Shown here: positions 1 to 64,000 of the stretch, in pieces | Layout: each line of letters starts with the position of its first letter | Numbering within the stretch: position 1 is the first letter of the stretch | Assembly: GCF_030013595.1 (NCBI RefSeq) | Contig: NZ_CP122768.1 | Direction: 5' to 3' (one strand) | From: Escherichia coli | Lineage (GTDB): Bacteria; Pseudomonadota; Gammaproteobacteria; Enterobacterales; Enterobacteriaceae | DNA length: 64,000 bases | The notes under the pieces: model-generated | Databases searched by the model: none | The model's input: the letters and a program-made list of their open reading frames with translations, nothing else | What the model was told of the DNA's origin: nothing | Translations under genes and position numbers: made by a program

Positions 1-42
1 GGTGCGCCGTGGTTTGTCTGGTTGCTTGTGAGAATGCGATAA

Positions 43-810
43 ATGACTTTACGAACTGAAAATCTGACGGTCAGTTACGGGACAGACAAGGTACTTAACG
101 ACGTTTCACTCTCACTGCCAACGGGGAAGATCACCGCCCTGATCGGTCCTAACGGTTGCGGGAAATCGACGCTGTTAAACTGTTTTTCGCGGCTTTTAAT
201 GCCGCAGTCTGGCACCGTATTTCTCGGCGATAATCCCATAAATATGCTCTCATCGCGCCAGTTGGCCCGCAGGCTTTCGCTGCTGCCTCAGCACCATTTA
301 ACGCCAGAGGGGATCACAGTCCAGGAGCTGGTTTCGTATGGTCGTAATCCCTGGCTGTCACTCTGGGGGCATCTCTCCGCTGAAGACAATGCACGAGTTA
401 ATGTCGCCATGAACCAGACCCGGATTAATCATCTTGCCGTTCGTCGGTTAACCGAGCTTTCCGGCGGTCAGCGCCAGCGCGCATTTCTGGCGATGGTCCT
501 GGCCCAGAATACGCCCGTTGTATTACTTGATGAACCAACCACCTATCTTGATATCAATCACCAGGTGGACCTGATGCGGTTGATGGGCGAACTCCGGACT
601 CAGGGGAAAACGGTGGTCGCTGTGCTGCACGACCTTAATCAGGCTAGCCGGTACTGCGATCAACTGGTGGTAATGGCAAACGGGCATGTTATGGCGCAAG
701 GCACACCAGAAGAGGTGATGACCCCAGGATTGCTGAGAACAGTATTCAGCGTGGAAGCGGAAATACACCCCGAGCCGGTATCTGGCAGGCCGATGTGCCT
801 AATGAGGTAG
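43..810 (+). CDS. fecE: Ferric citrate ABC transporter ATP-binding protein FecE (last gene of fecABCDE)
   Basis: 255-aa ORF with Walker A GPNGCGKST, ABC signature LSGGQRQR and Walker B VVLLDEP; full-length agreement with E. coli FecE as recalled. Confidence 0.92.
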   Translation: MTLRTENLTVSYGTDKVLNDVSLSLPTGKITALIGPNGCGKSTLLNCFSRLLMPQSGTVFLGDNPINMLSSRQLARRLSLLPQHHLTPEGITVQELVSYGRNPWLSLWGHLSAEDNARVNVAMNQTRINHLAVRRLTELSGGQRQRAFLAMVLAQNTPVVLLDEPTTYLDINHQVDLMRLMGELRTQGKTVVAVLHDLNQASRYCDQLVVMANGHVMAQGTPEEVMTPGLLRTVFSVEAEIHPEPVSGRPMCLMR

Positions 811-1347
811 ATTGCACAGGCCGTAAGAACCAAACCACGACTGAATGAAACTGGACTGGCGCCAGCAAGCCAGTTCAGACTGGGGCTGAACTTTTCCGGA
901 CTCTGAAAGATTACCAATACTCATCGTCCATCCGCTTGCTTTAGGCTGACAGGTTCATAATCAACGCAAACCAGAGCTGTACAGGCTTGGGCGCGGCTTT
1001 CAAACCAGTCGTGATCACGGCAATCAATTTTGAACTCTGCTTAACGGACATTTCTGTATAACCCTTACGGCAACGAAAAACGCGAAGTTAAAATTTTAGA
1101 AACCCAAAAACGTGACATGACTAAGTTTAGATTTCAGGGGGGAGATCAAAAAATTTCGCTCTGTGCCAGAGCGGACATTCATGGAGCTGGTTCATTACCA
1201 ATGAGGTTGGGCTTTTGAGGATAAATCAATGATCAGACGCCAACGTAAATCAAAAGCAACCCTGGAACGGAATTGCTAATCCAGTTTCTGACCATCGATT
1301 TTTCTAAAAAGTGTGCGTTTGCTACTACTTAGGTAGGTGCAGCTTTC

Positions 1348-1839
1348 TTAATCACCGGCAGCCACGCTGGTCTGTTTACTGTCGTACTTACTGGTGTCCT
1401 GCTGGCTGCTTATCAGCAGGTCGTGGCCCACATCGGCGATAATCCTGTTGCCGTTGACCTGAGCACCGTTCAGTACCGTATCCCGACCACTGTTGATGGT
1501 GACGGTTTTACCGCTGTCTGTTGTGGTTTCAGTCCACTCAGTACCGTTACCTTTCTCGCTGCCTTTTGCCGCATTAACGCTGGCAAAGACGCTGATACCG
1601 GCACCGTTACCACCGGCACCGATACTGACACCCACGCCACCGCCAGCCCCGGTTATCAATGGTGCTGAGGTAGTCACTCCATGAATACGTGTAATCCACC
1701 AGGGTATAGCCATACGGCAGACTGACACCGGCGGCAAAATTCCTCGCATCATGTGACACCGAAAAGTCACTGCTCCGTCCCCCGCTGACAAACCAGTTGT
1801 CAGCCAGCCCCAGAGGATTATTAAAGGAAAGGACACCAT
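1348..1839 (-). pseudogene. Hemagglutinin/CdiA-like repeat fragment (TpsA remnant) in a different frame from the TpsB fragment
   Basis: Gly-rich stretch followed by ...[39 protein letters not shown]..., resembling filamentous hemagglutinin/CdiA repeats; frame overlaps the end of the TpsB fragment, suggesting a deletion/frameshift fusion. Confidence 0.4.
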
Positions 1840-2662
1840 TTAACTGCCCCGTACCGGTATTCTTCTGCCCGCTGTTGTCGATGCCCACGCTCCCTGTGAC
1901 TGGCCATTCCGGCAATGCCGTCAGTGTCACCACCGACCATCCCTCACGGTCACCGGGCGATATTTCAATCTGTACCGGTTCCGTACGCAGACGATTAATC
2001 TGCTCCATCCCCTGCTCAATATCCCGCAGGTTCAGAACCTTCCCCTCCATTCCCGGGAAAACCATCTTCAGGGTGCGGGCAGGAAGGTCAGCGCCTTCCG
2101 CCCGGATTTGCTGCAGCCTGCCTTCCATGACCGTTATGTGCAGTACGCCCCCTGAAAGGTCCTGCTCTGTCAGAAAGGCCCGGCTGGTGATATATCCCCG
2201 GCGTATATAGCCGTCCGTCACGGCATCCGTGACCGCAGTCAGGCCGGTGATATTCAGACACTGATTCACCCACGGTGCCACCAGTCTGTCGGTTTCTGCA
2301 GACGTCAGTCGGGTGGCCCCACTGACAACAATGCGTGACACCGTAAAGCAGGGGCCTTCAGTACCGGCAGACGTTTCCGGAGACGGCGTGATAGTCAGCG
2401 GCGCACTGCGCTCCAGCGCATCACGCTGATGCTGGTTTTCATCCAGCAACTGCTGCTGTTGCTGCTGAATTGCACTGCGGTCACCCGGAGACAGCATGGC
2501 TGCCGGAGACGAAAATGCGGGGATAAAAAAACCAGAAAAAACGGAGAGGGAGAGATAGCATATCCACGGAGAGCCACGCCGGAACATATCACAACAGGGG
2601 ACAGACAACGCACGGGATAAAAGGGACGTTTTCGTCAGAATGTTGTTCTGCCGGCGCTGCAT
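1607..2662 (-). pseudogene. Two-partner secretion transporter (ShlB/FhaC/CdiB family, TpsB) N-terminal fragment, about 351 codons of an expected 550-590
   Basis: Signal-peptide-like N-terminus, glutamine-rich linker, POTRA-like segment and start of the beta-barrel, then premature stop; family assignment by motif recall. Confidence 0.55.
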
Positions 2663-3177
2663 GTTCTCCCCGTATTCTGGCCTGTGTGATGCCAGTGTAA
2701 ATTCATGTCAAAAAGTGTCAGCGAGAAAATTTACACCTGAAAAAGTCTGTCATGAAACAGTTTTATGACAAGACATCAAAAAAATGTCAAAAACGTGATC
2801 TTTCTTCAGCTTTTCAGAATATTGAGTACCAGGAAGTCAATATCAATTCTGGGACACATATGCATTTACCATTAAAACCGGGCACAACAAGCTGTTCAGT
2901 CTCAATCCATACCCCGTGTTTTATCAATATCAGAATAAGAATATCTGCGGATAAATAAAAAAGGAATGTCGAGGGAGCTTACCGCAGAGGGCTCTCCACC
3001 TCACAAACCATTTACAAAAATGATACCGGCATATCTTTGGTCCCTGTCACAACCAGACATTGACAATCCAATATAACCCCAAATATATTTCGGGTAAGAA
3101 GTCTGGGATTTATACAGATATACTGTCTGTTATTACTATTTAATTATATAATTGTATTGCATACATAAGAGGCACTA

Positions 3178-3567
3178 ATGAAACGTTATATAAAATGGTT
3201 TGCCATCACAATTTTTATCAGTATGTTGAGTGCCTGTGCCCGTACGGCCCCAGTGCAACAGATAAGCACCACTGTCAGTGTGGGTCATACTCAGGAGCAG
3301 GTTAAAAATGCCATTTTGAAAGCAGGTGCGCAGCGCAAGTGGATTATGACGCAAGTGTCCCCTGGAGTTATTAAAGCTCGCTATCAAACACGAAATCACG
3401 TTGCAGAGGTTCGTATTACATATACAGCTACCTACTATAACATCAAATATGACAGTAGCCTGAATCTGCAGGCTTCTGATGGAAAAATTCATAAAAACTA
3501 TAACCGCTGGGTGCGTAACCTAGATAAAGATATACAGGTTAACTTATCTACAGGAGCAACGTTATAG
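3178..3567 (+). CDS. Small predicted lipoprotein, first gene of the lipid-biosynthesis cluster region
   Basis: 129-aa ORF with signal peptide and lipobox (ISMLSAC); lies in visibly AT-rich DNA immediately upstream of the cluster methyltransferase. Confidence 0.6.
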   Translation: MKRYIKWFAITIFISMLSACARTAPVQQISTTVSVGHTQEQVKNAILKAGAQRKWIMTQVSPGVIKARYQTRNHVAEVRITYTATYYNIKYDSSLNLQASDGKIHKNYNRWVRNLDKDIQVNLSTGATL

Positions 3568-3631
3568 TGATGCTGATATCGGGCTGGAATGGCCCGATAG
3601 TATTTAACTTTCTCTATAAGAATGGTTATAT

Positions 3632-4690
3632 ATGTACGAACAGGACACGCTCAGCGCACTGGATGCCATCACCGAAGCACAGCGGATTGCCTTTGCTCCT
3701 ATGCTTTTCCAGGCAGCTTTGTGCCTGCGCAATGCAGGAATATTAGATTATTTGGATCAACAGGGTAAACAGGGAGCTCCCCTTAATGCGATTACTGAGC
3801 ACACAGTCCTGAATGAATATGCCGTGGGTGTGTTACTGGATATGGGCTTAAGCGGGCGAATTATTACCTGTAAAGAGGGAATTTATTACCTGGCGAAAAT
3901 CGGTCATTACCTCCTGCATGACACTATGACTCGCGTGAATATGGATTTCACCCAGGATGTCTGTTACCAGGGGCTCTTCTTCCTTGCCGATTCACTCAAT
4001 GAAGGAAAACCTTCCGGGTTAAAAGTATTTGGCGACTGGCCGACGATATATCCGGCACTTTCGCAATTACCAGACGCCGCACGTGATAGCTGGTTTGCGT
4101 TTGATCATTACTATTCAGATGGCGCATTTAACGCCGCACTGCCTTATGTATTCGCCAACAACCCCACAACCTTGTACGATGTGGGTGGCAATACGGGTAA
4201 GTGGGCTTTGCGCTGCTGCAAATTCAATGAAAACATCGCCGTTACGTTATTAGATCTGCCACAACAAATCGTACTGGCGAAAGAAAATATCGCGAATGCA
4301 GGTTTTTCTGATCGCATAGATTTCCATGCGGTGGATATGCTAAGCGATGCCCCATTACCAGGCGAGGCTGATATCTGGTGGATGAGCCAATTTTTAGACT
4401 GTTTTTCACCCGAACAAATAATTAGCATACTCAGCAAAATTGCCAGCGTAATGAAGCCTGGCGCAAAACTTTGCATCATGGAGTTGTTCTGGGATGCACA
4501 GCGGTTTGAAGCGACATCGTTTAGCCTGAATGCATCCTCACTTTATTTTACCTGCATGGCAAACGGTAACAGCCGTTTCTATAGTGCAGAGAAATTTTAC
4601 GACTATCTGAATAAAGCAGGATTCCAGGTAGCAGAGTGTCACGATAATTTAGGCGTTGGGCATACACTTTTGATATGCCAAAAGAAATAA
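3632..4690 (+). CDS. SAM-dependent methyltransferase (APE-cluster methyltransferase-like)
   Basis: 352-aa ORF with SAM-binding motif LYDVGGNTGKWA; position matches the methyltransferase of aryl-polyene clusters. Confidence 0.75.
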   Translation: MYEQDTLSALDAITEAQRIAFAPMLFQAALCLRNAGILDYLDQQGKQGAPLNAITEHTVLNEYAVGVLLDMGLSGRIITCKEGIYYLAKIGHYLLHDTMTRVNMDFTQDVCYQGLFFLADSLNEGKPSGLKVFGDWPTIYPALSQLPDAARDSWFAFDHYYSDGAFNAALPYVFANNPTTLYDVGGNTGKWALRCCKFNENIAVTLLDLPQQIVLAKENIANAGFSDRIDFHAVDMLSDAPLPGEADIWWMSQFLDCFSPEQIISILSKIASVMKPGAKLCIMELFWDAQRFEATSFSLNASSLYFTCMANGNSRFYSAEKFYDYLNKAGFQVAECHDNLGVGHTLLICQKK

Positions 4691-4730
4691 TCGTCACTTA
4701 ATAATTTTGGTTTACCGCGGGCGCGCGTTG

Positions 4731-5453
4731 ATGAAATTTGCATTAAATATTACCAACTGGCAGGCACTGGCGCCTGGACTTAGCGATGTGCAGCAATGGC
4801 AAGCATGGTCGCGCCAGCCGTGGGCGATTGACCCTGCCGCGCCGTTGGCAAAATTAAGTGAACTGCCAATGATGACCGCTCGTCGTCTCAGTTCAGGCAG
4901 CAAACTGGCTGTTGAATGCGGTCTGACAATGCTACGCCGCCATCAGCCAGACGCTGTTTTGTATACCAGTCGTCATGGCGAACTGGAGCGCAATTACCGC
5001 ATTGTTCATGCACTGGCAACCGAACAGGCGCTTTCTCCGACGGACTTCGCGCTTTCCGTACACAACTCTTCCGTGGGTAACCTGACCATTGTGGCCAAAC
5101 AGCCGATCGTTTCGTCATCGCTTTCGGCTGGTCGCGACAGTTTCCAGCAAGGTTTGTGTGAAGTGCTTAGCCTGCTACAAGCGGGATACCAGCGCGTGTT
5201 GATGGTCGATTTTGATGGCTTTCTACCTGAGTTTTATCACCCGCAACTGCCCGCAGAAATGCCTACCTGGCCGTACGCCGTCGCGCTGGTGATTGAAGCT
5301 GGCGATGACTGGCAATGTGAAACGCAGCCAGCCATTGCGGTAAATGAAACAACACTGCCGCAAAGCATCTTGTTTTTACAGCACTATTTACAAAATGCAG
5401 ATGCTTTTTCACTGCCTGGCGAGCGCGTGCAATGGCGCTGGAGCCGCAGATGA
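4731..5453 (+). CDS. Beta-ketoacyl-synthase-like protein (short KS-like, possible chain-length-factor partner)
   Basis: ORF track starts at TTG 4707; ATG at 4731 (MKFALNITNW) is more plausible. About 240 aa, shorter than a catalytic KS. Confidence 0.6.
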   Translation: MKFALNITNWQALAPGLSDVQQWQAWSRQPWAIDPAAPLAKLSELPMMTARRLSSGSKLAVECGLTMLRRHQPDAVLYTSRHGELERNYRIVHALATEQALSPTDFALSVHNSSVGNLTIVAKQPIVSSSLSAGRDSFQQGLCEVLSLLQAGYQRVLMVDFDGFLPEFYHPQLPAEMPTWPYAVALVIEAGDDWQCETQPAIAVNETTLPQSILFLQHYLQNADAFSLPGERVQWRWSRR

Positions 5454-6271
5454 GTAAGCTGATGTCGCGCCTGGGATGGGCATGGCGACTGGTCATGACC
5501 GGGTTATGTTTTGTCCTGTTTGGTCTCGGCGGCCTGCTGCTTTCAGTCGTGTGGTTTAACATATTGTTAGTTTTGGTGTGGGATACTTCCCGCCGCCGTC
5601 GTTTGGCACGTCGCAGCATTGCCGCCAGTTTTCGCCTGTTTTTAACTGTCGCGAAAGGGCTTGGCGTGCTGGATTATCGTATTGATGGCGCTGAAATTTT
5701 ACGTCAGGAACGCGGTTGCCTCGTCGTAGCCAATCATCCCACGCTGATCGATTACGTGCTGCTGGCATCAGTCATGCCAGAAACTGACTGCCTGGTGAAA
5801 AGCGCGCTGTTAAAAAATCCTTTTCTTGGCGGCGTCGTGCGAGCGGCAGATTATTTAATCAACAGCGAAGCAGAAACCCTGTTACCCCGCTGCCAACAGC
5901 GACTGGCACAGGGTGACACTATCCTGATTTTCCCCGAAGGCACACGAACGAAGCCCGGTGAAAAAATGACGTTACAGCGCGGTGCAGCGAATATTGCCGT
6001 GCGCTGCACCAGCGATTTACGCATCGTGACGATCGGCTGTAGCGAGCATCTGCTGGATAAACAAAGTAAGTGGTATGACGTCCCGCCTGCCAGGCCGTTT
6101 TTTACGGTTGAAGTCCGTGGGCGGGTAGAAATCAATAAATTTTACGATGCAACTTCACAAGAGCCGACGCTGGCTGCAAGACAGTTAAACCGGCATCTTT
6201 TGCTTCAATTACAGCAAGGTTGTTTACCTCTATCAGGAATAAATAATGCAAGCGCTTTATCTGGAAATTAA
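5450..6271 (+). CDS. Lysophospholipid/1-acyl-glycerol-3-phosphate acyltransferase family protein
   Basis: N-terminal membrane helix, acyltransferase motifs NHPTLIDYV (HX4D) and FPEGTR; ATG at 5450 overlaps the upstream stop (ATGA); the ORF track's alternative start is 5432. Confidence 0.8.
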   Translation: MSKLMSRLGWAWRLVMTGLCFVLFGLGGLLLSVVWFNILLVLVWDTSRRRRLARRSIAASFRLFLTVAKGLGVLDYRIDGAEILRQERGCLVVANHPTLIDYVLLASVMPETDCLVKSALLKNPFLGGVVRAADYLINSEAETLLPRCQQRLAQGDTILIFPEGTRTKPGEKMTLQRGAANIAVRCTSDLRIVTIGCSEHLLDKQSKWYDVPPARPFFTVEVRGRVEINKFYDATSQEPTLAARQLNRHLLLQLQQGCLPLSGINNASALSGN

Positions 6272-6503
6272 AAACCTCATCATCAGCACCCTCAATCTGG
6301 ACGACTTGACTCCTGATGATATTGATATCAATGCGCCACTGTTTGGCGACGGTTTAGGGCTGGACTCTATCGATGCACTGGAACTGGGACTGGCAGTAAA
6401 AAATGAGTACGGCATCGTGCTCTCTGCGGAAAGCGAAGAAATGCGTCAGCACTTTTTCTCCGTCGCCACTCTGGCCTCTTTCATTGCTGCGCAACGTGCC
6501 TGA
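6246..6503 (+). CDS. Acyl carrier protein (first of tandem pair)
   Basis: 85-aa acidic ORF with phosphopantetheine attachment motif GLDSID. Confidence 0.85.
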   Translation: MQALYLEIKNLIISTLNLDDLTPDDIDINAPLFGDGLGLDSIDALELGLAVKNEYGIVLSAESEEMRQHFFSVATLASFIAAQRA

Positions 6504-6514
6504 GGAAAACCATC

Positions 6515-6766
6515 ATGACAGACCAACAAACCATTTATCAGGAAGTCTCAGCCCTGCTGGTTAAGCTGTTTGAAATCGATCCGCAGGACATCAAACCTGA
6601 AGCGCGACTGTACGAAGATCTGGAACTGGACAGCATCGACGCCGTTGACATGATTGTGCACCTGCAAAAGAAAACCGGTAAGAAAATCAAGCCGGAAGAG
6701 TTTAAAGCAGTGCGTACAGTCCAGGATGTTGTCGAGGCTGTAGAACGCCTGCTACAAGAAGGCTAA
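6515..6766 (+). CDS. Acyl carrier protein (second of tandem pair)
   Basis: 83-aa acidic ORF with LELDSIDAV motif. Confidence 0.85.
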   Translation: MTDQQTIYQEVSALLVKLFEIDPQDIKPEARLYEDLELDSIDAVDMIVHLQKKTGKKIKPEEFKAVRTVQDVVEAVERLLQEG

Positions 6767-6767
6767 T

Positions 6768-7352
6768 TTGATGTCGGGCATTCGCTCGCTACCGATGATT
6801 AAGTTGCTGACCGGATTATTGCTGCTCGTCTGGCCTTTTTTAATCTGGCTAGGTTTGGTGCATAACAGCCTGCACTGGCTGTTGCCGCTGATGGCGCTGT
6901 TGCTTTTATTGCGCCTGCGCCAGCCCCGTCGCCAGACGGGGCCGCTCCAGGTCGTCACAAAAATCGTTGCTGTTGTGGGCATTGTATTGTGTGTCTCCAG
7001 TTTTCTGTTGAAAACGTACCAGTTACTGCTGTTTTACCCGGTAGTGGTTAACGCAGTCATGCTGGCGGTTTTTGGCGGTTCGCTGCGGTCGACAATGCCG
7101 ATAGTTGAGCGGCTGGCACGTTTGCAGGAGCCAGACCTCCCGGAAAAGGCCGTGCGATATACCCGCCGCGTAACGCAGGTCTGGTGCCTGTTTTTTATTT
7201 TCAATGGCAGTATTGCGTTATTTACCACCTTGTATGGCAACATGCCCTTGTGGACAGCCTGGAACGGTATCATTGCTTACCTTCTGATAGGTTTCCTGAC
7301 TGCAGGGGAATGGCTGATACGTCGTAAGATGATCAAACGGAAAACACCATGA
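6768..7352 (+). CDS. Small integral membrane protein of the cluster
   Basis: 194-aa ORF with several hydrophobic helices; no catalytic motif recognised. Confidence 0.6.
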   Translation: MMSGIRSLPMIKLLTGLLLLVWPFLIWLGLVHNSLHWLLPLMALLLLLRLRQPRRQTGPLQVVTKIVAVVGIVLCVSSFLLKTYQLLLFYPVVVNAVMLAVFGGSLRSTMPIVERLARLQEPDLPEKAVRYTRRVTQVWCLFFIFNGSIALFTTLYGNMPLWTAWNGIIAYLLIGFLTAGEWLIRRKMIKRKTP

Positions 7353-8707
7353 ATCAGACTCTCTCACTTTCACAGTGGTTGACAGCCTCTCGCCCTGTAA
7401 CAACTCCTGTTGCCTGGCTTGGGGAATATACCTGGACACTGGGGCATCTGCGGCATGATGTAGCGCTTTTGATCGACCATTTACGCGACCAGCCAGGCAA
7501 TCGCTGGGCACTTTGTTTTGAAAACAGCTATCTTTTTATTGTAGCGTTGTTGGCCACGCTACACTCAGGTAAAATCCCGGTAATCCCGGGCCATAATCGC
7601 GCCGCTTTGTTAAATGTACAACGCTCTTTGTTTGATTGCGTCCTGAGTGATAAAAGGCTGGGCTGGAACGGTCCACAGTTTGTTGTAAGCACATCTCACC
7701 AGATGACGACCAGCACGATAGCCTTTGATGATATTGCTTCTGACGCGTTTATTGAACTTTTCACATCGGGTTCAACCGGACAACCAAAACAAATTGCAAA
7801 ACCTGTTATCAGCCTTGATCAAGAAGCAAACATGCTGGCAACTCACTTTGCAGACCGACTACTGGGCTGTCGTTTTGTAGCATCCGTGATGCCTCAGCAC
7901 CTGTATGGGCTAACTTTCCGTATTTTTTTACCCATGGCACTTGGCCTGCCATTGCATGCCGCAATGCTCTGGTATTCTGAGCAACTTGCCGCATTAAGCC
8001 ATACCTACCGCTATGCCTTTGTCAGCAGCCCGGCGTTCCTTAAGCGACTCGACCTTCATCTGACGCCTCCCCCAGTGGAAATGATTCTCTCTGCCGGCGG
8101 TATGCTACCATGGCAGGATGTAGAGAAAACTTCCACCTGGCTGAATATATGGCCCGATGAAATCTATGGTAGTACCGAAACAGGTATTCTCGCATGGCGT
8201 TACCGTCAACAGGATAATATCCCCTGGTTTACTTTTTCTGATGTTCATCTTTCACAGGAAAGTGAGGGGGTTCGTGTCTTTTCGCCACTAATCCCTGCTG
8301 AAGGATTGGTGCTTGACGATATGTTGCAATTCAATGAAAACGGTCAGTTCCACCTGATCGGACGACGTGGTCGAGTGGTAAAAATAGAGGAGAAGCGGAT
8401 ATCACTGGTTGAAATCGAACAACGACTTCTGGCACTTGACGGTATTATGGATGTCGCTGCAATACCATTAATACGCAATGGCCGCCAGGCTATCGGTGTC
8501 GTGGTTGTACCAAATAAAGAGGCCCGTCAAATATGGCAATGCTCCGGAGGGAAAACTCTGGAGTTGTCCTGGCGCAAAGCACTATTACCATGGCTTGAAC
8601 CTGTTGCAGTACCTCGTTACTGGCGCATTATTGATGAAATACCAGTAAACAGTATGAACAAGCGTGTCTATGCGCAATTACAGGAGTTATTTCATGATAC
8701 GCCATGA
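7349..8707 (+). CDS. AMP-dependent synthetase/ligase (adenylating enzyme, probable starter-acid:ACP ligase)
   Basis: 452-aa ORF with AMP-binding motif TSGSTGQPKQ; ATGA overlap with upstream gene. Confidence 0.8.
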   Translation: MNQTLSLSQWLTASRPVTTPVAWLGEYTWTLGHLRHDVALLIDHLRDQPGNRWALCFENSYLFIVALLATLHSGKIPVIPGHNRAALLNVQRSLFDCVLSDKRLGWNGPQFVVSTSHQMTTSTIAFDDIASDAFIELFTSGSTGQPKQIAKPVISLDQEANMLATHFADRLLGCRFVASVMPQHLYGLTFRIFLPMALGLPLHAAMLWYSEQLAALSHTYRYAFVSSPAFLKRLDLHLTPPPVEMILSAGGMLPWQDVEKTSTWLNIWPDEIYGSTETGILAWRYRQQDNIPWFTFSDVHLSQESEGVRVFSPLIPAEGLVLDDMLQFNENGQFHLIGRRGRVVKIEEKRISLVEIEQRLLALDGIMDVAAIPLIRNGRQAIGVVVVPNKEARQIWQCSGGKTLELSWRKALLPWLEPVAVPRYWRIIDEIPVNSMNKRVYAQLQELFHDTP

Positions 8708-9047
8708 AATTGAGCGCCATCTGGTTCAACCGCAGGAGATGGAAATCGTTCTATACCTTGACCCGATGCTCTACTGGTTTAATGGTCATTTTGCCGTACA
8801 GCCTCTGTTACCAGGCGTGGCCCAGTTGGACTGGGTAATGCATTATGCTACCACGCTGCTTGCTCCGGGCTGGCGTTTTCGTAGTATCCAGAATGTTAAA
8901 TTTCTGGCGCCACTTATACCTGAGACGACTGTTACCCTGCAATTAACATGGCAGGAAACAAGTCAGGTACTCACTTTCTGCTATCAGCGTCACGACGGTG
9001 ACGCCCGCCACACCGCCAGTAGCGGGAAGATCCGTCTATGTCGGTAA
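8664..9047 (+). CDS. Hot-dog fold dehydratase/thioesterase-like protein
   Basis: About 120-aa ORF in the position of the small dehydratase of APE clusters; start may be the ATG at 8694. Confidence 0.55.
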   Translation: MSMRNYRSYFMIRHEIERHLVQPQEMEIVLYLDPMLYWFNGHFAVQPLLPGVAQLDWVMHYATTLLAPGWRFRSIQNVKFLAPLIPETTVTLQLTWQETSQVLTFCYQRHDGDARHTASSGKIRLCR

Positions 9048-10714
9048 ACTTTTCTCCCTGCGTGTTGATCCCCTGCTACAACCACGGCGCGATGATGCCG
9101 GGCGTGCTGGCGCGTCTTAAGCCATTTAATCTGCCCTGTATTGTGGTGGATGACGGCAGCGATGCCGCCACGCAACAGCAACTGGATAATCTGGTTAGCG
9201 AACAGCCTGGCGTGACCTTAATTCGCCTGGCAGAAAACGCAGGTAAAGGCGCAGCGGTGATGCGTGGCTTGCAGGCAGCGGCAGACGCAGGGTTCAGCCA
9301 TGCGGTGCAGGTGGATGCTGACGGTCAACATGCGATTGAAGATATCCCCAAACTGCTGGCACTCGCTGAACAACACCCTGTGGCGCTGATCTCCGGTCAG
9401 CCAATTTACGATGACTCCATTCCCCGCTCACGGCTGTACGGGCGCTGGGTCACCCACGTCTGGGTATGGATCGAAACGCTCTCCCTGCAACTGAAAGACA
9501 GCATGTGCGGTTTTCGCGTTTATCCGGTTGCGCCGACGCTGCAACTGGCAAAACGCGCCACCATCGGCAAGCGGATGGATTTCGACACCGAAGTGATGGT
9601 GCGCCTCTACTGGCAGGGAAATACCAGCTATTTCGTGCCGACCCGCGTCACCTATCCACTGGACGGGCTTTCGCATTTTGATGCCCTGAAAGATAACGTC
9701 CGCATCTCGCTCATGCACACGCGTCTGTTTTTCGGCATGTTGCCGCGTATTCCTTCACTGCTGATGTGCCACTCTTCCAGCCACTGGGCGCGGCAGAGTG
9801 AAGTTAAAGGGTTATGGGGAATGCGCCTGATGCTGCTGGTCTGGCGTCTGCTGGGAAGAACGGCGTTTACCGCGCTGCTTTACCCGGTGGTTGGCGTCTA
9901 CTGGCTCACCGCTGCTCGTGCGCGTAAAGCGTCGCAAGACTGGCTCGCCCGTGTGCGCCAACAACAACCACAGGCAGCAAAAATCAACAGCTATCAGCAC
10001 TTTCTACGTTTCGGCAACGCCATGCTCGACAAAATCGCCAGCTGGCGCGGCGAGCTGCAACTCGGGCGTGATGTGCTGTTTGCGCCAGGCGCAGAAGCGG
10101 CGCTTGACGTCCGCGATCCGCGCGGCAAATTGCTGCTGGCCTCACATCTTGGCGATGTGGAAGTGTGCCGGGCGCTGGCAAAAATTGAGGGCTACAAAAC
10201 CATTAACGCGCTGGTGTTTAGCGAAAACGCCCAACGCTTTAAACAGATAATGCAGGAGATGGCTCCCCAGGCAGGCATTAACCTGATGCCGGTAACAGAT
10301 ATCGGCCCGGAAACCGCCATCCTGCTGAAAGAGAAGCTGGATAACGGCGAATGGGTGGCGATTGTCGGTGACCGCATCGCCGTCACCCCGCAACGCGGCG
10401 GCGACTGGCGCGTCTGCTGGAGTCCGTTTATGGGCCAGCCTGCGCCCTTCCCACAGGGGCCGTTTATTCTCGCCTCTATTTTGCGCTGCCCGGTGAATCT
10501 GATTTTCGCCCTACGCCAGCACGGCAAGCTGCATATTCACTGCGAAACCTTTGCCGACCCGCTGCTGTTGCCGCGTGGCGAACGCCAACAGGCGCTGCAA
10601 AACGCTATCGACCACTACGCCGCGCGTCTGGAACATTACGCGCTCCAGTCGCCCCTCGACTGGTTTAATTTTTTCGATTTCTGGCAACTGCCGGAAATTC
10701 AGGACAAGGAGTAA
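9038..10714 (+). CDS. Fusion protein: family-2 glycosyltransferase N-terminal domain plus lipid-A-type (LpxL/HtrB-like) acyltransferase C-terminal domain
   Basis: N-terminus CVLIPCYNH...VVDDGSDAAT...VQVDADGQH (GT2 DxD-type motifs); C-terminal about 330 aa with membrane anchor and acyltransferase-like region. Confidence 0.7.
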   Translation: MSVNFSPCVLIPCYNHGAMMPGVLARLKPFNLPCIVVDDGSDAATQQQLDNLVSEQPGVTLIRLAENAGKGAAVMRGLQAAADAGFSHAVQVDADGQHAIEDIPKLLALAEQHPVALISGQPIYDDSIPRSRLYGRWVTHVWVWIETLSLQLKDSMCGFRVYPVAPTLQLAKRATIGKRMDFDTEVMVRLYWQGNTSYFVPTRVTYPLDGLSHFDALKDNVRISLMHTRLFFGMLPRIPSLLMCHSSSHWARQSEVKGLWGMRLMLLVWRLLGRTAFTALLYPVVGVYWLTAARARKASQDWLARVRQQQPQAAKINSYQHFLRFGNAMLDKIASWRGELQLGRDVLFAPGAEAALDVRDPRGKLLLASHLGDVEVCRALAKIEGYKTINALVFSENAQRFKQIMQEMAPQAGINLMPVTDIGPETAILLKEKLDNGEWVAIVGDRIAVTPQRGGDWRVCWSPFMGQPAPFPQGPFILASILRCPVNLIFALRQHGKLHIHCETFADPLLLPRGERQQALQNAIDHYAARLEHYALQSPLDWFNFFDFWQLPEIQDKE

Positions 10715-10717
10715 AGG

Positions 10718-11140
10718 GTGCTTAACGATCCCCGATTTACCGCTGAAGTCGAGCTGACCATTCCCTTTCACGACGTCGATATGATGGGCGTGGCCTGGCA
10801 CGGTAACTATTTTCGCTACTTTGAAGTGGCCCGCGAGGCGCTGCTCAACCAGTTCAATTACGGCTATCGGCAGATGAAAGAGTCCGGTTATTTGTGGCCA
10901 GTGGTCGATGCGCGGGTGAAATATCGCCACGCCCTCACCTTTGAGCAACGCATCCGCGTGCGTGCGCATATCGAAGAGTTCGAAAACCGTCTGCGGATTG
11001 GCTATCAGATTTTCGATGCCGAAACGGGCAAACGCGCCACCACCGGATACACCATTCAGGTCGCAGTCGACGAGCAAAGCCGCGAACTGTGCTTTGTCAG
11101 CCCCGATATTCTGTTTGAACGCATGGGAGTCAAACCATGA
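10718..11140 (+). CDS. 4HBT-type acyl-CoA/ACP thioesterase (hot-dog fold)
   Basis: 140-aa ORF with GTG start; resembles YbgC/4-hydroxybenzoyl-CoA thioesterase family. Confidence 0.7.
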   Translation: MLNDPRFTAEVELTIPFHDVDMMGVAWHGNYFRYFEVAREALLNQFNYGYRQMKESGYLWPVVDARVKYRHALTFEQRIRVRAHIEEFENRLRIGYQIFDAETGKRATTGYTIQVAVDEQSRELCFVSPDILFERMGVKP

Positions 11141-11742
11141 AATTTTTACCGCTGCTGGCGCTGCTGATTAGCCCGTTTGTGAGCGCCCTGACCCGGGACG
11201 ATCTTCAGCAACGCTTTACCGAACAACCGGTGATCCGCGCCCATTTCGATCAAACCCGGACGATTAAAGATCTGCCGCAGCCGCTGCGATCTCAGGGTCA
11301 GATGTTGATCGCCCGCGACCAGGGGTTATTGTGGGATCAAACCTCACCGTTCCCCATGCAACTATTACTGGACGATAAACGCATGGTGCAGGTGATCAAC
11401 GGTCAGCCGCCGCAAATCATCACGGCAGAAAACAACCCACAGATGTTCCAGTTTAACCACCTGCTGCGCGCGCTGTTCCAGGCCGATCGCAAAGTGCTGG
11501 AACAAAACTTCCGCGTCGAATTTGCCGACAAAGGCGAAGGCCGCTGGACGCTGCGCCTGACGCCGACCACCACGCCGCTGGACAAAATTTTCAACACCAT
11601 CGATCTCGCCGGGCAAACCTATCTGGAGAGCATTCAGCTTAATGATAAACAGGGCGATCGCACCGATATCGCTCTTACCCAACATCAACTGACACCAGCG
11701 CAACTGACCGATGACGAACGCCAACGCTTTGCCACCCAGTAA
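11137..11742 (+). CDS. LolA-like outer-membrane lipoprotein carrier protein
   Basis: 201-aa ORF with signal peptide; LolA-like by recall of family features and position beside the MMPL exporter. Confidence 0.65.
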   Translation: MKFLPLLALLISPFVSALTRDDLQQRFTEQPVIRAHFDQTRTIKDLPQPLRSQGQMLIARDQGLLWDQTSPFPMQLLLDDKRMVQVINGQPPQIITAENNPQMFQFNHLLRALFQADRKVLEQNFRVEFADKGEGRWTLRLTPTTTPLDKIFNTIDLAGQTYLESIQLNDKQGDRTDIALTQHQLTPAQLTDDERQRFATQ

Positions 11743-14029
11743 ACGCCCCGCGCTGTTATGGGGGCTAGTCTGCCTGGTCATGGCGGCGGCGTTGCTGATC
11801 CTGCTGCCACAATCACGACTGAACAGTAGCGTGCTGGCTATGTTACCCAAACAGGCGATGGGCGATATTCCTCCGGCGCTGAATGACGGCTTTATGCAGC
11901 GTCTGGACCGCCAACTGGTGTGGCTGGTCAGCCCCGGTAAAGAGGCTAATCCCAGGGTGGCTCAGGAGTGGCTGACGCTGCTGCAAAAATCCGCTGCGCT
12001 CGGCGACATTAAAGGGCCAATGGATGCCGCCAGCCAGCAGGCGTGGGGAGCGTTTTTCTGGCAGCACCGCAACGGCCTGATTGACCCCGACACCCGCGCC
12101 CGCCTGCAAAATGGCGGCGAAGCGCAGGCGAAGTGGATCCTCTCCCAGCTTTATTCTGCGTTCTCCGGGGTAAGCGGCAAGGAGCTGCAAAACGATCCGC
12201 TGATGTTAATGCGCGGCTCGCAGCTGGCGATGGCGAAAAATGGCCAGCGTTTACGACTAATGGACGGCTGGCTGGTGACGCAGGATCCCCAGGGCAATTA
12301 CTGGTATCTGCTGCACGGCGAACTGGCGGGATCGTCGTTTGATATGCAGCAAACCCACCAGCTCATCACGACCCTGAATACGCTGGAAAAGGCTCTGAAA
12401 ACGCGTTACCCGCAGGCGCAGTTGCTCTCACGCGGCACGGTGTTTTACAGCGATTACGCCAGCCAACAGGCGAAGCAGGATATCTCCACCCTGGGCGTGG
12501 CAACGCTGCTGGGGGTGATATTGCTGATTGTGGCGGTGTTCCGCTCTTTGCGCCCGTTGCTGCTTTGCGTGATTTCCATCGGCATCGGCGCGCTGGCGGG
12601 AACGGCCGCCACATTGTTGATTTTCGGTGAATTACACCTGATGACGCTGGTGATGAGCATGAGCGTTATCGGCATTTCCGCTGACTACACGCTCTATTAT
12701 CTCACCGAGCGGATGGTGCACGGCAACGACGTTTCGCCGTGGCAAAGCCTGGCGAAAGTACGCAATGCCCTGCTGCTGGCGCTGCTCACAACCGTGGCGG
12801 CATATCTGATTATGATGCTCGCCCCCTTCCCCGGCATTCGCCAGATGGCGATTTTTGCCGCCGTCGGGTTGAGCGCCTCTTGTCTGACCGTCCTGTTCTG
12901 GCATCCGTGGCTGTGCCGTGGTCTGCCGGTGCGCCCGGTTCCGGCGATGGCGCTGATGCTACGCTGGCTGGCAGCGTGGCGGCGCAATAAAAAACTGTCG
13001 CGGGGTCTGCCCGTTGCGCTGGCGCTGTTTTCGCTGGCGGGGATGTCAATGCTGCGCGTCGATGACGATATCTCGCAGTTACAGGCGCTGCCGCAGCACA
13101 TTCTGGCGCAGGAGAAAGCCATTACCGCCCTGACCGGACAAAGCGTCGATCAAAAATGGTTTGTAGTTTACGGCGACTCCCCACAGCAAACATTGCGGCG
13201 ACTGGAGAAATATACCGCCTCACTTGAGTATGCGAAAAAAGAGGGGCTTATCAGCAACTACCGCACTATTCCGCTGAACTCCCTGGCGCGGCAGGAGGAA
13301 GACTTAGACCTGCTGAAAACGGCTGCCCCGACGGTAACAAAAGCACTGCAAAATGCAGGGCTGACGGCGGTGAAACCAGATCTCAACGCCATGCCGGTGA
13401 AGGTCGATGAATGGCTGGCAAGCCCCGCCAGTGAAGGCTGGCGTCTGCTGTGGCTGACGCTGGAAAACGGCGAAAGCGGTGTACTGGTGCCGGTTGAAGG
13501 GGTTAAAAGTAGCGCATTGTTGCAGGAAATCGCCAGCTATTACCCTTGCGGCATTGCCTGGGTTGATCGCAAAAGCTCCTTTGATGAATTGTTCGCACTT
13601 TACCGCTACGTCTTAACCGGCTTGTTGCTGGTGGCGCTGGCAGTGATTGCCTGCGGCGCAGTGGCCCGTCTCGGCTGGCGCAAAGGGCTTATCAGCCTGG
13701 TGCCTTCGGTGCTTTCGCTGGGCTGTGGTCTGGCGGTGCTGGCGATGAGCGGGCAGGCGGTGAATCTCTTTTCGCTGCTGGCGCTGGTGCTGGTGCTTGG
13801 CATCGGTATCAACTACACGCTGTTTTTCAGTAATCCGCGCGGTACACCGTTAACTTCGCTACTGGCGATCGCGCTGGCAATGCTCACCACCTTGCTGACG
13901 CTGGGAATGCTGGTATTCAGCGCCACCCAGGCCATCAGCAGTTTTGGCATTGTGCTGGTGAGCGGTATTTTCACCGCCTTCCTGCTTTCGCCGCTGGCTA
14001 TGCCCGATAAAAAGAGAACAAAAAAATGA
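11711..14029 (+). CDS. MMPL/RND-superfamily membrane exporter
   Basis: About 770-aa ORF with two blocks of transmembrane helices separated by soluble domains; exact start codon uncertain. Confidence 0.8.
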   Translation: MTNANALPPSKRPALLWGLVCLVMAAALLILLPQSRLNSSVLAMLPKQAMGDIPPALNDGFMQRLDRQLVWLVSPGKEANPRVAQEWLTLLQKSAALGDIKGPMDAASQQAWGAFFWQHRNGLIDPDTRARLQNGGEAQAKWILSQLYSAFSGVSGKELQNDPLMLMRGSQLAMAKNGQRLRLMDGWLVTQDPQGNYWYLLHGELAGSSFDMQQTHQLITTLNTLEKALKTRYPQAQLLSRGTVFYSDYASQQAKQDISTLGVATLLGVILLIVAVFRSLRPLLLCVISIGIGALAGTAATLLIFGELHLMTLVMSMSVIGISADYTLYYLTERMVHGNDVSPWQSLAKVRNALLLALLTTVAAYLIMMLAPFPGIRQMAIFAAVGLSASCLTVLFWHPWLCRGLPVRPVPAMALMLRWLAAWRRNKKLSRGLPVALALFSLAGMSMLRVDDDISQLQALPQHILAQEKAITALTGQSVDQKWFVVYGDSPQQTLRRLEKYTASLEYAKKEGLISNYRTIPLNSLARQEEDLDLLKTAAPTVTKALQNAGLTAVKPDLNAMPVKVDEWLASPASEGWRLLWLTLENGESGVLVPVEGVKSSALLQEIASYYPCGIAWVDRKSSFDELFALYRYVLTGLLLVALAVIACGAVARLGWRKGLISLVPSVLSLGCGLAVLAMSGQAVNLFSLLALVLVLGIGINYTLFFSNPRGTPLTSLLAIALAMLTTLLTLGMLVFSATQAISSFGIVLVSGIFTAFLLSPLAMPDKKRTKK

Positions 14030-14610
14030 TCAAATCCACATTCTGGCGAGCGTTCGCCCTGACCGCTACGCTTATCCTCACCGGCTGTAGCCACTCGCAA
14101 CCAGAACAGGAAGGCCGCCCGCAGGCGTGGCTGCAACCTGGCACGCGCATCACGCTGCCGGCACCAGGGATTTCACCCGCAGTCAATTCGCAGCAACTGT
14201 TGACCGGCAGCTTCAACGGCAAAACCCAGTCGCTGTTAGTGATGCTTAACGCCGACGATCAGAAAATCACCCTTGCCGGGCTGTCGTCGGTCGGCATTCG
14301 CCTGTTTCTGGTGACCTACGATGCGCAAGGGCTACGCGCCGAGCAATCCATCGTCGTCCCACAGTTACCGCCCGCAAGTCAGGTACTGGCTGACGTGATG
14401 CTCAGCCACTGGCCGATTAGCGCCTGGGAGGCGCAACTTCCCGCAGGATGGACACTTCGCGACAACGGTGACAAACGCGAGCTGCGTAACGCCAGCGGCA
14501 AACTGGTCACGGAAATCACCTATCTGAATCGCCAGGGAAAACGCGTGCCAATCAGAATTGAGCAGCATGTCTTTAAATACCACATCACCATTCAATACTT
14601 AGGTGAATGA
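14026..14610 (+). CDS. Lipoprotein of unknown function
   Basis: 194-aa ORF with lipobox LTGC; ATGA overlap with upstream exporter gene. Confidence 0.65.
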   Translation: MIKSTFWRAFALTATLILTGCSHSQPEQEGRPQAWLQPGTRITLPAPGISPAVNSQQLLTGSFNGKTQSLLVMLNADDQKITLAGLSSVGIRLFLVTYDAQGLRAEQSIVVPQLPPASQVLADVMLSHWPISAWEAQLPAGWTLRDNGDKRELRNASGKLVTEITYLNRQGKRVPIRIEQHVFKYHITIQYLGE

Positions 14611-14611
14611 T

Positions 14612-15781
14612 ATGATTTATATTTCCGCCGTCGGCATGATCAACGCCCTGGGAAATAACCTTGACGAAATCGCAGCCAACCTGGCTCGCGGTGTCGCCCC
14701 CGGCATGCGCCCACGCGCAGGCTGGTTGCAGGGGCATCCGCAGGCGGTCCTGGCTGGCGTGGATGGCGAGCTTCCGCTTATCCCGGAAAAATTCGCTGCG
14801 CATCGCTCGCGCAACAATCAGATCCTGCTGGCGGCGCTGGCGCAGCTCCAGCCGCAGGTTGATGACGCTATCGCGAAATATGGCTGCGAGCGCATCGCGA
14901 TTGTGCTTGGCACCAGCACCTCCGGCCTGCATGAAGGCGACACGCACGTTAACCTGCACACCCACGGGCAGCCGAGCACCACGTGGCACTATGCACAACA
15001 AGAACTCGGCGATCCGTCGCGTTTTCTCAGCCACTGGCTGGCGCTCGACGGCCCGGCTTATACCCTTTCAACCGCCTGCTCCTCCAGTGCCAGAGCAATG
15101 ATCAGCGGGCGCAGGCTTATCGAAGCGGGGCTGGTCGATGCCGCCATTGTGGGTGGCGCAGACACCCTGAGCCGAATGCCGATTAACGGTTTTCACAGCC
15201 TCGAATCGCTCTCGCCAACCTTATGTCAGCCGTTTAGTCGTGACCGCGCAGGTATCACCATTGGTGAAGGGGCGGGGCTAATGCTGCTGACCCGGGAACC
15301 GCAGCCCATCGCGTTGCTGGGCGTTGGTGAATCGAGCGACGCTTACCATATTTCAGCCCCGCATCCGCAGGGCGAAGGAGCGATCCGCGCTATTAATCAG
15401 GCGCTGACCGATGCGCAGCTTACGCCGGATGACGTCGGCTATATCAACCTGCACGGCACCGCCACACAGCTCAACGACCAGATTGAATCAATGGTGGTTA
15501 ACGCCCTGTTTGGCGAACGCGTACCGTGCAGCTCCACCAAACATTTGACCGGACACACGCTCGGCGCGGCTGGCATTACCGAGGCGGCAATTAGTATGTT
15601 GATTTTACAGCGTGATTTACCGCTGCCCGCTCAGGACTTCAGCCTGTCGCCGCGCGATCCCACGCTGCCACCGTGTGGCATTATCGAAAAACCGCAGCCG
15701 CTGGCACGTCCGGTGATCCTGTCCAATTCCTTCGCCTTTGGCGGCAATAACGCCAGCATTCTGCTCGGGAGGGTTTCGTGA
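14612..15781 (+). CDS. Beta-ketoacyl-ACP synthase (FabF/FabB-like KS)
   Basis: About 390-aa ORF with KS catalytic-region motifs (active-site Cys context STACSS, HGTAT, GHTLGAAG); ATG at 14612 preceded by AGGTGA. Confidence 0.85.
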   Translation: MIYISAVGMINALGNNLDEIAANLARGVAPGMRPRAGWLQGHPQAVLAGVDGELPLIPEKFAAHRSRNNQILLAALAQLQPQVDDAIAKYGCERIAIVLGTSTSGLHEGDTHVNLHTHGQPSTTWHYAQQELGDPSRFLSHWLALDGPAYTLSTACSSSARAMISGRRLIEAGLVDAAIVGGADTLSRMPINGFHSLESLSPTLCQPFSRDRAGITIGEGAGLMLLTREPQPIALLGVGESSDAYHISAPHPQGEGAIRAINQALTDAQLTPDDVGYINLHGTATQLNDQIESMVVNALFGERVPCSSTKHLTGHTLGAAGITEAAISMLILQRDLPLPAQDFSLSPRDPTLPPCGIIEKPQPLARPVILSNSFAFGGNNASILLGRVS

Positions 15782-16242
15782 GCCACTATTTATCCCCCGG
15801 CGCTTATCTGCCCCACGACGCGCCCATGTTACTGCTGGAAGACGTGGTGAGCGTCAGCGATGACAGCGCGGTGTGCCGCGTGACGGTTTCGCCCAGTGGC
15901 GTACTGGCACCGTTTCTCGACCCGGACGGCAATCTCCCTGGCTGGTTTGCCCTTGAACTGATGGCGCAAACCGTCGGCGTCTGGTCTGGCTGGCATCGCC
16001 ACCAGCAGGGCAAAAACAGTATTGAGTTAGGGATGATACTGGGCGCGCGTGAATTGCTTTGCACCACTGGCATTCTGCCCGCAGGCCAGACGCTGACCAT
16101 TACCGTCAAACTGCTGATGCAGGACGATCGCTTCGGCAGCTTTGAGTGCAGCATCAACGACGGCGAGGCGACGGGCCGCATTAACACCTTCCAGCCGACC
16201 GCGGAAGAACTTACCACCCTGTTTCAACAAGGAGCGTCCTGA
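15778..16242 (+). CDS. FabA/FabZ-like 3-hydroxyacyl-ACP dehydratase (hot-dog fold)
   Basis: 154-aa ORF, GTG start overlapping upstream stop. Confidence 0.7.
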   Translation: MSHYLSPGAYLPHDAPMLLLEDVVSVSDDSAVCRVTVSPSGVLAPFLDPDGNLPGWFALELMAQTVGVWSGWHRHQQGKNSIELGMILGARELLCTTGILPAGQTLTITVKLLMQDDRFGSFECSINDGEATGRINTFQPTAEELTTLFQQGAS

Positions 16243-16973
16243 TGAGTCGTTCAGTTCTGGTTACTGGTGCCAGCAAAGGCATTGGTCGCGCCATCGCCTG
16301 CAAGCTTGCGGCAGACGGCTTTAACATTGGCGTTCACTATCACCGTGACGCCACAGGCGCTCAGGAAACGCTGAATGCCATTGTCGCCAACGGGGGTAAC
16401 GGGCGTTTGCTCAGTTTCGACGTCGCAAACCGCGAACAGTGTCGGGAAGTGCTGGAGCATGAGATCGCGCAACACGGTGCCTGGTACGGCGTGGTCAGTA
16501 ACGCCGGGATCGCCCGCGATGCCGCTTTTCCGGCTTTAAGCGATGACGACTGGGATGCGGTGATCCACACCAACCTCGACAGTTTCTACAACGTCATTCA
16601 GCCGTGCATTATGCCAATGATCGGCGCGCGCCAGGGTGGGCGCATCATCACGCTGTCCTCGGTTTCCGGCGTAATGGGCAATCGCGGCCAGGTGAATTAC
16701 AGCGCAGCCAAAGCCGGAATTATCGGCGCAACAAAAGCACTGGCTATCGAACTCGCAAAGCGCAAAATCACCGTCAATTGCATCGCGCCAGGGCTTATTG
16801 ATACCGGGATGATCGAAATGGAAGAAAGCGCTCTGAAAGAGGCAATGTCGATGATCCCCATGAAACGTATGGGCCAGGCGGAAGAAGTTGCCGGGCTTGC
16901 CAGTTATTTAATGTCTGATATTGCGGGTTACGTCACCCGCCAGGTTATTTCCATCAACGGAGGGATGTTATGA
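16242..16973 (+). CDS. 3-oxoacyl-ACP reductase (FabG-like short-chain dehydrogenase)
   Basis: 243-aa ORF with NAD(P)-binding TGASKGIGRA and SDR catalytic YSAAK motif. Confidence 0.9.
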   Translation: MSRSVLVTGASKGIGRAIACKLAADGFNIGVHYHRDATGAQETLNAIVANGGNGRLLSFDVANREQCREVLEHEIAQHGAWYGVVSNAGIARDAAFPALSDDDWDAVIHTNLDSFYNVIQPCIMPMIGARQGGRIITLSSVSGVMGNRGQVNYSAAKAGIIGATKALAIELAKRKITVNCIAPGLIDTGMIEMEESALKEAMSMIPMKRMGQAEEVAGLASYLMSDIAGYVTRQVISINGGML

Positions 16974-18199
16974 CACGTCGCGTAGTGATTACAGGAATGG
17001 GCGGCGTGACTGCCTTTGGTGAAAACTGGCAGGACGTTTCTGCACGCTTACTGGCGTATGAAAATGCGGTGCGCAAAATGCCGGAGTGGCAGGTCTACGA
17101 TGGGCTGCACACCCTGCTTGGCGCGCCTGTTGATGATTTCACGCTACCGGAGCACTACACCCGCAAGCGTATCCGTGCGATGGGCCGCGTGTCGCAAATG
17201 TCGACCCGTGCCAGCGAGCTGGCGTTAGAGCAGGCAGGGTTGATTGGCGATCCGATATTAACCAGCGGCGAAACGGGCATTGCGTACGGTTCATCGACCG
17301 GCAGTACCGGTCCGGTGAGCGAATTTGCCACCATGCTGACTGAAAAGCACACGAACAACATCACTGGCACCACCTATGTGCAGATGATGCCGCACACCAC
17401 CGCTGTTAATACTGGCCTCTTTTTCGGCCTGCGCGGGCGGGTGATCCCAACCTCCAGCGCCTGTACCTCCGGCAGCCAGGCGATCGGTTATGCGTGGGAA
17501 GCCATTCGCCACGGTTATCAAACGGTGATGGTTGCCGGTGGTGCCGAAGAGTTATGCCCTTCAGAAGCAGCAGTGTTTGATACCCTTTTTGCCACCAGCC
17601 AGCACAATGATGCGCCGAAAACCACACCTTCACCGTTCGATGAAAACCGCGACGGACTGGTGATTGGTGAAGGCGCAGGTACGCTCATTCTCGAAGAACT
17701 GGAGCATGCCAAAGCGCGCGGCGCGACCATTTACGGTGAAATCGTCGGCTTTGCGACGAACTGCGACGCGGCACATATTACCCAGCCGCAGCGCGAAACC
17801 ATGCAGTATTGTATGGAGCAATCGCTGAAAATCGCAGGGTTAAGCGCACAAGATATCGGCTATATTTCAGCGCATGGTACGGCGACCGATCGCGGTGATA
17901 TGGCAGAAAGTCTGGCGACAGCAACCATTTACGGTGATAATGTGCCGCTCTCCTCGCTGAAAAGTTATTTTGGTCATACGCTTGGTGCCTGTGGCGCGCT
18001 CGAAGCCTGGATGAGTCTGCAAATGATGCGCGAAGGTTGGTTTGCGCCTACGCTAAACCTGAATAAACCAGACCCGAATTGTGGCGCGCTGGATTACATC
18101 ATGCATGAAGCCCGCAGGGTTGATTGTGAGTTTTTGCAGAGTAACAACTTTGCCTTTGGCGGCATTAATACATCCATCATTATTAAGCGCTGGCCCTGA
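16970..18199 (+). CDS. Beta-ketoacyl-ACP synthase (FabB/FabF-like KS)
   Basis: 409-aa ORF with KS motifs (SSACTSG, HGTAT, GHTLGACG); ATGA overlap with reductase gene. Confidence 0.9.
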   Translation: MTRRVVITGMGGVTAFGENWQDVSARLLAYENAVRKMPEWQVYDGLHTLLGAPVDDFTLPEHYTRKRIRAMGRVSQMSTRASELALEQAGLIGDPILTSGETGIAYGSSTGSTGPVSEFATMLTEKHTNNITGTTYVQMMPHTTAVNTGLFFGLRGRVIPTSSACTSGSQAIGYAWEAIRHGYQTVMVAGGAEELCPSEAAVFDTLFATSQHNDAPKTTPSPFDENRDGLVIGEGAGTLILEELEHAKARGATIYGEIVGFATNCDAAHITQPQRETMQYCMEQSLKIAGLSAQDIGYISAHGTATDRGDMAESLATATIYGDNVPLSSLKSYFGHTLGACGALEAWMSLQMMREGWFAPTLNLNKPDPNCGALDYIMHEARRVDCEFLQSNNFAFGGINTSIIIKRWP

Positions 18200-18206
18200 G
18201 TTATAC

Positions 18207-18229
18207 AACCACATGGACATCCCATGTGG
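18207..18229 (+). terminator. Hairpin immediately after the last cluster gene (weak terminator candidate)
   Basis: accacatgg / ccatgtggt inverted repeat with 5-nt loop; no strong T-run, so low confidence. Confidence 0.3.
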
Positions 18230-19038
18230 TGATTCTTCAAAAAATCTGAATCAATGAATATGAACCTCAAATTCTCTTACGCATACTGAAGAGCATTCCG
18301 TATAACGATTCAGCAGACAAAACTTTATCAGTCCACACGAATCAACGGATGCACAGATGACACGCCCGGTTATCACCGGGCAATGGTTGCCATAACGGGT
18401 AACATAAGGGACTGAACAGTTGTCTTTAGCGCAACGAACTGATCTAACGTACCTGAACGGACAACCTGAAAACAGTCTTTCACCCTGCATTGTCCGCCAG
18501 TGCTTATTACCAACCACGTCTGTTGCAGTAAAGTAATCAGTTGCGAACATTATTTATCAATCGTGACGCTGGCTCGCGCATGGCAGAAAAGGTCCTGACT
18601 GAGCAACAACAGGCATCGTACTGTTGCTGCTCCATGTTGTTTATATGAACGCATCCCGTTTGCAAGGCTTCCGTGTTTTTGACGTTGACGGTAGATTGCT
18701 GCTCTATATCCTTATTGCAGCCGGTGCTGCGGGCCTCAATGAGATTCGCTGACTCTCGCCTTATTCACGCAACGAGCTTTAAGCTCAGAAAAACATCCAA
18801 GTTTGGTGAGTCACAGTCTTACCTGTCGTTGTCATCAATATAGGAATGGATAATCTGGAGAGCGATACTGCAGGCTGATATTGCGGTTTTGCGACAAGTT
18901 TTTAGCATCCGCTTCTACGCCAAATACCTGAAGTAGGAATGGATGCGTTAGCAGCATACATCCGGAACTGCGCGGGGAATAGCCGGAAACGGCTATCCCT
19001 ACCACAATAGCTAACTTTGTAATAGCGCTCTTTTAGGC

Positions 19039-20070
19039 TCATGTACTCTGACGTAATTCTATCTGGTAGTTGAATTGCACGATACGCGACTCTTCTGATT
19101 CATCATGATTATTATTCAATAGTCCAATCAGTAACTTACCTGTCTCTATCCCCATTTTTTTGTAGTCAATACGGATGGATGTCAAAGTTGGGTGTGTTTG
19201 ATCGCAATTGTCTGAACCGTCAAGACAAGCTACAGCGATATTTCCAGGGATTTTTAACAAACGCCGCTGGCACTCAAACATTATACCCAGCGCAATCTCT
19301 TCGTGGCTGCAAATCACAGCATCCAGCTCTGGTTGTCGCAGTAATATCTCGTTTAATGCGTAACGCCCCAATTGCAGACTTGCGGCATCCGGCATGGTGA
19401 TAACAAGATCAGTGTTCTGGTAATGGCTCAGCATTGCTTTATGCCAGCCGTTCAGTTGCTGACGTTGCAGGCGGTTGTCCATATGCGCACCGATAAATCC
19501 GATATTCTTATAACCCTGCTCCAGCAGATGTTCGGTCAGTTTATGTGATGCTTCAAAAAATGCTGTTTCGATGGTAATTTGAGCCGGACTGAAAGGGGAA
19601 CCGATAACGTTAATGGTAGGTATATTTGTTTTCTCGAGTATCTGGTGAGTTTTATCAGCCAACTGAGAACCAAAAATAACTAACGCCGCCGGGTTGCCTT
19701 GAAGAAGCGTCATCAGAATTTCAGCTTCTTTGAGCTGATTATACTCATGACACCCAAGCAGTAGCTGGAATTCATTTTTATTAAGCACCTGCTGTAATGA
19801 CTGCATAAAGCGGGAGCTGGCTTTATCTGTCAGGGAAGGAACCAGTACGGCGACTGTATGACTGTGACCAGATGCAAGGGCGCCAGCAGTTCTGTTGGGA
19901 ATATAACCCAACTCTTCTACGGCCTGTTCTATCTTTTCCCTCAGCTTGTCAGAAACCTGTTCCGGTGTTCTCAGCGCGCGGGAAACGGTCATAGTTCCGA
20001 CACCTGCAAAGTTAGCGACCTCCTGCAGCGTCACCCGTCCGGTACCACGGCGCTTACGTGTTTTTTCCAT
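19039..20070 (-). CDS. LacI/GalR-family transcriptional regulator
   Basis: 343-aa ORF with N-terminal HTH (VTLQEVANFAGVGTMTVSRAL) and periplasmic-binding-protein-like sugar-binding domain. Confidence 0.9.
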   Translation of the reverse strand: MEKTRKRRGTGRVTLQEVANFAGVGTMTVSRALRTPEQVSDKLREKIEQAVEELGYIPNRTAGALASGHSHTVAVLVPSLTDKASSRFMQSLQQVLNKNEFQLLLGCHEYNQLKEAEILMTLLQGNPAALVIFGSQLADKTHQILEKTNIPTINVIGSPFSPAQITIETAFFEASHKLTEHLLEQGYKNIGFIGAHMDNRLQRQQLNGWHKAMLSHYQNTDLVITMPDAASLQLGRYALNEILLRQPELDAVICSHEEIALGIMFECQRRLLKIPGNIAVACLDGSDNCDQTHPTLTSIRIDYKKMGIETGKLLIGLLNNNHDESEESRIVQFNYQIELRQST

Positions 20071-20215
20071 TTCGACTCCATGGATAATTACAACCAGCTG
20101 TTTTCATTACTTTTATTTCACCATTACTCTTTCCAGTTTTTGCCCACGGTAGCAAATATCCTGTTGCATTGTATATGCAGGAACCGAATATAGCCAAAGC
20201 ATGGCGGCAGAGAAA

Positions 20216-20263
20216 TGATAGCGCTATCACAAAGATTGGTAGCGTTATCAGATAGCGCTATCA
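20216..20263. promoter_or_regulatory. Two copies of a 14-bp palindrome (TGATAGCGCTATCA and AGATAGCGCTATCA), candidate LacI-family operators
   Basis: Perfect and near-perfect palindromes at 20216-20229 and 20250-20263, in the divergent intergenic region between the regulator and the PTS operon. Confidence 0.55.
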
Positions 20264-20340
20264 AATGCGACAATCATCACATTAATTAATGCGTAAAATA
20301 TCTACTCTCCTGTTAATTATCATCGGGAGTTATCAGTAGC

Positions 20341-20784
20341 ATGTTAAAAAATCTATTAAATACAGAGGTCGTTCAGGTCGTGGAACAGGTCAAAGACTGG
20401 CGGGAAGCCGTGGCGATTTCATGCCGACCGTTGATTGAAAACGGCTCTATCGAACCGCGTTATGTTGATGCGATCTATCACTCGCACGACACTATCGGTC
20501 CGTACTATGTGGTTGGCCCTGGTATTGCGATGCCTCATGCGCGCCCGGAAGAGGGGGCTAACAAGCTGTCATTAGCACTGACCCTGATCCCTTCAGGTGT
20601 GAATTTTGATGCCGATGAAAACGATCCAGTGAAATTACTGATTGTGCTGGCTGCAACCGACAGTACCAGCCACATTGAAGCGATTTCTCAACTCGCCAAG
20701 TTATTCGATAACGAAAAAGACATACAGGCCATTTTGACGGCCAAAACGACGCAGGACATTTTGTCTGTTATTGCGCGCTATTAA
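20341..20784 (+). CDS. PTS EIIA component (mannitol/fructose/ascorbate-type EIIA)
   Basis: 147-aa ORF with active-site His context (GIAMPHAR). Confidence 0.85.
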   Translation: MLKNLLNTEVVQVVEQVKDWREAVAISCRPLIENGSIEPRYVDAIYHSHDTIGPYYVVGPGIAMPHARPEEGANKLSLALTLIPSGVNFDADENDPVKLLIVLAATDSTSHIEAISQLAKLFDNEKDIQAILTAKTTQDILSVIARY

Positions 20785-20799
20785 TCCAGAGGAACATTT

Positions 20800-21087
20800 A
20801 TGAAAATTACAGTGGTTTGCGGTAACGGCTTAGGCACCAGCCTGATGATGGAAATGAGCATTAAAAGCATTTTGAAGGATTTGTCCGTCAGCGCTGATGT
20901 TGATCACGTCGACCTGGGCTCCGCGAAAGGGACGCCGAGTGATATCTATGTCGGCACCAAAGACATTGCCGAGCAGTTAGCCGCGCAGTCTGTCGCAGGC
21001 AAAATCGTCGCACTGGAAAATATGATTGATAAGAAAGCCATGAGAGAACGTTTGTCCGTGGTATTAACCGAATTAGGCGCACTGTAA
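20800..21087 (+). CDS. PTS EIIB component (ascorbate/galactitol-type)
   Basis: 95-aa ORF with N-terminal phospho-Cys motif VVCGNGLGTS. Confidence 0.85.
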   Translation: MKITVVCGNGLGTSLMMEMSIKSILKDLSVSADVDHVDLGSAKGTPSDIYVGTKDIAEQLAAQSVAGKIVALENMIDKKAMRERLSVVLTELGAL

Positions 21088-21099
21088 GCTGGGGGCGAT

Positions 21100-22356
21100 A
21101 TGGATTTCTTTCGTTTTTTGATGAGCGATGTACTTTCCGAACCCGCAGTGCTGGTCGGTTTAATCGCCCTGATTGGCCTGATTGCACAGAAAAAACCGGT
21201 AACCGAATGCATTAAAGGTACCGTCAAGACCATTATGGGGTTTGTGATTTTAGGCGCAGGGGCGGGTTTAGTTGTGTCGTCACTGGGTGACTTCGCAAAC
21301 ATTTTCCAGCATGCCTTTGGTATTCAGGGTGTAGTGCCGAACAATGAAGCCATTGTTTCCGTAGCGCAGAAAAGCTTCGGGAAAGAAATGGCGATGATTA
21401 TGTTCTTTGCGATGGTTATCAACATTATGATTGCCCGTTTCACACCGTGGAAATTTATCTTCCTGACCGGTCATCACACGTTGTTTATGTCGATGATGGT
21501 AGCGGTAATTCTGGCAACAGCAGGCATGACCGGCATTACGCTTATAGCCGTTGGCTCTTTGGTTGTTGGCGTGGCAATGGTCTTTTTCCCGGCTATTGCG
21601 CATCCGTACATGAAGAAAGTGACCGGTTCTGATGACGTTGCCATCGGCCACTTCTCAACATTATCTTATGTATTGGCCGGTTTCATCGGCAGCAAGTTTG
21701 GTAATAAAGAGCACTCGACTGAAGACATGAATGTGCCGAAAAGTCTGCTGTTCTTGCGCGACACGCCGGTTGCTATCTCTTTTACCATGAGCATAATTTT
21801 CCTGGTGACGTGCCTGTTTGCGGGTGCAGATGCGGTGAAAGAGCTTAGCGGTGGTAAAAACTGGTTCATGTTCTCTATCATGCAATCCATTACCTTCGCA
21901 GCTGGCGTGTACATCATTCTGCAGGGTGTGCGCATGGTGATTGCGGAGATTGTCCCGGCATTCAAAGGTATTTCAGACAAGCTGGTTCCGAATGCCAGAC
22001 CTGCTCTCGATTGCCCGGTCGTCTTCCCTTACGCACCTAACGCTGTACTGGTTGGTTTCCTGAGTAGCTTTGCTGCAGGTTTAATCGGTATGTTCACGTT
22101 GTATCTGCTGAACATGATCGTGATTATTCCTGGTGTGGTGCCGCACTTCTTCGTAGGTGCAGCTGCAGGGGTATTCGGTAATGCAACGGGTGGACGTCGT
22201 GGTGCGATTTTGGGTGCCTTCGCTCAGGGCTTGCTTATTACCTTCCTGCCAGTATTCTTATTGCCGGTGCTGGGTGATATTGGTTTTGCTAACACCACCT
22301 TCAGTGATGCTGACTTTGGCGCACTGGGTATTTTGTTAGGGATTATCGTTCGCTAA
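21100..22356 (+). CDS. PTS EIIC permease (UlaA/SgaT family)
   Basis: 418-aa polytopic membrane ORF following IIA and IIB. Confidence 0.85.
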   Translation: MDFFRFLMSDVLSEPAVLVGLIALIGLIAQKKPVTECIKGTVKTIMGFVILGAGAGLVVSSLGDFANIFQHAFGIQGVVPNNEAIVSVAQKSFGKEMAMIMFFAMVINIMIARFTPWKFIFLTGHHTLFMSMMVAVILATAGMTGITLIAVGSLVVGVAMVFFPAIAHPYMKKVTGSDDVAIGHFSTLSYVLAGFIGSKFGNKEHSTEDMNVPKSLLFLRDTPVAISFTMSIIFLVTCLFAGADAVKELSGGKNWFMFSIMQSITFAAGVYIILQGVRMVIAEIVPAFKGISDKLVPNARPALDCPVVFPYAPNAVLVGFLSSFAAGLIGMFTLYLLNMIVIIPGVVPHFFVGAAAGVFGNATGGRRGAILGAFAQGLLITFLPVFLLPVLGDIGFANTTFSDADFGALGILLGIIVR

Positions 22357-22369
22357 TATTTTGATGACA

Positions 22370-22425
22370 TTAATATCCTCCAGGATTTCAGGAACGTGGA
22401 GGATATTAATTCCTCTTATTTTCTC
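22370..22425 (+). terminator. Rho-independent terminator after the PTS EIIC gene
   Basis: Perfect 13-bp inverted repeat ttaatatcctcca / tggaggatattaa (22370-22382, 22397-22409) followed by T-rich tract. Confidence 0.6.
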
Positions 22426-22571
22426 CATTTTTCTTTCTTCCAGTCAGGACTGCATCCGATTAATCGTAAGCGCTCCGAGAAGTACGTAGCGTAAGGATTA
22501 TTTTACAGCTGAGAAGTTTCAGTGCAGCAGTTCATGCACACGGTTCGACGGCTAGTCATTGATCTTCATAA

Positions 22572-22856
22572 TTACCTCGCGTAAAAAACGGGGTAAGGCC
22601 GCTCATCCAGCGTCATCTCCACAGGTAATAATTCAACGCCAATGCCAGAAGAGTTCGTTACCGGAAGACGCCGTGATATACGCCCTTTGATCAGCGAGAG
22701 CCTGAGCCATTTGAACAGAAGATTATCATTGATATCATGCTCCCGGGCAATACGGGCAACAGAACCCCTTGGTTGTAAAGCCAGTTTAACCATTTGAAGT
22801 TTAAACTCATTTGAAAATGACCTGCGGGGTTCAACTGATAATGTTTTTTGTTCCAT
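22572..22856 (-). mobile_element. IS3-family transposase OrfA-like remnant (degraded)
   Basis: 94-aa ORF with the helix-turn-helix region typical of IS3-family OrfA (FSNEFKLQMVKLA...SVARIAREHDINDNLLFKWLR); no intact second transposase ORF or terminal repeats seen. Confidence 0.5.
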
Positions 22857-23277
22857 AACAGGTGTCCACTAGTTGAAAAGGTGGGTACCTATGTTACCAA
22901 TACTGGCTTAATGGCTACATACAGCAGTCGGTTTACGCATACACTTTTATAGTGCACTCCGGCCTCATGAATATAACGGTGGATTACCGCCGAACGAATC
23001 GGAAAATAGATACTGGAAAAAAACTGAAATTGTGACCAGTTTTTGTTGACCACTACAAATAAATAAAAGAGTTGCAGTGCTTGCTCGGTAAGAAAACAAT
23101 GGAGGTTAAGCTCCTCAAAGAAGCTGTGGAGTACACCACTCTACAGTAGTTGCGCAAATTTGGAGTGGACGATAATGTGATCGTCTATAAGGGCAACGCT
23201 ATCATAGTCTTGTCCTGGCGGGTAAAAAAACGCGCTTACCTTAACGATAAGCGCGCCGCTGTTCAGGCCTTGAGTGG

Positions 23278-24291
23278 TTATTCAATTCCTGTGGTGACTG
23301 TAAAAGTGCGCGTTTGCTGCGGTGCAACCTGAATCAGCGTGCCATTACGTTGCGCGGCAAGATACCCCTCAGGCCGACAGGTTGCAGGTAATGCAAAGGC
23401 GGCTACCTGTTGCTCTCCGTTATAAAGGATCCAGCGTGTCACATAATTTAGTTCAGCACTGTAGAAACGAGTAACAAACGTAGTGCCATCGGGAGAGATC
23501 ATGCGAAACTCTGGCTGATCTGTATAAGCGTCCAGTTTGTCTGCAAAGAAGACAATTTCTGGATCATAAAATTCCGGTTGACTCAGCGTCGACAGAGAGG
23601 CTTCTCCCTGCATAATCCGTTGATTAAACGCCAGCCACTGAGCGGTGGGATTAACATGCGAAGGCACTGATTCACGCAATCTTAATATTTCGTCCGGGAT
23701 ATTCTGGCTGAATGTAGCATTTGGTATATATGCATAATTCATGTGGCACATATATTGTAGTGGCATATCTACAGAAGCCAGATTGGTTACGGCCATCTTA
23801 ATATCGAACAGTGTAGAGGATTTGTGAAGGACCACTGTTGGCTGAGCCAGATAATGATGACCGAAACCCATTACATACTCGTAACGCCCGTTAAGGCGTA
23901 ACATATCTCCGTCTAATTCCAGCCATGCTTCATCCATCGCGGCACAGGCCATTTCACCGTGTAGCAGATGAGTATCTTCCACAGATGGGCAGCCATTAGC
24001 CAGCAAACCTGAATGAAAAGCAAAACAGCCATAGGTCTCTATCACCTCTGTCGCCGGTTTAGGCTGGCGAAACATATTGCACATGGTGAGGCCGTGTCCA
24101 TCAAATTGCGCATCCCAAATCATCTGCCCCATCCAGGGAAGAATAATCAAATGTCCACGACTGTTTGCAATTTTAAGCCCCTCGACACCGCTGTCATATC
24201 GAAAAGACGTGACAGTAAAATCACTATTTTCCAGCAAGATACGAGGTTTCTCGCCAAAAAGCGCCCGCCACAAATTAATACGCGTACTCAT
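23278..24291 (-). CDS. deoX: DeoX-like protein of the deoxyribose operon (function unknown, possibly mutarotase-like)
   Basis: 337-aa ORF downstream of the kinase and permease in the same orientation; assignment by operon synteny with Salmonella/pathogenic E. coli deoK-deoP-deoX as recalled. Confidence 0.55.
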   Translation of the reverse strand: MSTRINLWRALFGEKPRILLENSDFTVTSFRYDSGVEGLKIANSRGHLIILPWMGQMIWDAQFDGHGLTMCNMFRQPKPATEVIETYGCFAFHSGLLANGCPSVEDTHLLHGEMACAAMDEAWLELDGDMLRLNGRYEYVMGFGHHYLAQPTVVLHKSSTLFDIKMAVTNLASVDMPLQYMCHMNYAYIPNATFSQNIPDEILRLRESVPSHVNPTAQWLAFNQRIMQGEASLSTLSQPEFYDPEIVFFADKLDAYTDQPEFRMISPDGTTFVTRFYSAELNYVTRWILYNGEQQVAAFALPATCRPEGYLAAQRNGTLIQVAPQQTRTFTVTTGIE

Positions 24292-24302
24292 AACGATTCT
24301 CC

Positions 24303-25619
24303 TCAGGACGCTGTGACTTCAGCCAGTGCGGTACGTACTTTGCTTTCACGCCAGAAGTAGACTCCGACATAGACAAAGCAGAGCATAGAAACCAGGAATG
24401 AAAGCTGTAGTGAGTGGAACATATCTGCAATATATCCCTGAATTGCCGGAACCACCGCGGCACCGACAATAGCCATAACAATGACTGCTCCTGCCATTTC
24501 TGTATGTTCGTTATCAACTGTATCCAGTGTTCCTGCATAGATCGTCGCCCAGCAAGGGCCAAACAAAACACTTACCAGGACGGCGACATAGACCGCGCTG
24601 AAACTTGGAGCCAGTGCAACATATGCCAGGAACAGCGCCCCTATAACGGAATAGAGAATCAATACTTTTTCCGGATTAAAACGCGTCATAAGGATATTGG
24701 CTATAAACTTGCCAATAAAGAAGCAGGCAAAGCTATAGACCATGAAGTTTGAAGCATCACGTTCGTTGATATCGCCCAACTCCAGCGCCAGACGGATGGT
24801 AAATGACCATACTGCGACCTGCATACCCACATAAAGGAACTGCGCCACAATACCGCGACGAAAGCGCGGATTTCTAGCCAGATAGCGCAGCGTATCCATT
24901 GCTGACGGGCGTTTATGGTGACTTGTCTGTGCCACTTTACAGGTTGGGAAGCGGGTTAAAAGGAACAACACCATGACCACAACCAGAATCATAATCATAT
25001 ACTTATACGGTTCAAGGGTGTTCTCTAACATCAGCACCTTAAAGTTGTGAATTTGCTCGGCGTTCATTCCTGACATCTGCTTTTCAAGGCTTTCCCCCTC
25101 GGAGAAAACCAGATATTTGCCCAATAAAATACCAGACGCAGCACCAATCGGATAAAAGGTCTGGCTGATATTGAGCCGCAATGTGGCATAGGCTTTTGGA
25201 CCGATCATTGAACTGTATGTGTTCGCTGCAGTTTCAAGGAAACTCAGGCCAATCGCAATCGCAAAAATAGCTGCAAGGAACATAGTGTAGGTTGCCATAT
25301 GCGAGGCAGGGAAAAAAAGTGTACAACCACCAATATACAGCGTCAGGCCAATTAAAATTGCCACCTTATAACTGGTCTTTTTAATCACAAGGGATGCTGG
25401 TATTGCAATTAAAAAATAACCTCCATAAAATGCGCTCTGCACCAATGCTGAAGCAAAGTTACTTAGCGAAAATACACTTTTGAATTGAGTGATTAATATG
25501 TCATTTAATGCAGCTGCGCATCCCCATAGCGGGAATAAACACGATAACAAAATAAACTGGAACAAGGGAGTCTTATTCAGATACCCATCAGGCATCTGAA
25601 TGATGTTTTTATCGTTCAT
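24303..25619 (-). CDS. deoP: MFS sugar permease, FucP family (DeoP-like deoxyribose permease)
   Basis: 438-aa 12-helix MFS ORF; FucP-like N-terminus. Confidence 0.7.
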   Translation of the reverse strand: MNDKNIIQMPDGYLNKTPLFQFILLSCLFPLWGCAAALNDILITQFKSVFSLSNFASALVQSAFYGGYFLIAIPASLVIKKTSYKVAILIGLTLYIGGCTLFFPASHMATYTMFLAAIFAIAIGLSFLETAANTYSSMIGPKAYATLRLNISQTFYPIGAASGILLGKYLVFSEGESLEKQMSGMNAEQIHNFKVLMLENTLEPYKYMIMILVVVMVLFLLTRFPTCKVAQTSHHKRPSAMDTLRYLARNPRFRRGIVAQFLYVGMQVAVWSFTIRLALELGDINERDASNFMVYSFACFFIGKFIANILMTRFNPEKVLILYSVIGALFLAYVALAPSFSAVYVAVLVSVLFGPCWATIYAGTLDTVDNEHTEMAGAVIVMAIVGAAVVPAIQGYIADMFHSLQLSFLVSMLCFVYVGVYFWRESKVRTALAEVTAS

Positions 25620-25646
25620 AGTGCTACCTTTAACTGTGCAGGATGA

Positions 25647-26557
25647 TTATTCGTTTAAGGTTAAAAATTCATTAAATTGTTCAATACTCGGATAAGATGA
25701 TTGCGTACCTTTCCCTGTGACGCTGAAAGCGGCAAAGAGAGCGGCTTTTTTCAAAGCGGCTTCAACATCACCGCTTTGAACATAATAATGGGAAAAGCAA
25801 CCAATAAATGCGTCACCAGCGCCACTAGTATCAACAGCATTTACTTTGAATGCAGGAACATGGACTTCCTGATCGCGGGTCATCCATAATGCGCCTTTTT
25901 CGCTCATGGTAACAATAATATTGTTCAGCCCTTTATCAACTAACGAACGTGCGGCCAAACGAATATGATCATAAGTATCAACCGACATACCGGTTAATAT
26001 TTCCAGTTCTGTTTCATTCGGGATAAAGAAATCACATTTGCAGGCATAAGACATATCTAACTCACGCAATGCCGGAGCCGGATTTAATAACACTTCAATA
26101 CCATTTTTCTTACCAAACTCAATCGCGTGGTAAACTGTTTCCAGTTGAACTTCCAGTTGTAAAACGATCAATTTGCATTTTTTCAGATCTTCTGCAGCTC
26201 GATCGATATCTTCCGGGGAAAGAAATTTATTCGCTCCCTTAATTATTAATATACTATTGCTCGAGTTGGCATTAACAAAGATCGGTGCAACACCACTGCT
26301 GGTACAGGGGACTTTCTCAACATAAGTGGTATTAATTCCCCATGATTCGAGATTACGAATAGTATTATCCGCAAAAATATCATCACCTACTTTAGTCAGC
26401 ATCAGGACTTTTGAATTCAATTTAGCCGCCGCCACCGCTTGATTAGCACCTTTCCCACCACATCCGATTTTGAAGGCAGGTGCTTCCAGAGTTTCTCCTT
26501 CTTTAGGCATCTGATTAGTGTAAGTAATGAGATCCACCATATTGGAACCAATAACTG
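25647..26557 (-). pseudogene. deoK: Ribokinase-family sugar kinase (DeoK-like deoxyribokinase), 5' end removed by IS1
   Basis: PfkB/ribokinase motifs (GGKGANQAVAAA, DTSGAGDAF); reading frame runs upstream (VIGSNMVDL...) straight into the IS1 end at 26558 with no start codon or promoter. Confidence 0.7.
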
Positions 26558-26572
26558 GGTAATGACTCCAAC

Positions 26573-27076
26573 TTACTGATAGTGTTTTATGTTCAGATAA
26601 TGCCCGATGACCTTGTCATGCAGCTCCACCGATTTTGAGAACGACAGTGACTTCCGTCCCAGCCTTGCCAGATGTTGTCTCAGATTCAGGTTATGCCGCT
26701 CAATGCGCTGAGTATAACGCTTGCTGATAACGTGCAGCTTTCCCTTCAGGCGTGATTCATACAGCGGCCAGCCATCCGTCATCCATACCACGACCTCAAA
26801 GGCCGACAGCAGGCTCAGAAGACGCTCCAGTGTGGCCAGAGTGCGTTCACCGAAGACGTGCGCCACAACCGTCCTCCGCATCCTGTCATACGCGTAAAAC
26901 AGCCAGCGCTGACGTGATTTAGCACCGACGTAGCCCCACTGTTCGTCCATTTCAGCGCAGACAATCACATCACTGCCCGGTTGTATGCGCGAGGTTACCG
27001 ACTGCGGCCTGAGTTTTTTAAGTGGCGGAAAATCGTGTTGAGGCCAACGCCAATAATGCGTGCACTGGCGCGACAT
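26573..27076 (-). CDS. insB: IS1 transposase InsB reading frame
   Basis: 167-aa ORF matching IS1 InsB with a few substitutions relative to the K-12 copy as recalled. Confidence 0.9.
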
Positions 27077-27270
27077 CCGACGCCATTCATGGCCATATCA
27101 ATGATTTTCTGGTGCGTACCGGGCTGAGAGGCGGCGTAAGTGAACTGTAGTTGCCATGTTTTACGGCAGTGAGAGCAGAGATAGCGCTGATGTCCGGCGG
27201 TGCTTTTGCCGTTACGCACCACCCCGTCAGTAGCTGAACAGGAGGGACAGCTGATAGAAACAGAAGCCAC
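26995..27270 (-). CDS. insA: IS1 InsA
   Basis: 91-aa [19 protein letters not shown]...; start codon here is GTG. Confidence 0.9.
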
Positions 27271-27325
27271 TGGAGCACCTCAAAAACACCATCATACACT
27301 AAATCAGTAAGTTGGCAGCATCACC

Positions 27326-28027
27326 GACAATGCAGATGGTTCAACCATGCTGGATAAACGTTATGTCATCACTAACGGTAATCAGCTGGCGATTCAAAAT
27401 GATTTACTGGAGAGTTTATCAAAAGCGTTAAACCAACCGTGGCCACAACGAATGCAGGAGATGCTCCAGCAAATTTTGCCTCATCGTGGTGCGTTATTAA
27501 CTAATTTTTATCAGGCACATGATTATTTACTGCATGGCGATGATAAATCATTGAACCGTGCCAGTGAATTATTAGGTGAGATTGTTCAATCATCCCCAGA
27601 ATTTACCTACGCGAGAGCAGAAAAAGCATTAGTTGATATCGTGCGCCATTCTCAACATCCTTTAGATGAAAAACAATTAGCAGCACTGAACACAGACATA
27701 GATAACATTGTTACACTACCGGAATTGAATAACCTGTCCATTATATATCAAATAAAAGCGGTCAGTGCTCTGGTAAAAGGTAAAACAGATGAGTCTTACC
27801 AGGCGATAAATACTGGCATTGATCTTGAAATGTCCTGGCTAAATTATGTGTTGCTTGGCAAGGTTTATGAAATGAAGGGGATGAACCGGGAAGCAGCTGA
27901 TGCATATCTCACCGCCTTTAATTTACGCCCAGGGGCAAACACCCTTTACTGGATTGAAAATGGTATATTCCAGACTTCTGTTCCTTATGTTGTACCTTAT
28001 CTCGACAAATTTCTCGCTTCAGAATAA
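27326..28027 (+). pseudogene. cadC: cadC 3' fragment (C-terminal about 233 codons of the ToxR-like activator); 5' half replaced by IS1
   Basis: ORF ends about 365 bp upstream of cadB in the position and orientation of cadC; begins abruptly at the IS1 end. Confidence 0.8.
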
Positions 28028-28392
28028 GTAACTCCCGGGTTGATTTATGCTCGGCAAGATTTGTTGTTGAGTTTTTGTATGTTTCTGTTGGTATAATATG
28101 TTGCGGCAATTTATTTGCCGCATAATTTTTATTACATAAATTTAACCAGAAAATGTCCCACAATCCATTGTAAATATTGAATGTTTATCTTTTCATGATA
28201 TCAACTTGCGATCCTGATGTGTTAATAAAAAACCTCAAGTTCTCACTTACAGAAACTTTTGTGTTATTTCACCTAATCTTTAGGATTAATCCTTTTTTCG
28301 TGAGTATTCTTAGCGCCAGTTTGGTCTGGTCAGGAAATAGTTATACATCATGACCCGGACTCCAAATTCAAAAATGAAATTAGGAGAAGAGC
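28028..28392 (+). promoter_or_regulatory. cadBA promoter/regulatory region (Pcad)
   Basis: Conserved intergenic region between cadC and cadB; individual CadC sites not mapped. Confidence 0.5.
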
Positions 28393-29727
28393 ATGAGTTC
28401 TGCCAAGAAGATCGGGCTATTTGCCTGTACCGGTGTTGTTGCCGGTAATATGATGGGGAGCGGTATTGCATTATTACCTGCGAACCTAGCAAGTATCGGT
28501 GGTATTGCTATCTGGGGTTGGATTATCTCTATTATTGGTGCAATGTCGCTGGCGTATGTATATGCCCGACTGGCAACAAAAAACCCGCAACAAGGTGGCC
28601 CAATTGCTTATGCCGGAGAAATTTCCCCTGCATTTGGTTTTCAGACAGGTGTTCTTTATTACCATGCTAACTGGATTGGTAACCTGGCGATTGGTATTAC
28701 CGCTGTATCTTATCTTTCCACCTTCTTCCCAGTATTAAATGATCCTGTTCCGGCGGGTATCGCCTGTATTGCTATCGTCTGGGTATTTACCTTTGTAAAT
28801 ATGCTCGGCGGTACCTGGGTAAGCCGTTTAACCACTATTGGTCTGGTGCTGGTTCTTATTCCTGTGGTAATGACAGCTATTGTTGGCTGGCATTGGTTTG
28901 ATGCTGCGACTTATGCTGCTAACTGGAATACTGCGGATACCACCGATGGTCATGCGATCATTAAAAGTATTCTGCTCTGCCTGTGGGCCTTCGTGGGTGT
29001 TGAATCCGCAGCTGTAAGTACTGGTATGGTTAAAAACCCGAAACGTACCGTTCCGCTGGCAACCATGCTGGGTACTGGTTTAGCAGGTATTGTTTATATC
29101 GCTGCGACTCAGGTGCTTTCCGGTATGTATCCGTCTTCTGTAATGGCAGCTTCCGGTGCTCCGTTTGCAATCAGTGCTTCAACTATCCTCGGTAACTGGG
29201 CTGCGCCGCTGGTTTCTGCATTCACCGCCTTTGCGTGCCTGACCTCTCTGGGCTCCTGGATGATGTTGGTAGGCCAGGCAGGTGTACGTGCCGCTAACGA
29301 CGGTAACTTCCCGAAAGTTTATGGTGAAGTCGACAGCAACGGTATTCCGAAAAAAGGTCTGCTGCTGGCTGCAGTGAAAATGACTGCCCTGATGATCCTC
29401 ATCACTCTGATGAACTCTGCCGGTGGTAAAGCATCTGACCTGTTCGGTGAACTGACCGGTATCGCAGTACTGCTGACTATGCTGCCGTACTTCTACTCTT
29501 GCGTTGACCTGATTCGTTTTGAAGGCGTTAACATCCGCAACTTTGTCAGCCTGATCTGCTCTGTACTGGGTTGCGTGTTCTGCTTCATCGCGCTGATGGG
29601 CGCAAGCTCCTTCGAGCTGGCAGGTACCTTCATCGTCAGCCTGATTATCCTGATGTTCTACGCTCGCAAAATGCACGAGCGCCAGAGCCACTCAATGGAT
29701 AACCACACAGCGTCTAACGCACATTAA
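28393..29727 (+). CDS. cadB: Lysine:cadaverine antiporter
   Basis: 444-aa APC-family transporter upstream of cadA. Confidence 0.95.
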   Translation: MSSAKKIGLFACTGVVAGNMMGSGIALLPANLASIGGIAIWGWIISIIGAMSLAYVYARLATKNPQQGGPIAYAGEISPAFGFQTGVLYYHANWIGNLAIGITAVSYLSTFFPVLNDPVPAGIACIAIVWVFTFVNMLGGTWVSRLTTIGLVLVLIPVVMTAIVGWHWFDAATYAANWNTADTTDGHAIIKSILLCLWAFVGVESAAVSTGMVKNPKRTVPLATMLGTGLAGIVYIAATQVLSGMYPSSVMAASGAPFAISASTILGNWAAPLVSAFTAFACLTSLGSWMMLVGQAGVRAANDGNFPKVYGEVDSNGIPKKGLLLAAVKMTALMILITLMNSAGGKASDLFGELTGIAVLLTMLPYFYSCVDLIRFEGVNIRNFVSLICSVLGCVFCFIALMGASSFELAGTFIVSLIILMFYARKMHERQSHSMDNHTASNAH

Positions 29728-29806
29728 TTAAAAGTATTTTCCGAGGCTCCTCCTTTCATTTTGTCCCATGTGTTGGGAGGGGCCTTTTTTACCTGGAGAT
29801 ATGACT

Positions 29807-31954
29807 ATGAACGTTATTGCAATATTGAATCACATGGGGGTTTATTTTAAAGAAGAACCCATCCGTGAACTTCATCGCGCGCTTGAACGTCTGAACTTCC
29901 AGATTGTTTACCCGAACGACCGTGACGACTTATTAAAACTGATCGAAAACAATGCGCGTCTGTGCGGCGTTATTTTTGACTGGGATAAATATAATCTCGA
30001 GCTGTGCGAAGAAATTAGCAAAATGAACGAGAACCTGCCGTTGTACGCGTTCGCTAATACGTATTCCACTCTCGATGTAAGCCTGAATGACCTGCGTTTA
30101 CAGATTAGCTTCTTTGAATATGCGCTGGGTGCTGCTGAAGATATTGCTAACAAGATCAAGCAGACCACTGACGAATATATCAACACTATTCTGCCTCCGC
30201 TGACCAAAGCACTGTTTAAATATGTTCGTGAAGGTAAATATACTTTCTGTACTCCTGGTCACATGGGCGGTACTGCATTCCAGAAAAGCCCGGTAGGTAG
30301 CCTGTTCTATGATTTCTTTGGTCCGAACACCATGAAATCTGATATTTCCATTTCAGTATCTGAACTGGGTTCTCTGCTGGATCACAGTGGTCCACACAAA
30401 GAAGCAGAACAGTATATCGCTCGCGTCTTTAACGCAGACCGCAGCTACATGGTGACCAACGGTACTTCCACTGCGAACAAAATTGTTGGTATGTACTCTG
30501 CTCCAGCAGGCAGCACCATTCTGATTGACCGTAACTGCCACAAATCGCTGACCCACCTGATGATGATGAGCGATGTTACGCCAATCTATTTCCGCCCGAC
30601 CCGTAACGCTTACGGTATTCTTGGTGGTATCCCACAGAGTGAATTCCAGCACGCTACCATTGCTAAGCGCGTGAAAGAAACACCAAACGCAACCTGGCCG
30701 GTACATGCTGTAATTACTAACTCTACCTATGATGGTCTGCTGTACAACACCGACTTCATCAAGAAAACACTGGATGTGAAATCCATCCACTTTGACTCCG
30801 CGTGGGTGCCTTACACCAACTTCTCACCGATTTACGAAGGTAAATGCGGTATGAGCGGTGGCCGTGTAGAAGGGAAAGTGATTTACGAAACCCAGTCTAC
30901 TCACAAACTGCTGGCGGCGTTCTCTCAGGCTTCCATGATCCACGTTAAAGGTGACGTAAACGAAGAAACCTTTAACGAAGCCTACATGATGCACACCACC
31001 ACTTCTCCGCACTACGGTATCGTGGCGTCCACTGAAACCGCTGCGGCGATGATGAAAGGCAATGCAGGTAAGCGTCTGATCAACGGTTCCATTGAACGTG
31101 CGATCAAATTCCGTAAAGAGATCAAACGTCTGAGAACGGAATCTGATGGCTGGTTCTTTGATGTATGGCAGCCGGATCATATCGATACGACTGAATGCTG
31201 GCCGCTGCGTTCTGACAGCACCTGGCACGGCTTCAAAAACATCGATAACGAGCACATGTATCTTGACCCGATCAAAGTCACCCTGCTGACTCCGGGGATG
31301 GAAAAAGACGGCACCATGAGCGACTTTGGTATTCCGGCCAGCATCGTGGCGAAATACCTCGACGAACATGGCATCGTTGTTGAGAAAACCGGTCCGTATA
31401 ACCTGCTGTTCCTGTTCAGCATCGGTATCGATAAGACCAAAGCACTGAGCCTGCTGCGTGCTCTGACAGACTTCAAACGTGCGTTCGATCTGAACCTGCG
31501 TGTGAAAAACATGCTGCCGTCTCTGTATCGTGAAGATCCTGAATTCTATGAAAACATGCGTATTCAGGAACTGGCTCAGAATATCCACAAACTGATTGTT
31601 CACCACAATCTGCCGGATCTGATGTATCGCGCATTTGAAGTTCTGCCGACCATGGTAATGACTCCGTATGCTGCGTTCCAGAAAGAGCTGCACGGTATGA
31701 CCGAAGAAGTTTACCTCGACGAAATGGTAGGTCGTATTAACGCCAATATGATCCTTCCGTATCCGCCGGGAGTTCCTCTGGTAATGCCGGGTGAAATGAT
31801 CACCGAAGAAAGCCGTCCGGTTCTGGAGTTCCTGCAGATGCTGTGTGAAATCGGCGCTCACTATCCGGGCTTTGAAACCGATATTCACGGTGCATACCGT
31901 CAGGCTGATGGCCGCTATACCGTTAAGGTATTGAAAGAAGAAAGCAAAAAATAA
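29807..31954 (+). CDS. cadA: Inducible lysine decarboxylase
   Basis: 715 aa from MNVIAILNHMGVYF...; full-length agreement with E. coli CadA as recalled. ORF track start at 29768 is an upstream in-frame extension. Confidence 0.95.
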   Translation: MNVIAILNHMGVYFKEEPIRELHRALERLNFQIVYPNDRDDLLKLIENNARLCGVIFDWDKYNLELCEEISKMNENLPLYAFANTYSTLDVSLNDLRLQISFFEYALGAAEDIANKIKQTTDEYINTILPPLTKALFKYVREGKYTFCTPGHMGGTAFQKSPVGSLFYDFFGPNTMKSDISISVSELGSLLDHSGPHKEAEQYIARVFNADRSYMVTNGTSTANKIVGMYSAPAGSTILIDRNCHKSLTHLMMMSDVTPIYFRPTRNAYGILGGIPQSEFQHATIAKRVKETPNATWPVHAVITNSTYDGLLYNTDFIKKTLDVKSIHFDSAWVPYTNFSPIYEGKCGMSGGRVEGKVIYETQSTHKLLAAFSQASMIHVKGDVNEETFNEAYMMHTTTSPHYGIVASTETAAAMMKGNAGKRLINGSIERAIKFRKEIKRLRTESDGWFFDVWQPDHIDTTECWPLRSDSTWHGFKNIDNEHMYLDPIKVTLLTPGMEKDGTMSDFGIPASIVAKYLDEHGIVVEKTGPYNLLFLFSIGIDKTKALSLLRALTDFKRAFDLNLRVKNMLPSLYREDPEFYENMRIQELAQNIHKLIVHHNLPDLMYRAFEVLPTMVMTPYAAFQKELHGMTEEVYLDEMVGRINANMILPYPPGVPLVMPGEMITEESRPVLEFLQMLCEIGAHYPGFETDIHGAYRQADGRYTVKVLKEESKK

Positions 31955-31967
31955 TTAGCTCGTACAA

Positions 31968-31996
31968 GGGAAGTGGCTTGCCACTTCCCTTTTTTG
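31968..31996 (+). terminator. Rho-independent terminator after cadA
   Basis: gggaagtgg-cttg-ccacttccc hairpin followed by TTTTTTG. Confidence 0.8.
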
Positions 31997-32012
31997 CTCA
32001 TAAGGAGAACAC

Positions 32013-33470
32013 ATGAAAACACCCTCACAGCCGCGCGCGATATACTATATCGTGGCGATCCAAATCTGGGAGTACTTCAGTTTTTACGGCATGCGTGCCT
32101 TACTCATTCTCTATCTCACCCATCAGCTTGGTTTTGATGATAACCATGCCATCAGCCTGTTCAGCGCATATGCTTCTCTGGTTTACGTTACCCCTATTCT
32201 CGGCGGCTGGCTTGCCGACCGCCTGCTCGGCAACCGCACTGCAGTGATTGCCGGCGCGCTGTTAATGACCCTTGGCCATGTGGTGCTGGGCATTGATACA
32301 AATTCAACCTTTAGCCTGTATCTGGCGCTGGCAATCATTATTTGTGGCTACGGTTTATTCAAATCAAACATCAGCTGTTTGCTTGGCGAGCTCTACGACG
32401 AGAACGATCATCGACGTGATGGCGGTTTTTCGCTGCTGTATGCTGCAGGCAATATCGGTTCTATCGCCGCCCCCATCGCCTGCGGCCTGGCTGCTCAGTG
32501 GTATGGATGGCATGTTGGCTTTGCCCTTGCGGGTGGCGGCATGTTTATCGGTTTGTTGATTTTCTTAAGCGGTCATCGTCATTTCCAGTCCACGCGTAGT
32601 ATGGATAAGAAAGCGCTCACTAGCGTCAAATTTGCCTTACCAGTATGGAGCTGGTTAGTGGTGATGCTCTGTTTAGCCCCAGTATTTTTTACCCTGCTGC
32701 TGGAGAACGACTGGTCCGGATATTTGCTGGCGATCGTTTGCCTCATTGCAGCACAAATCATTGCCCGCATGATGATCAAATTCCCCGAACACCGCCGTGC
32801 TCTTTGGCAAATTGTATTGTTGATGTTTGTCGGGACGTTGTTCTGGGTACTGGCACAACAGGGCGGCAGTACCATCAGCTTGTTTATCGATCGCTTTGTG
32901 AATCGTCAGGCATTCAATATTGAAGTACCTACAGCACTATTCCAGTCGGTGAATGCCATTGCGGTGATGCTCGCTGGGGTTGTTCTGGCCTGGCTGGCGT
33001 CGCCAGAAAGCCGCGGCAATTCAGCATTGCGCGTCTGGCTGAAGTTTGCCTTTGGCTTACTGCTGATGGCTTGTGGCTTTATGTTGCTGGCATTTGATGC
33101 CCGACATGCAGCGGCTGGCGGTCAAGCGTCAATGGGCGTGATGGTATCCGGGCTGGCGCTAATGGGCTTTGCTGAACTCTTTATTGACCCGGTGGCGATT
33201 GCGCAAATCACGCGTCTGAAAATGTCTGGCGTATTAACCGGTATTTATATGCTGGCAACAGGCGCGGTCGCCAACTGGCTGGCAGGCGTCGTGGCACAGC
33301 AGACGACAGAGTCGCAAATTAGCGGTATGGCAATTGCCGCTTACCAGCGATTCTTTTCTCAGATGGGAGAGTGGACGTTGGCTTGTGTCGCGATCATCGT
33401 GGTATTGGCCTTTGCTACCCGTTTTCTGTTTAGCACGCCGACGAATATGATACAGGAGAGCAACGATTAA
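32013..33470 (+). CDS. dtpC: Dipeptide/tripeptide:H+ permease (POT family)
   Basis: 485-aa POT-family ORF in the conserved position between cadA and lysU. Confidence 0.9.
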
Positions 33471-33706
33471 CTGTCGTAAAAACAATTGGTTATGAATAAA
33501 TTAACTTTCAGTTTATCACACTAGCAAATCGAGATTAATAAGTCATTTAAACCATTTTTATGGTTATTTATTAGTGATATCAACTTGAGGTAAGCGTTAG
33601 TTTCGATAAGATAAACTGAGTTATTAATAGTCGAGGCAGATAATACAGTGTACCGATCTGTCTCTTTATCTACGCTAAATTGAAAGCTGGATTTAGAGGA
33701 ACCAAA

Positions 33707-35224
33707 ATGTCTGAACGAGAAACACGGGGAGCCAATGAGGCTATTGATTTTAACGATGAACTGAGAAATCGCCGCGAAAAACTGGCGGCACTACGTCAGC
33801 AAGGTGTGGCGTTTCCCAATGATTTTCGCCGCGACCATACCTCTGACCAGTTGCACGAAGAGTTTGATGCGAAGGATAACCAGGAACTGGAATCCTTAAA
33901 CATTGAAGTCTCGGTTGCTGGCCGAATGATGACCCGTCGTATCATGGGGAAAGCCTCCTTTGTAACGTTGCAGGATGTCGGTGGCCGTATTCAACTGTAC
34001 GTTGCAAGAGATAGCCTGCCAGAAGGTGTTTATAACGATCAGTTTAAAAAATGGGATCTGGGTGACATTATCGGTGCCCGCGGTACGCTGTTTAAGACGC
34101 AAACGGGTGAGCTTTCCATTCACTGTACTGAGCTGCGCCTGCTGACTAAAGCACTACGTCCTTTACCAGATAAATTCCATGGTCTGCAGGATCAGGAAGT
34201 CCGTTATCGTCAACGTTATCTGGACCTCATCGCTAACGATAAATCCCGTCAAACGTTTGTTGTCCGTTCAAAAATTCTGGCCGCTATCCGTCAGTTCATG
34301 GTCGCGCGCGGCTTTATGGAAGTAGAAACCCCGATGATGCAGGTAATTCCAGGTGGGGCATCTGCTCGCCCGTTTATTACCCATCATAACGCTCTGGATT
34401 TAGATATGTACCTGCGTATCGCGCCAGAGCTGTATCTGAAACGTCTGGTTGTAGGCGGTTTTGAACGGGTATTCGAAATCAACCGTAACTTCCGTAATGA
34501 AGGTATTTCTGTTCGCCATAATCCTGAGTTCACAATGATGGAACTCTACATGGCGTATGCGGATTACCACGATTTGATTGAACTGACAGAGTCACTGTTC
34601 CGCACCCTGGCACAAGAGGTTCTGGGTACCACTAAAGTCACTTATGGCGAGCATGTGTTTGATTTCGGCAAACCGTTTGAAAAACTCACCATGCGCGAAG
34701 CAATCAAAAAATATCGTCCAGAAACCGATATGGCCGACCTGGATAATTTTGATGCCGCTAAAGCATTAGCTGAATCTATTGGTATTACGGTAGAGAAAAG
34801 CTGGGGGCTGGGACGTATTGTCACGGAGATCTTTGATGAAGTGGCAGAAGCACATCTGATTCAGCCAACCTTTATTACGGAATATCCCGCAGAAGTGTCA
34901 CCGCTGGCGCGCCGTAATGATGTTAACCCGGAAATCACCGACCGATTTGAATTCTTCATCGGTGGTCGTGAAATCGGTAATGGTTTTAGCGAATTAAACG
35001 ACGCAGAAGATCAGGCTGAACGTTTCCAGGAACAGGTTAACGCTAAAGCTGCAGGTGACGACGAAGCCATGTTCTATGACGAAGATTACGTGACTGCGCT
35101 GGAATATGGTTTGCCACCAACCGCTGGTCTGGGTATTGGTATCGACCGAATGATTATGCTGTTTACAAACAGTCATACTATTCGCGACGTTATTCTCTTC
35201 CCGGCGATGCGCCCACAGAAATAA
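33707..35224 (+). CDS. lysU: Lysyl-tRNA synthetase, inducible isoform
   Basis: 505 aa from MSERETRG...; class II aaRS motifs; identification as lysU (not lysS) by genomic context. Confidence 0.92.
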
Positions 35225-35235
35225 TTTTCACTTTA

Positions 35236-35269
35236 ATGAACGAAGCAGTCAGGCGACTGCTTCGTTCAT
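35236..35269 (+). terminator. Hairpin after lysU
   Basis: atgaacgaagcagtc-aggc-gactgcttcgttcat inverted repeat. Confidence 0.55.
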
Positions 35270-35343
35270 CATTCCGCAAATCCAGTTTTGAGGAGAGACG
35301 CTTCGTTTCACGATAACCAGCGGGTCCACTCAACTACAGCTCC

Positions 35344-35516
35344 TAAAAGAGAGAAAAAAGTAATGCCACAGGCAGACTCATTGGCCAGGTTATTCCTACC
35401 AGGAATGCACTAAGTAAACGAATATGTGTTTTCTCATGTGAGATAAACCAGATAATGACAAAGGATATGTTCACACCAATCACATAAAAAATTAATATTT
35501 TAGAGAATAGTGCCAT
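35344..35516 (-). pseudogene. ghoT: ghoT (type V toxin) with apparent 1-bp deletion causing frameshift after codon 18
   Basis: ATG at 35516 gives MALFSKILIFYVIGVNIS then shifts; the +1 frame continues VIIWFISHEKTHIRLLSAFLVGITWPMSLPVALLFSLF-stop, which restores the recalled 57-aa GhoT. Deletion is in an A-run near 35459-35461. Confidence 0.6.
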
Positions 35517-35543
35517 TTTTTATGTTCTTCTTATCCTTCCTGG

Positions 35544-35840
35544 CTACTTGTAAAACTGACGGAAATAGTCATCAACGGTCATAATGTTGAGGTCAAAGTC
35601 AATATCCGGTAAGTCTAAGCATTTAAGCCTGATTAAATCTTCGATTTCACTTGCGGCTAACGATGTCGTTATTGCGAAGGAGTTTTCATTCAATTGTCGT
35701 GGTATCCCATATTCATCAGCCACGATAGAGGAGAAATTCATATCATACATCAATGATCTTAACCTTAAGAACACTGAGGAATAAGATGATGGATAATCAA
35801 AAGAAACAACATAAGTATTGAACTTGTTTTTACCTTCCAT
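35544..35840 (-). CDS. ghoS: GhoS antitoxin (endoribonuclease) of the GhoT/GhoS type V toxin-antitoxin system
   Basis: 98-aa ORF upstream of ghoT in the same orientation. Confidence 0.85.
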   Translation of the reverse strand: MEGKNKFNTYVVSFDYPSSYSSVFLRLRSLMYDMNFSSIVADEYGIPRQLNENSFAITTSLAASEIEDLIRLKCLDLPDIDFDLNIMTVDDYFRQFYK

Positions 35841-36066
35841 AATATGACTCCTATCAATATTGAACGCTCTGGGGACGCAAAACTTATTAACCCCGATTGA
35901 TGATTCTCATATAGGAGATATTCTTTTTTTTGCTCAGTAAAGGGGATGACTTGGGACAAAAAAACGCGCTCTCTGCCCATTCTTTGTGCATCCCCCTACC
36001 CTTCAGATGCTCACCTGCATCACACCGCGGAGAGCATGAAAAATATTGTGACTCTGTACTCTCCCA

Positions 36067-36339
36067 TCAACTGCGAATATCATCATACTCCCGCGTTTTA
36101 TCAAATTCGTGTTTCGCAAATGGGCATAGTGGGATAATTTTTCGTTTTTCCCGACGCATTTTTTCCACGACTTTCGCAACCAGCTGTTTACCAATCCCCT
36201 GCCCTTTCAGGCTTTCATCGACATCGGTATGTTCGATAATCGCTAAATTCTCTCCGGTCGGCACAAAGACAATTTCAGCGATTTGCTTGCCCTGTTCGTC
36301 ATTAATGTAAAATTTATTGTGGCCTTCGCGTATTTCCAT
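36067..36339 (-). CDS. yjdJ: GNAT-family acetyltransferase-like small protein
   Basis: 90-aa ORF in conserved position next to yjdI. Confidence 0.8.
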
Positions 36340-36350
36340 TTTACCCTCGC

Positions 36351-36581
36351 TTATTTATGACGGTATTTCAGCGCGCCGCTCGGGCACGTATCAATCACTT
36401 TAACCACAGTGGCAACGTCGACTTCATCCGGCATGATCCACGGCTTTCGTTTGAGATTAAATAACTTGCCGTTGCCACGTACGCAATTGCCAGAATGCTG
36501 ACATATCGCAGTATTGAAATAGACATCGATCTTTTCGCCGGTATAACAGCGATAACCCCCGTCCAGTAGCGCCCGATCCAT
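36351..36581 (-). CDS. yjdI: Small conserved protein YjdI
   Basis: 76-aa Cys-containing ORF in conserved position, divergent from dcuS. Confidence 0.75.
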
Positions 36582-36761
36582 GACCTTCCCTCTCTCATCA
36601 GTATGATTATCGCTATAAGCATAGCCCCGGAATCTTCATACAGCACTGGCAGTTTCCGTTGCCAGAATCTCTTCCCCTATATAGCCAATCATTCTTACTC
36701 CCTTTGAATTACCCGCCTCATCAGAGATAATGCTTAAGAAATTTGTCACACAAGGAAGCTG

Positions 36762-38393
36762 ATGAGACATTCATTGCCCTACCGTATGTTACGCAAACGT
36801 CCGATGAAATTGAGTACCACTGTGATCTTAATGGTCAGCGCGGTACTGTTCTCGGTGCTATTGGTGGTGCATCTGATTTACTTCTCGCAAATCAGTGATA
36901 TGACGCGAGACGGGCTAGCCAACAAGGCGCTGGCAGTGGCGCGTACCCTCGCCGACTCGCCGGAAATCCGTCAGGGCTTGCAGAAAAAACCTCAGGAGAG
37001 CGGCATCCAGGCCATCGCGGAAGCCGTGCGCAAACGCAACGATCTGCTATTTATTGTCGTTACCGATATGCAAAGTCTTCGCTACTCGCATCCTGAAGCC
37101 CAGCGTATTGGTCAGCCATTTAAAGGTGATGACATCCTTAAAGCGCTGAATGGCGAAGAAAATGTCGCTATCAATCGCGGTTTTCTGGCGCAGGCTTTAC
37201 GCGTATTTACCCCCATCTACGATGAAAATCATAAACAAATTGGCGTGGTGGCGATCGGCCTTGAGTTAAGTCGCGTGACCCAACAGATCAATGACAGTCG
37301 CTGGAGCATTATCTGGTCGGTATTATTTGGCATGCTGGTCGGACTGATCGGCACCTGCATTCTGGTTAACGTACTGAAAAAAATCCTTTTTGGCCTGGAA
37401 CCCTACGAAATCTCCACGCTGTTTGAGCAGCGCCAGGCCATGTTGCAGTCTATCAAAGAAGGCGTCGTTGCCGTGGACGATCGCGGTGAAGTCACGCTGA
37501 TCAACGATGCCGCACAAGAATTGCTGAATTACCGTAAGTCGCAGGACGATGAGAAACTGTCGACGCTAAGCCACTCGTGGTCACAGGTGGTAGATGTCTC
37601 GGAAGTGTTACGCGACGGTACCCCGCGGCGCGACGAAGAGATTACGATTAAAGACCGGCTATTACTGATCAACACCGTTCCGGTGCGCAGTAATGGCGTT
37701 ATCATCGGTGCCATTTCAACCTTCAGGGACAAAACTGAAGTACGTAAACTGATGCAGCGACTCGATGGTCTGGTCAACTATGCTGACGCACTTCGTGAAC
37801 GATCCCACGAATTTATGAATAAATTGCACGTGATTCTCGGATTATTGCATCTGAAGAGTTATAAGCAGTTGGAAGATTACATTCTCAAAACAGCCAATAA
37901 CTATCAGGAAGAGATTGGCTCTCTGCTGGGTAAGATCAAATCTCCGGTTATCGCTGGTTTTTTAATCAGCAAGATTAACCGCGCGACCGATTTAGGCCAT
38001 ACGCTGATTTTAAACAGTGAAAGCCAGCTGCCAGACAGCGGCAGTGAAGACCAGGTCGCGACGCTGATTACCACGTTGGGAAATCTGATAGAAAACGCGC
38101 TGGAAGCATTAGGGCCGGAACCCGGAGGCGAAATTAGCGTAACATTGCACTACCGTCACGGCTGGCTGCACTGTGAAGTTAATGATGATGGACCGGGGAT
38201 CGCACCCGATAAAATCGATCACATTTTTGACAAAGGTGTCTCGACAAAAGGAAGCGAGCGAGGCGTCGGTTTAGCACTTGTCAAACAACAGGTAGAAAAT
38301 CTCGGCGGCAGCATCGCCGTGGAATCGGAACCCGGGATTTTCACACAATTTTTTGTCCAGATACCCTGGGACGGGGAGAGGTCGAACAGATGA
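36762..38393 (+). CDS. dcuS: C4-dicarboxylate sensor histidine kinase
   Basis: 543-aa ORF with two TM helices, periplasmic sensing domain, PAS and HATPase domains. Confidence 0.95.
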   Translation: MRHSLPYRMLRKRPMKLSTTVILMVSAVLFSVLLVVHLIYFSQISDMTRDGLANKALAVARTLADSPEIRQGLQKKPQESGIQAIAEAVRKRNDLLFIVVTDMQSLRYSHPEAQRIGQPFKGDDILKALNGEENVAINRGFLAQALRVFTPIYDENHKQIGVVAIGLELSRVTQQINDSRWSIIWSVLFGMLVGLIGTCILVNVLKKILFGLEPYEISTLFEQRQAMLQSIKEGVVAVDDRGEVTLINDAAQELLNYRKSQDDEKLSTLSHSWSQVVDVSEVLRDGTPRRDEEITIKDRLLLINTVPVRSNGVIIGAISTFRDKTEVRKLMQRLDGLVNYADALRERSHEFMNKLHVILGLLHLKSYKQLEDYILKTANNYQEEIGSLLGKIKSPVIAGFLISKINRATDLGHTLILNSESQLPDSGSEDQVATLITTLGNLIENALEALGPEPGGEISVTLHYRHGWLHCEVNDDGPGIAPDKIDHIFDKGVSTKGSERGVGLALVKQQVENLGGSIAVESEPGIFTQFFVQIPWDGERSNR

Positions 38394-39109
38394 TCAATGT
38401 ATTAATTATCGATGACGACGCAATGGTCGCGGAGCTGAATCGCCGATACGTAGCACAAATCCCAAGCTTTCAATGCTGTGGAACAGCCTCGACGCTGGAG
38501 AAAGCCAAAGAGATTATCTTCAATAGCGATACGCCTATCGACCTGATATTGCTCGATATCTATATGCAAAAAGAGAACGGGCTCGATTTACTGCCTGTCC
38601 TGCATAACGCGCGTTGCAAAAGTGATGTGATTGTCATCTCCTCCGCAGCCGATGCGGCAACCATTAAAGATTCGCTGCATTACGGTGTCGTGGATTACCT
38701 GATCAAACCCTTCCAGGCTTCCCGCTTTGAAGAGGCGCTCACCGGCTGGCGGCAAAAGAAAATGGCGCTGGAAAAACATCAGTATTATGACCAGGCCGAG
38801 CTTGATCAGCTAATCCACGGCAGCAGCTCCAACGAGCAGGATCCTCGTCGCTTGCCAAAAGGCTTAACGCCGCAGACGTTACGCACGCTGTGCCAGTGGA
38901 TTGACGCGCATCAGGACTATGAGTTTTCAACCGACGAGCTGGCTAACGAGGTTAACATTTCGCGTGTTTCCTGCCGTAAATACCTCATCTGGCTGGTCAA
39001 CTGCCACATCTTGTTCACCAGTATCCATTATGGCGTCACGGGGCGTCCGGTTTACCGTTACCGTATTCAGGCAGAACACTACTCACTGCTGAAACAATAT
39101 TGCCAATAA
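38390..39109 (+). CDS. dcuR: C4-dicarboxylate response regulator
   Basis: 239-aa response regulator; ATGA overlap with dcuS. Confidence 0.95.
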   Translation: MINVLIIDDDAMVAELNRRYVAQIPSFQCCGTASTLEKAKEIIFNSDTPIDLILLDIYMQKENGLDLLPVLHNARCKSDVIVISSAADAATIKDSLHYGVVDYLIKPFQASRFEEALTGWRQKKMALEKHQYYDQAELDQLIHGSSSNEQDPRRLPKGLTPQTLRTLCQWIDAHQDYEFSTDELANEVNISRVSCRKYLIWLVNCHILFTSIHYGVTGRPVYRYRIQAEHYSLLKQYCQ

Positions 39110-39679
39110 CGGATCGCTGGTTATCTGTAAGTAATAATTATTACCGTAATGCAAAATATTCCTGGCACAAGTTACATTCTTCATCAGTAAAACTTGTGCC
39201 AGATCAAATATAATTATCCCTCCATCATCGTTAAAAATTAATATCTCTTCAGATGAACGGTGTTTTTAATTTCAAAACGCTAACAAAAGTTAATTAACTA
39301 TTATGTCACCCGCATTATGTGTATTTTTACCCACAAATGGGTAGATCAGATTAATCTATAAACCTAATGATATCTGCCCTGAGAACAAAAAATAGACCGA
39401 TAAATATCAATAAGATAACAGCAAACAAAACATTAACATCTGCGCAGTACAAACTATAAACCCATCGCCAGAGAGTCATTCTCTCTGAAAAAGCCGCTTA
39501 TCACAGTGCATAAATTTGCCGCTGCTTTAATCAGCCAATATTCACTGTGAGGTATTTGCTAAAGCCGGTAACGACCAAACGGATATTTAGTCAGGCTCTG
39601 AAAACAGTTCATACAAAACAGAACGTGACTGTGATCTATTCAGCAAAAATTTAAATAGGATTATCGCGAGGGTTCACAC
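39110..39679 (+). promoter_or_regulatory. Long AT-rich dcuB upstream control region
   Basis: 570-bp non-coding AT-rich interval ahead of dcuB; sites not individually mapped. Confidence 0.4.
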
Positions 39680-41020
39680 ATGTTATTTACTATCCAACTT
39701 ATCATAATACTGATATGTCTGTTTTATGGTGCCAGAAAGGGTGGTATCGCGCTGGGTTTATTAGGCGGTATCGGTCTGGTCATTCTGGTCTTCGTCTTCC
39801 ACCTTCAGCCAGGTAAACCACCGGTTGATGTCATGCTGGTTATCATTGCGGTGGTGGCGGCATCGGCGACCTTGCAAGCTTCGGGCGGTCTTGATGTCAT
39901 GCTGCAAATTGCCGAGAAGCTGCTGCGCCGCAACCCGAAATATGTCTCAATTGTCGCGCCGTTTGTGACCTGTACGCTGACCATTCTTTGCGGTACGGGT
40001 CATGTGGTTTACACCATTCTGCCGATCATCTACGACGTCGCTATTAAGAACAACATCCGTCCGGAACGCCCGATGGCGGCAAGTTCTATCGGTGCACAGA
40101 TGGGGATTATCGCCAGTCCGGTGTCGGTTGCAGTCGTGTCTCTGGTTGCGATGCTGGGTAATGTCACCTTTGATGGTCGCCATCTTGAGTTCCTCGACCT
40201 GCTAGCAATCACCATTCCATCGACGTTAATCGGTATCCTGGCGATCGGTATCTTCAGCTGGTTCCGCGGTAAAGATCTGGATAAAGACGAAGAGTTCCAG
40301 AAATTCATCTCCGTACCGGAAAACCGTGAGTATGTTTACGGTGATACCGCGACGCTGCTGGATAAAAAACTGCCGAAAAGCAACTGGCTTGCAATGTGGA
40401 TCTTCCTCGGGGCAATCGCTGTAGTCGCCCTTCTTGGTGCTGATTCGGACCTGCGTCCATCCTTCGGCGGCAAACCGCTGTCGATGGTACTGGTTATTCA
40501 GATGTTTATGCTGCTGACCGGGGCGCTGATTATTATCCTGACCAAAACCAATCCCGCGTCTATCTCAAAAAACGAAGTCTTCCGTTCCGGTATGATCGCC
40601 ATCGTGGCGGTGTACGGTATCGCATGGATGGCAGAAACCATGTTCGGTGCGCATATGTCTGAAATTCAGGGCGTACTGGGTGAAATGGTGAAAGAGTATC
40701 CGTGGGCCTATGCCATTGTTCTGCTGCTGGTTTCCAAGTTTGTAAACTCTCAGGCTGCGGCGCTGGCGGCGATTGTTCCGGTCGCGCTGGCGATCGGCGT
40801 TGATCCGGCATACATCGTGGCTTCAGCACCGGCTTGCTACGGTTATTACATCCTGCCGACTTATCCGAGCGATCTGGCAGCGATTCAGTTTGACCGTTCC
40901 GGCACCACCCACATCGGTCGCTTCGTCATCAACCACAGCTTTATTCTGCCGGGGTTGATTGGTGTGAGCGTATCGTGCGTCTTCGGCTGGATCTTCGCCG
41001 CGATGTACGGGTTCTTATAA
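39680..41020 (+). CDS. dcuB: Anaerobic C4-dicarboxylate antiporter
   Basis: 446-aa polytopic membrane ORF. Confidence 0.95.
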
Positions 41021-41029
41021 ATGCACTTT

Positions 41030-41065
41030 GCGTGCCGCCCGTGACTACGCGGCACGCCATTTTCG
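41030..41065 (+). terminator. Hairpin with T-tract after dcuB
   Basis: gcgtgccgc ... gcggcacgc followed by CATTTTCG. Confidence 0.55.
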
Positions 41066-41097
41066 AATAACAAATACAGAGTTACAGGCTGGAAGCT

Positions 41098-42744
41098 ATG
41101 TCAAACAAACCCTTTATCTACCAGGCACCTTTCCCGATGGGGAAAGACAATACCGAATACTATCTACTCACTTCCGATTACGTTAGCGTTGCCGACTTCG
41201 ACGGCGAAACCATTCTGAAAGTGGAACCAGAAGCCCTGACCCTGCTGGCGCAGCAAGCCTTTCACGACGCTTCTTTCATGCTCCGTCCGGCACACCAGAA
41301 ACAGGTTGCGGCTATTCTTCACGATCCAGAAGCCAGCGAAAACGACAAGTACGTGGCGCTGCAATTCTTAAGAAACTCCGAAATCGCCGCCAAAGGCGTG
41401 CTGCCGACCTGCCAGGATACCGGCACCGCAATCATCGTCGGTAAAAAAGGTCAGCGCGTGTGGACCGGCGGCGGTGATGAAGAAGCACTGTCGAAAGGCG
41501 TGTACAACACCTATATCGAAGATAACCTGCGCTACTCGCAAAACGCGGCGCTGGACATGTACAAAGAGGTCAACACCGGCACTAACCTGCCTGCGCAAAT
41601 CGACCTGTACGCGGTAGATGGCGATGAGTACAAATTCCTCTGTGTCGCTAAAGGCGGCGGCTCTGCCAACAAAACCTATCTCTACCAGGAAACCAAAGCC
41701 CTGCTGACTCCCGGCAAACTGAAAAACTTCCTCGTTGAGAAAATGCGTACCCTCGGTACTGCAGCCTGCCCGCCGTACCATATCGCGTTTGTGATTGGCG
41801 GTACGTCTGCGGAAACCAACCTGAAAACCGTCAAGTTAGCAAGCGCTCACTATTATGATGAACTGCCGACGGAAGGGAACGAACATGGTCAGGCGTTCCG
41901 CGATGTCCAACTGGAACAGGAACTGCTGGAAGAGGCCCAGAAACTCGGTCTTGGCGCGCAGTTTGGCGGTAAATACTTCGCGCACGACATTCGCGTTATC
42001 CGTCTGCCACGTCACGGCGCATCCTTCCCGGTAGGCATGGGAGTCTCCTGCTCCGCTGACCGTAACATTAAAGCGAAAATCAACCGCGAAGGTATCTGGA
42101 TCGAAAAACTGGAACACAATCCAGGCCAGTACATTCCACAAGAACTGCGTCAGGCCGGTGAAGGCGAAGCGGTGAAAGTCGACCTTAACCGCCCGATGAA
42201 AGAGATCCTCGCCCAGCTTTCGCAATATCCGGTTTCCACTCGTTTGTCGCTCACCGGCACCATTATTGTGGGTCGAGATATTGCACACGCCAAGCTGAAA
42301 GAGCTGATTGACTCCGGTAAAGAACTTCCGCAGTACATCAAAGATCACCCGATCTACTACGCGGGTCCGGCGAAAACGCCTGCCGGTTATCCATCAGGTT
42401 CACTTGGCCCAACCACCGCAGGTCGTATGGACTCCTACGTGGATCTGCTGCAATCCCACGGCGGCAGCATGATCATGCTGGCGAAAGGTAACCGCAGTCA
42501 GCAGGTTACCGACGCGTGTCATAAACATGGCGGCTTCTACCTCGGTAGTATCGGCGGTCCGGCGGCGGTACTGGCGCAGCAGAGCATCAAGCATCTGGAA
42601 TGCGTCGCTTATCCGGAGCTGGGTATGGAAGCTATCTGGAAAATCGAAGTAGAAGATTTCCCGGCGTTTATCCTGGTCGATGACAAAGGCAACGACTTCT
42701 TCCAGCAAATCGTCAACAAACAGTGCGCGAACTGCACTAAGTAA
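41098..42744 (+). CDS. fumB: Class I (Fe-S) fumarate hydratase, anaerobic isozyme
   Basis: 548-aa ORF downstream of dcuB. Confidence 0.93.
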
Positions 42745-42866
42745 CCTCTTCGGCCCAGCGCCTGGCAGCATGCTGCCAGGTGATCCCCCTGGGCCACCTC
42801 TTTTGCGATTGTAATTTCACGCTTGCTGGTGAATAGTCAGTATTTTCCCTGACTTGCGAACTCACC

Positions 42867-43496
42867 ATGACCCGCACACTCAAGCCGTTAATTCTTAACA
42901 CCGGCGCACTGGCGCTAACGTTAATCCTGATTTATACCGGCATTTCGGCCAATGACAAACTCACCTGGCTGATGGAAGTGACACCGGTGATTATTGTCGT
43001 GCCGCTACTGCTTGCCACCGCTAAACGTTATCCGTTAACGCCGCTGCTCTATACGCTCATTTTCTTTCACGCCATCATCCTGATGGTCGGCGGACAATAC
43101 ACCTACGCGAAAGTCCCCGTTGGTTTTGAGGTGCAGGAATGGCTGGGGTTGAGTCGTAATCCGTATGACAAACTGGGGCATTTTTTCCAAGGGCTGGTGC
43201 CTGCACTGGTGGCACGAGAGATCCTTGTGCGCGGGATGTACGTTCGCGGACATAAGATGGTGGCGTTTCTGGTCTGCTGCGTGGCGCTGGCGATAAGCGC
43301 GATGTATGAATTAATCGAGTGGTGGGCGGCGCTGGCAATGGGTCAGGGAGCGGATGATTTTCTCGGCACCCAGGGCGACCAGTGGGACACGCAATCCGAT
43401 ATGTTCTGCGCGCTGCTTGGCGCATTAACGACGGTGATATTCCTCGCTCGCTTTCATTGCCGCCAGCTACGGCGCTTTGGCTTGATAACCGGATAA
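42867..43496 (+). CDS. yjdF: Inner membrane protein YjdF
   Basis: 209-aa membrane ORF in conserved position. Confidence 0.85.
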   Translation: MTRTLKPLILNTGALALTLILIYTGISANDKLTWLMEVTPVIIVVPLLLATAKRYPLTPLLYTLIFFHAIILMVGGQYTYAKVPVGFEVQEWLGLSRNPYDKLGHFFQGLVPALVAREILVRGMYVRGHKMVAFLVCCVALAISAMYELIEWWAALAMGQGADDFLGTQGDQWDTQSDMFCALLGALTTVIFLARFHCRQLRRFGLITG

Positions 43497-43515
43497 CAAC
43501 GTGCGCTTTGTTGAC

Positions 43516-43549
43516 GCCGGATGCGGCGTGAATTCCTTATCCGGTCTAC
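43516..43549. repeat. REP (repetitive extragenic palindromic) element
   Basis: gccggatgcggcgtgaattccttatccggtctac, classic REP sequence. Confidence 0.8.
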
Positions 43550-44083
43550 AAAATTTGCAAATCCAAAGCATTACATTAAGACATGGCCTGATAAACATAT
43601 CGCATCAGGCCATTTTCGTTAGCTATTGTCCACGTCAGGCTTTCACATCACTCACTGCACCGACCGGAATATCAGCATGAACAGGCTCGGGCGGTACTTT
43701 GCGATATTTATCCAGCAGATGGATCTGGATCCTGCGCAGCGTGCACCATTGAGGCGATAGAAACGGAAGTAGAGAATCAGCGTTACCATGAAAAACAGAG
43801 TCGGTAGAGCAATCATAATAAACTGCATACCTAATAGGGCTTGCGTAGACTGTTCAACATTCGGTACATAGCCAATCATCCCTAACACAACCGCAATGAA
43901 AAAAGCCGCAAAGGCTGAACCGCCCTTCACCACCATAGTCTGCACGGAGTAAGCGATGCTTTCACAGCGTACGTGCAGTTTATATTCACCGTAATCAACG
44001 GTATCTGCCACCATGATGACCTGTAATACCCAGAAAAGCGCCGTTCCCACATTCAGCAAGATACCCGCAATCACAATGAGGAC

Positions 44084-44092
44084 GACGTTGTG
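44084..44092. repeat. Target-site duplication (gacgttgtg), left copy
   Basis: Identical 9 bp directly flank both ends of IS1 copy 2. Confidence 0.9.
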
Positions 44093-44107
44093 GGTAATGA
44101 CTCCAAC

Positions 44108-44611
44108 TTACTGATAGTGTTTTATGTTCAGATAATGCCCGATGACCTTGTCATGCAGCTCCACCGATTTTGAGAACGACAGTGACTTCCGTCCCAGCCT
44201 TGCCAGATGTTGTCTCAGATTCAGGTTATGCCGCTCAATGCGCTGAGTATAACGCTTGCTGATAACGTGCAGCTTTCCCTTCAGGCGTGATTCATACAGC
44301 GGCCAGCCATCCGTCATCCATACCACGACCTCAAAGGCCGACAGCAGGCTCAGAAGACGCTCCAGTGTGGCCAGAGTGCGTTCACCGAAGACGTGCGCCA
44401 CAACCGTCCTCCGCATCCTGTCATACGCGTAAAACAGCCAGCGCTGACGTGATTTAGCACCGACGTAGCCCCACTGTTCGTCCATTTCAGCGCAGACAAT
44501 CACATCACTGCCCGGTTGTATGCGCGAGGTTACCGACTGCGGCCTGAGTTTTTTAAGTGGCGGAAAATCGTGTTGAGGCCAACGCCAATAATGCGTGCAC
44601 TGGCGCGACAT
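44108..44611 (-). CDS. insB: IS1 transposase InsB reading frame
   Basis: Identical translation to copy 1. Confidence 0.9.
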
Positions 44612-44805
44612 CCGACGCCATTCATGGCCATATCAATGATTTTCTGGTGCGTACCGGGCTGAGAGGCGGCGTAAGTGAACTGTAGTTGCCATGTTTTACG
44701 GCAGTGAGAGCAGAGATAGCGCTGATGTCCGGCGGTGCTTTTGCCGTTACGCACCACCCCGTCAGTAGCTGAACAGGAGGGACAGCTGATAGAAACAGAA
44801 GCCAC
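44530..44805 (-). CDS. insA: IS1 InsA
   Basis: Identical translation to copy 1. Confidence 0.9.
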
Positions 44806-44860
44806 TGGAGCACCTCAAAAACACCATCATACACTAAATCAGTAAGTTGGCAGCATCACC

Positions 44861-44869
44861 GACGTTGTG
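44861..44869. repeat. Target-site duplication (gacgttgtg), right copy
   Basis: See left copy. Confidence 0.9.
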
Positions 44870-45934
44870 ATAGCTCATTAATGCCATTAACAGGAGAACA
44901 CCACAGCTTAACACCGGAAGAATAGATGCTCCGGCCCATAAAATGCGTCGGGATAATGATTTAACTAAGCGTGGGAAGAATACTAACGTCACCAGATTAG
45001 CAGCTCCCGCATACGACAGATAATAGGGGAACAAATCCGCATCACCGATAACATATGAGAAATAATAGATAGCAAAGCCGGTAATAATATTGCTGGCTAC
45101 ATTATAAGCAAGAGCCATACCCAAGAGGCATGAAAGCTGATCGTTTTTATAAATTAGCGCAACGATGGCTTTAAGTGTCAGATGGCTTCCTTCAGCAGAC
45201 GGTTGATTGTCTGACGAAAAGACTTCATGCACATTGCGCAGAGTGATGATGGTTGAAACAATAAAAAAGGCGATCAGTACCAGAGTGAACATCTGAAAGC
45301 CAAATCCCCGATCGCCACCGCCGACATAATTAACAAATGGTAGCGTCACACCTGCCGTAACAAAGCCTGCCAGACTGGCAAAAAAACGCGGATAAGGAAC
45401 CAGTTGTTCGCGCTCACGTTTATCGAGCGTTATGGTTGGAACCAGCGACCAGAAGGGAATATCCATAATGGTGTAAGTCATGCCCCAGAGGATGTAGGTC
45501 ACGCAAACAAAGACAATCTGAGTAGTACCTTCAAACAGATGCGCACTAAAGAGGAGAAATAAGATTACAGAGTTTGCCAACGTACCGATCAGGATCCAGG
45601 GTTTGAACTTACCCCATCGCGATCGCGTAGCATTTACAATCCATCCCATAATCGGATCGTTAATAGCATCCCAGATCCTCGCCACCAGAAACAAAGTACC
45701 GACCAAACCCACAGACAGCCCGACGACATCGGTGTAGTAATACATGAGGTACATATACACAATGCCGATCGCAAAATCCTTCCCGAACGCTCCAAATCCA
45801 TAACTGAGTTTTGTAGTCATTGAAATGCTCATAGGGTATCGGGTCGTTGTTACCAACGCCCGCCTTCTGTTATTGGTATCGTCAGAGGTGTGCGCCGGAA
45901 TAAATCCCCCGGCGCAGTAGCGTTTAGTCGCGTT

Positions 45935-47290
45935 TTAACGGTGCAACCAGCCTGGCAGCCAGTCGCCGTGGGCGGCAATCAGGTCGTCAACAAGAGCATA
46001 TATTTCGTCAATGCCCAGCACGGCGGCAGTATGCGGGTCCATCATCGCGGCGTGGTAAACACGGTCGCGGTTTTCCGTAAGAATGGCTTCGGTCAGCAGC
46101 GTCTGTACGTTGATGTTGGTTTGCATCAGAGCGGCCAGATGCGAAGGTAGCGTACCGACTTTGGTCGGCTGAATGCCATTAGCATCAACCAGACAGGCTA
46201 CTTCCACGCAACATCCTTGTGGCAGGTTATCAATCAAATCATCGTTACGGACGTTGCCGTAAATCACACTCGGCTCGCCAGTCCAGATAGCGTTCATGAT
46301 TGTGCTGGCATATTCCCGTGACGGTTTAATATCAATCCGGGAGGCGTTTTTATACTCCTCCAGCTCTTTATGCCAGTTCGCCAGCTGCTCGACGCAGCGT
46401 TTCGGGTACTCATCCAGCGGTACTTTATAACGCTCAATCAAATCCTCACGACCTGGCTTAATAAACCACGGTGTGTACTCAGCAAAATGTTCTGACGATT
46501 CCGTGACGAAGTAGCCCAGCTTTTTGAACATTTCGTAGCGCACAATATTCTGGCAGCGAGTATTGCCATGAATATTCGGCTTCGGTGCCTGCCCTGCTTC
46601 ATAAGCCGCCAGCAGTTCCGGGTAGAGATTCACGTAACTGCCGTCGGCGGTTTTGCGCTCCAGTTCCAGGTAAAACGCCATATGGTTGATACCTGCACAA
46701 CGGTAACGCAGCGTAGACGGGTCGATATTGAGGTCACGCGCCAGCTCTTCCGCCGTTCCCTGCACCGAATGGCACAGCCCTACCTGTTTGATATGCGGAT
46801 AGCGGGCATACATCGCCCAGGTATTCATCGCCATTGGGTTAACATAGTTGAGCATGGTGGCATCGGGGCAGACTTCCGTCATGTCCTCGCAAATTTGCCA
46901 CAGATGCGGAATGGTACGTAGCGCGCGCATAATACCGCCCGGCCCCAACGTATCGGCAATGGTTTGTTCCAGACCATGCCGCTTACAGACCTCGAAATCA
47001 GTCACCGTGCAAGGTTCATAACCGCCAATCTGAAATGCCACCACGACAAAATCAGCATCCTGTAAGGCTTCTTTCTGTTGGGTGTGGCAGGTGATTTTGC
47101 CGCTGGCCCCTGCTGAATCCATCAGCTTACGCACCACAATGTGCGACTCTTCCAGGCGGGTGGGATCAATGTCCATCAGGGCAATATGCGCCGTTTTCAG
47201 CGCCTCGCGATGGAACACATCACCAAGAATATTTTTAACGAAAATCGTCGAACCAGCGCCGATAAATGTAATTTTGGGTGCAGACATCAT
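45935..47290 (-). CDS. melA: Alpha-galactosidase (NAD/Mn-dependent, GH4)
   Basis: 451-aa ORF with N-terminal Rossmann motif; upstream of melB in the same orientation. Confidence 0.95.
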   Translation of the reverse strand: MMSAPKITFIGAGSTIFVKNILGDVFHREALKTAHIALMDIDPTRLEESHIVVRKLMDSAGASGKITCHTQQKEALQDADFVVVAFQIGGYEPCTVTDFEVCKRHGLEQTIADTLGPGGIMRALRTIPHLWQICEDMTEVCPDATMLNYVNPMAMNTWAMYARYPHIKQVGLCHSVQGTAEELARDLNIDPSTLRYRCAGINHMAFYLELERKTADGSYVNLYPELLAAYEAGQAPKPNIHGNTRCQNIVRYEMFKKLGYFVTESSEHFAEYTPWFIKPGREDLIERYKVPLDEYPKRCVEQLANWHKELEEYKNASRIDIKPSREYASTIMNAIWTGEPSVIYGNVRNDDLIDNLPQGCCVEVACLVDANGIQPTKVGTLPSHLAALMQTNINVQTLLTEAILTENRDRVYHAAMMDPHTAAVLGIDEIYALVDDLIAAHGDWLPGWLHR

Positions 47291-47572
47291 GCAGATCTCC
47301 TAGCTTGCTTGAATAACTTCATCATGGCAGGCGAATCTGCAGAAAACCTCCGGCTTCCAGGTTGAGCATTCCCATAAACTCAGATCCTACGTGAAGCAGC
47401 AGTAAATCTGAGTTTATGGGAATAAATTACCTGAAAAGCAGAGTTTTCGGCCTCAGAATGCTCGGACGGTCCCCTCGCCTCTCTGGGAAGAGAGTGAAAA
47501 CCGTGCTCCCACTCGCAGTCATCCTCCCTCACTCCTGCCATAATTCTGATATTCCAGGAAAGAGAGCCATCC
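47291..47572. promoter_or_regulatory. melR-melAB divergent control region
   Basis: Intergenic region between divergent melA and melR; sites not individually mapped. Confidence 0.5.
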
Positions 47573-48481
47573 ATGAATAAAGATACGTTTATGTGCAGTA
47601 GCGACGAAAAACAGACCCGCAGCCCGCTATCGCTGTATTCGGAATACCAGCGGATGGAGATTGAGTTTCGCGCACCGCATATCATGCCCACCAGCCACTG
47701 GCATGGTCAGGTCGAAGTGAATGTGCCTTTCGATGGCGATGTGGAATACCTGATCAACAATGAAAAAGTGAATATCAATCAGGGTCATATCACGCTGTTC
47801 TGGGCCTGTACACCGCACCAACTAACAGATACCGGAACCTGTCAGAGCATGGCGATTTTTAATCTGCCGATGCATCTGTTTCTCTCCTGGCCGCTGGATA
47901 AAGACCTGATTAACCACGTCACTCACGGTATGGTGATCAAATCACTGGCGACACAGCAACTTAGCCCGTTTGAAGTGCGCCGCTGGCAGCAGGAATTGAA
48001 CAGTCCGAACGAGCAAATTCGCCAGCTCGCCATTGATGAAATTGGCCTGATGCTCAAGCGATTTAGCCTCTCTGGCTGGGAACCGATTCTGGTCAATAAA
48101 ACCTCGCGCACACACAAAAACAGCGTCTCGCGCCATGCGCAATTTTATGTCAGCCAGATGCTGGGCTTTATTGCCGAAAACTATGATCAGGCGCTGACCA
48201 TCAACGATGTGGCTGAGCACGTCAAACTTAACGCCAACTATGCAATGGGGATATTCCAGCGGGTCATGCAATTGACGATGAAACAGTACATTACCGCGAT
48301 GCGCATCAACCACGTTCGCGCGTTACTGAGCGATACCGATAAAAGTATTCTCGATATTGCCCTGACGGCAGGCTTTCGTTCAAGTAGTCGTTTTTACAGC
48401 ACGTTCGGCAAATATGTCGGCATGTCGCCGCAACAATACCGCAAACTTAGCCAACAGCGCCGCCAGACGTTTCCCGGCTAA
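47573..48481 (+). CDS. melR: AraC-family melibiose operon activator
   Basis: 302-aa ORF with C-terminal AraC-type HTH. Confidence 0.93.
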   Translation: MNKDTFMCSSDEKQTRSPLSLYSEYQRMEIEFRAPHIMPTSHWHGQVEVNVPFDGDVEYLINNEKVNINQGHITLFWACTPHQLTDTGTCQSMAIFNLPMHLFLSWPLDKDLINHVTHGMVIKSLATQQLSPFEVRRWQQELNSPNEQIRQLAIDEIGLMLKRFSLSGWEPILVNKTSRTHKNSVSRHAQFYVSQMLGFIAENYDQALTINDVAEHVKLNANYAMGIFQRVMQLTMKQYITAMRINHVRALLSDTDKSILDIALTAGFRSSSRFYSTFGKYVGMSPQQYRKLSQQRRQTFPG

Positions 48482-48679
48482 AGACGATATCAGTATCAGC
48501 CAAAAAAATAGTTTAGCCGTCGATAATAAGCAGTGAAAATAATTTAAAATAATCACATAACATATTGTTTATAAAAACAAATATTTCAAAAATGTTTGTT
48601 TTTCACGCGCTTTACAGCCCGAAAAGGCCGGAAGATACTTGCCCGCACCGAAGATTCCTTCATAACCGGGTAAGCAATG

Positions 48680-50947
48680 ATGAAAGTATTAATTGTTGAA
48701 AGCGAGTTTCTCCATCAAGACACCTGGGTCGGTAACGCCGTTGAGCGTCTGGCAGATGCTTTAAGCCAGCAAAATGTTACCGTGATTAAATCCACCTCCT
48801 TTGATGATGGTTTTGCCATTCTCTCTTCAAACGAAGCCATTGACTGCCTGATGTTCAGCTATCAAATGGAACATCCGGACGAACATCAAAACGTCAGACA
48901 ATTGATCGGTAAGCTTCATGAGCGCCAACAAAACGTGCCGGTCTTCCTGTTGGGCGATCGGGAAAAAGCCCTCGCCGCAATGGATCGCGACCTGCTGGAG
49001 CTTGTCGATGAATTCGCCTGGATTCTGGAAGATACCGCCGACTTTATCGCCGGACGCGCCGTTGCCGCGATGACCCGCTACCGCCAGCAACTGTTGCCGC
49101 CACTGTTCAGCGCGCTGATGAAATATAGCGACATCCATGAATATTCCTGGGCAGCACCAGGCCACCAGGGTGGCGTTGGTTTTACCAAAACACCCGCCGG
49201 ACGTTTCTACCATGACTACTATGGTGAAAACCTGTTCCGCACCGACATGGGCATCGAACGAACTTCCCTCGGTTCTTTGCTTGACCATACTGGCGCATTT
49301 GGCGAAAGCGAAAAATATGCTGCACGCGTATTTGGTGCCGATCGCTCCTGGTCGGTAGTCGTCGGTACTTCCGGCTCTAACCGCACCATCATGCAGGCTT
49401 GCATGACCGATAACGATGTCGTGGTCGTTGACCGTAACTGCCATAAATCCATCGAACAAGGCTTGATGCTGACAGGCGCGAAACCGGTCTACATGGTGCC
49501 AAGCCGCAACCGCTACGGCATTATCGGGCCAATCTATCCGCAGGAAATGCAACCTGAAACCTTGCAGAAGAAAATCAGTGAAAGCCCGCTGAATAAAGAC
49601 AAAGCCGGGCAAAAACCGTCTTACTGCGTGGTGACCAACTGCACCTATGACGGCGTGTGTTATAACGCTAAAGAAGCGCAGGATCTGCTGGAAAAAACCT
49701 CCGATCGTCTGCACTTTGACGAAGCCTGGTACGGCTATGCACGTTTCAACCCGATCTATGCCGATCACTATGCCATGCGCGGCGAACCTGGCGATCACAA
49801 CGGTCCTACCGTTTTCGCCACCCACTCCACCCACAAACTGCTGAATGCGCTGTCACAGGCCTCTTATATTCATGTACGTGAAGGTCGTGGGGCGATTAAC
49901 TTCTCCCGCTTCAACCAGGCCTACATGATGCATGCCACCACCTCCCCGCTGTATGCCATCTGCGCATCCAACGACGTGGCGGTGTCGATGATGGACGGCA
50001 ACAGCGGCCTGTCACTGACCCAGGAAGTGATCGACGAAGCGGTTGATTTCCGTCAGGCGATGGCGCGGCTGTATAAAGAGTTCACCGCTGACGGTAGCTG
50101 GTTCTTCAAACCGTGGAACAAAGAAGTCGTCACCGACCCACAAACCGGCAAAACCTATGACTTTGCTGACGCACCAACCAAACTGCTGACCACCGTTCAG
50201 GACTGCTGGGTCATGCATCCGGGCGAAAGCTGGCACGGCTTCAAAGATATTCCGGATAACTGGAGTATGCTCGACCCGATTAAAGTCAGCATCCTTGCTC
50301 CGGGAATGGGTGAAGATGGTGAACTGGAAGAAACCGGTGTTCCGGCGGCGCTGGTCACTGCCTGGCTTGGTCGCCACGGCATTGTGCCTACCCGCACCAC
50401 TGACTTCCAAATTATGTTCCTGTTCTCTATGGGCGTAACCCGTGGGAAATGGGGGACTCTGGTTAACACCCTTTGCTCCTTCAAACGCCACTATGACGCC
50501 AACACACCGCTGGCGCAGGTGATGCCGGAACTTGTTGAACAATATCCTGACACTTACGCGAACATGGGGATTCACGATCTGGGTGACACCATGTTTGCCT
50601 GGCTGAAAGAAAACAACCCTGGCGCACGGTTGAACGAAGCCTATTCCGGCCTGCCGGTGGCGGAAATCACCCCGCGTGAAGCGTACAACGCGATTGTCGA
50701 CAACAATGTCGAACTGGTATCCATTGAAAATCTGCCAGGACGCATCGCGGCAAACTCAGTTATCCCGTATCCGCCAGGAATCCCGATGCTGCTGTCTGGT
50801 GAAAACTTCGGCGATAAAAACAGTCCGCAAGTAAGTTATTTACGCTCGCTGCAATCCTGGGACCATCATTTCCCTGGATTTGAACACGAAACAGAAGGGA
50901 CAGAAATTATTGACGGTATTTACCACGTTATGTGTGTGAAAGCGTAA
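48680..50947 (+). CDS. adiA: Biodegradative (acid-inducible) arginine decarboxylase
   Basis: 755-aa PLP-dependent decarboxylase paralogous to CadA; ORF track starts one Met codon earlier (48677). Confidence 0.95.
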   Translation: MKVLIVESEFLHQDTWVGNAVERLADALSQQNVTVIKSTSFDDGFAILSSNEAIDCLMFSYQMEHPDEHQNVRQLIGKLHERQQNVPVFLLGDREKALAAMDRDLLELVDEFAWILEDTADFIAGRAVAAMTRYRQQLLPPLFSALMKYSDIHEYSWAAPGHQGGVGFTKTPAGRFYHDYYGENLFRTDMGIERTSLGSLLDHTGAFGESEKYAARVFGADRSWSVVVGTSGSNRTIMQACMTDNDVVVVDRNCHKSIEQGLMLTGAKPVYMVPSRNRYGIIGPIYPQEMQPETLQKKISESPLNKDKAGQKPSYCVVTNCTYDGVCYNAKEAQDLLEKTSDRLHFDEAWYGYARFNPIYADHYAMRGEPGDHNGPTVFATHSTHKLLNALSQASYIHVREGRGAINFSRFNQAYMMHATTSPLYAICASNDVAVSMMDGNSGLSLTQEVIDEAVDFRQAMARLYKEFTADGSWFFKPWNKEVVTDPQTGKTYDFADAPTKLLTTVQDCWVMHPGESWHGFKDIPDNWSMLDPIKVSILAPGMGEDGELEETGVPAALVTAWLGRHGIVPTRTTDFQIMFLFSMGVTRGKWGTLVNTLCSFKRHYDANTPLAQVMPELVEQYPDTYANMGIHDLGDTMFAWLKENNPGARLNEAYSGLPVAEITPREAYNAIVDNNVELVSIENLPGRIAANSVIPYPPGIPMLLSGENFGDKNSPQVSYLRSLQSWDHHFPGFEHETEGTEIIDGIYHVMCVKA

Positions 50948-51064
50948 CCACTATTCCGCTGAAGGCGTAATTGTTAAATAACATTACGCCGCCTGGCTTG
51001 AGGCCTTTTAAGTATGGCAACGTTTTCATAAAAATTGCTGCAAACAAAAAATGTCATGCTTTTT

Positions 51065-51091
51065 GCGCGGTCCCACCCCGCGCTTTTTTTT
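51065..51091 (+). terminator. Rho-independent terminator after adiA
   Basis: gcgcgg-tcccacc-ccgcgc hairpin followed by T8. Confidence 0.8.
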
Positions 51092-51282
51092 GCCTGTTAT
51101 TTATCCTTTTTTTAGCCTGTAAAAAAATATGTACATGAGAAATTACTATAAAAATTTGTAATATTAGTAAAACTCGTTATTTTTATGCATGTTTATATTC
51201 ATCATACAATTATATAACCATTTCCCGGTATCGCTTTGCTTTAGCGAGAACTGGTCTTTTATTCGCACTCAGGAGTACATGT

Positions 51283-52044
51283 ATGAGGATTTGCAGCGAC
51301 CAACCTTGTATTGTTTTATTGACTGAAAAAGATGTCTGGATAAGGGTGAATGGGAAAGAACCTATTAGCCTTAAAGCTAACCATATGGCGTTATTAAATT
51401 GTGAAAATAATATTATCGACGTCTCCTCTCTTAATAACACTTTGGTTGCTCATATTAGTCACGACATCATCAAAGATTACCTCCGGTTTCTGAATAAAGA
51501 TCTCTCGCAAATACCAGTATGGCAACGTAGCGCTACGCCCATCCTCACTCTGCCATGCCTGACGCCAGACGTCTTTCGCGTTGCCGCGCAACACAGCATG
51601 ATGCCCGCTGAAACTGAGTCAGAAAAGGAACGAACACGTGCATTATTATTCACTGTGCTATCCCGTTTTCTCGACAGTAAAAAATTCCTTTCACTAATGA
51701 TGTATATGTTACGTAATTGTGTAAGTGACAGCGTTTATCAAATTATTGAAAGCGATATCCACAAAGACTGGAATCTTAGTATGGTAGCCAGTTGTTTATG
51801 TCTTAGCCCGAGTCTGTTAAAGAAAAAGCTGAAAAGCGAAAACACCAGTTATAGCCAAATAATCACCACCTGCCGCATGCGTTATGCCGTAAATGAATTA
51901 ATGATGGACGGTAAAAATATCTCTCAGGTATCACAGTCCTGCGGCTACAACAGTACGTCGTACTTTATTTCTGTCTTTAAAGACTTCTACGGTATGACGC
52001 CTCTGCATTATGTTAGTCAGCACAGAGAACGCACTGTCGCCTGA
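51283..52044 (+). CDS. adiY: AraC-family regulator of the adi system
   Basis: 253-aa ORF with C-terminal AraC HTH, between adiA and adiC. Confidence 0.9.
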   Translation: MRICSDQPCIVLLTEKDVWIRVNGKEPISLKANHMALLNCENNIIDVSSLNNTLVAHISHDIIKDYLRFLNKDLSQIPVWQRSATPILTLPCLTPDVFRVAAQHSMMPAETESEKERTRALLFTVLSRFLDSKKFLSLMMYMLRNCVSDSVYQIIESDIHKDWNLSMVASCLCLSPSLLKKKLKSENTSYSQIITTCRMRYAVNELMMDGKNISQVSQSCGYNSTSYFISVFKDFYGMTPLHYVSQHRERTVA

Positions 52045-52180
52045 TTTTTAACCTTAACGAAGAGCTATATTAATAACGGCATCAGCGATAACCTGGTCGA
52101 TAATAATTCAACTATCGAATGCAGGCGTATGATATGACGTAATTTATTGTCACGAAGCTCGCCTTCGCAGGAGTTTAATT

Positions 52181-53518
52181 ATGTCTTCGGATGCTGATGC
52201 TCACAAAGTGGGCTTAATCCCCGTCACCCTGATGGTGTCGGGGAATATTATGGGGTCAGGTGTTTTTCTGTTACCTGCAAACCTGGCCTCCACTGGCGGG
52301 ATTGCCATTTATGGATGGTTGGTGACGATTATCGGTGCGCTGGGGCTCTCGATGGTATACGCCAAAATGTCGTTCCTCGACCCAAGTCCTGGTGGTTCTT
52401 ACGCTTACGCCCGCCGCTGCTTTGGCCCGTTTCTCGGTTATCAAACCAACGTCCTCTATTGGCTGGCCTGCTGGATCGGCAATATCGCCATGGTGGTCAT
52501 TGGCGTAGGTTATTTAAGTTACTTCTTCCCGATTCTGAAAGATCCATTGGTATTAACCATCACCTGCGTCGTGGTGCTGTGGATCTTCGTCCTGCTGAAT
52601 ATTGTCGGTCCGAAAATGATCACCCGCGTGCAGGCCGTTGCCACCGTGCTGGCGCTGATCCCCATCGTCGGGATTGCCGTATTTGGCTGGTTCTGGTTCC
52701 GTGGTGAAACCTATATGGCGGCATGGAACGTCAGCGGCCTGGGCACCTTCGGCGCGATTCAAAGTACCCTTAACGTTACGCTGTGGTCGTTCATCGGTGT
52801 GGAAAGTGCCTCCGTTGCCGCAGGTGTGGTGAAAAACCCGAAACGCAACGTCCCTATCGCCACCATTGGTGGGGTATTGATTGCCGCCGTTTGCTATGTG
52901 CTCTCCACCACCGCGATTATGGGGATGATCCCTAATGCCGCACTGCGCGTTTCTGCCTCGCCATTCGGTGATGCCGCACGGATGGCGTTGGGTGACACCG
53001 CCGGGGCCATTGTTTCCTTCTGCGCAGCTGCGGGCTGCTTAGGTTCACTGGGCGGCTGGACATTGCTGGCGGGTCAAACGGCGAAAGCCGCTGCCGATGA
53101 CGGACTGTTCCCACCAATTTTTGCCCGTGTTAATAAAGCGGGTACACCAGTGGCGGGGCTGATTATCGTCGGTATTTTGATGACCATCTTCCAGCTCAGC
53201 AGCATTTCACCAAACGCGACCAAAGAGTTCGGTCTGGTTTCTTCCGTCTCGGTCATCTTTACACTGGTGCCATATCTTTACACCTGTGCGGCGTTACTGC
53301 TGCTCGGCCACGGTCACTTTGGTAAAGCACGCCCGGCATATCTGGCAGTTACTACCATTGCCTTCCTCTACTGCATCTGGGCCGTGGTGGGGTCCGGGGC
53401 GAAAGAGGTTATGTGGTCATTTGTCACCCTGATGGTCATCACCGCCATGTATGCGCTGAATTACAACCGGCTGCATAAAAACCCGTATCCCTTAGATGCA
53501 CCAATAAGCAAAGATTAA
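52181..53518 (+). CDS. adiC: Arginine:agmatine antiporter
   Basis: 445-aa APC-family transporter, paralogous to CadB. Confidence 0.95.
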
Positions 53519-53544
53519 TTCCCCTTAATCCAGCAAACATAAAA

Positions 53545-53580
53545 GCCAACCTTAAGAACTTAAGGTTGGCTTAATTTTGC
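53545..53580 (+). terminator. Rho-independent terminator after adiC
   Basis: gccaaccttaag ... cttaaggttggc hairpin followed by TTAATTTTGC. Confidence 0.7.
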
Positions 53581-53621
53581 TTTGCGAGCATATGCGCACT
53601 TTGTTCGATGGAAACACCGTG

Positions 53622-55265
53622 ATGTTGAAGCGCCTACTAAAAAGACCCTCTTTGAATTTACTCGCCTGGCTATTGTTGGCCGCTTTTTATATCTCTATCT
53701 GCCTGAATATTGCCTTTTTTAAACAGGTGTTACAGGCGCTGCCGCTGGACTCGCTGCATAACGTACTGGTTTTCTTGTCGATGCCGGTCGTCGCTTTCAG
53801 CGTGATTAATATTGTCCTGACACTAAGCTCTTTCTTATGGCTTAATCGACCGCTGGCCTGCCTGTTTATTCTGGTCGGCGCGGCTGCACAATATTTCATA
53901 ATGACTTACGGCATCGTCATCGACCGCTCGATGATTGCCAATATTATTGATACCACTCCGGCAGAAAGTTATGCGTTGATGACGCCACAAATGTTATTAA
54001 CGCTGGGATTCAGCGGCGTGCTTGCTGCGCTGATTGCCTGCTGGATTAAAATCAAACCTGCCGCCTCGCGCCTGCGCAGTGTTCTTTTCCGTGGAGCCAA
54101 TATTCTGGTTTCTGTACTGCTGATTTTGCTGGTCGCCGCACTGTTTTATAAAGACTACGCCTCATTGTTCCGCAACAACAAAGAGCTGGTGAAGTCCTTA
54201 AGCCCCTCTAATAGCATTGTTGCCAGCTGGTCATGGTACTCCCATCAGCGACTGGCAAATCTGCCGCTGGTGCGAATTGGAGAAGACGCGCACCGCAACC
54301 CATTAATGCAGAACGAGACACGTAAAAATTTGACCATCCTGATTGTCGGCGAAACCTCGCGGGCGGAGAACTTCTCCCTCAACGGCTACCCGCGTGAAAC
54401 TAACCCGCGGTTGGCGAAAGATAACGTGGTCTATTTCCCTAATACCGCATCTTGCGGCACGGCAACGGCAGTTTCAGTACCGTGCATGTTCTCGGATATG
54501 CCGCGTGAGCACTACAAAGAAGAGCTGGCACAGCACCAGGAAGGCGTGCTGGATATCATTCAGCGAGCGGGCATCAACGTGCTGTGGAATGACAACGATG
54601 GCGGCTGTAAAGGTGCCTGCGACCGCGTGCCTCACCAGAACGTCACCGCGCTGAATCTGCCTGGTCAGTGCATCAACGGCGAATGCTATGACGAAGTGCT
54701 GTTTCACGGGCTGGAAGAGTACATCAATAACCTGCAGGGTGATGGCGTGATTGTCTTACACACCATCGGCAGCCACGGTCCGACCTATTACAACCGCTAT
54801 CCGCCGCAGTTCAGGAAATTTACCCCTACCTGCGACACTAACGAGATCCAGACCTGTACCAAAGAGCAACTGGTGAACACTTACGACAACACGTTGGTTT
54901 ACGTCGACTATATTGTTGATAAAGCGATTAATCTGCTGAAAGAACATCAGGATAAATTCACCACCAGCCTGGTTTATCTTTCTGACCACGGTGAGTCGTT
55001 AGGTGAAAATGGCATCTATCTGCACGGTCTGCCTTATGCCATCGCCCCGGATAGCCAAAAACAGGTACCAATGCTGCTGTGGCTGTCGGAGGATTATCAA
55101 AAACGGTATCAGGTTGACCAGAACTGCCTGCAAAAACAGGCGCAAACGCAACACTATTCACAAGATAATTTATTCTCCACGCTATTGGGATTAACTGGCG
55201 TTGAGACGAAGTATTACCAGGCTGCGGATGATATTCTGCAAACTTGCAGGAGAGTGAGTGAATGA
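53622..55265 (+). CDS. eptA: Lipid A phosphoethanolamine transferase
   Basis: 547 aa from [10 protein letters not shown]...; N-terminal TM helices plus sulfatase-like domain; ORF track start 53577 is an upstream extension into the adiC terminator. Confidence 0.92.
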
Positions 55266-55930
55266 AAATTCTGATTGTTGAAGACGATACGCTGTTATTG
55301 CAGGGATTGATTCTGGCGGCGCAAACCGAAGGCTACGCGTGCGATGGCGTGACAACCGCGCGGATGGCGGAACAAAGCCTTGAGGCCGGTCATTACAGCC
55401 TGGTGGTACTGGATTTAGGGTTACCCGACGAAGATGGACTGCATTTTCTCGCCCGTATCCGGCAGAAAAAATACACCCTGCCGGTACTGATCCTCACCGC
55501 TCGCGATACGCTGACCGACAAAATCGCCGGGCTGGATGTCGGTGCCGATGACTATCTGGTGAAGCCTTTTGCGCTGGAAGAGTTACACGCCCGTATCCGC
55601 GCCCTGCTACGACGCCATAATAATCAGGGCGAAAGTGAGCTGATTGTTGGCAATCTGACGCTGAATATGGGTCGCCGTCAGGTATGGATGGGCGGTGAAG
55701 AGTTGATTCTGACGCCCAAAGAATATGCTCTGCTGTCACGGTTAATGCTCAAAGCAGGCAGTCCGGTGCATCGGGAAATTCTCTACAACGACATCTATAA
55801 CTGGGACAATGAACCCTCGACTAACACCCTGGAAGTGCATATCCACAATCTGCGCGACAAAGTGGGCAAAGCCCGTATCCGCACCGTGCGCGGATTTGGC
55901 TATATGCTGGTCGCGAATGAGGAAAACTAA
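55262..55930 (+). CDS. basR: Two-component response regulator BasR/PmrA
   Basis: 222-aa OmpR-family regulator; ATGA overlap with eptA. Confidence 0.95.
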
Positions 55931-55939
55931 TTGAATCTG

Positions 55940-57031
55940 ATGCGTTTTCTGCGCCGACCAATATCGCTGCGCCAACGGCTGATATTGACCATTGGGGCCA
56001 TTTTGTTGGTGTTTGAGCTGATCAGCGTCTTCTGGCTATGGCATGAAAGTACCGAGCAGATTCAGCTGTTTGAGCAGGCGCTACGCGACAATCGCAACAA
56101 CGATCGCCACATCATGCGTGAGATCCGCGAGGCGGTCGCCAGCCTGATCGTCCCCGGCGTCTTTATGGTCAGCCTGACGCTATTTATCTGCTATCAGGCG
56201 GTACGCCGCATCACCCGCCCGCTGGCGGAGCTGCAAAAAGAGCTGGAAGCGCGCACCGCCGACAACTTAACGCCCATTGCCATTCACAGCGCCACCCTCG
56301 AAATCGAAGCGGTGGTTTCGGCGTTAAACGATCTGGTCAGTCGCCTGACCAACACGCTGGATAACGAAAGGTTGTTTACCGCTGACGTCGCGCACGAACT
56401 GCGAACGCCACTGGCGGGGGGGCGTTTGCATCTGGAACTGCTGGCGAAAACGCATCACATTGATGTAGCACCGTTAGTGGCACGGCTTGATCAGATGATG
56501 GAGAGCGTCTCCCAGCTGCTGCAACTGGCGCGTGCCGGACAGTCATTTTCTTCCGGTAATTATCAACATGTAAAACTGCTGGAAGATGTCATTCTCCCCT
56601 CGTATGACGAACTCAGTACCATGCTCGACCAGCGACAGCAAACCCTGCTATTGCCAGAGAGCGCCGCCGACATCACCGTTCAGGGTGATGCAACCCTGCT
56701 GCGGATGTTATTGCGAAACCTGGTAGAAAACGCCCATCGTTACAGCCCGCAAGGCAGCAACATTATGATTAAGCTGCAAGAAGATGGCGGAGCGGTCATG
56801 GCTGTTGAAGATGAAGGACCGGGTATTGATGAGAGTAAATGCGGGGAGTTGAGTAAAGCATTTGTACGTATGGACAGCCGTTATGGCGGGATTGGTCTGG
56901 GGTTAAGTATTGTCAGCCGCATTACACAGTTGCATCACGGGCAGTTTTTCCTGCAAAACCAGCAAGAGACTTCCGGCACGCGGGCCTGGGTACGGCTGAA
57001 GAAAGATCAGTACGTGGCAAACCAGATATAA
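55940..57031 (+). CDS. basS: Sensor histidine kinase BasS/PmrB
   Basis: 363 aa from ATG at 55940 (MRFLRRPISL...); HAMP and H-box (ADVAHELRTPL) and HATPase domains. Confidence 0.93.
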   Translation: MRFLRRPISLRQRLILTIGAILLVFELISVFWLWHESTEQIQLFEQALRDNRNNDRHIMREIREAVASLIVPGVFMVSLTLFICYQAVRRITRPLAELQKELEARTADNLTPIAIHSATLEIEAVVSALNDLVSRLTNTLDNERLFTADVAHELRTPLAGGRLHLELLAKTHHIDVAPLVARLDQMMESVSQLLQLARAGQSFSSGNYQHVKLLEDVILPSYDELSTMLDQRQQTLLLPESAADITVQGDATLLRMLLRNLVENAHRYSPQGSNIMIKLQEDGGAVMAVEDEGPGIDESKCGELSKAFVRMDSRYGGIGLGLSIVSRITQLHHGQFFLQNQQETSGTRAWVRLKKDQYVANQI

Positions 57032-57096
57032 AGAAAGCTGCTGACCACCAGCACGCTGAACACGGTAGTTAAACTTTCATAAACACGGTTTTTCAT
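57007..57096 (-). CDS. pmrR: 29-aa membrane peptide PmrR, convergent with and overlapping the basS 3' end
   Basis: Translates to MKNRVYESLTTVFSVLVVSSFLYIWFATY; below the ORF-track size cutoff; overlaps basS by 25 nt. Confidence 0.8.
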   Translation of the reverse strand: MKNRVYESLTTVFSVLVVSSFLYIWFATY

Positions 57097-57165
57097 TGCA
57101 CTCTCCTCCGTTAACCTGGAGGAGAGTATGCGCGTCAGAGATTAAGTGAACCTTAAGACTTCAAT

Positions 57166-57194
57166 TGGCCTGATAAGACAGCGTCACATCAGGC
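57166..57194. repeat. REP-like palindromic element between pmrR and proP
   Basis: ggcctgataagacagcgtcacatcaggcc palindrome. Confidence 0.6.
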
Positions 57195-57207
57195 CATCCG
57201 TTTCAGC

Positions 57208-58710
57208 TTATTCATCAATTCGCGGATGTTGCTGCACCAGGCGGGTACGTTTCGCCTGCAAATCGGCAATCTCGTGGTCAATATCATCGATTTTCTGCTC
57301 GATATTATCGTAATGCTCGACGAGAATTTCCTTCGCTTCCTGTATATCTGACGCCGCCGGTGTCGCACCTTTCAACGGACGATTTGCCGTCTCTTTCATG
57401 GTTACGCCGGTGATTAAACCAACCACCGCCACTACCATCAGGTAATAGGCAGGCATCATCAGATTCTGCGAGCTTTCGACCAGCCAGGCCGCCAGTGTTG
57501 GCGTCAGACCGGCAACCAGCACCGAAATATTAAATGCCGCCGCCAGCGCGCTGTATCGGATATGCGTCGGGAACATCGCTGGCAAGGTAGAAGCCATAAC
57601 GCCCGTAAAGCAGTTAAGGATCACCGCCAGCATCAGTAACCCGGCAAAAATCAGGCCGATGACGTTACTGTTAATCAGAATAAACGCCGGGATCGCCAAC
57701 ACAAACAGTGCAACACTACCAAGAAGCACAAACGGACGACGGCCAAAACGGTCACTCAGCAAGCCCATCACCGGTTGAACAAACAGCATACCGATCATAA
57801 TAGCGATAATAATCAGCACCCCGTGGTCTTCGGAGTAATGCAGGTTATGCGACAAATAACTCGGCATATAGGTCAGCAACATGTAGTAAGTCACGTTGGT
57901 AGCAATTACCAGACCAATACATGTCAACAGGCTGCGCCAGTGTTTGGTGGCAATCTCTTTAAACGAGACTTTCGGGCCATCCTGCAAACCTTCGCGGTCG
58001 CCCTGTTCCAGTTTATCAACATGCTGCTGGAACGCCGGAGTCTCTTCCAGCGCATGGCGCAGGTAAAGCCCGATAATCCCTAACGGCAGAGCAATAAAGA
58101 ACGGAATACGCCAGCCCCAGTCGAGGAAGTTCGCTTCGCCGACAATGGTCGAAATTAACACCACCACGCCCGCACCCAGCACAAACCCGGCAATAGAACC
58201 GAAGTCCAGCCAGCTGCCCATAAATCCACGTTTACGGTCAGGGGAGTATTCCGCAACAAATATCGACGCCCCGGTATATTCACCGCCGACCGAGAAACCT
58301 TGTGCCATCTTACAGATCAACAGCAGAATCGGTGCCCAAATACCAATCGTGTCGTAGGACGGTATTAAGCCAATACAGAAGGTACTGATCGACATAATCA
58401 CAATAGTGATAGCGAGGATCTTCTGGCGACCATATTTATCGCCCAACATACCAAAGAAGAGTCCACCAAGCGGTCGAATCAGAAAGGGAACGGAGAAAGT
58501 GGCAAGTGCAGCAACCATCTGCACGCTGGGGTCAGCCCCCGGGAAAAAAACTTTACCTAATGCGTAAGCAACAAAACCATAAACACCAAAATCAAACCAT
58601 TCCATTGCATTACCCAGTGATGCTGCGGTAATGGCTTTACGCAGTTTACCGTCATCAATAATGGTGACATCACGAAGGGTAATTGGTTTTACTTTTTTCC
58701 TTTTCAGCAT
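57208..58710 (-). CDS. proP: Proline/glycine betaine:H+ symporter (osmosensing MFS transporter)
   Basis: 500 aa from MLKRKKVKPITL...; MFS with C-terminal coiled-coil tail; ORF track start 58743 is an upstream extension. Confidence 0.95.
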   Translation of the reverse strand: MLKRKKVKPITLRDVTIIDDGKLRKAITAASLGNAMEWFDFGVYGFVAYALGKVFFPGADPSVQMVAALATFSVPFLIRPLGGLFFGMLGDKYGRQKILAITIVIMSISTFCIGLIPSYDTIGIWAPILLLICKMAQGFSVGGEYTGASIFVAEYSPDRKRGFMGSWLDFGSIAGFVLGAGVVVLISTIVGEANFLDWGWRIPFFIALPLGIIGLYLRHALEETPAFQQHVDKLEQGDREGLQDGPKVSFKEIATKHWRSLLTCIGLVIATNVTYYMLLTYMPSYLSHNLHYSEDHGVLIIIAIMIGMLFVQPVMGLLSDRFGRRPFVLLGSVALFVLAIPAFILINSNVIGLIFAGLLMLAVILNCFTGVMASTLPAMFPTHIRYSALAAAFNISVLVAGLTPTLAAWLVESSQNLMMPAYYLMVVAVVGLITGVTMKETANRPLKGATPAASDIQEAKEILVEHYDNIEQKIDDIDHEIADLQAKRTRLVQQHPRIDE

Positions 58711-58973
58711 AGCTTTCCTCGCAGAGTTGGCCCATTTCCGCAAACGCCAGAAAAATCAGCGCGACGGCCGCAAAAGGGGAGCGGGAATTGCAGGATGCAA
58801 TCTCTGTAACAAGCGTAGCGGGTTTGCTTACACCCTCCGGTTAAGGAATGTACAATCAAACCAGTTGACGCCTGAATTGGGCAGTTAATGACCTTTTTAC
58901 CCTACCAGTGTTTAAATTTGTGATCAACTTCACACATGTATTTCGTTTAGGACTCATTGGTGTAACTGATTAT

Positions 58974-59852
58974 TTACACCAGATTTACAGAGAAGATTTC
59001 CTCGACCATTGCCCCCGCCAGACGCTGCGCTGAACAGAGTCGTGGCATCCCCAGTGCGACAGTTCGCCAGCGTTGGGTCACTGACCAGCAAACGGGTTGT
59101 TTATCTGCCGTGGTCCACTTTCCCAGCCAACTTAAAAAATCAGCATGATCCCCGCCCGTCGGAATGGTCGAAGAGGCAAACCACTGATGGTAATAGTGAC
59201 GCGTGGTCGGTGCCGCATTGATACTCTCTGCCAGATGTTGTGTCGCTTTCTCGCGCAAATCACCCAGCAACAACGCCACCGCTTGCGGGCTTCCCAGACG
59301 GCAGGCATCGCCAAATGCCCCCCAGCGCAACTCCTCCAGAACGATAAAACAGCGCCCAGGCAACGACCAGGCGTTATACGCCCCAGCACGCCAGCGGGTA
59401 AAAATTTGCTCGCTCTGTTCACCCGCCTGCACCAGTAGGCCTCGTTGCGTTAACGCCTTTTCCTTCCAGCGACAACGGGCTGAAAACCACTCATACAAGG
59501 CGGCAATTTGCTGGGGGAGCTCAGGGAAAGCAGAGTGCTGGCGGTGATCCATTTTTTGCAGCAGCGCCAGATGCTGCGCGATCTGCGTCAGCGCCAGATG
59601 ACCGGGATCCAGCATCGACGCCAGTTTTTCCACCAATGTCAGACGCAGGCTAAGCGGCGCATTTAACATCCCGCCGTTCGTCCATGCCTGAAGCTGCACA
59701 CGCGCAAGAAGTTCCTGCATCAGTCGTTCACGAAACTGCTGCTGATGGGCTTGTGGATGGCGGGCATCATCGCCCTGCGCCAGATCCACTAAAAAGCGCG
59801 GATGAACCGACTCCAGCACGCGACCGGGGCCGTCCAGTAACGTCTTGGTCAA
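58974..59852 (-). CDS. yjcZ: Conserved protein YjcZ
   Basis: 292-aa ORF immediately downstream of crfC in the same orientation. Confidence 0.8.
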   Translation of the reverse strand: MTKTLLDGPGRVLESVHPRFLVDLAQGDDARHPQAHQQQFRERLMQELLARVQLQAWTNGGMLNAPLSLRLTLVEKLASMLDPGHLALTQIAQHLALLQKMDHRQHSAFPELPQQIAALYEWFSARCRWKEKALTQRGLLVQAGEQSEQIFTRWRAGAYNAWSLPGRCFIVLEELRWGAFGDACRLGSPQAVALLLGDLREKATQHLAESINAAPTTRHYYHQWFASSTIPTGGDHADFLSWLGKWTTADKQPVCWSVTQRWRTVALGMPRLCSAQRLAGAMVEEIFSVNLV

Positions 59853-62077
59853 TATCGTTCTGCCGTGAAAAGTGTTTGAATATCATCGCGTAACAGCTGA
59901 GCGTCGGTGTAAATCCAGCTGTGAGTCATCACAGCCTGCTGCAATTGCTGCTGCATCAGCCTGACCACCGATTCATTTTGTTGACGCAGAGCCAGGCTTT
60001 CGCGTAAACGCGTCTGTAATTCCGTCAAACATGAAGCGAACTCAGCGAAAAAAGTATTCATGCCTGCCGTAACAGATTCATCGACCTGCTCTGCCAGAAC
60101 TTTAGCCATTTGTTGGCAATAAAGATCGACTTCTGCGCTTAATGCTCGTTGCAACACACTGTAATCAACCGTCTCTGTCGGGGATTTCTCATTTCCCCGT
60201 CCCCAGTCGGGCTGATTCAACCAGCGCGAAAAAGTCTCACGCACAACGCCTAAACGCGTGCTCTGCTCGTCCGTTGCTTCCTGGCGCGAAATGACTTCAC
60301 TGAACAGCTGGCGAGTGTTGAAGTGGGGAACTACGCCGTGAAAAACAGGAAAATGAAACCCAGGACGAAACCCTGACTCGCTCAATTCCATTTTGATTTG
60401 TTGCTCAATGGGGCGAATAACATCGGTTAACACCCGGCAAAGGGTGGATTCCAGCTCGGCAAAACGCAGCGTAAAGTCGCGACTGATGGTGTTCTGCGCC
60501 GTCTGTAACAGTGTCTCACAGCGGGTACGAATCTCGCTTAACGGCTCCGAATCATCCTGAAACAAGGCGGCAAACTGCGCATTCAGCGCATCTTGCTGTT
60601 GACGCAGAAAGTGGTTGGCGGAGGTCAGGGCCAGCTCGATTTCATGTTTAATCTCGCCGCTCACCTGCGCCTGATTGAGTTGCAATAGCTGCAAACTTTC
60701 TTCGACCTGATGGATATTTTGCCGCAATTGTTCACAAGCGACGTTTAACCCGTGCGCACGAAAATCCAGGTATTCCCGCGCCTGCTGCGCGTAATTCAAC
60801 AGTTTATGCGCGGCAGATCGCAGAGCATACAACGAGGCGTTAGCGTAAGCGGCATGAAGCAACGCCTGAATTGGCTGGGCGAACAGCGAATCTTCCCACA
60901 ACTGATCGGCAGCATGACGAATATGTTCGAGGTCCGCCAGATCGGCATGACGCCAGCGCCTGCCGAGCGCGGCATGGGCAAAATCTTCCACCCAGCGTTG
61001 TTGCTCTGGCGGTGGTAACTTACCGTTGTTGGCTAACTCATGGCGCGCCCGATTCGCCAGGTAGCCCCACATCGACGACACCGGAAATATCTGCTGTGGC
61101 GTAATACAGCCTTTCATCAGCGTCCCGGAAATCAGTGCCCGCACCTGGTCGGCGTCGTCACTGTTACGATCCTGTTGATCGAACTTATTGACCAGCACAT
61201 ACAGCGGCACCGATTGCCCCACCGCCAAAATCGCCTCACGGACCTCTTCATCGGAGATCGATTTCAGTTGCGTATAATCCAGCACCGCCAGTACCGCCGA
61301 GGCGCGAGCCAGCTGCTGGTTAAGCATTTTTTGCAGATGCGGTTGCCCGGCTTCATTTGGCCCGGGGGTATCCAGTAACGTCAACTGACCGGGATAACTC
61401 TCCAGCCCCGCCAGATGGACAAACTCCACTTCAATCACGGGAATATGCTCAATGGCGGCGTAAGCAGAAAAAGGAAAATCGACGTCCAGCGCCTTCGCCA
61501 GTCGCACCAAATCATTCAAACTTTTCAGACAATGAAAAATAGGCTGGGCACCCAGATAATATTTTTCGAAAGCGACGCCATTTTCGATCCGCTGCATAAG
61601 CGCACGCATATCTTTATCTATTTCCAGCACATCGGTCAGATGCTTAATATCGCAATCACGCAGGCGCTGTTGTAATTTTTGAATTAAACAATCGATTGGC
61701 GCGACATGTGAAAAATGCAGTACCGGTTCCTTTTGCCCGGGCGTATGGCGAATAAGCGTCGGCAGCGCAGTCATTGGGCGATTACGATTAGGCAGAACCT
61801 CCGTACCAACAATGGCATTAATGGTGGTTGATTTCCCTGCTTTCATGGTACCGACAATCGCCAGCACCATTTCCAGTCGGGAAATTTTACGCAACTCATT
61901 ATTCAGCATCGCGTGACGTTCGGCGATATTAGGCTGACTCCAGGGTAAAGCCAGTTGTGGCGCATCGTCTCCGGGGACAGAGAGAGGCATTTTTTCCAGT
62001 AACTGCAACTGTTGGCGAGAAAGCTGTAACAGGCGTTCAGCCTCCTGACTTAACTCATACAGGGTCTGTGTGTACAT
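59849..62077 (-). CDS. crfC: Dynamin-like GTPase CrfC (YjdA)
   Basis: 742-aa ORF with N-terminal GTPase P-loop (GTMKAGKST) and long coiled-coil regions. Confidence 0.88.
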   Translation of the reverse strand: MYTQTLYELSQEAERLLQLSRQQLQLLEKMPLSVPGDDAPQLALPWSQPNIAERHAMLNNELRKISRLEMVLAIVGTMKAGKSTTINAIVGTEVLPNRNRPMTALPTLIRHTPGQKEPVLHFSHVAPIDCLIQKLQQRLRDCDIKHLTDVLEIDKDMRALMQRIENGVAFEKYYLGAQPIFHCLKSLNDLVRLAKALDVDFPFSAYAAIEHIPVIEVEFVHLAGLESYPGQLTLLDTPGPNEAGQPHLQKMLNQQLARASAVLAVLDYTQLKSISDEEVREAILAVGQSVPLYVLVNKFDQQDRNSDDADQVRALISGTLMKGCITPQQIFPVSSMWGYLANRARHELANNGKLPPPEQQRWVEDFAHAALGRRWRHADLADLEHIRHAADQLWEDSLFAQPIQALLHAAYANASLYALRSAAHKLLNYAQQAREYLDFRAHGLNVACEQLRQNIHQVEESLQLLQLNQAQVSGEIKHEIELALTSANHFLRQQQDALNAQFAALFQDDSEPLSEIRTRCETLLQTAQNTISRDFTLRFAELESTLCRVLTDVIRPIEQQIKMELSESGFRPGFHFPVFHGVVPHFNTRQLFSEVISRQEATDEQSTRLGVVRETFSRWLNQPDWGRGNEKSPTETVDYSVLQRALSAEVDLYCQQMAKVLAEQVDESVTAGMNTFFAEFASCLTELQTRLRESLALRQQNESVVRLMQQQLQQAVMTHSWIYTDAQLLRDDIQTLFTAERY

Positions 62078-62478
62078 AGAAAATTCTTCCTTAAAGCAAA
62101 TTTTGTTACTTTTATTTAGCCAGATTGTTTTTGAGTTCTGTTTTCGGCTTTTATAATTACTGCAAGAAATAATTTTATATTTAGAGTGTTGTTTTTTATT
62201 AGAATAAATAACGTCTTCCGATACGTTTAAAACGTCAGAAAGATAAAAATATCATTTGAATTAAAAAAAGAACAAGTAGAGCATTAACCTTATCTTAAAT
62301 AATAAATGGAGGCAAAAAGATTATTTTCTTTTTGCGTTTCCTTTCAAATGAAAACGATCGTCGTCTAAAATCAGCAGTACCCCCGACAAACTCAGGGATT
62401 TTGTGTATAATTGCGGCCTTTTTCGGCAATCTGCCGTTTTTTGGCGCTTTTGCCCTGCTGACTTTTGAGGAAATCCAC

Positions 62479-62814
62479 ATGTCATTACCACACTGCCCAA
62501 AATGCAACTCCGAATACACCTACGAAGATAACGGCATGTACATCTGCCCGGAATGTGCCTACGAATGGAACGACGCAGAACCTGCACAGGAAAGCGACGA
62601 GCTGATCGTTAAAGATGCTAACGGCAATCTGCTGGCTGACGGCGACAGCGTTACCATCATTAAAGATCTGAAGGTGAAAGGTAGCTCTTCGATGCTGAAA
62701 ATTGGCACCAAAGTGAAAAACATCCGCCTGGTTGAAGGCGACCATAACATCGATTGCAAAATCGACGGTTTTGGTCCGATGAAACTGAAATCTGAGTTTG
62801 TGAAAAAGAACTGA
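62479..62814 (+). CDS. phnA: Zinc-ribbon protein PhnA/YjdM
   Basis: 111 aa from [30 protein letters not shown] (two CxxC pairs); ORF track start 62332 is an upstream extension. Confidence 0.9.
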
Positions 62815-62828
62815 TTGTATTGTGATCG

Positions 62829-62908
62829 GTAAGCCGGATAAGGCGCTCGCGCCGCATCCGGCAACGATGCCGACAGCCTGATGCGACGCTGACCGCGTCT
62901 TATCAGGC
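62829..62908. repeat. Two adjacent REP elements
   Basis: gtaagccggataaggcgctcgcgccgcatccggca and gcctgatgcgacgctgaccgcgtcttatcaggc. Confidence 0.8.
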
Positions 62909-62973
62909 TTCCCTCTCATCTGTATAAATTTCGAACTACACTTAACTGGCTTCTCTTAACTGAGGTCACCATC

Positions 62974-63417
62974 ATGCCGTTAAGTCCCTACCTCTCTTTT
63001 GCCGGTAACTGTGCCGACGCAATTGCTTATTATCAACGTACGTTGGGCGCTGAACTGCTCTATAAAATCAGCTTCGGCGAAATGCCAAAATCAGCGCAGG
63101 ACAGCGCCGAGAACTGCCCTTCCGGAATGCAATTTCCCGATACCGCCATCGCCCACGCCAATGTGCGCATTGCCGGAAGCGATATCATGATGAGCGATGC
63201 TATACCGTCAGGAAAAGCCAGCTACTCCGGCTTTACGCTGGTGCTCGATTCGCAACAGGTCGAAGAAGGAAAACGCTGGTTTGACAACCTTGCCGCTAAC
63301 GGAAAAATCGAAATGGCCTGGCAGGAAACTTTCTGGGCGCATGGCTTCGGCAAAGTCACCGATAAATTTGGCGTACCGTGGATGATTAATGTCGTCAAAC
63401 AACAACCAACGCACTAA
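62974..63417 (+). CDS. yjdN: Glyoxalase/VOC-family protein YjdN (PhnB)
   Basis: 147-aa ORF in conserved position between phnA and phnC. Confidence 0.85.
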   Translation: MPLSPYLSFAGNCADAIAYYQRTLGAELLYKISFGEMPKSAQDSAENCPSGMQFPDTAIAHANVRIAGSDIMMSDAIPSGKASYSGFTLVLDSQQVEEGKRWFDNLAANGKIEMAWQETFWAHGFGKVTDKFGVPWMINVVKQQPTH

Positions 63418-63548
63418 CCCGCCGGGAGGGCCGCCCTCCCGCACTGTCATCGAAATCTCGTTAACTCTTCATCCGTTAGTCACTTTTAGTTAACAAAATC
63501 GTCACAATAATCCGCCACGATGGAGCCACTTTTTTAGGGAGGCTGCAT

Positions 63549-64000
63549 CATGCAAACGATTATCCGTGTCGAGAAGCTCGCCAAAACCTTCAATCAGCAT
63601 CAGGCGCTGCACGCGGTTGATCTGAACATTCATCACGGTGAAATGGTGGCTCTGCTTGGGCCGTCGGGTTCCGGCAAATCCACCCTTTTACGTCACTTAA
63701 GCGGTTTGATTACCGGCGATAAATCTGCCGGTAGCCATATCGAGCTGCTGGGTCGCACAGTCCAGCGCGAAGGCCGCCTGGCCCGCGATATCCGCAAAAG
63801 CCGCGCCAACACCGGCTACATCTTCCAACAATTCAACCTGGTGAATCGCCTGAGCGTACTGGAGAACGTGCTGATTGGCGCGCTCGGCAGCACGCCATTC
63901 TGGCGCACCTGTTTTAGCTACTTCACCCGCGAGCAGAAACAGCGCGCGTTACAGGCGCTGACCCGCGTTGGCATGGTGCACTTTGCCCATCAGCGCGTTT
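63549..64000 (+). CDS. phnC: Phosphonate ABC transporter ATP-binding protein, 5' portion (runs off the window)
   Basis: MQTIIRVEKLAKTF... with Walker A GPSGSGKST; no ORF-track entry because the ORF is open at the window edge. Confidence 0.88.

Follow-up and report, generated by a model that had tools for sequence, protein, structure and literature searches.

Introduction

The vpe and deoK operons of Escherichia coli have been reported side by side in islands inserted at tRNA-Phe genes (PMC6455142). Aryl-polyene (APE) clusters have likewise been reported on pathogenicity islands in Enterobacteriaceae, and the APE_Ec cluster of strain CFT073 comprises 18 genes in 15.5 kb (PMC8253772). In enteroinvasive E. 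coli (EIEC), an intact cadBA operon stays silent in the absence of its activator CadC, and cadC::IS1 has been found in one strain, EIEC 6.81 (PMC4156367; PMC5723341); the account of cad silencing by cadC inactivation goes back to Casalino et al. 2003, as summarised in those two papers. Pathoadaptive cad silencing of the Shigella/EIEC type belongs to invasive, pINV-bearing lineages, for which cadaverine acts against virulence. Here we analyse a 64,000-nucleotide stretch of an E. coli chromosome (contig NZ_CP122768.1; hereafter the window) in which the left 26.5 kb is joined to the cad locus. The initial annotation of this DNA proposed that the left part is an accessory island abutting cadC, of the pheU insertion type, whose chromosomal edge has been deleted.

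Results

Window positions 1–26557 align over their full length with the genome of E. coli O141:H4 strain P13-6 (NZ_CP080223.1 4433160–4459716), with 26,555 of 26,557 bases identical and the two mismatches at positions 684 and 18117. In P13-6 this interval belongs to a 55.6-kb island between pheU and cadC (NZ_CP080223.1 4423797–4479402) with the order dsbD-dicD-pheU-int-IS1-fec...deoK-deoQ...Ag43...DR-yjdQ'-cadC; a P4-type integrase adjoins the tRNA gene, and at the distal end of the island the tRNA 3′ end is repeated imperfectly (22/23 nt), followed by the yjdQ remnant and cadC. Near-identical copies of the island are present at pheU in O103:H2 and O121 Shiga toxin-producing E. coli (STEC) and at pheV in enterotoxigenic strain H10407, and across the relatives' islands the window sequence retains 99.9–99.99% identity and the same gene order. 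Judged by its sequence, the left 26.5 kb represents the interior of a tRNA-Phe genomic island that is well known in E. coli, with genes for iron-citrate uptake, an aryl-polyene pigment, sugar uptake and deoxyribose. Alignment found no counterpart of positions 1–26557 in the cad neighbourhood of K-12, in agreement with the earlier remark that fecE, the secretion remnant, the polyene-like cluster, the PTS and the deoxyribose genes are absent there. The cargo is accessory and mosaic: pheU is empty in K-12, HCP5S3_I2 and EC291, GC content steps from module to module, and modules occur apart elsewhere. The fec block is found in KpLE2 of K-12, one variant (L014) lacks the APE cluster, the vpe-deoK module sits in a leuX island in EC190486, and the H10407 copy carries additional IS150, IS100, IS66 and IS1414 insertions.

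The features of the window are listed in Table 1. The fec block of P13-6 as a whole (L001 4268–13366) is 99.57% identical to K-12 KpLE2, in a match that spans IS1F through fec to the yjhV boundary. The cdiA and cdiB sequences are identical to ones annotated as pseudogenes in P13-6 and H10407 by RefSeq, and complete cdiA and ShlB-family genes are found in genomes such as RM9088, with homology to the window beginning at 1355. All 18 open reading frames of the APE cluster are open, and together they encode a type II FAS-like core (KS, chain-length factor, ACPs, KR, two dehydratases and an adenylating enzyme) with co-oriented acyltransferases and a LolA/MMPL/DUF3261 export set. RefSeq names include ApeI and ApeP dehydratases, a chain-length factor, two ACPs, COG4648, MMPL, LolA-like and DUF3261 proteins, FabG2 and two KS, and Pfam matches include ApeI-like, ApeP-like, MMPL, LolA_3 and DUF3261; the methyltransferase scores 472 bits against the FlxJ family, under the 560-bit cut-off. 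The GC content of the cluster is 56–60%, compared with about 46% in its flanks. The vpe IIC protein passes NCBIfam NF006919 (628 bits, cut-off 380), and the IS3 orfA fragment marks the seam where the vpe module meets the deoK module. The fec, APE and vpe modules are untouched and presumably functional. The deoQKPX operon, which encodes a regulator (deoQ), a kinase (deoK), a permease (deoP) and a mutarotase-like protein (deoX), is not intact: deoQ is missing from the window, deoK is truncated at its start by comparison with the intact P13-6 gene, and the deoK' reading frame aligns with the ribokinase model TIGR02152 only from the eighth profile position onwards. Because the regulator, the promoter and the start of deoK have been lost, the deoxyribose operon is probably inactive, and deoP and deoX could be transcribed at most by weak read-through from the co-oriented IS1.

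Table 1 Features of the window, with positions numbered from its first base
Feature	Position	Strand	Remarks
fecD 3′ end	1–42	plus	Right end of a 9.1-kb IS1-fecIRABCDE block
fecE	43–810	plus	NCBIfam equivalog NF008409, 484 bits, cut-off 375
fec block, right end	1–1366	plus	Includes 556 bp downstream of fecE
Two-partner-secretion (contact-dependent inhibition) remnant	1354–2662	minus	
cdiA internal fragment	1354–1653	minus	Pseudogene
cdiB, C-terminally truncated	1634–2662	minus	ShlB/FhaC/HecB family; pseudogene
APE biosynthetic gene cluster	3178–18199	plus	18 co-oriented genes, apeA-apeR equivalents
vpe carbohydrate PTS module, whole	19039–22356	mixed	
vpe LacI-family regulator	19039–20070	minus	From annotation
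vpe PTS IIA, IIB, IIC	20341–22356	plus	From annotation
IS3-family transposase orfA fragment	22572–22856	minus	"Transposase" in P13-6; Pfam HTH_Tnp_1
deoX	23278–24291	minus	Intact ORF
deoP	24303–25619	minus	Intact ORF
deoK'	25647–26557	minus	Lacks first 10 nt (ATGGACATTG) and promoter
IS1 at the joint	26558–27325	minus	Complete, 768 bp, insA/insB; terminal inverted repeats located; co-directional with deoK'
cadC 3′ remnant	27326–28027	plus	nt 838–1539, codons 280–512; periplasmic sensor domain only
cadB	28393–29727	plus	Intact, 444 aa, length as annotated in other genomes
cadA	29807–31954	plus	Intact; CadA sequence equals LDCI_ECOLI
Second IS1	44093–44860	minus	Simple insertion in melB; 9-bp duplication GACGTTGTG

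As the initial annotation had stated, everything to the right of 27326 (27326–64000) is colinear with K-12 in reverse orientation; we find an identity of 98.6%. By alignment, positions 27326–44092 correspond to 41098–24333 and positions 44860–62908 to 24342–6307 of the K-12 locus (L002), both reversed and 98.6–98.7% identical, with colinearity broken at two spots, the IS1 in melB and a small REP/naRNA4-type difference at 62826–62908. The earlier account placed pheU next to cadC in K-12; pheU is there, although the yjdQ integrase remnant comes first. Its report of no tRNA-Phe in the window holds, as ARAGORN detected no tRNA gene in the 64 kb and the 23-nt tRNA-Phe 3′ end has no match anywhere in it with up to three mismatches allowed. 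Deletion of the island's edge predicts just this absence of the distal tRNA-3′-end repeat from the window.

The island and the core are joined by a complete IS1, whose outer edges are exactly the boundary positions 26557 and 27326 given in the initial annotation, which did not name the element. The element, which contains an InsB-size reading frame (26573–27076) and is annotated as IS1 in matching genomes, connects deoK nt 11 to cadC nt 838, and homology to P13-6 stops exactly at 26557. Its ends, like those of the melB copy, could be placed to the base. The flanks, CAATAACTG on the left and GACAATGCA on the right, show no target-site duplication, a lack that identifies the element as a deletion or rearrangement joint rather than a simple insertion. 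The two IS1 copies differ at 0 of 768 positions, and the 9-bp duplication around the melB copy shows that IS1 is active in this lineage.

At the cad locus the junction maps to nt 838 of the 1539 nt of K-12 cadC. The remnant lacks the DNA-binding domain, the transmembrane helix and the promoter, and CadC_C1 is the sole Pfam domain of its 226-aa reading frame. Its sequence shows 0 differences in 702 positions from the cadC of HCP5S3_I2, the closest core relative, in which cadC is intact next to an empty pheU; the truncation in the window is therefore derived. The window thus shows the genetic side of the cad silencing seen in Shigella and EIEC, with the activator gene cut at nt 838 and both cadB and cadA intact. 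In other strains cadC has been hit independently by IS1, at nt 850 in EH2252 and at about nt 1230 in the EC556 group; CD09 also has an IS1 in cadC, at a position estimated from match coordinates as about nt 372. Strains with related features come from pig faeces.

In all 10 genomes with the same island that we examined, a tRNA-Phe gene lies about 9.4 kb to the left of the equivalent of base 1, with a tyrosine integrase adjoining it. The window begins inside fecD and includes neither. By this comparison the tRNA and integrase should most probably be found some 9.4 kb to the left of position 1; of the earlier suggestion that the tRNA-proximal junction is lost or lies outside, the second half is thus the likely one, and it is the tRNA-distal edge that has gone. 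The assignment to pheU is favoured by the 99.99%-identical island between pheU and cadC in P13-6, with the same gene order, and four of the other genomes also carry the island at pheU. A genome with this region beside different core genes and with an intact cadC among its normal upstream neighbours had been proposed as a refutation of that assignment. As to the first half, such copies exist: in the remaining five genomes (H10407, S1-CAM-02-A, TW10828, 90-9280 and DEC9B) it lies beside yqgA and pheV. Even together with the second half, they would not be decisive against pheU, given that the 76-nt pheU and pheV genes do not differ and the two integrases are identical at 417 of 421 positions (99%); equally, since the island family uses the two sites interchangeably, an island abutting cadC is no proof of pheU.

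The copies at pheV raise the question of whether the island could reside there in this genome, with IS1 copies in inverse orientation in deoK and cadC having recombined to invert a segment of about 1.25 Mb that includes oriC and so to bring fec...deoK' up against cadC'-cadB-cadA, so that nothing was deleted and the reciprocal joint lies elsewhere. To judge from K-12 gene orientations, such an inversion would yield exactly the orientation of the window; an IS1 without a target duplication suits an inversion joint as well as a deletion joint, and the activity of IS1 in the lineage is consistent with either. Nonetheless, we consider this course of events improbable. It needs two independent IS1 insertions and a large, origin-asymmetric inversion as opposed to one local event, and the nearest copy of the island (2 SNPs) sits at pheU. 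In addition, a CadC N-terminal fragment fused to IS1 gave no exact-protein match, although this is a weak test in that draft contigs break inside IS1.

The window shares the fec genes, the cdiBA remnant, the APE cluster, vpe and deoXPK with the P13-6 island. Unlike P13-6, it is cut by IS1 at deoK nt 11 and lacks 21,161 bp between deoK' and cadC', a loss of 21.2 kb that is an estimate measured on P13-6 as reference and comprises deoQ, the Ag43/CP4-like right arm, the distal 22/23-nt direct repeat, the remnant of the yjdQ integrase and, in cadC, the promoter together with the 5′ 837 nt. These findings support the claim that the island's edge next to the chromosome has been deleted; the description of an accessory island abutting cadC stands as to accessory, whereas cadC is not merely abutted but has had its 5′ half removed. 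The loss could have been much smaller if the island at pheU never had a right arm of the P13-6 type, having instead, for example, ended near deoK, and the modularity of the family described above lends this some plausibility. It is nevertheless quite improbable, since deoK runs on into deoQ in every intact copy examined, the truncation of deoK at nt 11 and of cadC at nt 838 means that sequence has certainly been lost on both sides, and the window has neither the distal repeat nor yjdQ', both of which occur even where pheU is empty.

Neither the deoK'-IS1 junction nor the IS1-cadC' junction is found in any of 5,426 complete E. coli genomes. Both half-junctions recur in draft contigs, the right one ending in IS1 in at least five contigs from different samples and the left one in GCA_036246605.1, with 11.1 kb of identical sequence. 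That independent draft assemblies end in IS1 at the same points indicates that both half-junctions are real, and their linkage through a single IS1 rests on the source assembly. That two contigs were wrongly joined through a collapsed IS1 repeat is conceivable, given that IS1 is multi-copy, that both copies in the window are identical and that short-read assemblies break exactly there, but these independent contig ends make it scarcely credible.

Discussion

We regard it as probable that the window carries a pheU-sited island from which an IS1-mediated deletion removed the interval between deoK and cadC. The window keeps the orientation of P13-6 (fec, deoK, cadC, cadB, cadA), so the simplest interpretation is that the cadC-side edge was deleted. 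We infer the following order of events. The starting point would have been a tRNA-Phe (pheU/pheV) integrative island of about 56 kb, a mosaic of IS-bounded cargo modules in the order P4-type integrase, IS1-fec block, cdiBA remnant, APE cluster, vpe PTS, deoQKPX and a CP4-like arm with Ag43 and cbtA/cbeA, most likely inserted at pheU in this genome. An IS1-mediated deletion would then have removed everything between deoK codon 4 and cadC nt 838, the mechanism being intramolecular transposition of a single IS1 or else recombination between two copies in direct orientation. Because the distal att repeat is gone, the island would no longer be able to excise and would be locked in place. The joint is a case of the usual genome decay caused by insertion sequences and does not represent a new type of element.

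The main value of these findings lies in annotation and typing. On the gene content, a cadC null should leave the intact cadBA genes silent, and the strain would be expected to score lysine-decarboxylase negative despite them, and probably deoxyribose and melibiose negative as well, a combination that can cause misidentification as Shigella-like. The locus adds one more instance of a known pattern in which cadC is repeatedly struck by IS elements, and opens no new biological question. A more far-reaching suggestion, which we put forward tentatively and think rather unlikely, is that the same active IS1 knocked out both melB and cadC, the latter along with the deoxyribose operon and the Ag43 arm, in an expanding non-Shigella clone undergoing IS-driven reductive pathoadaptive evolution like that of Shigella and EIEC, with cadC a selected, recurrent IS1 target as opposed to a neutral casualty. 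The recurrence of the junctions in several independent draft assemblies could mark such a clone, the phenotype of which would be lysine-decarboxylase negative and melibiose negative.

Among described systems, PAI I/II-AL862 and the LAC PAI of LEE-negative STEC resemble this island in their adjacent vpe and deoK operons, tRNA-Phe site, 23-bp imperfect repeat of the tRNA 3′ end, P4-type integrase and CdiA-/Ag43-type cargo; they differ in carrying afa-8 or tia and other adhesin cargo, and fec and APE genes are not mentioned in the excerpted texts, a likeness drawn from description (PMC6455142; PMC7545054). The APE cluster is likened by description to APE_Ec of CFT073, with 18 co-oriented genes in about 15 kb and the same predicted functions (PMC8253772). 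The cad locus parallels that of EIEC, as far as the summaries cited above describe it, in that an intact cadBA operon, colinear with K-12, accompanies a destroyed activator gene, cadC, and in that IS1 lies in cadC; unlike in EIEC, the IS1 event here also took about 21 kb of the adjoining island.

An island interior joined by IS1 to a truncated cadC

The left 26.5 kb of the window is the interior of a genomic island that Escherichia coli O141:H4 strain P13-6 carries between pheU and cadC. When 5,426 complete E. coli genomes were searched by megablast with window 1-25000, 112 matched at ≥80% coverage, and P13-6 came out on top (100% across the full length). Local alignment then paired window 1-26557 with P13-6 4433160-4459716, with mismatches only at bases 684 and 18117 and homology ending precisely at 26557. 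The initial annotation had described this block as accessory, the DNA to the right of 27326 as colinear with K-12 in reverse, and 26557 and 27326 as the boundaries, all of which we confirm: K-12 colinearity begins at 27326, with an IS1 in between. Modules were called from how RefSeq annotates the near-identical P13-6 DNA, together with family searches and precomputed Pfam matches.

Features of the window
Position	Feature	Remarks
1-1366	fecD'/fecE	with 556 bp downstream
1354-2662	cdiA fragment, truncated cdiB	
3178-18199	aryl-polyene cluster	18 genes
19039-22356	LacI regulator, PTS IIA/IIB/IIC	
22572-22856	IS3-family transposase fragment	
23278-26557	deoX, deoP, deoK'	
26558-27325	joint IS1	768 bp; transposase genes on minus strand
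44093-44860	melB IS1	768 bp
57000-57165	STnc630 sRNA	minus strand; full-length Rfam match, 181 bits; basS-proP region
62826-62908	REP-type difference from K-12	Rfam naRNA4 (REP-derived) element at 62826-62909

The fec genes in the window close a 9.1-kb IS1-fec block whose identity to the fec region of KpLE2 in K-12 is 99.57%, and thus fec is present in K-12 after all, at another locus; the earlier statement that the left block is absent from the K-12 cad neighbourhood is correct for that location but does not extend to fec itself. Complete cdiA and ShlB-family genes occur in other strains where the window has a cdi remnant. The aryl-polyene cluster has the same layout as the APE_Ec cluster of CFT073 (PMC8253772), and the PTS module is the counterpart of the vpe operon, which two reports place next to the deoK operon (deoQKPX) in tRNA-Phe islands (PMC6455142; PMC7545054). 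GC content is stepped by module (56-60% in the aryl-polyene core versus about 46% in vpe/deoK), and an Rfam scan gave no match in the island part of the window. We note that in one other assembly (GCA_004150085.1, RQHY01000143.1) the regulator side of vpe is fused straight to the cdiB 5′ region, which matches window 2394-2741, without the aryl-polyene cluster; the aryl-polyene block (about 2741-18281) thus behaves as a separate insertable module. Strain EC190486 (NZ_CP143092.1 3985987-4016909) has the vpe PTS and deoK modules within a leuX island, and its deoK also holds an IS1, another independent insertion.

To the right, the window runs from mid-cadC to phnC, colinear with reversed K-12 MG1655 at 98.6-98.7% identity, the only two breaks being the melB IS1 and the small REP-type difference. 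The K-12 yjdN-yjdM spacer carries about 420 bp missing from the window, and the STnc630 gene is an ordinary core feature. The core of P13-6 is 99.99% identical to K-12 and that of the window only 98.6%, whereas the islands of P13-6 and the window are 99.99% identical to each other; the island has therefore passed recently between distant lineages.

The sequence separating the two blocks is an IS1, complete at 768 bp and bearing both of its terminal repeats. It lacks a target-site duplication (left flank CAATAACTG, right flank GACAATGCA); the melB IS1, the same at 768/768 positions, is flanked by the 9-bp duplication GACGTTGTG. The joint IS1 truncates deoK, whose first 10 nt (ATGGACATTG) are gone and whose remaining ORF, in a family search, aligns to the ribokinase model from position 8 of the profile onward only. 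On the other side it abuts nt 838 of the 1539-nt cadC, leaving only codons 280-512, the periplasmic CadC_C1 domain. Beyond cadC, cadB is an open ORF of full length and CadA has the same sequence as in K-12.

Origin of the joint

The island of P13-6 spans 55,606 bp. On its tRNA side, dsbD-dicD-pheU are followed by a P4-type integrase, IS1 and fecIRABCDE, and then by the window modules. Past deoK the sequence continues into deoQ and a CP4-like arm whose genes include Ag43, antirestriction, RadC-like and cbeA/cbtA; it then reaches an imperfect copy (22/23 nt) of the tRNA 3′ end, the remnant of the yjdQ integrase (common to P13-6 and K-12) and cadC. With P13-6 as reference, the sequence separating deoK nt 10 from cadC nt 838, 21,161 bp, is absent from the window. 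The two island ends of P13-6 share, besides the 22/23-nt tRNA 3′ end, a similar stretch of about 114 bp downstream of it (L001 2615-2751 and L020 20404-20540, the loci of the two ends), which suggests that the yjdQ remnant at the empty pheU sites of K-12, HCP5S3_I2 and EC291 was left behind by an older member of this island family.

The simplest account, and the most likely, is that the island sat at pheU in the P13-6 orientation and then underwent an IS1-associated deletion from deoK to mid-cadC. Such a deletion could arise by intramolecular transposition of a single IS1 or by recombination of two IS1 copies in direct orientation; either route would leave one IS1 without matching flanks. The initial annotation had proposed a pheU-type insertion with a deleted chromosomal edge and a tRNA-proximal junction either lost or outside the window. 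A deletion remains favored, by the IS1 that also destroyed cadC, but the boundary lost is the tRNA-distal one. As had been noted, the window holds no tRNA-Phe (ARAGORN found 0 tRNAs in the 64 kb, and the last 23 nt of tRNA-Phe were unmatched at ≤3 mismatches); since pheU lies 9.4 kb left of the P13-6 point matching window base 1, the proximal junction is most likely just outside rather than lost.

The assignment to pheU agrees with P13-6, but among ten genomes holding the full island whose tRNA flank we inspected, five have it at pheU (P13-6, FWSEC0007, WL1277, Z1323PEC0008, EC20017429) and five at pheV (H10407, S1-CAM-02-A, TW10828, 90-9280, DEC9B), beside yqgA/speC, so that the left region does occur next to other core genes, the first part of the two-part finding named beforehand as counting against a pheU-type insertion. 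The pheU and pheV tRNA genes are identical, and their two integrases match at 417/421 residues. A pheV-borne island, in which an IS1 in deoK recombined with an inversely oriented IS1 in cadC to invert a segment of roughly 1.25 Mb, would, as worked out from K-12 gene orientations, also give fec...deoK'-IS1-cadC'-cadB-cadA. We consider this unlikely: it requires two insertions and a large origin-asymmetric inversion, whereas deletion requires one local event, and the nearest island copy, that of P13-6, sits at pheU. The predicted reciprocal product, a CadC(1-282)::IS1 read-through protein, has no record by exact look-up, which carries no weight against the inversion, since draft contigs end inside IS1. 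A Shigella origin is not supported, as cadA, which is deleted, frameshifted or IS-disrupted in reference Shigella genomes (PMC3739510), is intact here and the exact-match proteins are named E. coli.

The joint in other assemblies

None of the 5,426 complete E. coli genomes has either the deoK-side or the cadC-side junction. Exact look-ups with five proteins (truncated CadC, truncated DeoK, AdiA, the ApeR-type KS and the MelB fragment) matched only relatives whose pheU is empty or draft contigs broken in IS1. At least five draft contigs, each from a different sample, contain the cadC-side junction, and GCA_036246605.1, which matches the window without a difference across 11.1 kb, contains the deoK-side junction; both half-junctions are real and not confined to one assembly. 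Isolates with these junctions include, besides GCA_036246605.1, GCA_008326365.1, SRR30668404 and ERR5386557. One contig bearing the cadC-side junction extends 34.8 kb, beyond the melB insertion site, indicating that the cadC event is older than melB::IS1 in at least some isolates. In HCP5S3_I2, the closest core relative found (99.9% over 17.9 kb, with 0 differences in the 702-nt cadC remnant), cadC is intact and adjoins an empty pheU, and the truncation is therefore derived.

The contig collection records the 328-aa MelB fragment produced by melB::IS1 in 70 blocks, among them the complete genome EC291, where, from annotation only, the melB 3′ part also appears absent. EC291 was considered as a source and rejected: it shares the MelB fragment, but its cadC is intact, its pheU empty, and it has no island.

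Predicted consequences and known parallels

Known kinds cover the island and its modules as well as IS1-mediated deletion and the inactivation of cadC; only this junction is new. With deoQ, the promoter and the deoK start all lost, the deoxyribose operon is probably inactive, although weak read-through from IS1 into deoP and deoX is possible because the transposase and deo genes point the same way. Excision of the island is no longer expected, given the loss of the distal repeat.

To judge from sequence and by analogy, cadBA, while intact, should be silent, as CadC is left with neither its DNA-binding domain nor its membrane helix, and cadC with no promoter. IS1 lies inside or beside cadC in about 30 of the 5,426 complete genomes. 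Independent insertions interrupt the gene in EH2252 (nt 850) and in EC556/571/581 (about nt 1230), and CD09 has a further IS1 in cadC at about nt 372 (position estimated from hit coordinates); cadC thus seems to be hit repeatedly by IS1 outside enteroinvasive E. coli (EIEC) as well. Within EIEC, two papers describe a cadC::IS1 in strain 6.81, and in strains HN280, 4608 and 53638 the same cad configuration as in the window, cadBA intact and CadC missing, where plasmid-borne cadC restores cadaverine synthesis (PMC4156367; PMC5723341).

Follow-up and report, generated by a model that had tools for sequence, protein, structure and literature searches.

The window analyzed here, a 64-kb stretch of Escherichia coli DNA, starts with fecE (43-810). 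Beyond it, the minus strand carries two ORFs that overlap, 1607-2662 (351 aa) and 1348-1839 (163 aa); they sit within a genomic island, with the fec operon on one side and a biosynthetic cluster of the aryl-polyene type (APE) on the other. On the fec side they are bordered by a non-coding flank (811-1354) that is found with at least 99% identity in 2,712 genomes, including those of K-12 and BL21. On the other side lies the intergenic region upstream of cdiB (2663-3177), which is retained intact, is contiguous with the same region of intact loci, and presumably holds the cdiB promoter; a promoter scan upstream of cdiB gave four matches versus 2.8 ± 1.8 expected from shuffled sequences, i.e., no excess. 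A 129-aa lipoprotein-like hypothetical ORF (3178-3567) then precedes the APE cluster. In the PGAP annotation of strain H10407, two pseudogenes correspond to this region: a "hemagglutinin repeat-containing protein" missing its N and C termini (window 1354-1653) and a "ShlB/FhaC/HecB family" protein missing its C terminus (window 1634-2662). A preliminary description of this DNA had taken the two ORFs for a degraded CDI-type two-partner secretion locus, a reading on which Pfam, comparison with the CdiB structure 6WIM, and tblastn all agree.

The larger ORF begins as cdiB. Its first 343 codons (1634-2662, minus strand), of about 590 in a complete gene, cover an extended signal peptide, H1, the linker, POTRA1, POTRA2, and approximately strands β1-β5. 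The 351-aa product matched the Pfam families POTRA_2 (1e-25) and POTRA_3 (3.4e-19), and only positions 1-99 of the 311-position ShlB barrel profile were matched (7.3e-24). NCBIfam models returned weak BamA POTRA matches, far under the cut-off, and nothing else. Against the E. coli CdiB structure 6WIM, whose chain has 538 residues, residues 55-343 of the product align with residues 3-291 (E = 3e-191, ~98% identity), and the similarity breaks off exactly at chain residue 291; the match of FhaC to the same product was far weaker (E = 4e-17). Consistently, tblastn of M-17 CdiB against the window matched residues 1-343 with 98.3% identity. Full-length CdiB proteins at syntenic loci are 588-590 aa long and the 6WIM match stops at 291 of 538 residues, so the ORF is a truncated gene and not a member of a shorter family; truncation had already been supposed in the preliminary description from its length of 351 codons.

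The structure paper on E. coli CdiB places the signal sequence at residues 1-52, R309 on β6, K314 on β7, and loop 6 at about 421-440 (PMC7644211). Using R309 and K314 as landmarks for strand assignment, we infer that some five strands are left in the stump, in addition to H1, the linker, and the two POTRA domains, and that β6-β16 and the lid loop are gone. Compared with what is expected of a TpsB/Omp85 protein, the N-terminal signal peptide, H1, and the two POTRA domains are present (Pfam, 6WIM alignment); the complete 16-stranded β-barrel is not, β6 (R309) and everything after it being absent, and loop 6 with its VRG(F/Y) lid-lock motif (~421-440) falls past the truncation at 291. The stump differs from cdiB of strain 2013C-4974 at 8 positions (7 synonymous, 1 non-synonymous) and from that of M-17 at 13 (6 synonymous, 7 non-synonymous), numbers that offer few sites for a test of relaxed selection. 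Since the upstream region is retained, the stump might still be transcribed.

The second piece, 291 nt long (1355-1645, minus strand), is an internal part of cdiA encoding FHA-2 hemagglutinin repeats; in a CdiA of 3289 aa, residues ~2560-2657 correspond to it. All 291 nt agree with cdiA of plasmid pO113-EH41, and identity to the M-17 gene is 99.3%. The similarities of both pieces to cdiB and cdiA are far above chance; comparison of the cdiA piece with solved structures yielded chance-level matches only (E > 0.4). The 163-aa ORF is wider than the piece. Its Pfam match to Fil_haemagg_2 (3.7e-26) is restricted to residues 66-158, and tblastn coverage by intact CdiA is confined to window positions 1647-1354; hence, its first ~64 codons (1839-1648) represent an alternative frame of cdiB and not CdiA. 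Its last codons and stop (1348-1354, minus strand) come from the unrelated flank, as seen from alignment to the pO113 and 1EC187 cdiA genes, which ends at window position 1355 (GCTGCCGG followed by TGATTAA versus GCTGCCGG followed by CGGCAGT). The preliminary description had a second frame with TpsA repeats overlapping the end of the TpsB ORF: only 1355-1645 derives from cdiA, and part of the overlap is an artefact of the reading frames, the true one being the 12 nt shared at the junction.

The cdiA piece lacks a start and ends ~1.8 kb (~595 codons) short of the pO113 cdiA end. Of the parts of a TpsA protein, FHA repeats are represented by 97 codons only. When three full-length CdiA proteins were compared with the whole window by tblastn, no signal peptide or TPS domain was detected, residues ~2560-2657 alone giving a match, and neither a VENN-type pre-toxin region nor a C-terminal toxin domain was found in the window by tblastn.

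To see what a more complete locus looks like at this position, we turned to strains 2013C-4974 (locus L002) and OkiPb01713 (locus L010), the two genomes with a fuller fec-linked form. In 2013C-4974, the order is APE cluster, a hypothetical gene, cdiB, cdiA, cdiI, a hemagglutinin-repeat fragment, ISEc8, a second such fragment, a 545-bp spacer, and fecE, with both cdiB and cdiA flagged as frameshifted. In OkiPb01713, the order is the same and each of the three cdi genes is intact (cdiB, 590 aa; cdiA, 3259 aa; cdiI, 78 aa). At this APE-side position, M-17 too has an intact cdiBAI. Taken together, both short hemagglutinin-repeat fragments of 2013C-4974 equal nt 7174-7972 of pO113 cdiA; they therefore constitute one orphan piece of ~800 bp that starts ~120 nt past cdiI and is split by ISEc8, with an 8-bp duplication. 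Over the same stretch, the strain's own cdiA has only ~76% identity. The piece in the window is identical to this orphan except for one 15-nt indel in a Gly-rich repeat. At the indel (GGTGGTAACGGTGCC, window ~1600-1614), pO113 and M-17 agree with the window, and the orphan piece of 2013C-4974 and OkiPb01713 differs; the indel looks like repeat slippage.

The 3′ end of the piece (window 1355) is identical in the window, 2013C-4974, and OkiPb01713, and homology to K-12 reaches window position 1366, 12 nt into the cdiA piece. The boundary between cdiA and the fec flank is thus old and independent of the deletion studied here. We infer that the retained cdiA sequence is a separate, pre-truncated orphan from beyond cdiI and not part of the locus's own cdiA. 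K-12 and BL21 have the fec flank and 12 nt of the orphan piece (window 1355-1366; positions 4545-4556 of the K-12 locus L005), followed by a gene for an 85-aa hypothetical protein and IS remnants; the 12 nt look like a small trace of a cdi locus that once lay next to fecE in these laboratory strains.

Alignment to the 2013C-4974 and OkiPb01713 loci placed the deletion endpoints within 12 nt, TGGCGGTGGCGT (1634-1645). This microhomology is present in both parental sequences, and the blastn segments overlap by exactly these 12 nt. Window positions 3700-1634 are colinear with L002 14963-17029 (99.5%) and positions 1645-1 with L002 30745-32375 (98.8%); alignment of the OkiPb01713 locus to the window gave an equivalent two-block result. 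In the 32.7-kb OkiPb01713 locus, the 12-mer occurs at two sites only, 2318 (in cdiB) and 16186 (in the orphan piece), 13,868 bp apart. Base-by-base alignment shows that the shared nucleotides are read as TGG CGG TGG CGT in cdiB and as T GGC GGT GGC GT in cdiA. Because the junction joins the pieces out of frame, the cdiB ORF continues through eight wrong-frame codons of cdiA-derived DNA (GCQYRCRW and a stop; 1607-1633, minus strand) and stops at 1607. The arrangement fits a single microhomology-mediated deletion, although, with some 30 identical 12-mer pairs expected by chance in a 33-kb locus by our estimate, the microhomology is compatible with this mechanism and not proof of it.

Taken together, the region is in all likelihood a non-functional remnant of a cdiBAI locus, produced by one deletion from a locus like that of OkiPb01713. 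The ancestor would have contained cdiB, cdiA, and cdiI, followed by an ~800-bp orphan from an older cdiA that was already truncated at the fec flank. One event of illegitimate recombination or replication slippage between the two copies of TGGCGGTGGCGT, at cdiB codons 340-343 and in the orphan piece, would then have removed ~13.9 kb, or ~11.4 kb if ISEc8 (2,442 bp plus the 8-bp duplication) was not yet present. This would have taken away CdiB residues 344-590 (approximately β6-β16, with loop 6), cdiA and cdiI in full, and ~0.5 kb from the 5′ end of the orphan piece. That the event was a deletion and not an insertion is itself deduced from these comparisons. The preliminary description had invoked an internal deletion of the barrel and of most of the exoprotein; the deletion appears real, but the loss was understated, as the entire cdiA and cdiI are most likely gone and the fragment that stayed behind is an orphan. 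The arrangement proposed as ancestral is present in the two genomes 2013C-4974 and OkiPb01713 only, in both with ISEc8 inside the orphan piece, and two chimeric queries revealed no IS-free version among 5,426 complete E. coli genomes.

The same collection was used to follow the junction. It was recovered as one contiguous alignment with at least 99.4% identity in 26 of the 5,426 genomes, while cdiB runs continuously across the breakpoint in 731 genomes, at this site or others, and exactly 26 further genomes match on one side of the breakpoint only. Carriers include ETEC of the H10407 type (O78-type) as well as O141:H4, O114:H49, O103:H2, and O121 strains; window positions 800-3200 are 100% identical in several complete E. 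coli chromosomes, that of ETEC H10407 among them. Some carriers of the deletion allele (among ETEC1731, DEC9B, and 7_33_46A) have an extra IS3-family element inside 800-3200, and in O103:H2-type carriers homology is lost upstream of window position ~2750. Judged from these sequences, the insertion and the loss of homology indicate further decay of the remnant.

A somewhat different history, the one put forward in the preliminary description and in our view improbable though worth weighing, is that the deletion took place within one cdiB-cdiA pair, the cdiA being of the M-17/pO113 type and having earlier lost its 3′ end at the fec flank; ~8.4 kb, from cdiB nt 1029 to cdiA nt ~7680, would then have been lost. 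M-17 does have an intact cdiBAI at the APE-side position, and as its own cdiA is 99.3% identical to the piece, sequence alone cannot tell whether the piece was already an orphan when the deletion occurred. The form seen in 2013C-4974 and OkiPb01713 could in principle also have arisen later, through an incoming cdiBAI that recombined into the homology arms. However, the same two chimeric queries found at least 1 kb of cdiA contiguous with the fec flank in none of the 5,426 genomes, the sole genomes with more cdi sequence at the fec junction carry the piece as an orphan after cdiI, and cdiB of the window is nearer to that of 2013C-4974 (8 differences) than to that of M-17 (13).

A related notion, for which we see little room, is that the remnant serves as a landing pad for re-gain of cdiBAI by homologous recombination, one arm being the 1.0 kb of cdiB with its upstream region and the other the FHA-2 sequence of cdiA (0.3 kb), and that the 2013C-4974 and OkiPb01713 loci are instances of such re-gain, or else that an exported POTRA stump interferes with other two-partner systems, such as EtpBA in ETEC. 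Still less probable is that the 351-aa ORF encodes a functional short protein under selection, e.g., a periplasmic chaperone or a decoy. The ORF is open, its upstream region is intact, and the allele persists in 26 genomes of varied serotypes, but neutrality and clonal descent explain this persistence equally well. Moreover, the product agrees with full-length CdiB as far as the breakpoint (~98% identity), after which come eight wrong-frame cdiA codons; loop 6 and 11 of the 16 barrel strands are missing, no TpsA partner is present, and PGAP calls the ORF a pseudogene. Finally, a collapsed repeat leading to a false join, conceivable given that cdiA is repetitive and Gly-rich and that the join lies within a short repeat, is ruled out for practical purposes by recurrence of the same junction in 26 complete genomes assembled independently of one another, each time as one contiguous alignment with at least 99.4% identity.

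We also looked for the rest of a CDI system. When intact CdiB proteins, three full-length CdiA, and six CdiI were used as tblastn queries, no further CDI sequence was detected in the 64-kb window. In particular, no cognate cdiI was found 3′ of the cdiA piece, and none of the six CdiI, which come from related loci, matched anywhere in the window. Nor can a novel, unrelated CdiI hide at the 3′ side of the piece, because 811-1354 is the non-coding flank shared with K-12. The earlier claim that no intact toxin or immunity gene is left at the locus thus holds for the whole window. An orphan cdiA-CT/cdiI module is likewise not what remains, as the piece is an internal FHA-2 stretch alone, with neither CT nor cdiI.

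For type Vb secretion, the 16-stranded barrel of a TpsB has to be closed, and its TpsA partner must carry a TPS domain. Since the barrel cannot be closed and there is no TpsA substrate, we consider the cdi remnant to be inert; the strain would be expected neither to deploy the lost toxin nor to resist it. Work on CDI "surveillance" suggests that, among CDI+ siblings, selection normally acts against a loss of immunity (PMC4927057). We speculate that persistence of the loss could mean that the ancestral system was silent or already damaged, as the frameshifted copy in 2013C-4974 hints.

Directly upstream of the remnant lies a complete APE-type cluster (3632 to ~18200) with genes for a methyltransferase, KS/CLF, two ACPs, ApeI/ApeP-type dehydratases, a glycosyltransferase, LolA-like and MMPL proteins, and FabG2. 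Further on, an IS1 element (26558-27325) joins the rbsK side of the island straight to cadC, which is without its first 279 codons and persists as a 226-aa C-terminal ORF (27347-28027); induction of lysine decarboxylase would be expected to be abolished by this loss. Upstream of cadC, the region on the pheU side is absent, and the window yielded no tRNA gene. A second IS1 copy is located at 44093-44860. In OkiPb01713, the fec-cdi-APE island is found at a tRNA-Phe gene beside yqgA (pheV), together with an integrase (L010 25721-27256). In the window, it is cadC that borders the island at its other end; in strain E21, cadC neighbors a tRNA-Phe gene, presumably pheU. This suggests a rearrangement between the two Phe-tRNA island sites.

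The window differs from the H10407 chromosome by three SNPs in its first 9.2 kb and diverges from it completely after 26557, a divergence that rules out H10407 itself as the source of this DNA. In H10407, PTS IIA/IIC genes are split by IS150 and IS100 insertions, neither of which is present over window positions 8402-26557. No complete genome of the collection contains positions 24000-48000 in one piece.

Among known systems, the remnant is closest to the E. coli cdiBAI loci (EC93-type CdiB, 6WIM; OkiPb01713; M-17), with which it shares the APE-side position, the upstream region, ~98-99% identity in cdiB codons 1-343, and, in its cdiA piece, 99-100% identity to the FHA-2 repeats of intact cdiA. 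In contrast to those loci, it has no CdiB residues 344-590, no functional CdiA (TPS, FHA-1, receptor-binding, pre-toxin, and toxin regions), and no CdiI, and cannot function in CDI. The orphan cdiA-CT/cdiI modules that lie downstream of cdi loci consist of a toxin-encoding CT region and its cognate cdiI (Poole et al., 2011, PMC3150448). The piece in 2013C-4974 and OkiPb01713 resembles such modules in being a promoter-less cdiA fragment after the main cdiI; however, the retained piece encodes no CT toxin or CdiI and ends ~595 codons before the end of pO113 cdiA. FhaC/FHA and ShlB/ShlA belong to the same Pfam families (POTRA_2, ShlB, Fil_haemagg_2) but are only distant relatives, the remnant being of the CDI subfamily.

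Our literature search found no published description of this remnant. Pseudogenised cdiBAI loci are already known in kind, and RefSeq marks both pieces as pseudogenes; mapping of the deletion and the orphan origin of the cdiA piece are small refinements. The importance of the finding beyond bookkeeping is small, and it makes no open question testable. The 12-nt junction is nonetheless a clean example of decay of a polymorphic toxin locus and could serve as a lineage marker. As for the bacteria themselves, carriers of the allele, i.e., H10407-type ETEC and several O103, O121, and O141 strains, would have lost both a CDI weapon and the matching immunity and, with the immunity gene gone, should be sensitive to the toxin of relatives whose locus is intact.

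Follow-up and report, generated by a model that had tools for sequence, protein, structure and literature searches.

The 64,000-nt stretch of Escherichia coli DNA analysed here (the window) contains the head of an aryl polyene (APE) biosynthetic cluster, where a truncated cdiB gene and the first cluster gene, apeA, point away from each other across a divergent intergenic region, with apeB following apeA after a gap of 64 bp (Table 1). The genes, which a sequence-only reading of the same DNA had described as a polyketide-like cluster, are those of APE_Ec: window positions 2478-18269 are colinear with CFT073 c1186-c1204 at 98.25% identity without gaps, and the 1,401 bases compared at 2400-3800 are 100% identical to ETEC H10407, for which RefSeq records an 18-gene cluster with all genes in APE_Ec order. 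The biosynthetic core is present (the CLF apeC, the ACPs apeE/F, the acyl-ACP synthetase apeH, the dehydratases apeI/P, the KS apeO/R and the KR apeQ), as are the export-type genes (the transporter apeM, LolA-like apeL and DUF3261 apeN); apeB additionally matches NCBIfam FlxJ_fam_MTase at 1.1e-141, yet its 471.8 bits fall below the 560-bit cut-off. Horizontal acquisition, also proposed from the letters of the sequence, is borne out by the setting, with the H10407 cluster on an island with a pheV integrase, the CFT073 cluster on a different integrase island, and the cluster carried by 824 of 5,426 complete E. coli genomes. Few bacterial biosynthetic gene clusters are reported to be as widespread as those for APE, which influence how pathogens tolerate oxidative stress and form biofilms. 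Both the cluster and apeA have already been described, c1204 being listed as apeA 'lipoprotein' by Johnston et al. 2021 (PMC8253772), and the locus is real and mostly ordinary; a literature text search for c1200-c1204 returned the APE preprint as the sole relevant match.

Table 1. Features at the head of the aryl polyene cluster (window coordinates)
Feature	Position	Strand	Remarks
cdiB 5' remnant (ShlB/FhaC/HecB two-partner-secretion transporter)	1607..2662	-	Divergent from apeA; left edge of the intergenic region
Divergent intergenic region (leader and promoter region of apeA)	2663..3177		515 bp, 37.1% GC
cdiB 5' proximal region	2663..2741	-	Similarity reaches about 2800 in some genomes
Candidate sigma-70 promoter for apeA	3060..3089	+	TTGACA, 18 nt, TATATT; 11/12 consensus matches
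Palindrome ACCCCAAATATATTTCGGGT	3076-3095		From inverted-repeat search; overlaps -10 of the candidate promoter
Shine-Dalgarno AAGAGG	3167..3172	+	5 nt before the apeA ATG; read from sequence
apeA, first aryl polyene cluster gene, 129-aa prelipoprotein	3178..3567	+	ORF confirmed
Candidate internal promoter	3539-3568		TTAACT, 18 nt, TATAGT; inside apeA 3' end; 9/12 consensus matches
Stem-loop, 10 nt after the apeA stop	3577..3599	+	TATCGGGC, loop TGGAATG, GCCCGATA; 8-bp stem
apeB, O-methyltransferase (FlxJ-like), second cluster gene	3632..4690	+	Pfam Methyltransf_2 1.9e-17

The intergenic region had been characterised beforehand as conspicuously AT-rich and free of ORFs. Sliding-window GC computation upholds the first description: the region lies well below the whole window (50.0% GC) and the sequence directly upstream (55-60%), and its GC is equalled or undercut in just 2.3% of 515-bp windows across the 64 kb. 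The 62.9% AT is concentrated in two lobes, at 2701-2850 (62-69% AT) and 3051-3200 (61-74% AT), and both A/T tracts (n=11) and TpA steps (n=41) rank in the top 5% of 515-bp windows. Deeper GC dips are located at about 35.0, 39.0, 50.5-51.0 and 61.5-62.0 kb of the window, and nearby intergenic regions of the same genome have a median GC of about 0.44 and mostly lie above this one. The second description stands as far as annotation goes, with no gene annotated by RefSeq in the counterpart region of H10407, CFT073 and other strains, and fails on a strict reading of the letters, two short unannotated ORFs being present on the + strand (2640-2768, 42 aa; 2752-2958, 68 aa). The 68-aa ORF was considered as a gene and treated as non-coding, a chance Pfam match (E 0.083) being its only one.

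The region is a composite, with the left ~80-140 bp associated with cdiB and the right part with APE. The cdiB remnant retains Pfam POTRA_2, POTRA_3 and the N-terminal part of ShlB only, being labelled in RefSeq as 'incomplete, missing C-terminus', and the same 79-138 bp immediately precede an intact cdiB in genomes, and in plasmids, that are devoid of APE, for example EC93 pCP127. The right part appears to hold a near-consensus sigma-70 promoter, with a predicted start about 80 nt upstream of the apeA ATG, and consequently a putative apeA leader of ~80 nt at 24-28% GC. An Rfam scan of 2300-3900 (E<=1) identified neither a riboswitch nor an sRNA of known type in the leader, and a snoRNA-like match scoring 17 bits, where the threshold is 45, was dismissed as chance.

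Related apeA loci were gathered with an alignment of 10 closer homologues, yielding 80 Enterobacterales loci in which the 400 bp upstream of apeA range from 24 to 55% GC, lower than apeA itself in all but three of the 80 and lower than the genes that follow it without exception. Relative to the locus, median GC is -0.161 upstream of apeA and -0.059 in other ORF-free gaps (Mann-Whitney p = 1.7e-11, for loci that are not independent). When the 220 bp preceding apeA were aligned across 30 genera, no conserved promoter or operator emerged, the candidate promoter of Table 1 not being conserved between genera, and the sole conserved element was an RBS-like GGAG/GGGAG. What is kept upstream of apeA across these loci, as recognised here, is low GC and not sequence.

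Such a leader had been put forward as a target of H-NS silencing, with cluster expression being conditional in consequence. The ChIP-seq values of Hustmyer et al. 2022 (Data set S1A, PMC9765446) are given per gene, and binding at the leader is inferred from the neighbouring genes. In CFT073, IP/input for H-NS is 17.21 at c1204/apeA, a strong occupancy, and 7.72 at c1203/apeB, a weak one, both classed as 'H-NS bound', while c1202 to c1186 are unbound at 0.53-1.65 (apeC 1.65, other ape genes <=1.26), as is the divergent c1205 at 0.85, a value averaged over 2.6 kb (PMC9765446). The signal tracks a gradient of GC from apeA (0.418) through apeB (0.46) to apeC (0.534) and up to 0.605, ending where GC exceeds about 50%, from apeC onward, with apeB the last gene covered. 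RNA polymerase beta stands at 3.36 on apeA, 2.73 on apeB and 2.83 on apeC, at about 0.9-1.3 on apeJ-Q and at 1.72 on apeR, placing apeA and apeB in a rare H-NS-bound class with strong RNA polymerase signal (PMC9765446). Because polymerase is strong on apeA and apeB, full silencing by H-NS is not what these genes undergo under the ChIP conditions, and modulation is argued for instead; with that correction, the proposal of an H-NS target is supported by the CFT073 data.

Expression does depend on conditions, as anticipated. Between 23 and 37 °C the transcripts of the 5' genes rise about 3-4 fold and those of the 3' genes barely, with mRNA log2 fold changes (37/23 °C) of +1.46 for apeA, +1.98 for apeB and +2.12 for apeC, down to +0.33 at the 3' end, and of +1.09 for the ApeA protein (PMC12890032 supplement). 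Since H-NS binding and thermoregulation coincide here, repression of ape genes by H-NS is the reading favoured, and the papers and supplements searched contained no expression values from an hns mutant for c1186-c1204. The cluster is more strongly expressed under chronic oxidative stress, the homologous Xenorhabdus cluster is silent in the laboratory, and IHF is needed for APE production in F. perrara. Overexpression of TosR induces ape according to Johnston et al. (PMC8253772); no ape locus tag occurs in those parts of the TosR paper's text and supplements that were searched, which leaves Johnston's citation as the basis of the TosR link. Literature searches found no direct link between 'H-NS' and 'aryl polyene', and no paper joining OI-138 and H-NS.

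An alternative holds that the AT-richness is ordinary promoter or intergenic composition combined with an insertion scar, and that dedicated regulators, not H-NS, change expression. Several local promoter regions have a GC of 0.287-0.385, that of fecI being 0.287, so 0.371 falls within their range, and the mosaic with the cdiB remnant, together with IS1 and IS66 insertions at this region in other strains, suits the idea of a scar. The high-affinity H-NS motif TCGATAAATT is likewise not enriched in 2663-3177, where there are 5 matches at <=3 mismatches, the best of them with 3 mismatches, and as many are found in 46% of 515-bp windows. That motif is not required for H-NS binding. The abundant polymerase on apeA and apeB in CFT073 is a further point on this side (PMC9765446). 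It is opposed by the ChIP-seq occupancy itself, recorded at a CFT073 locus that differs from this one at 2 of the 515 intergenic bases; by an AT-richness that significantly exceeds that of other ORF-free gaps in these loci and persists across many genera without conservation of sequence; and by induction at 37 °C, which is typical behaviour of H-NS targets. On this evidence the alternative is improbable. The favoured mechanism is that H-NS would nucleate on the AT-rich leader and apeA, dampening initiation and/or early elongation, and that the resulting cluster expression would be condition-dependent, with repression lifted at 37 °C and through AT-binding antagonists, for example TosR of the PapB family.

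Downstream of apeA, a second putative control element is suggested by a stem-loop that is recognised here as conserved, with covariation. Of 82 loci, 71 have a structure of dG <= -12 kcal/mol within 55 nt of the apeA stop, the median z relative to dinucleotide-shuffled sequences being -3.2, and 5 of the 8 stem pairs display compensatory changes in a 38-sequence alignment. Its nature may be terminator-like, attenuating or RNA-stabilising: the tail in this allele, AGTATTTAAC, is weakly T-rich (5 T in 10) and a terminator scan made no call at 3577-3599, and a clear U-run stands behind the stem-loop in Atlantibacter, Brenneria, Dickeya and others. Intercistronic stem-loops set differential expression within operons, as in the papBA transcript. 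By punctuating transcription or stabilising the apeA message, the structure could allow the amount of lipoprotein to differ from that of the enzymes.

A rival possibility is that apeA is monocistronic, the stem-loop a true intrinsic terminator, and apeB-R served by a promoter of their own. Conservation of the structure with compensatory changes and the U-runs of other genera would fit, as would the promoter-like 9/12 site within the 3' end of apeA, which is, against this, a weak consensus match under coding constraint. Gene arrangement adds to the case: apeA and apeC point away from each other in Serratia liquefaciens and in S. proteamaculans, as do apeA-apeB and apeC-J in one distant locus, and the Xenorhabdus cluster is activated by PBAD placed before apeB. 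The weak T-richness of the tail in this allele argues otherwise, as does polymerase in CFT073, which barely falls from apeA to apeB (3.36 to 2.73) and is nearly flat over the junction through apeC (PMC9765446), and the common temperature response of apeA, apeB and apeC (PMC12890032). Separate transcription of apeA is less likely than not, and the punctuating or message-stabilising role of the stem-loop is preferred.

The first gene of the cluster had been read as encoding a 129-aa lipoprotein, and the ORF, the Shine-Dalgarno sequence and the lipobox LSAC agree with this. Measured against a basic N-terminus, a hydrophobic core and a lipobox [LVI][ASTVI][GAS]C, the signal peptide MKRYIKWFAITIFISMLSAC has a basic and hydrophobic N-terminus followed by L17-S18-A19-C20, with Cys20 (nt 3235-3237) invariant in 40 of 40 diverse homologues. 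The protein is identical to CFT073 c1204 at 128 of 129 residues; the +2 residue, Ala in this genome, is Val in CFT073, and Asp occupies it in 0 of 40 aligned homologues. In Enterobacteriaceae, lipoproteins without Asp at +2 are sorted to the outer membrane. ApeA is hence predicted from its sequence to be a Lol-sorted outer-membrane lipoprotein.

The accompanying claim that it belongs to no recognised family is right for the domain databases, with no Pfam-A match at E<=1 for ApeA and no consistent match over 40 family members, a best NCBIfam score of 17.9 bits, where the cut-off is 80, and no PDB sequence at E<0.08 for the family profile. It does not hold for the protein as such, which is named (ApeA, c1204) and belongs to a large unnamed family sitting at APE clusters, a membership recognised here: 2,435 50%-identity clusters are recovered at E<=1e-3, including tandem versions of 258-268 aa. 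In 79 of 81 Enterobacterales loci apeA is followed on the same strand by apeB or apeC, the other two having apeC adjacent and divergent, and distant family members stand beside APE genes in all four informative cases. The idea of the lipoprotein as unrelated cargo was rejected on this synteny over 80 loci and distant taxa, the gene being the described apeA and its family a conserved component of APE clusters.

An AF2 model (pLDDT 91) gives the mature domain a beta-beta-alpha-beta(5)-alpha order, that is, a helix-grip fold whose predicted topology is superposable on the helix-grip domains of BamC and on eukaryotic KA1 (kinase-associated-1) domains, a likeness recognised here. Sequence identity in the structural alignments is 4-15%, and at the level of sequence profiles the family matches neither a PDB chain nor a Pfam entry; the modelled likeness is no proof of common function.

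Deletion genetics bear on the step at which ApeA may act. In a Delta-apeA strain wild-type pigment is retained and the mature APE lipid is missing, with an HPLC profile equal to those of Delta-apeB and Delta-apeK (Johnston et al. 2021, PMC8253772). Because ApeA is predicted to be extracytoplasmic, a part in polyketide assembly is discounted. It most likely acts late, in APE-lipid maturation or outer-membrane localisation, where it would work with the LolA-like ApeL, the LolB-like ApeN and the MMPL pump ApeM. A tentative elaboration, to which we attach less than even odds, would make ApeA the outer-membrane end-point of a Lol-like APE-glycolipid export route (ApeM to ApeL to ApeN and ApeA), with the helix-grip domain receiving or positioning the lipid and its dosage set apart from that of the enzymes by the H-NS-bound leader and the stem-loop.

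The profile shared by the three deletions could also reflect a polar or regulatory effect on apeB. Carried further, this would leave ApeA with no direct role in lipid maturation, the phenotype of Delta-apeA being a cis effect on apeB or downstream expression and the protein an accessory surface lipoprotein, for example in adhesion or signalling; loss of AT-rich H-NS-bound DNA, of a promoter or of the stem-loop context would be the cause of such an effect. The retained pigmentation (PMC8253772) and the extent of the H-NS patch over both apeA and apeB (PMC9765446) are compatible with it, and some tandem two-domain family members on short contigs do not adjoin APE genes. In X. doucetiae, PBAD placed before apeB, downstream of apeA, is enough for APE-lipid production; the Xenorhabdus apeA retains its own promoter, however, and may still be expressed. 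The deletions were moreover built as in-frame 81-nt scars against polarity (PMC8253772), and apeA holds its place at the head of APE clusters in Enterobacterales and distant taxa, including clusters that no longer have apeB, which speaks for a pathway-linked function. An exclusively cis-acting explanation is therefore doubtful, and the late role of ApeA remains the preferred reading.

Taken together, the interval is quite probably the regulatory head of the known APE_Ec biosynthetic cluster on a mobile island, in a joint explanation that includes the proposals made for H-NS, ApeA and the stem-loop. Current understanding is not overturned by any of these results. Joining three published data sets (H-NS ChIP, temperature transcriptome and proteome, and ape deletion genetics) gives a concrete regulatory model for the timing of the pigment lipid, in which an H-NS patch limited to the leader, apeA and apeB would be relieved at body temperature; the fold, family size, synteny and stem-loop are small additions that make the role of ApeA testable.

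Among proteins of comparable fold, BamC has two domains where the ApeA model has one, and no evidence links ApeA with BAM; against the lipid-binding helix-grip proteins (Bet v 1, SRPBCC, Flpp3 (DUF3568)), ApeA, at ~110 mature residues, is smaller than a typical SRPBCC. The stem-loop may be likened to those of the papBA type, a GC-rich hairpin that directly follows a first or structural gene with high expression and precedes the enzyme genes, although a canonical U-tract accompanies it in some genera and not in this allele. In regulation, the locus resembles the 'class IV' CFT073 genes of Hustmyer et al. (PMC9765446), AT-rich lineage-specific DNA that is H-NS/StpA-bound yet transcribed, and the UPEC operons pap and tos, controlled by H-NS and PapB-family proteins, with which it shares higher expression at 37 than at 23 °C and a response to TosR as reported by way of citation. 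It differs from these systems in that no RfaH ops-dependent counter-silencing is reported for ape and the cluster is without a dedicated counter-silencer gene; its H-NS patch is short, at about two genes or roughly 1.5-2 kb including the leader, and moderate, at 17 versus 36-74 for strongly bound genes of the same table (PMC9765446). The closest counterpart is APE_Ec of CFT073 (Cimermancic 2014; Johnston et al. 2021, PMC8253772), which differs in the residue after the lipidated Cys (Val there, Ala here) and in its island site, lying on another integrase island where the present cluster is at pheV beside fecIRABCDE, and which shares the position of apeA as first gene, the upstream region and the divergent cdiB remnant.

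The window is chromosomal DNA of E. coli. Its bases 2400–3800 are 100% identical to ETEC H10407, where RefSeq annotation places the counterpart in the pheV-tRNA island, ordered as an integrase with IS1, fecIRABCDE, cdiA/cdiB two-partner secretion remnants and an 18-gene cluster with every gene on the same strand. Window 2478–18269 is colinear with CFT073 c1186–c1204 (98.25% identity, zero gaps), and the product of the ORF at 3178–3567 matches c1204 at 128/129 residues; c1204 is listed as ApeA, 'lipoprotein', by Johnston et al. 2021 (PMC8253772). The 'polyketide-like cluster' of the sequence-only reading is therefore the known aryl polyene (APE_Ec) biosynthetic gene cluster, and both it and its first gene had already been described.

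The leader, the intergenic region 2663–3177 upstream of apeA, is AT-rich as first reported, with 37.1% GC against 50.0% for the whole window and 55–60% just upstream; it falls among the lowest 2.3% of 515-bp windows in the 64 kb and below most neighbouring intergenic regions, yet inside the range of promoter regions. It is also free of annotated genes in every strain examined, and no support as genes, including from a Pfam search, was found for two short ORFs of 42 and 68 aa. The 515-bp windows of lowest GC, below the leader, lie at about 35000, 39000, 50500–51000 and 61500–62000.

Features of the apeA leader and its flanks (window positions)
Feature	Position	Strand	Description
Decayed contact-dependent-inhibition locus	1348–2662	-	cdiB 5′ fragment and cdiA fragment
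AT-rich lobes of leader	2701–2850 and 3051–3200		second peaks at 74–76% AT
Direct repeat	copies at 2705 and 2784		ATGTCAAAAA; left, mostly cdiB-associated part
Imperfect palindrome	2748–2770		TGTCATGAAAC-A-GTTTTATGACA; left, mostly cdiB-associated part
Imperfect palindrome	2819–2843		ATATTGAGTACC-A-GGAAGTCAATAT; left, mostly cdiB-associated part
Predicted sigma-70 promoter	3060–3089		TTGACA, 18 nt, TATATT; near-consensus, apeA-proximal part
Stem-loop	3577–3599		TATCGGGC, loop TGGAATG, GCCCGATA; ten nt past apeA stop codon

The intergenic region is a mosaic. The 79–138 bp with which it begins (2663 to about 2741/2800) are also found immediately upstream of intact cdiB in genomes and plasmids lacking an APE cluster, EC93 pCP127 among them, and are therefore part of the decayed divergent cdiB gene, of which a 5′ fragment (ShlB/FhaC; 351 codons) remains, joined by fusion or frameshift to a short cdiA fragment with hemagglutinin repeats; decay differs in CFT073, which retains a 201-bp cdiB piece and a 5.4-kb frameshifted cdiA. 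An IS66-family element abuts the leader at 2744 in O103:H2 FWSEC0007, as does IS1 at 2849 in CE0011b, everything to the left being replaced and the cdiB side gone in both, and the AT-rich region resembles a hot spot for insertion. CE0011b also carries a PapB/FocB-family regulator gene 1.7 kb upstream. The palindromes and direct repeat of the left part may be regulator sites. Towards apeA, a palindrome overlaps the −10 element of the predicted sigma-70 promoter, with a stretch of ~80 nt at 24–28% GC downstream of this predicted element.

Decisive evidence on H-NS comes from CFT073 ChIP-seq (Hustmyer et al. 2022, PMC9765446, Data set S1A), which transfers to the window because the CFT073 intergenic DNA differs at 2/515 positions. 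One of these, window 2945 (NC_004431 1158981, C to G, intergenic −233/−461), is on those authors' list of positions at which their CFT073 stock departs from the NCBI record, so the true leader difference may be a single base.

ChIP-seq occupancy along the CFT073 ape cluster (average IP/input per gene; rows are genes, not intergenic DNA; H-NS 'bound' cut-off near 7)
Gene	H-NS	RNAP beta	Class
c1205 (divergent)	0.85	0.68	not bound
apeA (c1204)	17.21	3.36	bound, IV
apeB (c1203)	7.72	2.73	bound, IV
apeC (c1202)	1.65	2.83	not bound
apeD (c1201)	1.16	10.47	not bound
apeE–apeI (c1200–c1196)	0.77–1.26	1.68–3.99	not bound
apeJ–apeR (c1194–c1186)	0.53–0.90	0.88–1.72	not bound

Class IV, which includes apeA and apeB, combines H-NS binding with strong RNAP and holds about 3% of genes (PMC9765446). 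The proposal that the AT-rich leader is an H-NS silencing target thus stands as to H-NS, bound at the flanking apeA and apeB, and is amended as to silencing, in that H-NS would modulate rather than abolish ape transcription. The TCGATAAATT H-NS motif is not enriched in the leader. GC climbs along the cluster (3178–18199) from 0.418 in apeA through 0.46 in apeB and 0.534 in apeC to 0.55–0.605 in the last nine genes; the H-NS signal mirrors this gradient, and H-NS occupancy and the 37/23 °C response both fall as GC climbs. At apeD (5432–6271), where H-NS is absent, RNAP beta occupancy is three to six times that of the neighbours (2.83 and 1.68), and may mark an internal promoter or strong pause within the cluster.

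Conditional expression, originally suggested from base composition, is borne out by several reports. In CFT073, mRNA log2 fold changes at 37/23 °C are +1.46 for apeA, +1.98 for apeB and +2.12 for apeC, then +1.1 to +1.7 for apeD–I, +0.5 to +0.8 for apeJ–P and +0.3 for apeQ and apeR; ApeA is also detectable at the protein level, where it rises by +1.09, and divergent c1205 rises by +1.54 (PMC12890032). Since both leader-flanking genes respond and the effect decays along the cluster, the pattern fits a temperature-sensitive block that would sit at its 5′ end. Induction of ape genes by TosR overexpression is reported secondhand, as cited by Johnston et al. (PMC8253772), and ape expression is raised under chronic oxidative stress; the X. 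doucetiae APE cluster is silent in the laboratory, and F. perrara requires IHF for APE production.

Among 80 Enterobacterales loci with genes for ApeA relatives, apeA is the first APE gene in every one and is followed on the same strand by apeB (apeC where apeB is missing) in all but two, in which the adjacent apeC is divergent. The 400 bp upstream of apeA have 24–55% GC, lower than apeA in all but three loci and than the downstream genes in every locus; the gap upstream of apeA lies 16 points under the locus mean compared with 6 points for the remaining ORF-free gaps (Mann–Whitney p = 1.7e-11, which overstates significance because the loci are phylogenetically related). Across genera, these upstream sequences do not align past the ribosome-binding site; the leader is conserved in composition, not in sequence. 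Within E. coli, the allele of the window occurs in about 258 genomes at ≥95% and a second, at the yhhT locus (e.g. O157:H7), in about 566 at about 85%. No similarity between the latter and this leader is detectable, and nucleotide homology begins at window 3235 (position 4001 of the fetched locus L002), just past the lipobox, indicating replacement of leader and signal peptide; ApeB is 94% identical between the alleles, ApeA only 65%. In seven loci from Raoultella, an Enterobacter sp. and Pantoea ananatis, apeB is lost or fragmentary and apeA kept, the apeA–apeC gap measuring 460–500 bp in Raoultella and the Enterobacter sp., and P. ananatis keeping only ApeB residues 206–352. The apeA locus on a contig assigned to Chryseobacterium sp. 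18061 is Enterobacter/Citrobacter-like and has almost the same layout as that of Citrobacter sp. 18056, which shares its source study; the Chryseobacterium assembly is probably mislabelled or contaminated.

In 71/82 loci the 55 nt that follow the apeA stop codon fold at ≤ −12 kcal/mol (median z −3.2 against dinucleotide shuffles), with compensatory double changes at 5/8 stem pairs in a 38-sequence alignment. A canonical U-run follows the stem in several genera, the tail being weak in the window allele; Serratia liquefaciens and S. proteamaculans have apeA oriented divergently to the remaining cluster genes, and one distant locus has apeA–apeB divergent from apeC–J. The conserved stem-loop, U-runs elsewhere and divergent arrangements together point to apeA as a separable expression unit. 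RNAP occupancy hardly changes across the apeA/apeB junction in CFT073 (PMC9765446), and the preferred reading of the stem-loop is an element that attenuates transcription or stabilises mRNA, not a full terminator.

ApeA has a good Shine–Dalgarno sequence and a lipobox (LSAC, Cys20), and, as the sequence-only reading held, no recognised family, lacking a Pfam, NCBIfam or PDB-sequence relative. Its own family comprises 2,435 cluster representatives (50% identity) at E ≤ 1e-3 and 784 at 1e-10, mostly of about 130 aa, with a few tandem versions of 225–316 aa containing two matched stretches. In Enterobacteriaceae, the Lol rule directs lipoproteins without Asp at +2 to the outer membrane; among 40 aligned homologues Cys20 is invariant and Asp at +2 absent in every one, predicting outer-membrane sorting. 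The AlphaFold2 model from this 40-sequence alignment (pLDDT 91, pTM 0.79) is a beta-beta-alpha-beta(5)-alpha domain, whose structural matches to KA1/BamC-type domains share 4–15% sequence identity, a likeness at fold level. From alignment and model, most invariant residues (W55, Y82, Y87, I89, Y91, Y108, W111, L115, I119) appear to have helix-on-sheet-core spacing, and a conserved polar set around the beta6–beta7 hairpin and where the last helix begins (S-x-N-L...G-x-I-H-x-N-Y-N-R-W) is the best candidate functional site. Distant members (36–38% identity) adjoin apeB or apeC–D in 4/4 informative contigs. Two tandem-domain members, on short contigs, are not beside APE genes; such versions occur in low-GC organisms, neighboured by an SBP_bac_3 protein and a TehB-like methyltransferase, and the domain may be used outside APE clusters too.

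Deletion of apeA preserves pigmentation, mature APE lipid being absent and early APE acids accumulating, and ΔapeB and ΔapeK resemble it (Johnston et al. 2021, PMC8253772). Polyene assembly is out of reach for an extracytoplasmic lipoprotein; the most likely role of ApeA, held at about even odds, is a late step of lipid maturation or outer-membrane localisation together with ApeL, ApeM and ApeN. The chief alternative, that the deletion acts in cis on apeB, is favoured by the position of apeA DNA at the core of the H-NS patch, where it may hold signals for apeB, and by Xenorhabdus with PBAD inserted downstream of apeA, which still makes APE lipids.

Set against the described APE_Ec system, the feature is real, was correctly described and was correctly guessed to be regulatory, and it forms the start of a cluster that had been characterised before. 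To that cluster are added modest new points: H-NS ChIP and thermoregulation data tied to the leader, ApeA's fold and family, the composition-only conservation of the leader, and a conserved intercistronic stem-loop.

Follow-up and report, generated by a model that had tools for sequence, protein, structure and literature searches.

The aryl polyene (ape) system of Escherichia coli has been characterized genetically and chemically in strain CFT073, where the 15.5 kb cluster, expressed heterologously, yields a yellow cell-bound pigment that is abolished by deletion of most core genes (PMC8253772). Published work links ape to protection against reactive oxygen species and to the formation of biofilm, and shows that it is induced at 37 °C or under chronic oxidative stress. 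Native ape clusters are poorly expressed in the laboratory: the Xenorhabdus cluster is silent and the CFT073 work uses ectopic expression. CFT073 ape transcripts and proteins have been detected at 37 °C. Xenorhabdus, and not E. coli, is the one source for which the structure of the complete aryl polyene lipid is available (bioRxiv 10.1101/2020.12.19.423268). Another E. coli ape cluster, that of EDL933 (O157:H7), was reported by De Lay and Cronan (2006; cited in PMC8253772).

We analysed a 64,000-nt stretch of DNA (hereafter, the window), which is E. coli chromosome, and found that positions 3178–18199 are almost certainly the E. coli apeA-R operon of the island-borne CFT073 type. The boundaries given in the initial annotation proved exact, running from the apeA ATG (3178) to the final base of the apeR stop codon (18199), and the 18 genes it counted are all present as intact plus-strand genes, with no internal stops in the reading-frame check. 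For the main comparison, we used the APE_Ec cluster of CFT073 (apeA-R, c1204–c1186; Johnston et al. 2021, PMC8253772). A 15,792-nt segment of the window (2478–18269) aligns to the CFT073 cluster with 98.25% nucleotide identity and no gaps; all 18 gene lengths are equal, and the proteins differ by 65 substitutions in 4,984 residues (98.7% amino acid identity), with five proteins identical and no substitution affecting a checked catalytic residue. The gene order is that of the published CFT073 table (PMC8253772, Table 1) and of the CFT073 and EDL933 records, there are no frameshifts relative to CFT073, and the ketosynthase (KS), ketoreductase (KR), and acyl carrier protein (ACP) catalytic motifs are intact. 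Given the family and structure matches and the 98% identity to a characterized cluster, the 18-gene block is far beyond chance. The identity to CFT073 and the gene order support the previous reading of a type II polyketide/lipid cluster with an export module, the refuting outcome named with that reading did not occur, and each gene function proposed with it was borne out by a profile, motif, hydrophobic-segment, or structure match. The same annotation judged the cluster probably not new, rightly, since it had already been characterized in CFT073: the cluster is real but ordinary and already known. Its one weak point is the idea that the lineage's product was still open: the lineage is E. coli itself, the cluster is of the CFT073 type, and the CFT073 chromophore, deletion phenotypes, and oxidative-stress and biofilm effects are published.

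The genes are closely packed, although less uniformly than the nearly universal overlaps of 1–26 nt initially proposed. With RefSeq start codons, 11 of the 17 junctions overlap, by 1–32 nt (1, 4, 10, 14, 26, and 32 nt, the 4-nt overlap occurring six times, as five ATGA and one GTGA), and the other six are separated by 1, 3, 4, 11, 40, and 64 nt, the last being the largest intergenic gap in the cluster. No regulator gene lies inside the cluster, and this, together with the tight spacing, fits one or a few polycistronic transcripts initiated upstream of apeA. A candidate sigma-70 promoter (3060..3089, plus strand; TTGACA and TATATT separated by 18 nt, 11 of 12 consensus matches) is located 89 nt upstream of apeA in a block 99.8% identical to CFT073; the consensus scan as a whole returned no more sites than shuffled sequence, and the promoter is a consensus-level prediction. 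A hairpin with a 9-bp perfect stem (18208..18230, plus strand; centroid fold −14.8 kcal/mol, z = −2.75), followed by a T-poor tail, begins 8 nt past the apeR stop and still lies in the sequence aligned to CFT073, the end of which is at 18269. The consensus terminator scan made no call at this hairpin, which, as a consensus-level prediction, is possibly a weak terminator or mRNA end. Downstream of the cluster, cadC is truncated by IS1. Neither acpT, for the phosphopantetheinyl transferase (PPTase) AcpT, nor ubiC, for UbiC, the source of 4-hydroxybenzoate, is present in the window. The ape region occurs in 841 of 5,426 complete E. coli genomes (~15%), and some other strains carry IS insertions within otherwise identical clusters. 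In a 100%-identical strain, RefSeq annotates a chain length factor, dehydratases of the ApeI and ApeP families, and COG4648, DUF3261, LolA, and MMPL proteins.

The operon opens with apeA (3178..3567, plus strand, as are all genes below), encoding a 129-aa lipoprotein with a lipobox read from the translation (LSAC, in ISMLSAC), no Pfam or NCBIfam match, and one residue different from CFT073 c1204; its deletion in CFT073 leaves pigment production in place. The apeB product (3632..4690) is a SAM-dependent methyltransferase that matches the NCBIfam FlxJ family (E = 1.1e-141, with a score below the curated cut-off), differs from CFT073 at two residues, and has methylation of the aryl head group as its published role (PMC8253772). 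A lysophospholipid/glycerol-3-phosphate-type acyltransferase with an HX4D motif (HPTLID, residue 96) and an N-terminal hydrophobic segment is encoded by apeD (5450..6271). Two ACPs follow, both identical to CFT073: ApeE (6246..6503; NF006617 above cut-off, DSI at residue 40, Ser41), which has been proposed to carry the growing aryl polyene (PMC8253772), and ApeF (6515..6766; NF003757 above cut-off, DSI at residue 39, Ser40). The predicted adenylating acyl-ACP synthetase ApeH (7349..8707) belongs to the adenylate-forming family, with 4-coumarate-CoA ligase as the best profile match, below the curated cut-off, and differs from CFT073 ApeH at two residues; loading of 4-hydroxybenzoate onto ACP has been demonstrated for its Xenorhabdus orthologue (PMC8253772).

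Chain elongation is represented by two ketosynthases and a KS-like chain-length factor. ApeO (14612..15781; NF006618 above cut-off) is the elongating ketosynthase, with the triad Cys156, His281, and His315 intact in the alignment with FabF and six residues different from CFT073. ApeC (4731..5453; Pfam PF13723, Ketoacyl-synt_2, E = 1.3e-66) has Gly/Arg instead of the catalytic Cys in the aligned active-site column, and two residues different from CFT073. The two proteins match the two chains of 6QSP, the ApeO-ApeC complex of Xenorhabdus doucetiae: ApeO matches 6qsp_A (E = 2.6e-173), and ApeC matches 6qsp_B over its full length (E = 7.5e-92, 59.7% identity). From these chain matches, ApeC is the predicted partner of ApeO. 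Likewise, the hotdog dehydratase subunits ApeI (8694..9047; 6qsr_A, E = 3.6e-40) and ApeP (15778..16242; 6qsr_B, E = 1.9e-47, 52.7% identity), which RefSeq names ApeI and ApeP family dehydratases, match two chains of a single entry, 6QSR, as a heterodimeric pair. The 3-ketoacyl-ACP reductase ApeQ (16242..16973; FabG2, TIGR01831, 476 bits against a cut-off of 339) retains the Rossmann motif TGASKGIG and the YxxxK motif as YSAAK. ApeR (16970..18199; NF006587 above cut-off) is a FabB/FabF-like ketosynthase with an intact triad (Cys165, His302, and His336, aligned with FabF), to which an early role in chain growth is assigned (PMC8253772). ApeK (10718..11140), a YbgC/FadM-type hotdog thioesterase by profile matches, is identical to its counterparts in both CFT073 and EDL933.

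ApeJ (9038..10714) had been described as a glycosyltransferase-acyltransferase fusion, and a family profile, Pfam matches of homologues, and the predicted fold agree. The GT2 domain covers residues ~8–230 (Pfam match over residues 8–132; best NCBIfam match, polyprenyl-phospho-GalNAc synthase) and the LpxM/PatA-type acyltransferase covers residues ~236–558. Beyond the GT2 domain, the E. coli protein has no Pfam or NCBIfam match, and its sequence alone does not reach PF03279 even at E ≤ 10. However, 55 of 65 aligned ApeJ homologues match PF03279 (best E = 3.9e-19), which argues that the acyltransferase is a divergent member of this family rather than a non-member. The C-terminal family profile matches LpxM 5KN7 (E = 1.2e-6), with SH370LGDVE375 (His370-x4-Glu375) aligned to HFGTWE of LpxM; the motif His is invariant in the 65 homologues, and Glu375 aligns with Ala in 5KNK, an entry labelled as carrying the catalytic residue substitution E127A. 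In the AlphaFold2 (AF2) model of the C-terminal domain (mean pLDDT 90.0, pTM 0.88), all 14 Foldseek hits at E ≤ 0.001 are PatA or LpxM (E ~1e-10, TM 0.56–0.71), whereas sequence identity to these proteins is just 14–19%. PatA acylates the 6-OH of a sugar on a glycophospholipid, which is the type of reaction proposed for ApeJ. Unlike LpxM and PatA, the ApeJ acyltransferase is joined to a GT2 domain and presumably takes ACP-bound aryl polyene as its acyl donor.

Four proteins make up the predicted export module. ApeG (6771..7352), identical to CFT073, is a COG4648 integral membrane protein by RefSeq name, with ~4–5 hydrophobic segments. ApeL (11137..11742) is a LolA-like carrier matching the lolA and LolA2_flexi profiles, and its residues 1–19 form a hydrophobic, signal-peptide-like N-terminal segment. 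ApeM (11711..14029) is an MMPL/RND-superfamily transporter (HpnN/HAE3/MMPL profiles), the hydrophobic segments of which fall in two blocks; it is the most diverged Ape protein relative to CFT073 (28 of 772 residues). ApeN (14026..14610) is a DUF3261 lipoprotein with a lipobox read from the translation (LTGC, in LILTGC) and nine substitutions relative to CFT073; it has been described as LolB-like (PMC8253772).

As shown for close orthologues, ApeH would adenylate 4-hydroxybenzoate and load it directly onto ACP, ApeR and the ApeO-ApeC heterodimer would add malonyl units, and each condensation would be followed by reduction by ApeQ and dehydration by the ApeI-ApeP heterodimer, giving a conjugated hexaene whose 4-hydroxy-3-methylphenyl head is methylated by ApeB. 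Xenorhabdus genetics and chemistry, together with domain analysis, suggest that ApeD acylates a lysophospholipid, that the GT2 half of ApeJ adds GalNAc to the lipid phosphate, that the LpxM/PatA-like half esterifies ACP-bound aryl polyene onto the sugar, and that ApeK serves as an accessory thioesterase. ApeM, ApeG, periplasmic ApeL, and the lipoprotein ApeN could then carry the pigment lipid to the outer membrane, where it might quench oxidants and promote biofilm. The window allele is predicted to direct a yellow, cell-bound, base-labile aryl polyene, such as that made by the 98%-identical CFT073 cluster.

We consider it unlikely that the cluster, while intact, is silent or impaired in this strain, either as untranscribed cryptic island cargo or crippled by a substitution, for example, in apeM or apeN. 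ApeM and ApeN are indeed the most diverged proteins relative to CFT073, but the diverged apeL-apeR stretch is 96–99.8% identical to EDL933 and thus looks like a circulating natural variant, not decay, and every reading frame and catalytic motif is intact. Native clusters are weakly expressed or silent in the laboratory, this one lacks an internal regulator, and IS insertions are tolerated by other strains in otherwise identical clusters; yet the region of the candidate promoter shares 99.8% identity with that of CFT073, from which transcripts and proteins are found at 37 °C.

Far less probable is a product chemically unlike that of CFT073, for example, one with a different starter or number of extensions, or an ester resembling flexirubin or xanthomonadin. 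Clusters of this family vary in their chemistry, the flexirubin-cluster profiles FlxJ and LolA2_flexi match ApeB and ApeL, and the second E. coli ape type has a very different ApeH, but here the genes for starter, length, and methylation are almost the same as in CFT073 (two residues different in each of ApeH, ApeC, and ApeB, six in ApeO, and identical ACPs), and no halogenase or dialkylresorcinol genes are present. That the locus is an accessory fatty-acid synthase cluster producing ordinary or unsaturated fatty acids and no pigment is scarcely credible: the KS, KR, dehydratase, and ACP proteins resemble those of fatty-acid synthesis, and generic profiles call them FabF, FabG, and FabZ, but the cluster has no enoyl reductase, encodes a methyltransferase, a chain-length factor, and a predicted aryl-acid adenylating enzyme, and is 98% identical to an aryl polyene-making cluster, the published chemistry of which contradicts this reading. 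An aryl polyene of the CFT073 kind is the preferred product.

Within E. coli, the locus can be set against both described clusters. The ~700 nt upstream, candidate promoter included, are about 99.8% identical in CFT073, and substitutions relative to CFT073 gather in apeL-O and apeQ-R, where the window allele resembles EDL933 equally or more. The surroundings differ: the window cluster adjoins fecABCDE and a LacI/PTS sugar module, whereas the island that carries the CFT073 cluster is integrase-bounded and lies downstream of dgcT. EDL933 shares all 18 genes and their order, and 13 of the 18 proteins are 92–100% identical to those of the window, but ApeH (66.7%), ApeI (71.8%), ApeG (80.8%), and ApeA (64.3%) are more distant, the region upstream of the cluster is unrelated, and the cluster occupies the yhhT-acpT locus of the core chromosome, directly upstream of the PPTase gene acpT. 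Two E. coli ape types can be distinguished, island-borne (this window and CFT073) and yhhT-acpT (EDL933), which differ sharply in apeG-apeH-apeI.

Beyond E. coli, the ape cluster of X. doucetiae (Grammbitter et al.), the source of the 6QSP and 6QSR structures, shares the apeA-R nomenclature and architecture with the window, although it belongs to another genus and its proteins are roughly 50–60% identical. APEL-1270, one of the characterized Xenorhabdus lipids, contains the 4-hydroxy-3-methylphenyl hexaene that is found in the CFT073 product. Forms of the Xenorhabdus product in which the head group is dimethylated exist as well. The present cluster lacks dialkylresorcinol and halogenation genes. 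Flexirubin and xanthomonadin clusters possess related methyltransferase, ketoreductase, and LolA-like parts (FlxJ, FlxB, and LolA2_flexi profile matches, all below curated cut-offs), and flexirubins and xanthomonadins are both outer-membrane pigments of the aryl polyene class.

We identified the 18 plus-strand genes at 3178-18199 as apeA-R, the gene cluster for an aryl polyene (ape) pigment lipid; these limits, already proposed in the initial annotation, are exactly those of the coding stretch, from the start codon of apeA to the stop codon of apeR. Gene order is that of the published CFT073 cluster (Table 1, apeA-R = c1204-c1186; PMC8253772), and the stretch 2478-18269 aligns with the CFT073 locus at 98.25% identity over 15,792 nt with zero gaps. 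All 18 genes have the same length as their CFT073 counterparts; five of the products (ApeE, F, G, I and K) show no substitution, and of the 65 differences among 4,984 residues the majority fall in ApeM (28) and ApeN (9). On the plus strand, the reading frames in the ORF list run unbroken from 3178 to 18199, and translation, with start codons as annotated in RefSeq for a 100%-identical strain, yielded no internal stop in any of the genes. Given this high, gapless identity, the equal lengths and order, and the intact motifs, the assignment to the ape clusters withstood the gene-by-gene comparison with CFT073, and no frameshift was found.

The operon layout is compact. Eleven of the 17 gene junctions overlap, six by 4 nt (five ATGA, one GTGA) and the others by 1, 10, 14, 26 and 32 nt, and the remaining six are separated by gaps of 1, 3, 4, 11, 40 and 64 nt. 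The earlier statement that overlaps of 1-26 nt occur at nearly every junction was thus somewhat overstated, whereas the picture of a compact operon stands, and apeA-R are probably co-transcribed. Shine-Dalgarno sequences are visible before many of the genes. A candidate promoter with a strong -35/-10 match (11/12 consensus; 3060-3089) lies upstream of apeA and a candidate stable hairpin was predicted by folding after apeR (18208-18230), both inside the block conserved in CFT073, although the promoter and terminator scans returned no more sites than in shuffled sequence. Rfam detected no RNA element within or beside the cluster; elsewhere in the window, it placed the sRNA STnc630 (57000-57165, minus strand) and the nucleoid-associated RNA naRNA4 (62832-62909, plus strand) above the gathering score. 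There is a steady climb in G+C content through the operon (apeA 41.8%, apeB 46%, apeO/apeP ~60%), with flanks at ~46%.

The RefSeq gene names, in order, are methyltransferase, beta-ketoacyl synthase chain length factor, lysophospholipid acyltransferase, two carrier proteins, COG4648 and acyl-CoA synthetase for apeB to apeH; ApeI family dehydratase, GT2 glycosyltransferase, thioesterase, LolA family and MMPL transporter for apeI to apeM; and DUF3261, ketosynthase, ApeP family dehydratase, FabG2 and ketosynthase for apeN to apeR. According to the published model, ApeH would load 4-hydroxybenzoate onto an ACP, malonyl units would be condensed by ApeR and ApeO-ApeC, each cycle also involving ApeQ and ApeI-ApeP, and ApeB would methylate the ring; the lipid would be built by ApeD and ApeJ, and ApeM, G, L and N would export the pigment lipid to the outer membrane.

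Curated NCBIfam cut-offs were exceeded by ApeE, ApeF, ApeO, ApeQ and ApeR, and ApeB, ApeD, ApeH, ApeK, ApeL and ApeM gave the expected family-level matches, below equivalog cut-offs. Aligned with FabF, the two ketosynthases retain the Cys-His-His triad (ApeO 156/281/315, ApeR 165/302/336), and a cysteine is missing from ApeC at the active-site column. The DSI motif is present in both ACPs, HX4D in ApeD, and the Rossmann and YxxxK motifs in ApeQ, and none of the substitutions relative to CFT073 hits the checked ketosynthase, ACP, ApeD or ApeQ motif residues. ApeO and ApeC matched chains A (E 2.6e-173) and B (E 7.5e-92, 59.7% identical) of 6QSP, the X. doucetiae ApeO-ApeC complex (PMC8358021), and ApeI and ApeP matched chains A (E 3.6e-40) and B (E 1.9e-47, 52.7% identical) of the Xenorhabdus entry 6QSR. 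Both ApeA and ApeN carry an N-terminal lipobox; no informative match for ApeA came from NCBIfam, Pfam or PHROGs, one to a PHROG of unknown function (E 0.007) being dismissed as noise, and neither ApeG nor ApeN had any NCBIfam or PHROGs match. Since the N-terminus of ApeL is signal-peptide-like in its hydrophobicity, this protein is predicted to be periplasmic.

ApeJ had been described as a glycosyltransferase-acyltransferase fusion. The sole domain seen in it by Pfam and NCBIfam is GT2 (residues 8-132 or 9-170), with polyprenyl-phospho-GalNAc synthase as the best NCBIfam match, and a single-sequence search with the C-terminal 323 residues found no PDB match beyond noise, including DARPins. However, a search of 1.84 billion representatives recovered 541 relatives of the C-terminal half at E <= 1e-30, which occur both fused to GT2 and as standalone proteins of ~310 aa, and this half is therefore an autonomous domain. 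When 64 standalone homologues were aligned, the His of the consensus SHLGNxE proved invariant, and the alignment profile matched LpxM (5KN7, E 1.2e-6) with this motif falling on HFGTWE; DARPin matches in the profile search were set aside as compositional. Pfam Lip_A_acyltrans was matched by 55 of the 65 alignment members, the AlphaFold2 model is confident (mean pLDDT 90.0, pTM 0.88), and all 14 significant Foldseek matches are PatA or LpxM, including an entry labelled as a catalytic E127A substitution. Together, these profile, family and structural matches bear out the fusion and offer computational support for an LpxM/PatA-type sugar-lipid acyltransferase with a putative His370/Glu375 dyad. 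PatA acylates the 6-OH of mannose on phosphatidylinositol mannoside; a parallel reaction has been proposed in the literature for ApeJ, in which the aryl polyene is joined by an ester bond to the GalNAc of a glycerophospholipid. The assignment is a small addition that fits this proposed last biosynthetic step.

Thus, the cluster is real, its interpretation is correct and it is already known, as had been anticipated: for the 98%-identical allele, the cluster, chromophore, deletion phenotypes, protection against oxidative stress and role in biofilm have all been published. The pigment is lost in most core ape deletions and lowered on deletion of apeD, apeJ or apeF, and apeA is not needed for it. 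It confers protection from H2O2, HOCl and peroxynitrite and favours biofilm formation. Transcription of ape is higher at 37 C than at 23 C and also rises during chronic oxidative stress; the cluster encodes no regulator. The window carries an intact, probably functional ape operon on an island beside the fec iron-uptake genes.

The cluster region is present in 841 of 5,426 complete E. coli genomes, in every case on the chromosome. It is 100% identical in several ETEC, O141:H4 and O103:H2 strains, and the closest complete-genome matches of the strain are ETEC, O141 and O103 strains. The value of the result is mainly one of annotation. Two matches (NZ_CP122816.1 835730-852366 and NZ_CP035882.1 180775-197411) contain an IS3-family/IS2 insertion within the cluster; otherwise 100% identical, they are split in two pieces and span ~1.3 kb more than the query, so that these strains would be natural knock-outs. 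Upstream of the cluster lie fecABCDE and two-partner-secretion pseudogene remnants, the latter comprising ShlB/FhaC-type transporter and hemagglutinin-repeat pseudogenes (1348-2662, minus strand). From 2478 onwards, the remnant is shared with the CFT073 flank, so that it moves together with the ape block. A short minus-strand pseudogene fragment (18373-18642; hypothetical protein with an internal stop) separates the end of the block from the LacI-family regulator, at the point where homology to CFT073 stops. The LacI gene follows, together with a PTS operon, a transposase fragment and a module for sugar utilisation. This gene was considered and rejected as the cluster regulator because it is divergent from the PTS operon and is not found in the regions flanking the CFT073 and EDL933 clusters. 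No tRNA or tRNA-Phe 3' remnant that could mark an island border was found in the window.

Further downstream, colinearity of the whole window with E. coli strain P13-6 breaks off at 26557, and the stretch 18200-30000 occurs as a single piece in no complete E. coli genome of the collection. A 768-bp IS1 (26558-27325; with flanks, 25647-28027), with 23-nt terminal inverted repeats and insA/insB ORFs on the minus strand, lies at the junction between a ribokinase-like gene clipped at its 5' end and a cadC lacking its first ~837 nt. At this position, P13-6 carries ~21 kb with IS2, YfjI, Ag43, CbtA/YeeU, an integrase fragment and an intact cadC. Because IS1 truncates cadC, the strain is predicted to be CadC-null and lysine-decarboxylase-negative.

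In CFT073, the same ape block resides in a different, integrase-bounded island, whereas the cluster of E. coli O157:H7 EDL933 is part of the core chromosome, flanked by yhhT and acpT. There, the PPTase gene acpT (18767-19354 of the EDL933 locus) starts 2 nt past the apeR stop and is effectively a 19th gene; the island-type block in the window ends 70 nt past apeR, and acpT is absent from the window. The yhhT-acpT arrangement underlies the 'orphaned AcpT' of K-12 (De Lay and Cronan 2006). Between the two types, 13 of 18 proteins (ApeB-F and ApeJ-R) are 92-100% identical. In contrast, a ~2-kb segment that comprises apeH, apeI and the 3' part of apeG (window 7050-9040, EDL933 locus 7600-9610) has 63-75% nucleotide identity, with neighbours at 94-100%; amino acid identity is 66.7% for ApeH, 71.8% for ApeI and 80.8% for ApeG. 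The types also differ in apeA, outside this segment (64.3% at the protein level). Xenorhabdus ApeI scores both E. coli ApeI types about equally (140.0 vs 135.8 bits), which gives no polarity to the segment difference. Since ApeH selects the aromatic starter, there is a slim chance that the island and yhhT-acpT types differ in aryl polyene chemotype or in the starter used, which would imply pathotype-specific envelope pigments. The window allele is unaffected by this difference. A three-way sliding comparison revealed a mosaic that points to recombination inside the cluster: apeA-K are 99-100% CFT073-like, whereas apeL-R (11100-18199) are 92-99% identical to CFT073 and about equally close, in places closer, to EDL933 (98-99.8% vs 94-97% to CFT073 at 13442-14641). 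The window itself holds nothing novel in this respect, its apeG-H-I segment being of the characterised CFT073 type.

Follow-up and report, generated by a model that had tools for sequence, protein, structure and literature searches.

The two tandem acyl carrier protein (ACP) genes in the window, which is the whole 64-kb stretch of Escherichia coli DNA that was analysed, are, on sequence evidence and for practical purposes with certainty, apeE and apeF of the E. coli aryl polyene (APE) type II polyketide-like cluster. Their identity is settled because the products match the solved structures of ApeE and ApeF over the full length and the genes are identical to those of strain CFT073. The gene pair, the cluster, the knockout phenotypes, the activating enzyme and structures of close orthologs have all been published, and the system is thus already known; the sole departure of the window from the published system is an accessory island other than that of CFT073. 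The present analysis establishes the gene identity and shows the serines to be intact, and it documents the motifs specific to each type, the conservation and the surrounding cluster. Loading specificity, knockout phenotypes and activation by AcpT are taken from the literature.

The carrier genes within the ape cluster

The ape cluster is complete, with 18 genes (apeA-apeR) on one strand at 3178-18199 of the window (15,022 bases). Family-specific models recovered the entire core set: the ketosynthases (KS) apeO and apeR, the chain-length factor (CLF) apeC, the ACPs, the dehydratases (DH) apeI and apeP, the ketoreductase (KR) apeQ, as well as apeH and apeM. The genes are arranged as follows.

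3178..3567, plus strand: apeA, small hypothetical protein or lipoprotein, first gene of the cluster
3632..4690, plus strand: apeB, SAM-dependent O-methyltransferase (PF00891, FlxJ family)
4731..5453, plus strand: apeC, ketosynthase chain-length factor (PF13723, 1.2e-66)
5450..6271, plus strand: apeD, lysophospholipid acyltransferase (PF01553)
6246..6503, plus strand: apeE, 85-aa ApeE-type acyl carrier protein with S41 (NF006617, PDB 9ls6, CFT073 identity)
6515..6766, plus strand: apeF, 83-aa ApeF-type acyl carrier protein with S40 (NF003757, PDB 9l1v, CFT073 identity)
6771..7352, plus strand: apeG, membrane protein of the COG4648 family (no match in the Pfam or NCBIfam profile searches)
7349..8707, plus strand: apeH, adenylating enzyme, 4-hydroxybenzoate:ACP ligase (PF00501; role from PMC12624758 and PMC8253772)
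8694..9047, plus strand: apeI, dehydratase (PF22818 ApeI-like, 7e-36)
9038..10714, plus strand: apeJ, glycosyltransferase (GT2)/acyltransferase (PF00535)
10718..11140, plus strand: apeK, hotdog thioesterase (PF13279)
11137..14610, plus strand: the export genes apeL (LolA-like), apeM (MMPL/RND transporter, PF03176) and apeN (DUF3261)
14612..18199, plus strand: the core type II PKS enzymes apeO (KS), apeP (dehydratase), apeQ (ketoreductase FabG2) and apeR (KS), found with the models PF00109/PF02801, PF22817 ApeP-like, TIGR01831 and NF006587

The start of apeE is overlapped by 26 bases of apeD, and the spacer between apeE and apeF measures 11 bases, with a GAGGA sequence in it that overlaps the apeE stop codon. 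A promoter-like site matching at 11/12 positions lies at 3060-3089, upstream of apeA. Across the cluster, the promoter and terminator scan gave counts no higher than in shuffled sequence, and between apeD, apeE and apeF it returned no terminator-like and no strong promoter-like site. This arrangement fits a co-transcription of the three genes.

The earlier note had described two short acidic ACPs lying back to back and clearly diverged from each other, and the profile searches agree. Both open reading frames were found at exactly the coordinates given there, and RefSeq annotates the corresponding two coding sequences in strain P13-6, which is 100% identical to the window. The serine motifs read GDGLGLDSIDAL in the apeE product and LELDSIDAV in the apeF product. 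Both carriers exceed the 20.8-bit gathering score of the Pfam PP-binding family PF00550, ApeE with 32.3 bits (covering profile positions 3-52 only) and ApeF with 50.4 bits. Each also passes an NCBIfam model, ApeE scoring 89.5 bits on NF006617 'phosphopantetheine-binding protein' (cut-off 70) and ApeF 146.6 bits on NF003757 'acyl carrier protein' (cut-off 65). ApeE has a pI of 4.05 and a net charge of -10; for ApeF the values are 4.59 and -7. The two share 24 of 81 aligned residues (30%), with 10 gap positions. The tandem ACP pattern is not a product of chance.

Phosphopantetheine serines and structural relatives

The possibility that one member of the pair is a degenerate duplicate, no longer open to phosphopantetheinylation, had been raised in the earlier note, which would have taken a missing serine in a proper alignment as the sign of it. 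In a MAFFT alignment that also held the Acinetobacter baumannii ApeE and ApeF, S41 of ApeE, S40 of ApeF and Ser36 of AcpP share an invariant D-S column, and a D-S-I-D motif occupies the AcpP Ser36 position in both carriers. Among the best 150 of 2200 diverse ApeE-type representatives, DS[ILVM] is retained in 150/150. Because the serines of both carriers are present and aligned, the degenerate-duplicate idea is refuted and the pair stands.

Other evidence points the same way. ApeE passes its own NCBIfam model NF006617, its residues 4-84 match the solved holo-ApeE structure 9ls6, and deletion of apeE abolishes the pigment (PMC8253772). Furthermore, both homologues in O157:H7 are modified and activated by AcpT, according to the account of De Lay and Cronan (2006) given in PMC8253772. 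The sole hint in favour of a degenerate carrier is the weaker score of ApeE on the generic PP-binding model, and the probability left to this explanation is negligible.

No phosphopantetheinyl transferase (PPTase) is annotated in the 64-kb window, and the CFT073 ape cluster is likewise without one (PMC8253772). The gene acpT is present in 5425/5426 complete E. coli genomes, so the window strain almost certainly supplies AcpT in trans, as judged from gene content.

The structural relatives give each carrier a type of its own. The best PDB match of ApeE is 9ls6, an 86-aa acyl carrier protein (E 5.7e-25, residues 4-84), which bears the ApeE hallmarks described in PMC12624758. That of ApeF is 9l1v, an 82-aa acyl carrier protein (E 7.6e-19, residues 3-80); 9L1V is the A. 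baumannii ApeF of a study of 'tandem ACPs' (Lee et al. 2025, PMC12624758). A. baumannii resembles the window in gene order and in having both ACP types, with 59% identity between the ApeE proteins (9LS6) and 52% between the ApeF proteins.

The A. baumannii ApeE has been described as having a glycine-rich motif, two loop insertions (L-E-D and N-A-E) and G48, and as accommodating bulky aromatic intermediates in a surface pocket (PMC12624758). It shares with the window ApeE S41, the glycine-rich motif (GDGLGLDS in the window), an insertion in the α1-α2 loop, a lid insertion in the α2-α3 loop, and G48 in helix 2. The insertions differ in their letters: L-D-D and S-A-E in the window stand for L-E-D and N-A-E in A. 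baumannii, the window's S-A-E-S-E-E being the equivalent of the 'NAE lid'. The window ApeF is without the ApeE-type insertions. Its A. baumannii counterpart has a shallow cavity formed by V38, A43, F63, K64 and V66, with F63 on helix 3 (PMC12624758); S40, A43, F63, K64 and V66 are common to both proteins, whereas cavity residue 38 is L38 in the window.

AcpP is similar to the window carriers in size, acidity, membership of the PP-binding family and the Asp-Ser at the start of helix 2, but is only about 22-27% identical to them and has neither the glycine-rich motif nor either ApeE insertion. Acyl chains are housed in a deep cavity in AcpP, in a surface pocket in ApeE and in a shallow cavity in ApeF (PMC12624758).

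Genomic setting and conservation of the pair

Over 25 kb the window matches strain P13-6 at 100% identity, and it matches ETEC H10407 and others at 99.9%. The aryl polyene cluster of CFT073, in the c1186-c1204 region (Cimermancic 2014; Johnston et al. 2021, PMC8253772), has been expressed and systematically deleted, and its two ACPs were named ApeE and ApeF (PMC8253772). The CFT073 apeE and apeF (C_RS05630, C_RS05625) show 0 nucleotide differences from the window, and their products have the accessions found also in P13-6, the twin of the window strain (WP_001148680.1 for ApeE, WP_000132059.1 for ApeF). The 15-kb CFT073 cluster is collinear with that of the window, 98.2% identical and gapless, and in both genomes apeA is flanked by truncated two-partner-secretion remnants. 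Fourteen of the 16 other cluster proteins have different RefSeq accessions, reflecting a few substitutions each. The island occupies different chromosomal sites: the fec operon and cadC flank it in the window, and its neighbours in CFT073 are pgaA/dgcT and an integrase. ARAGORN found no tRNA in the window, hence none at the island border.

The carriers of the Z4853/Z4854 type on O-island 138 of O157:H7 are orthologous apeE and apeF, in a cluster of the same architecture. They differ from the window at 3/85 amino acids in ApeE and 4/83 in ApeF, none of them near the serine. Identity falls to only about 90% in the 5' third of the cluster, and the alignment of apeH is poor. The O157:H7 locus reads yhhT-[ape]-acpT-nikA, the PPTase gene being the next one after the cluster, whereas the window island has no PPTase gene nearby. 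In strain AST85, as in O157:H7, this more diverged cluster copy has yhhT on one side and acpT on the other, the latter immediately following apeR.

The apeE-apeF pair (521 bases) occurs in 824/5426 complete E. coli genomes, in every case chromosomal and with both genes covered. Against the diverged alleles of O157:H7, AST85 and WP7, pS ranges from 0.05 to 0.29 and pN from 0.015 to 0.028, pN being lower than pS in both genes, and none of the allele differences falls near the serines. This pattern indicates purifying selection on apeE and apeF within E. coli, as estimated from these alleles.

Beyond the species, a word-indexed search placed relatives of ApeE in at least 7996 clusters, of which the best 120 were all from Enterobacterales. 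When representatives clustered at 50% identity were searched exhaustively, 2200 matched at E<=0.001 and 509 reached E<=1e-10. In Serratia silvae, an acyltransferase gene is followed by an ApeE-type ACP, a second ACP, a membrane protein and an adenylating enzyme, and two distant metagenomic clusters (L010 and L013) have the same gene order. The apeD-apeE-apeF order of the window recurs in CFT073, O157:H7, Serratia and both metagenomic clusters. Elsewhere in the gene-context sample, in which two contigs were too short for neighbours, a truncated ApeF-like gene follows ApeE at one contig end, one contig carries two ApeE-type ACPs in tandem, and a short 4.5-kb contig (L011) has an ApeE-type ACP alone, with no adjacent ApeF. 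Two metagenomic proteins are ApeE::ApeF fusions.

In a joint alignment, ApeE-type sequences had a mean identity of 49% among themselves and ApeF-type sequences one of 44%, against 26% from one type to the other; the split between ApeE and ApeF is therefore ancient. The ApeE insertions are strictly type-specific and were seen in 10 ApeE-type sequences of distant origin. Taken by their sequences, ApeE and ApeF appear as an ancient, separately maintained pair, not a recent duplication.

This bears on the suggestion that ApeF is a redundant spare that duplicates ApeE or AcpP and has no distinct role. A deletion of apeF leaves the cells partly pigmented, ApeF can be loaded in vitro with 4-hydroxybenzoate (4-HBA), if poorly, and some APE clusters do without a second ACP (PMC8253772; the short contig L011), all of which a spare would explain. 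However, the two types are each conserved at 44-49% over distant taxa with type-specific insertions while only about 26% identical to each other. Both genes are kept, under purifying selection, in 824/824 of the E. coli genomes that carry the pair, and the ApeE::ApeF fusions keep both domains. In addition, ApeH and FabD tell ApeE from ApeF (PMC12624758), and the mature product is absent in the apeF deletion mutant (PMC8253772). A redundant ApeF is accordingly regarded as improbable.

Proposed division of labour between ApeE and ApeF

The earlier note had proposed separate roles for the two carriers, for example one bearing the growing polyene chain and the other serving an acyl transfer or lipid-anchoring step. 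Published data support the separation. In CFT073, deletion of apeE leads to no APE or pigment, whereas deletion of apeF gives partial pigment, with yellow intermediates accumulating and the mature product not made (PMC8253772). In A. baumannii, NMR titrations showed that ApeH perturbs ApeE and not ApeF, and ApeF is bound by FabD in both ITC and NMR (PMC12624758). In substance the proposal is correct, and it agrees with hypotheses that appeared in the literature from 2019 to 2025. As for its examples, the polyene carrier corresponds to ApeE; the job of the second carrier is debated between a malonyl shuttle and a conjugated-fatty-acid carrier, both of which fall within what had been offered.

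The mechanism proposed here would begin with AcpT, encoded elsewhere in the genome, converting both apo-proteins to the holo form at S41 and S40. ApeH would then adenylate 4-hydroxybenzoate and load it directly on holo-ApeE. On this carrier the polyene would grow in cycles, with ApeR or ApeO:ApeC condensing, ApeQ reducing and ApeI/ApeP dehydrating, until the finished chain passes to the lipid-anchoring enzymes ApeD, ApeJ and ApeK. ApeF would most probably act as an auxiliary carrier, receiving malonyl from FabD and bringing extender units to the ketosynthases, and its absence could be partly made good by ApeE or AcpP. Taken as a whole, this account, with AcpT as activator, ApeE as chain carrier and ApeF as malonyl extender carrier, is judged to be probably correct, though by no means securely so. 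It presumes that the E. coli carriers act like their A. baumannii and Xenorhabdus orthologues.

The two halves of this account differ in strength. For ApeE the backing is good, coming from the genetics of the identical gene and from biochemical work on orthologues, and PMC8253772 concluded that the 4-hydroxybenzoate starter is carried preferentially by ApeE. The weaker half is the role assigned to ApeF. A malonyl shuttle, as put forward in PMC12624758 and PMC8253772, is the most likely one by analogy with A. baumannii, where FabD binding was found and the shallow cavity was seen to suit malonyl (PMC12624758). ApeF can be loaded with 4-HBA in vitro, but poorly (PMC8253772). The pigmented intermediates of the apeF deletion fit a dispensable extender carrier and equally a role outside chromophore synthesis.

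Such a role has been proposed in a preprint, in which the conjugated fatty acid (cFA) of the APE lipid is borne by ApeF and handed to ApeD (bioRxiv 10.1101/2020.12.19.423268). In this scheme, ApeF is not an extender shuttle: the cFA would be built on it by the same KS/KR/DH enzymes, ApeD would take the chain off ApeF and attach it at sn-2 of a lysophosphatidylglycerol, and ApeE would bear only the aryl polyene chromophore, attached later by ApeJ. The proposal was drawn from the structure of the APE lipid and from apeB-R deletions in Xenorhabdus doucetiae. It gains from the E. coli apeF deletion, which like the apeD and apeJ deletions is partly pigmented with pigmented intermediates (PMC8253772), and from the position of apeD directly upstream of the ACP pair, overlapping it, in the window and in distant clusters. 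Against it, FabD binds ApeF (PMC12624758), whose shallow cavity, obstructed by F63 (a residue kept in E. coli ApeF), argues against the carriage of a long chain. Moreover, the short contig L011 encodes an ApeD-like acyltransferase with a single ApeE-type ACP and no adjacent ApeF, and the preprint advances the scheme as a postulate. A cFA-carrying ApeF is thus considered a rather unlikely, if serious, alternative to the malonyl shuttle.

By extension, ApeF might be the scaffold on which the same enzyme set runs a second assembly line in parallel, with the choice of carrier setting both the product and the acyltransferase (ApeE with ApeJ, ApeF with ApeD). We give this idea a limited chance of being right. 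It was postulated in the 2020 preprint, and therefore, if true, would confirm a published hypothesis and not reveal a new kind of system.

Several observations were counted against the malonyl-shuttle account: the conjugated-fatty-acid preprint itself, the clusters without a second ACP, namely the APE-type xanthomonadin cluster (PMC8253772) and the short contig L011, and the presence of L38 in place of V38.

For annotation, the two proteins that RefSeq calls 'phosphopantetheine-binding protein' and 'acyl carrier protein' can safely be renamed ApeE and ApeF, and their genes apeE and apeF. The exact job of ApeF, whether malonyl shuttle or carrier of the lipid's cFA, matters for how this very widespread pigment-lipid pathway is organised, and also bears on plans to inhibit the pathway in pathogens.

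Genomic setting of the ape cluster in E. coli

In the window, the aryl polyene (ape) cluster is housed in a large accessory region spanning positions 1-46900. The order of features in this region, ending in core genes, is as follows.

Features of the accessory region, in order (window coordinates)
1-810: fecD/E
1354-2662, - strand: truncated remnants of a two-partner-secretion (TPS) system, ShlB and hemagglutinin
3178-18199, + strand: ape cluster
19039-22356: LacI and PTS IIA/IIB/IIC genes
29633-31538: IS2 interrupting a YagK/YfjJ gene
38440-41286 and 43952-44787: Ag43 and YeeU/CbtA, respectively, members of a CP4-like block that also has an antirestriction gene
46463-46622: integrase remnant
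beyond the integrase remnant: core genes cadCBA

An ARAGORN scan of the whole 64 kb gave no tRNA gene. About 90 bases upstream of apeA (positions 3060-3089) lies a sigma-70-like, near-consensus promoter match (TTGACA, an 18-base spacer and TATATT; 11/12 consensus positions); the total count of such matches across the region was not above that of shuffled sequence.

The chromosomal site of the cluster varies among E. coli strains. The CFT073 copy (L003 18728-33749) is also island-borne and is 98.2% identical to the window copy. The TPS remnants are common to both, but the CFT073 copy adjoins pgaA/dgcT and an integrase. A diverged copy is found in O157:H7 (L004 10941-26546) and AST85 (L006 10941-26543), in the arrangement yhhT-[ape]-acpT-nikA, with about 90-96% identity to the window cluster over the aligned parts only. 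Among the 824 carrier genomes, the identity of the tandem acyl carrier protein (ACP) pair is at least 99% in 231 and 90-99% in 594.

ACP arrangements and gene content in other ape-like loci

Loci with ApeE relatives showed other ACP arrangements. Two of them encode metagenomic proteins in which an ApeE-type ACP domain is naturally joined to one of the ApeF type: P0156 (174 aa; L009 30-554) and P0197 (182 aa; L015 558-1106), each carrying a separate DS motif in both domains. The fused gene of L015 is preceded by one for an ApeD-like acyltransferase. A tandem pair in L012 (1-619) departs from the ApeE-then-ApeF arrangement, as both members are ApeE-type ACPs with the loop insertions; a KS gene and a KS/CLF gene follow immediately. 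In L011 (2004-3898), on a 4.5-kb contig, a lone ApeE-type ACP gene comes after an ApeD-like acyltransferase gene and before those for an ApeI-like dehydratase and a thioesterase, and no gene of the ApeF type interrupts the series.

In L010, a distant ape-like cluster, the adenylating enzyme and the ApeI-like dehydratase form one fused 497-aa protein (5982-7475), while ApeJ is split, its GT2 and lipid A-type acyltransferase parts each having a gene of their own. The ape-like cluster of L014 contains an ACPS-family (PF01648) phosphopantetheinyl transferase gene (1701-2249, - strand), adjoining CLF, acyltransferase and ApeE-type ACP genes; such a gene is missing from the E. coli island copy.

Divergence of apeH between E. 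coli cluster lineages

In blastn comparisons with the O157:H7 and AST85 clusters, ∼1 kb within apeH (window 7596-8593) was entirely unaligned, while its flanks showed 88-96% identity. The encoded adenylating enzyme measures 452 aa in one of the two E. coli cluster lineages and 453 aa in the other. Judged from these nucleotide alignments, divergence between the two lineages appears to be greatest in the gene for this enzyme.
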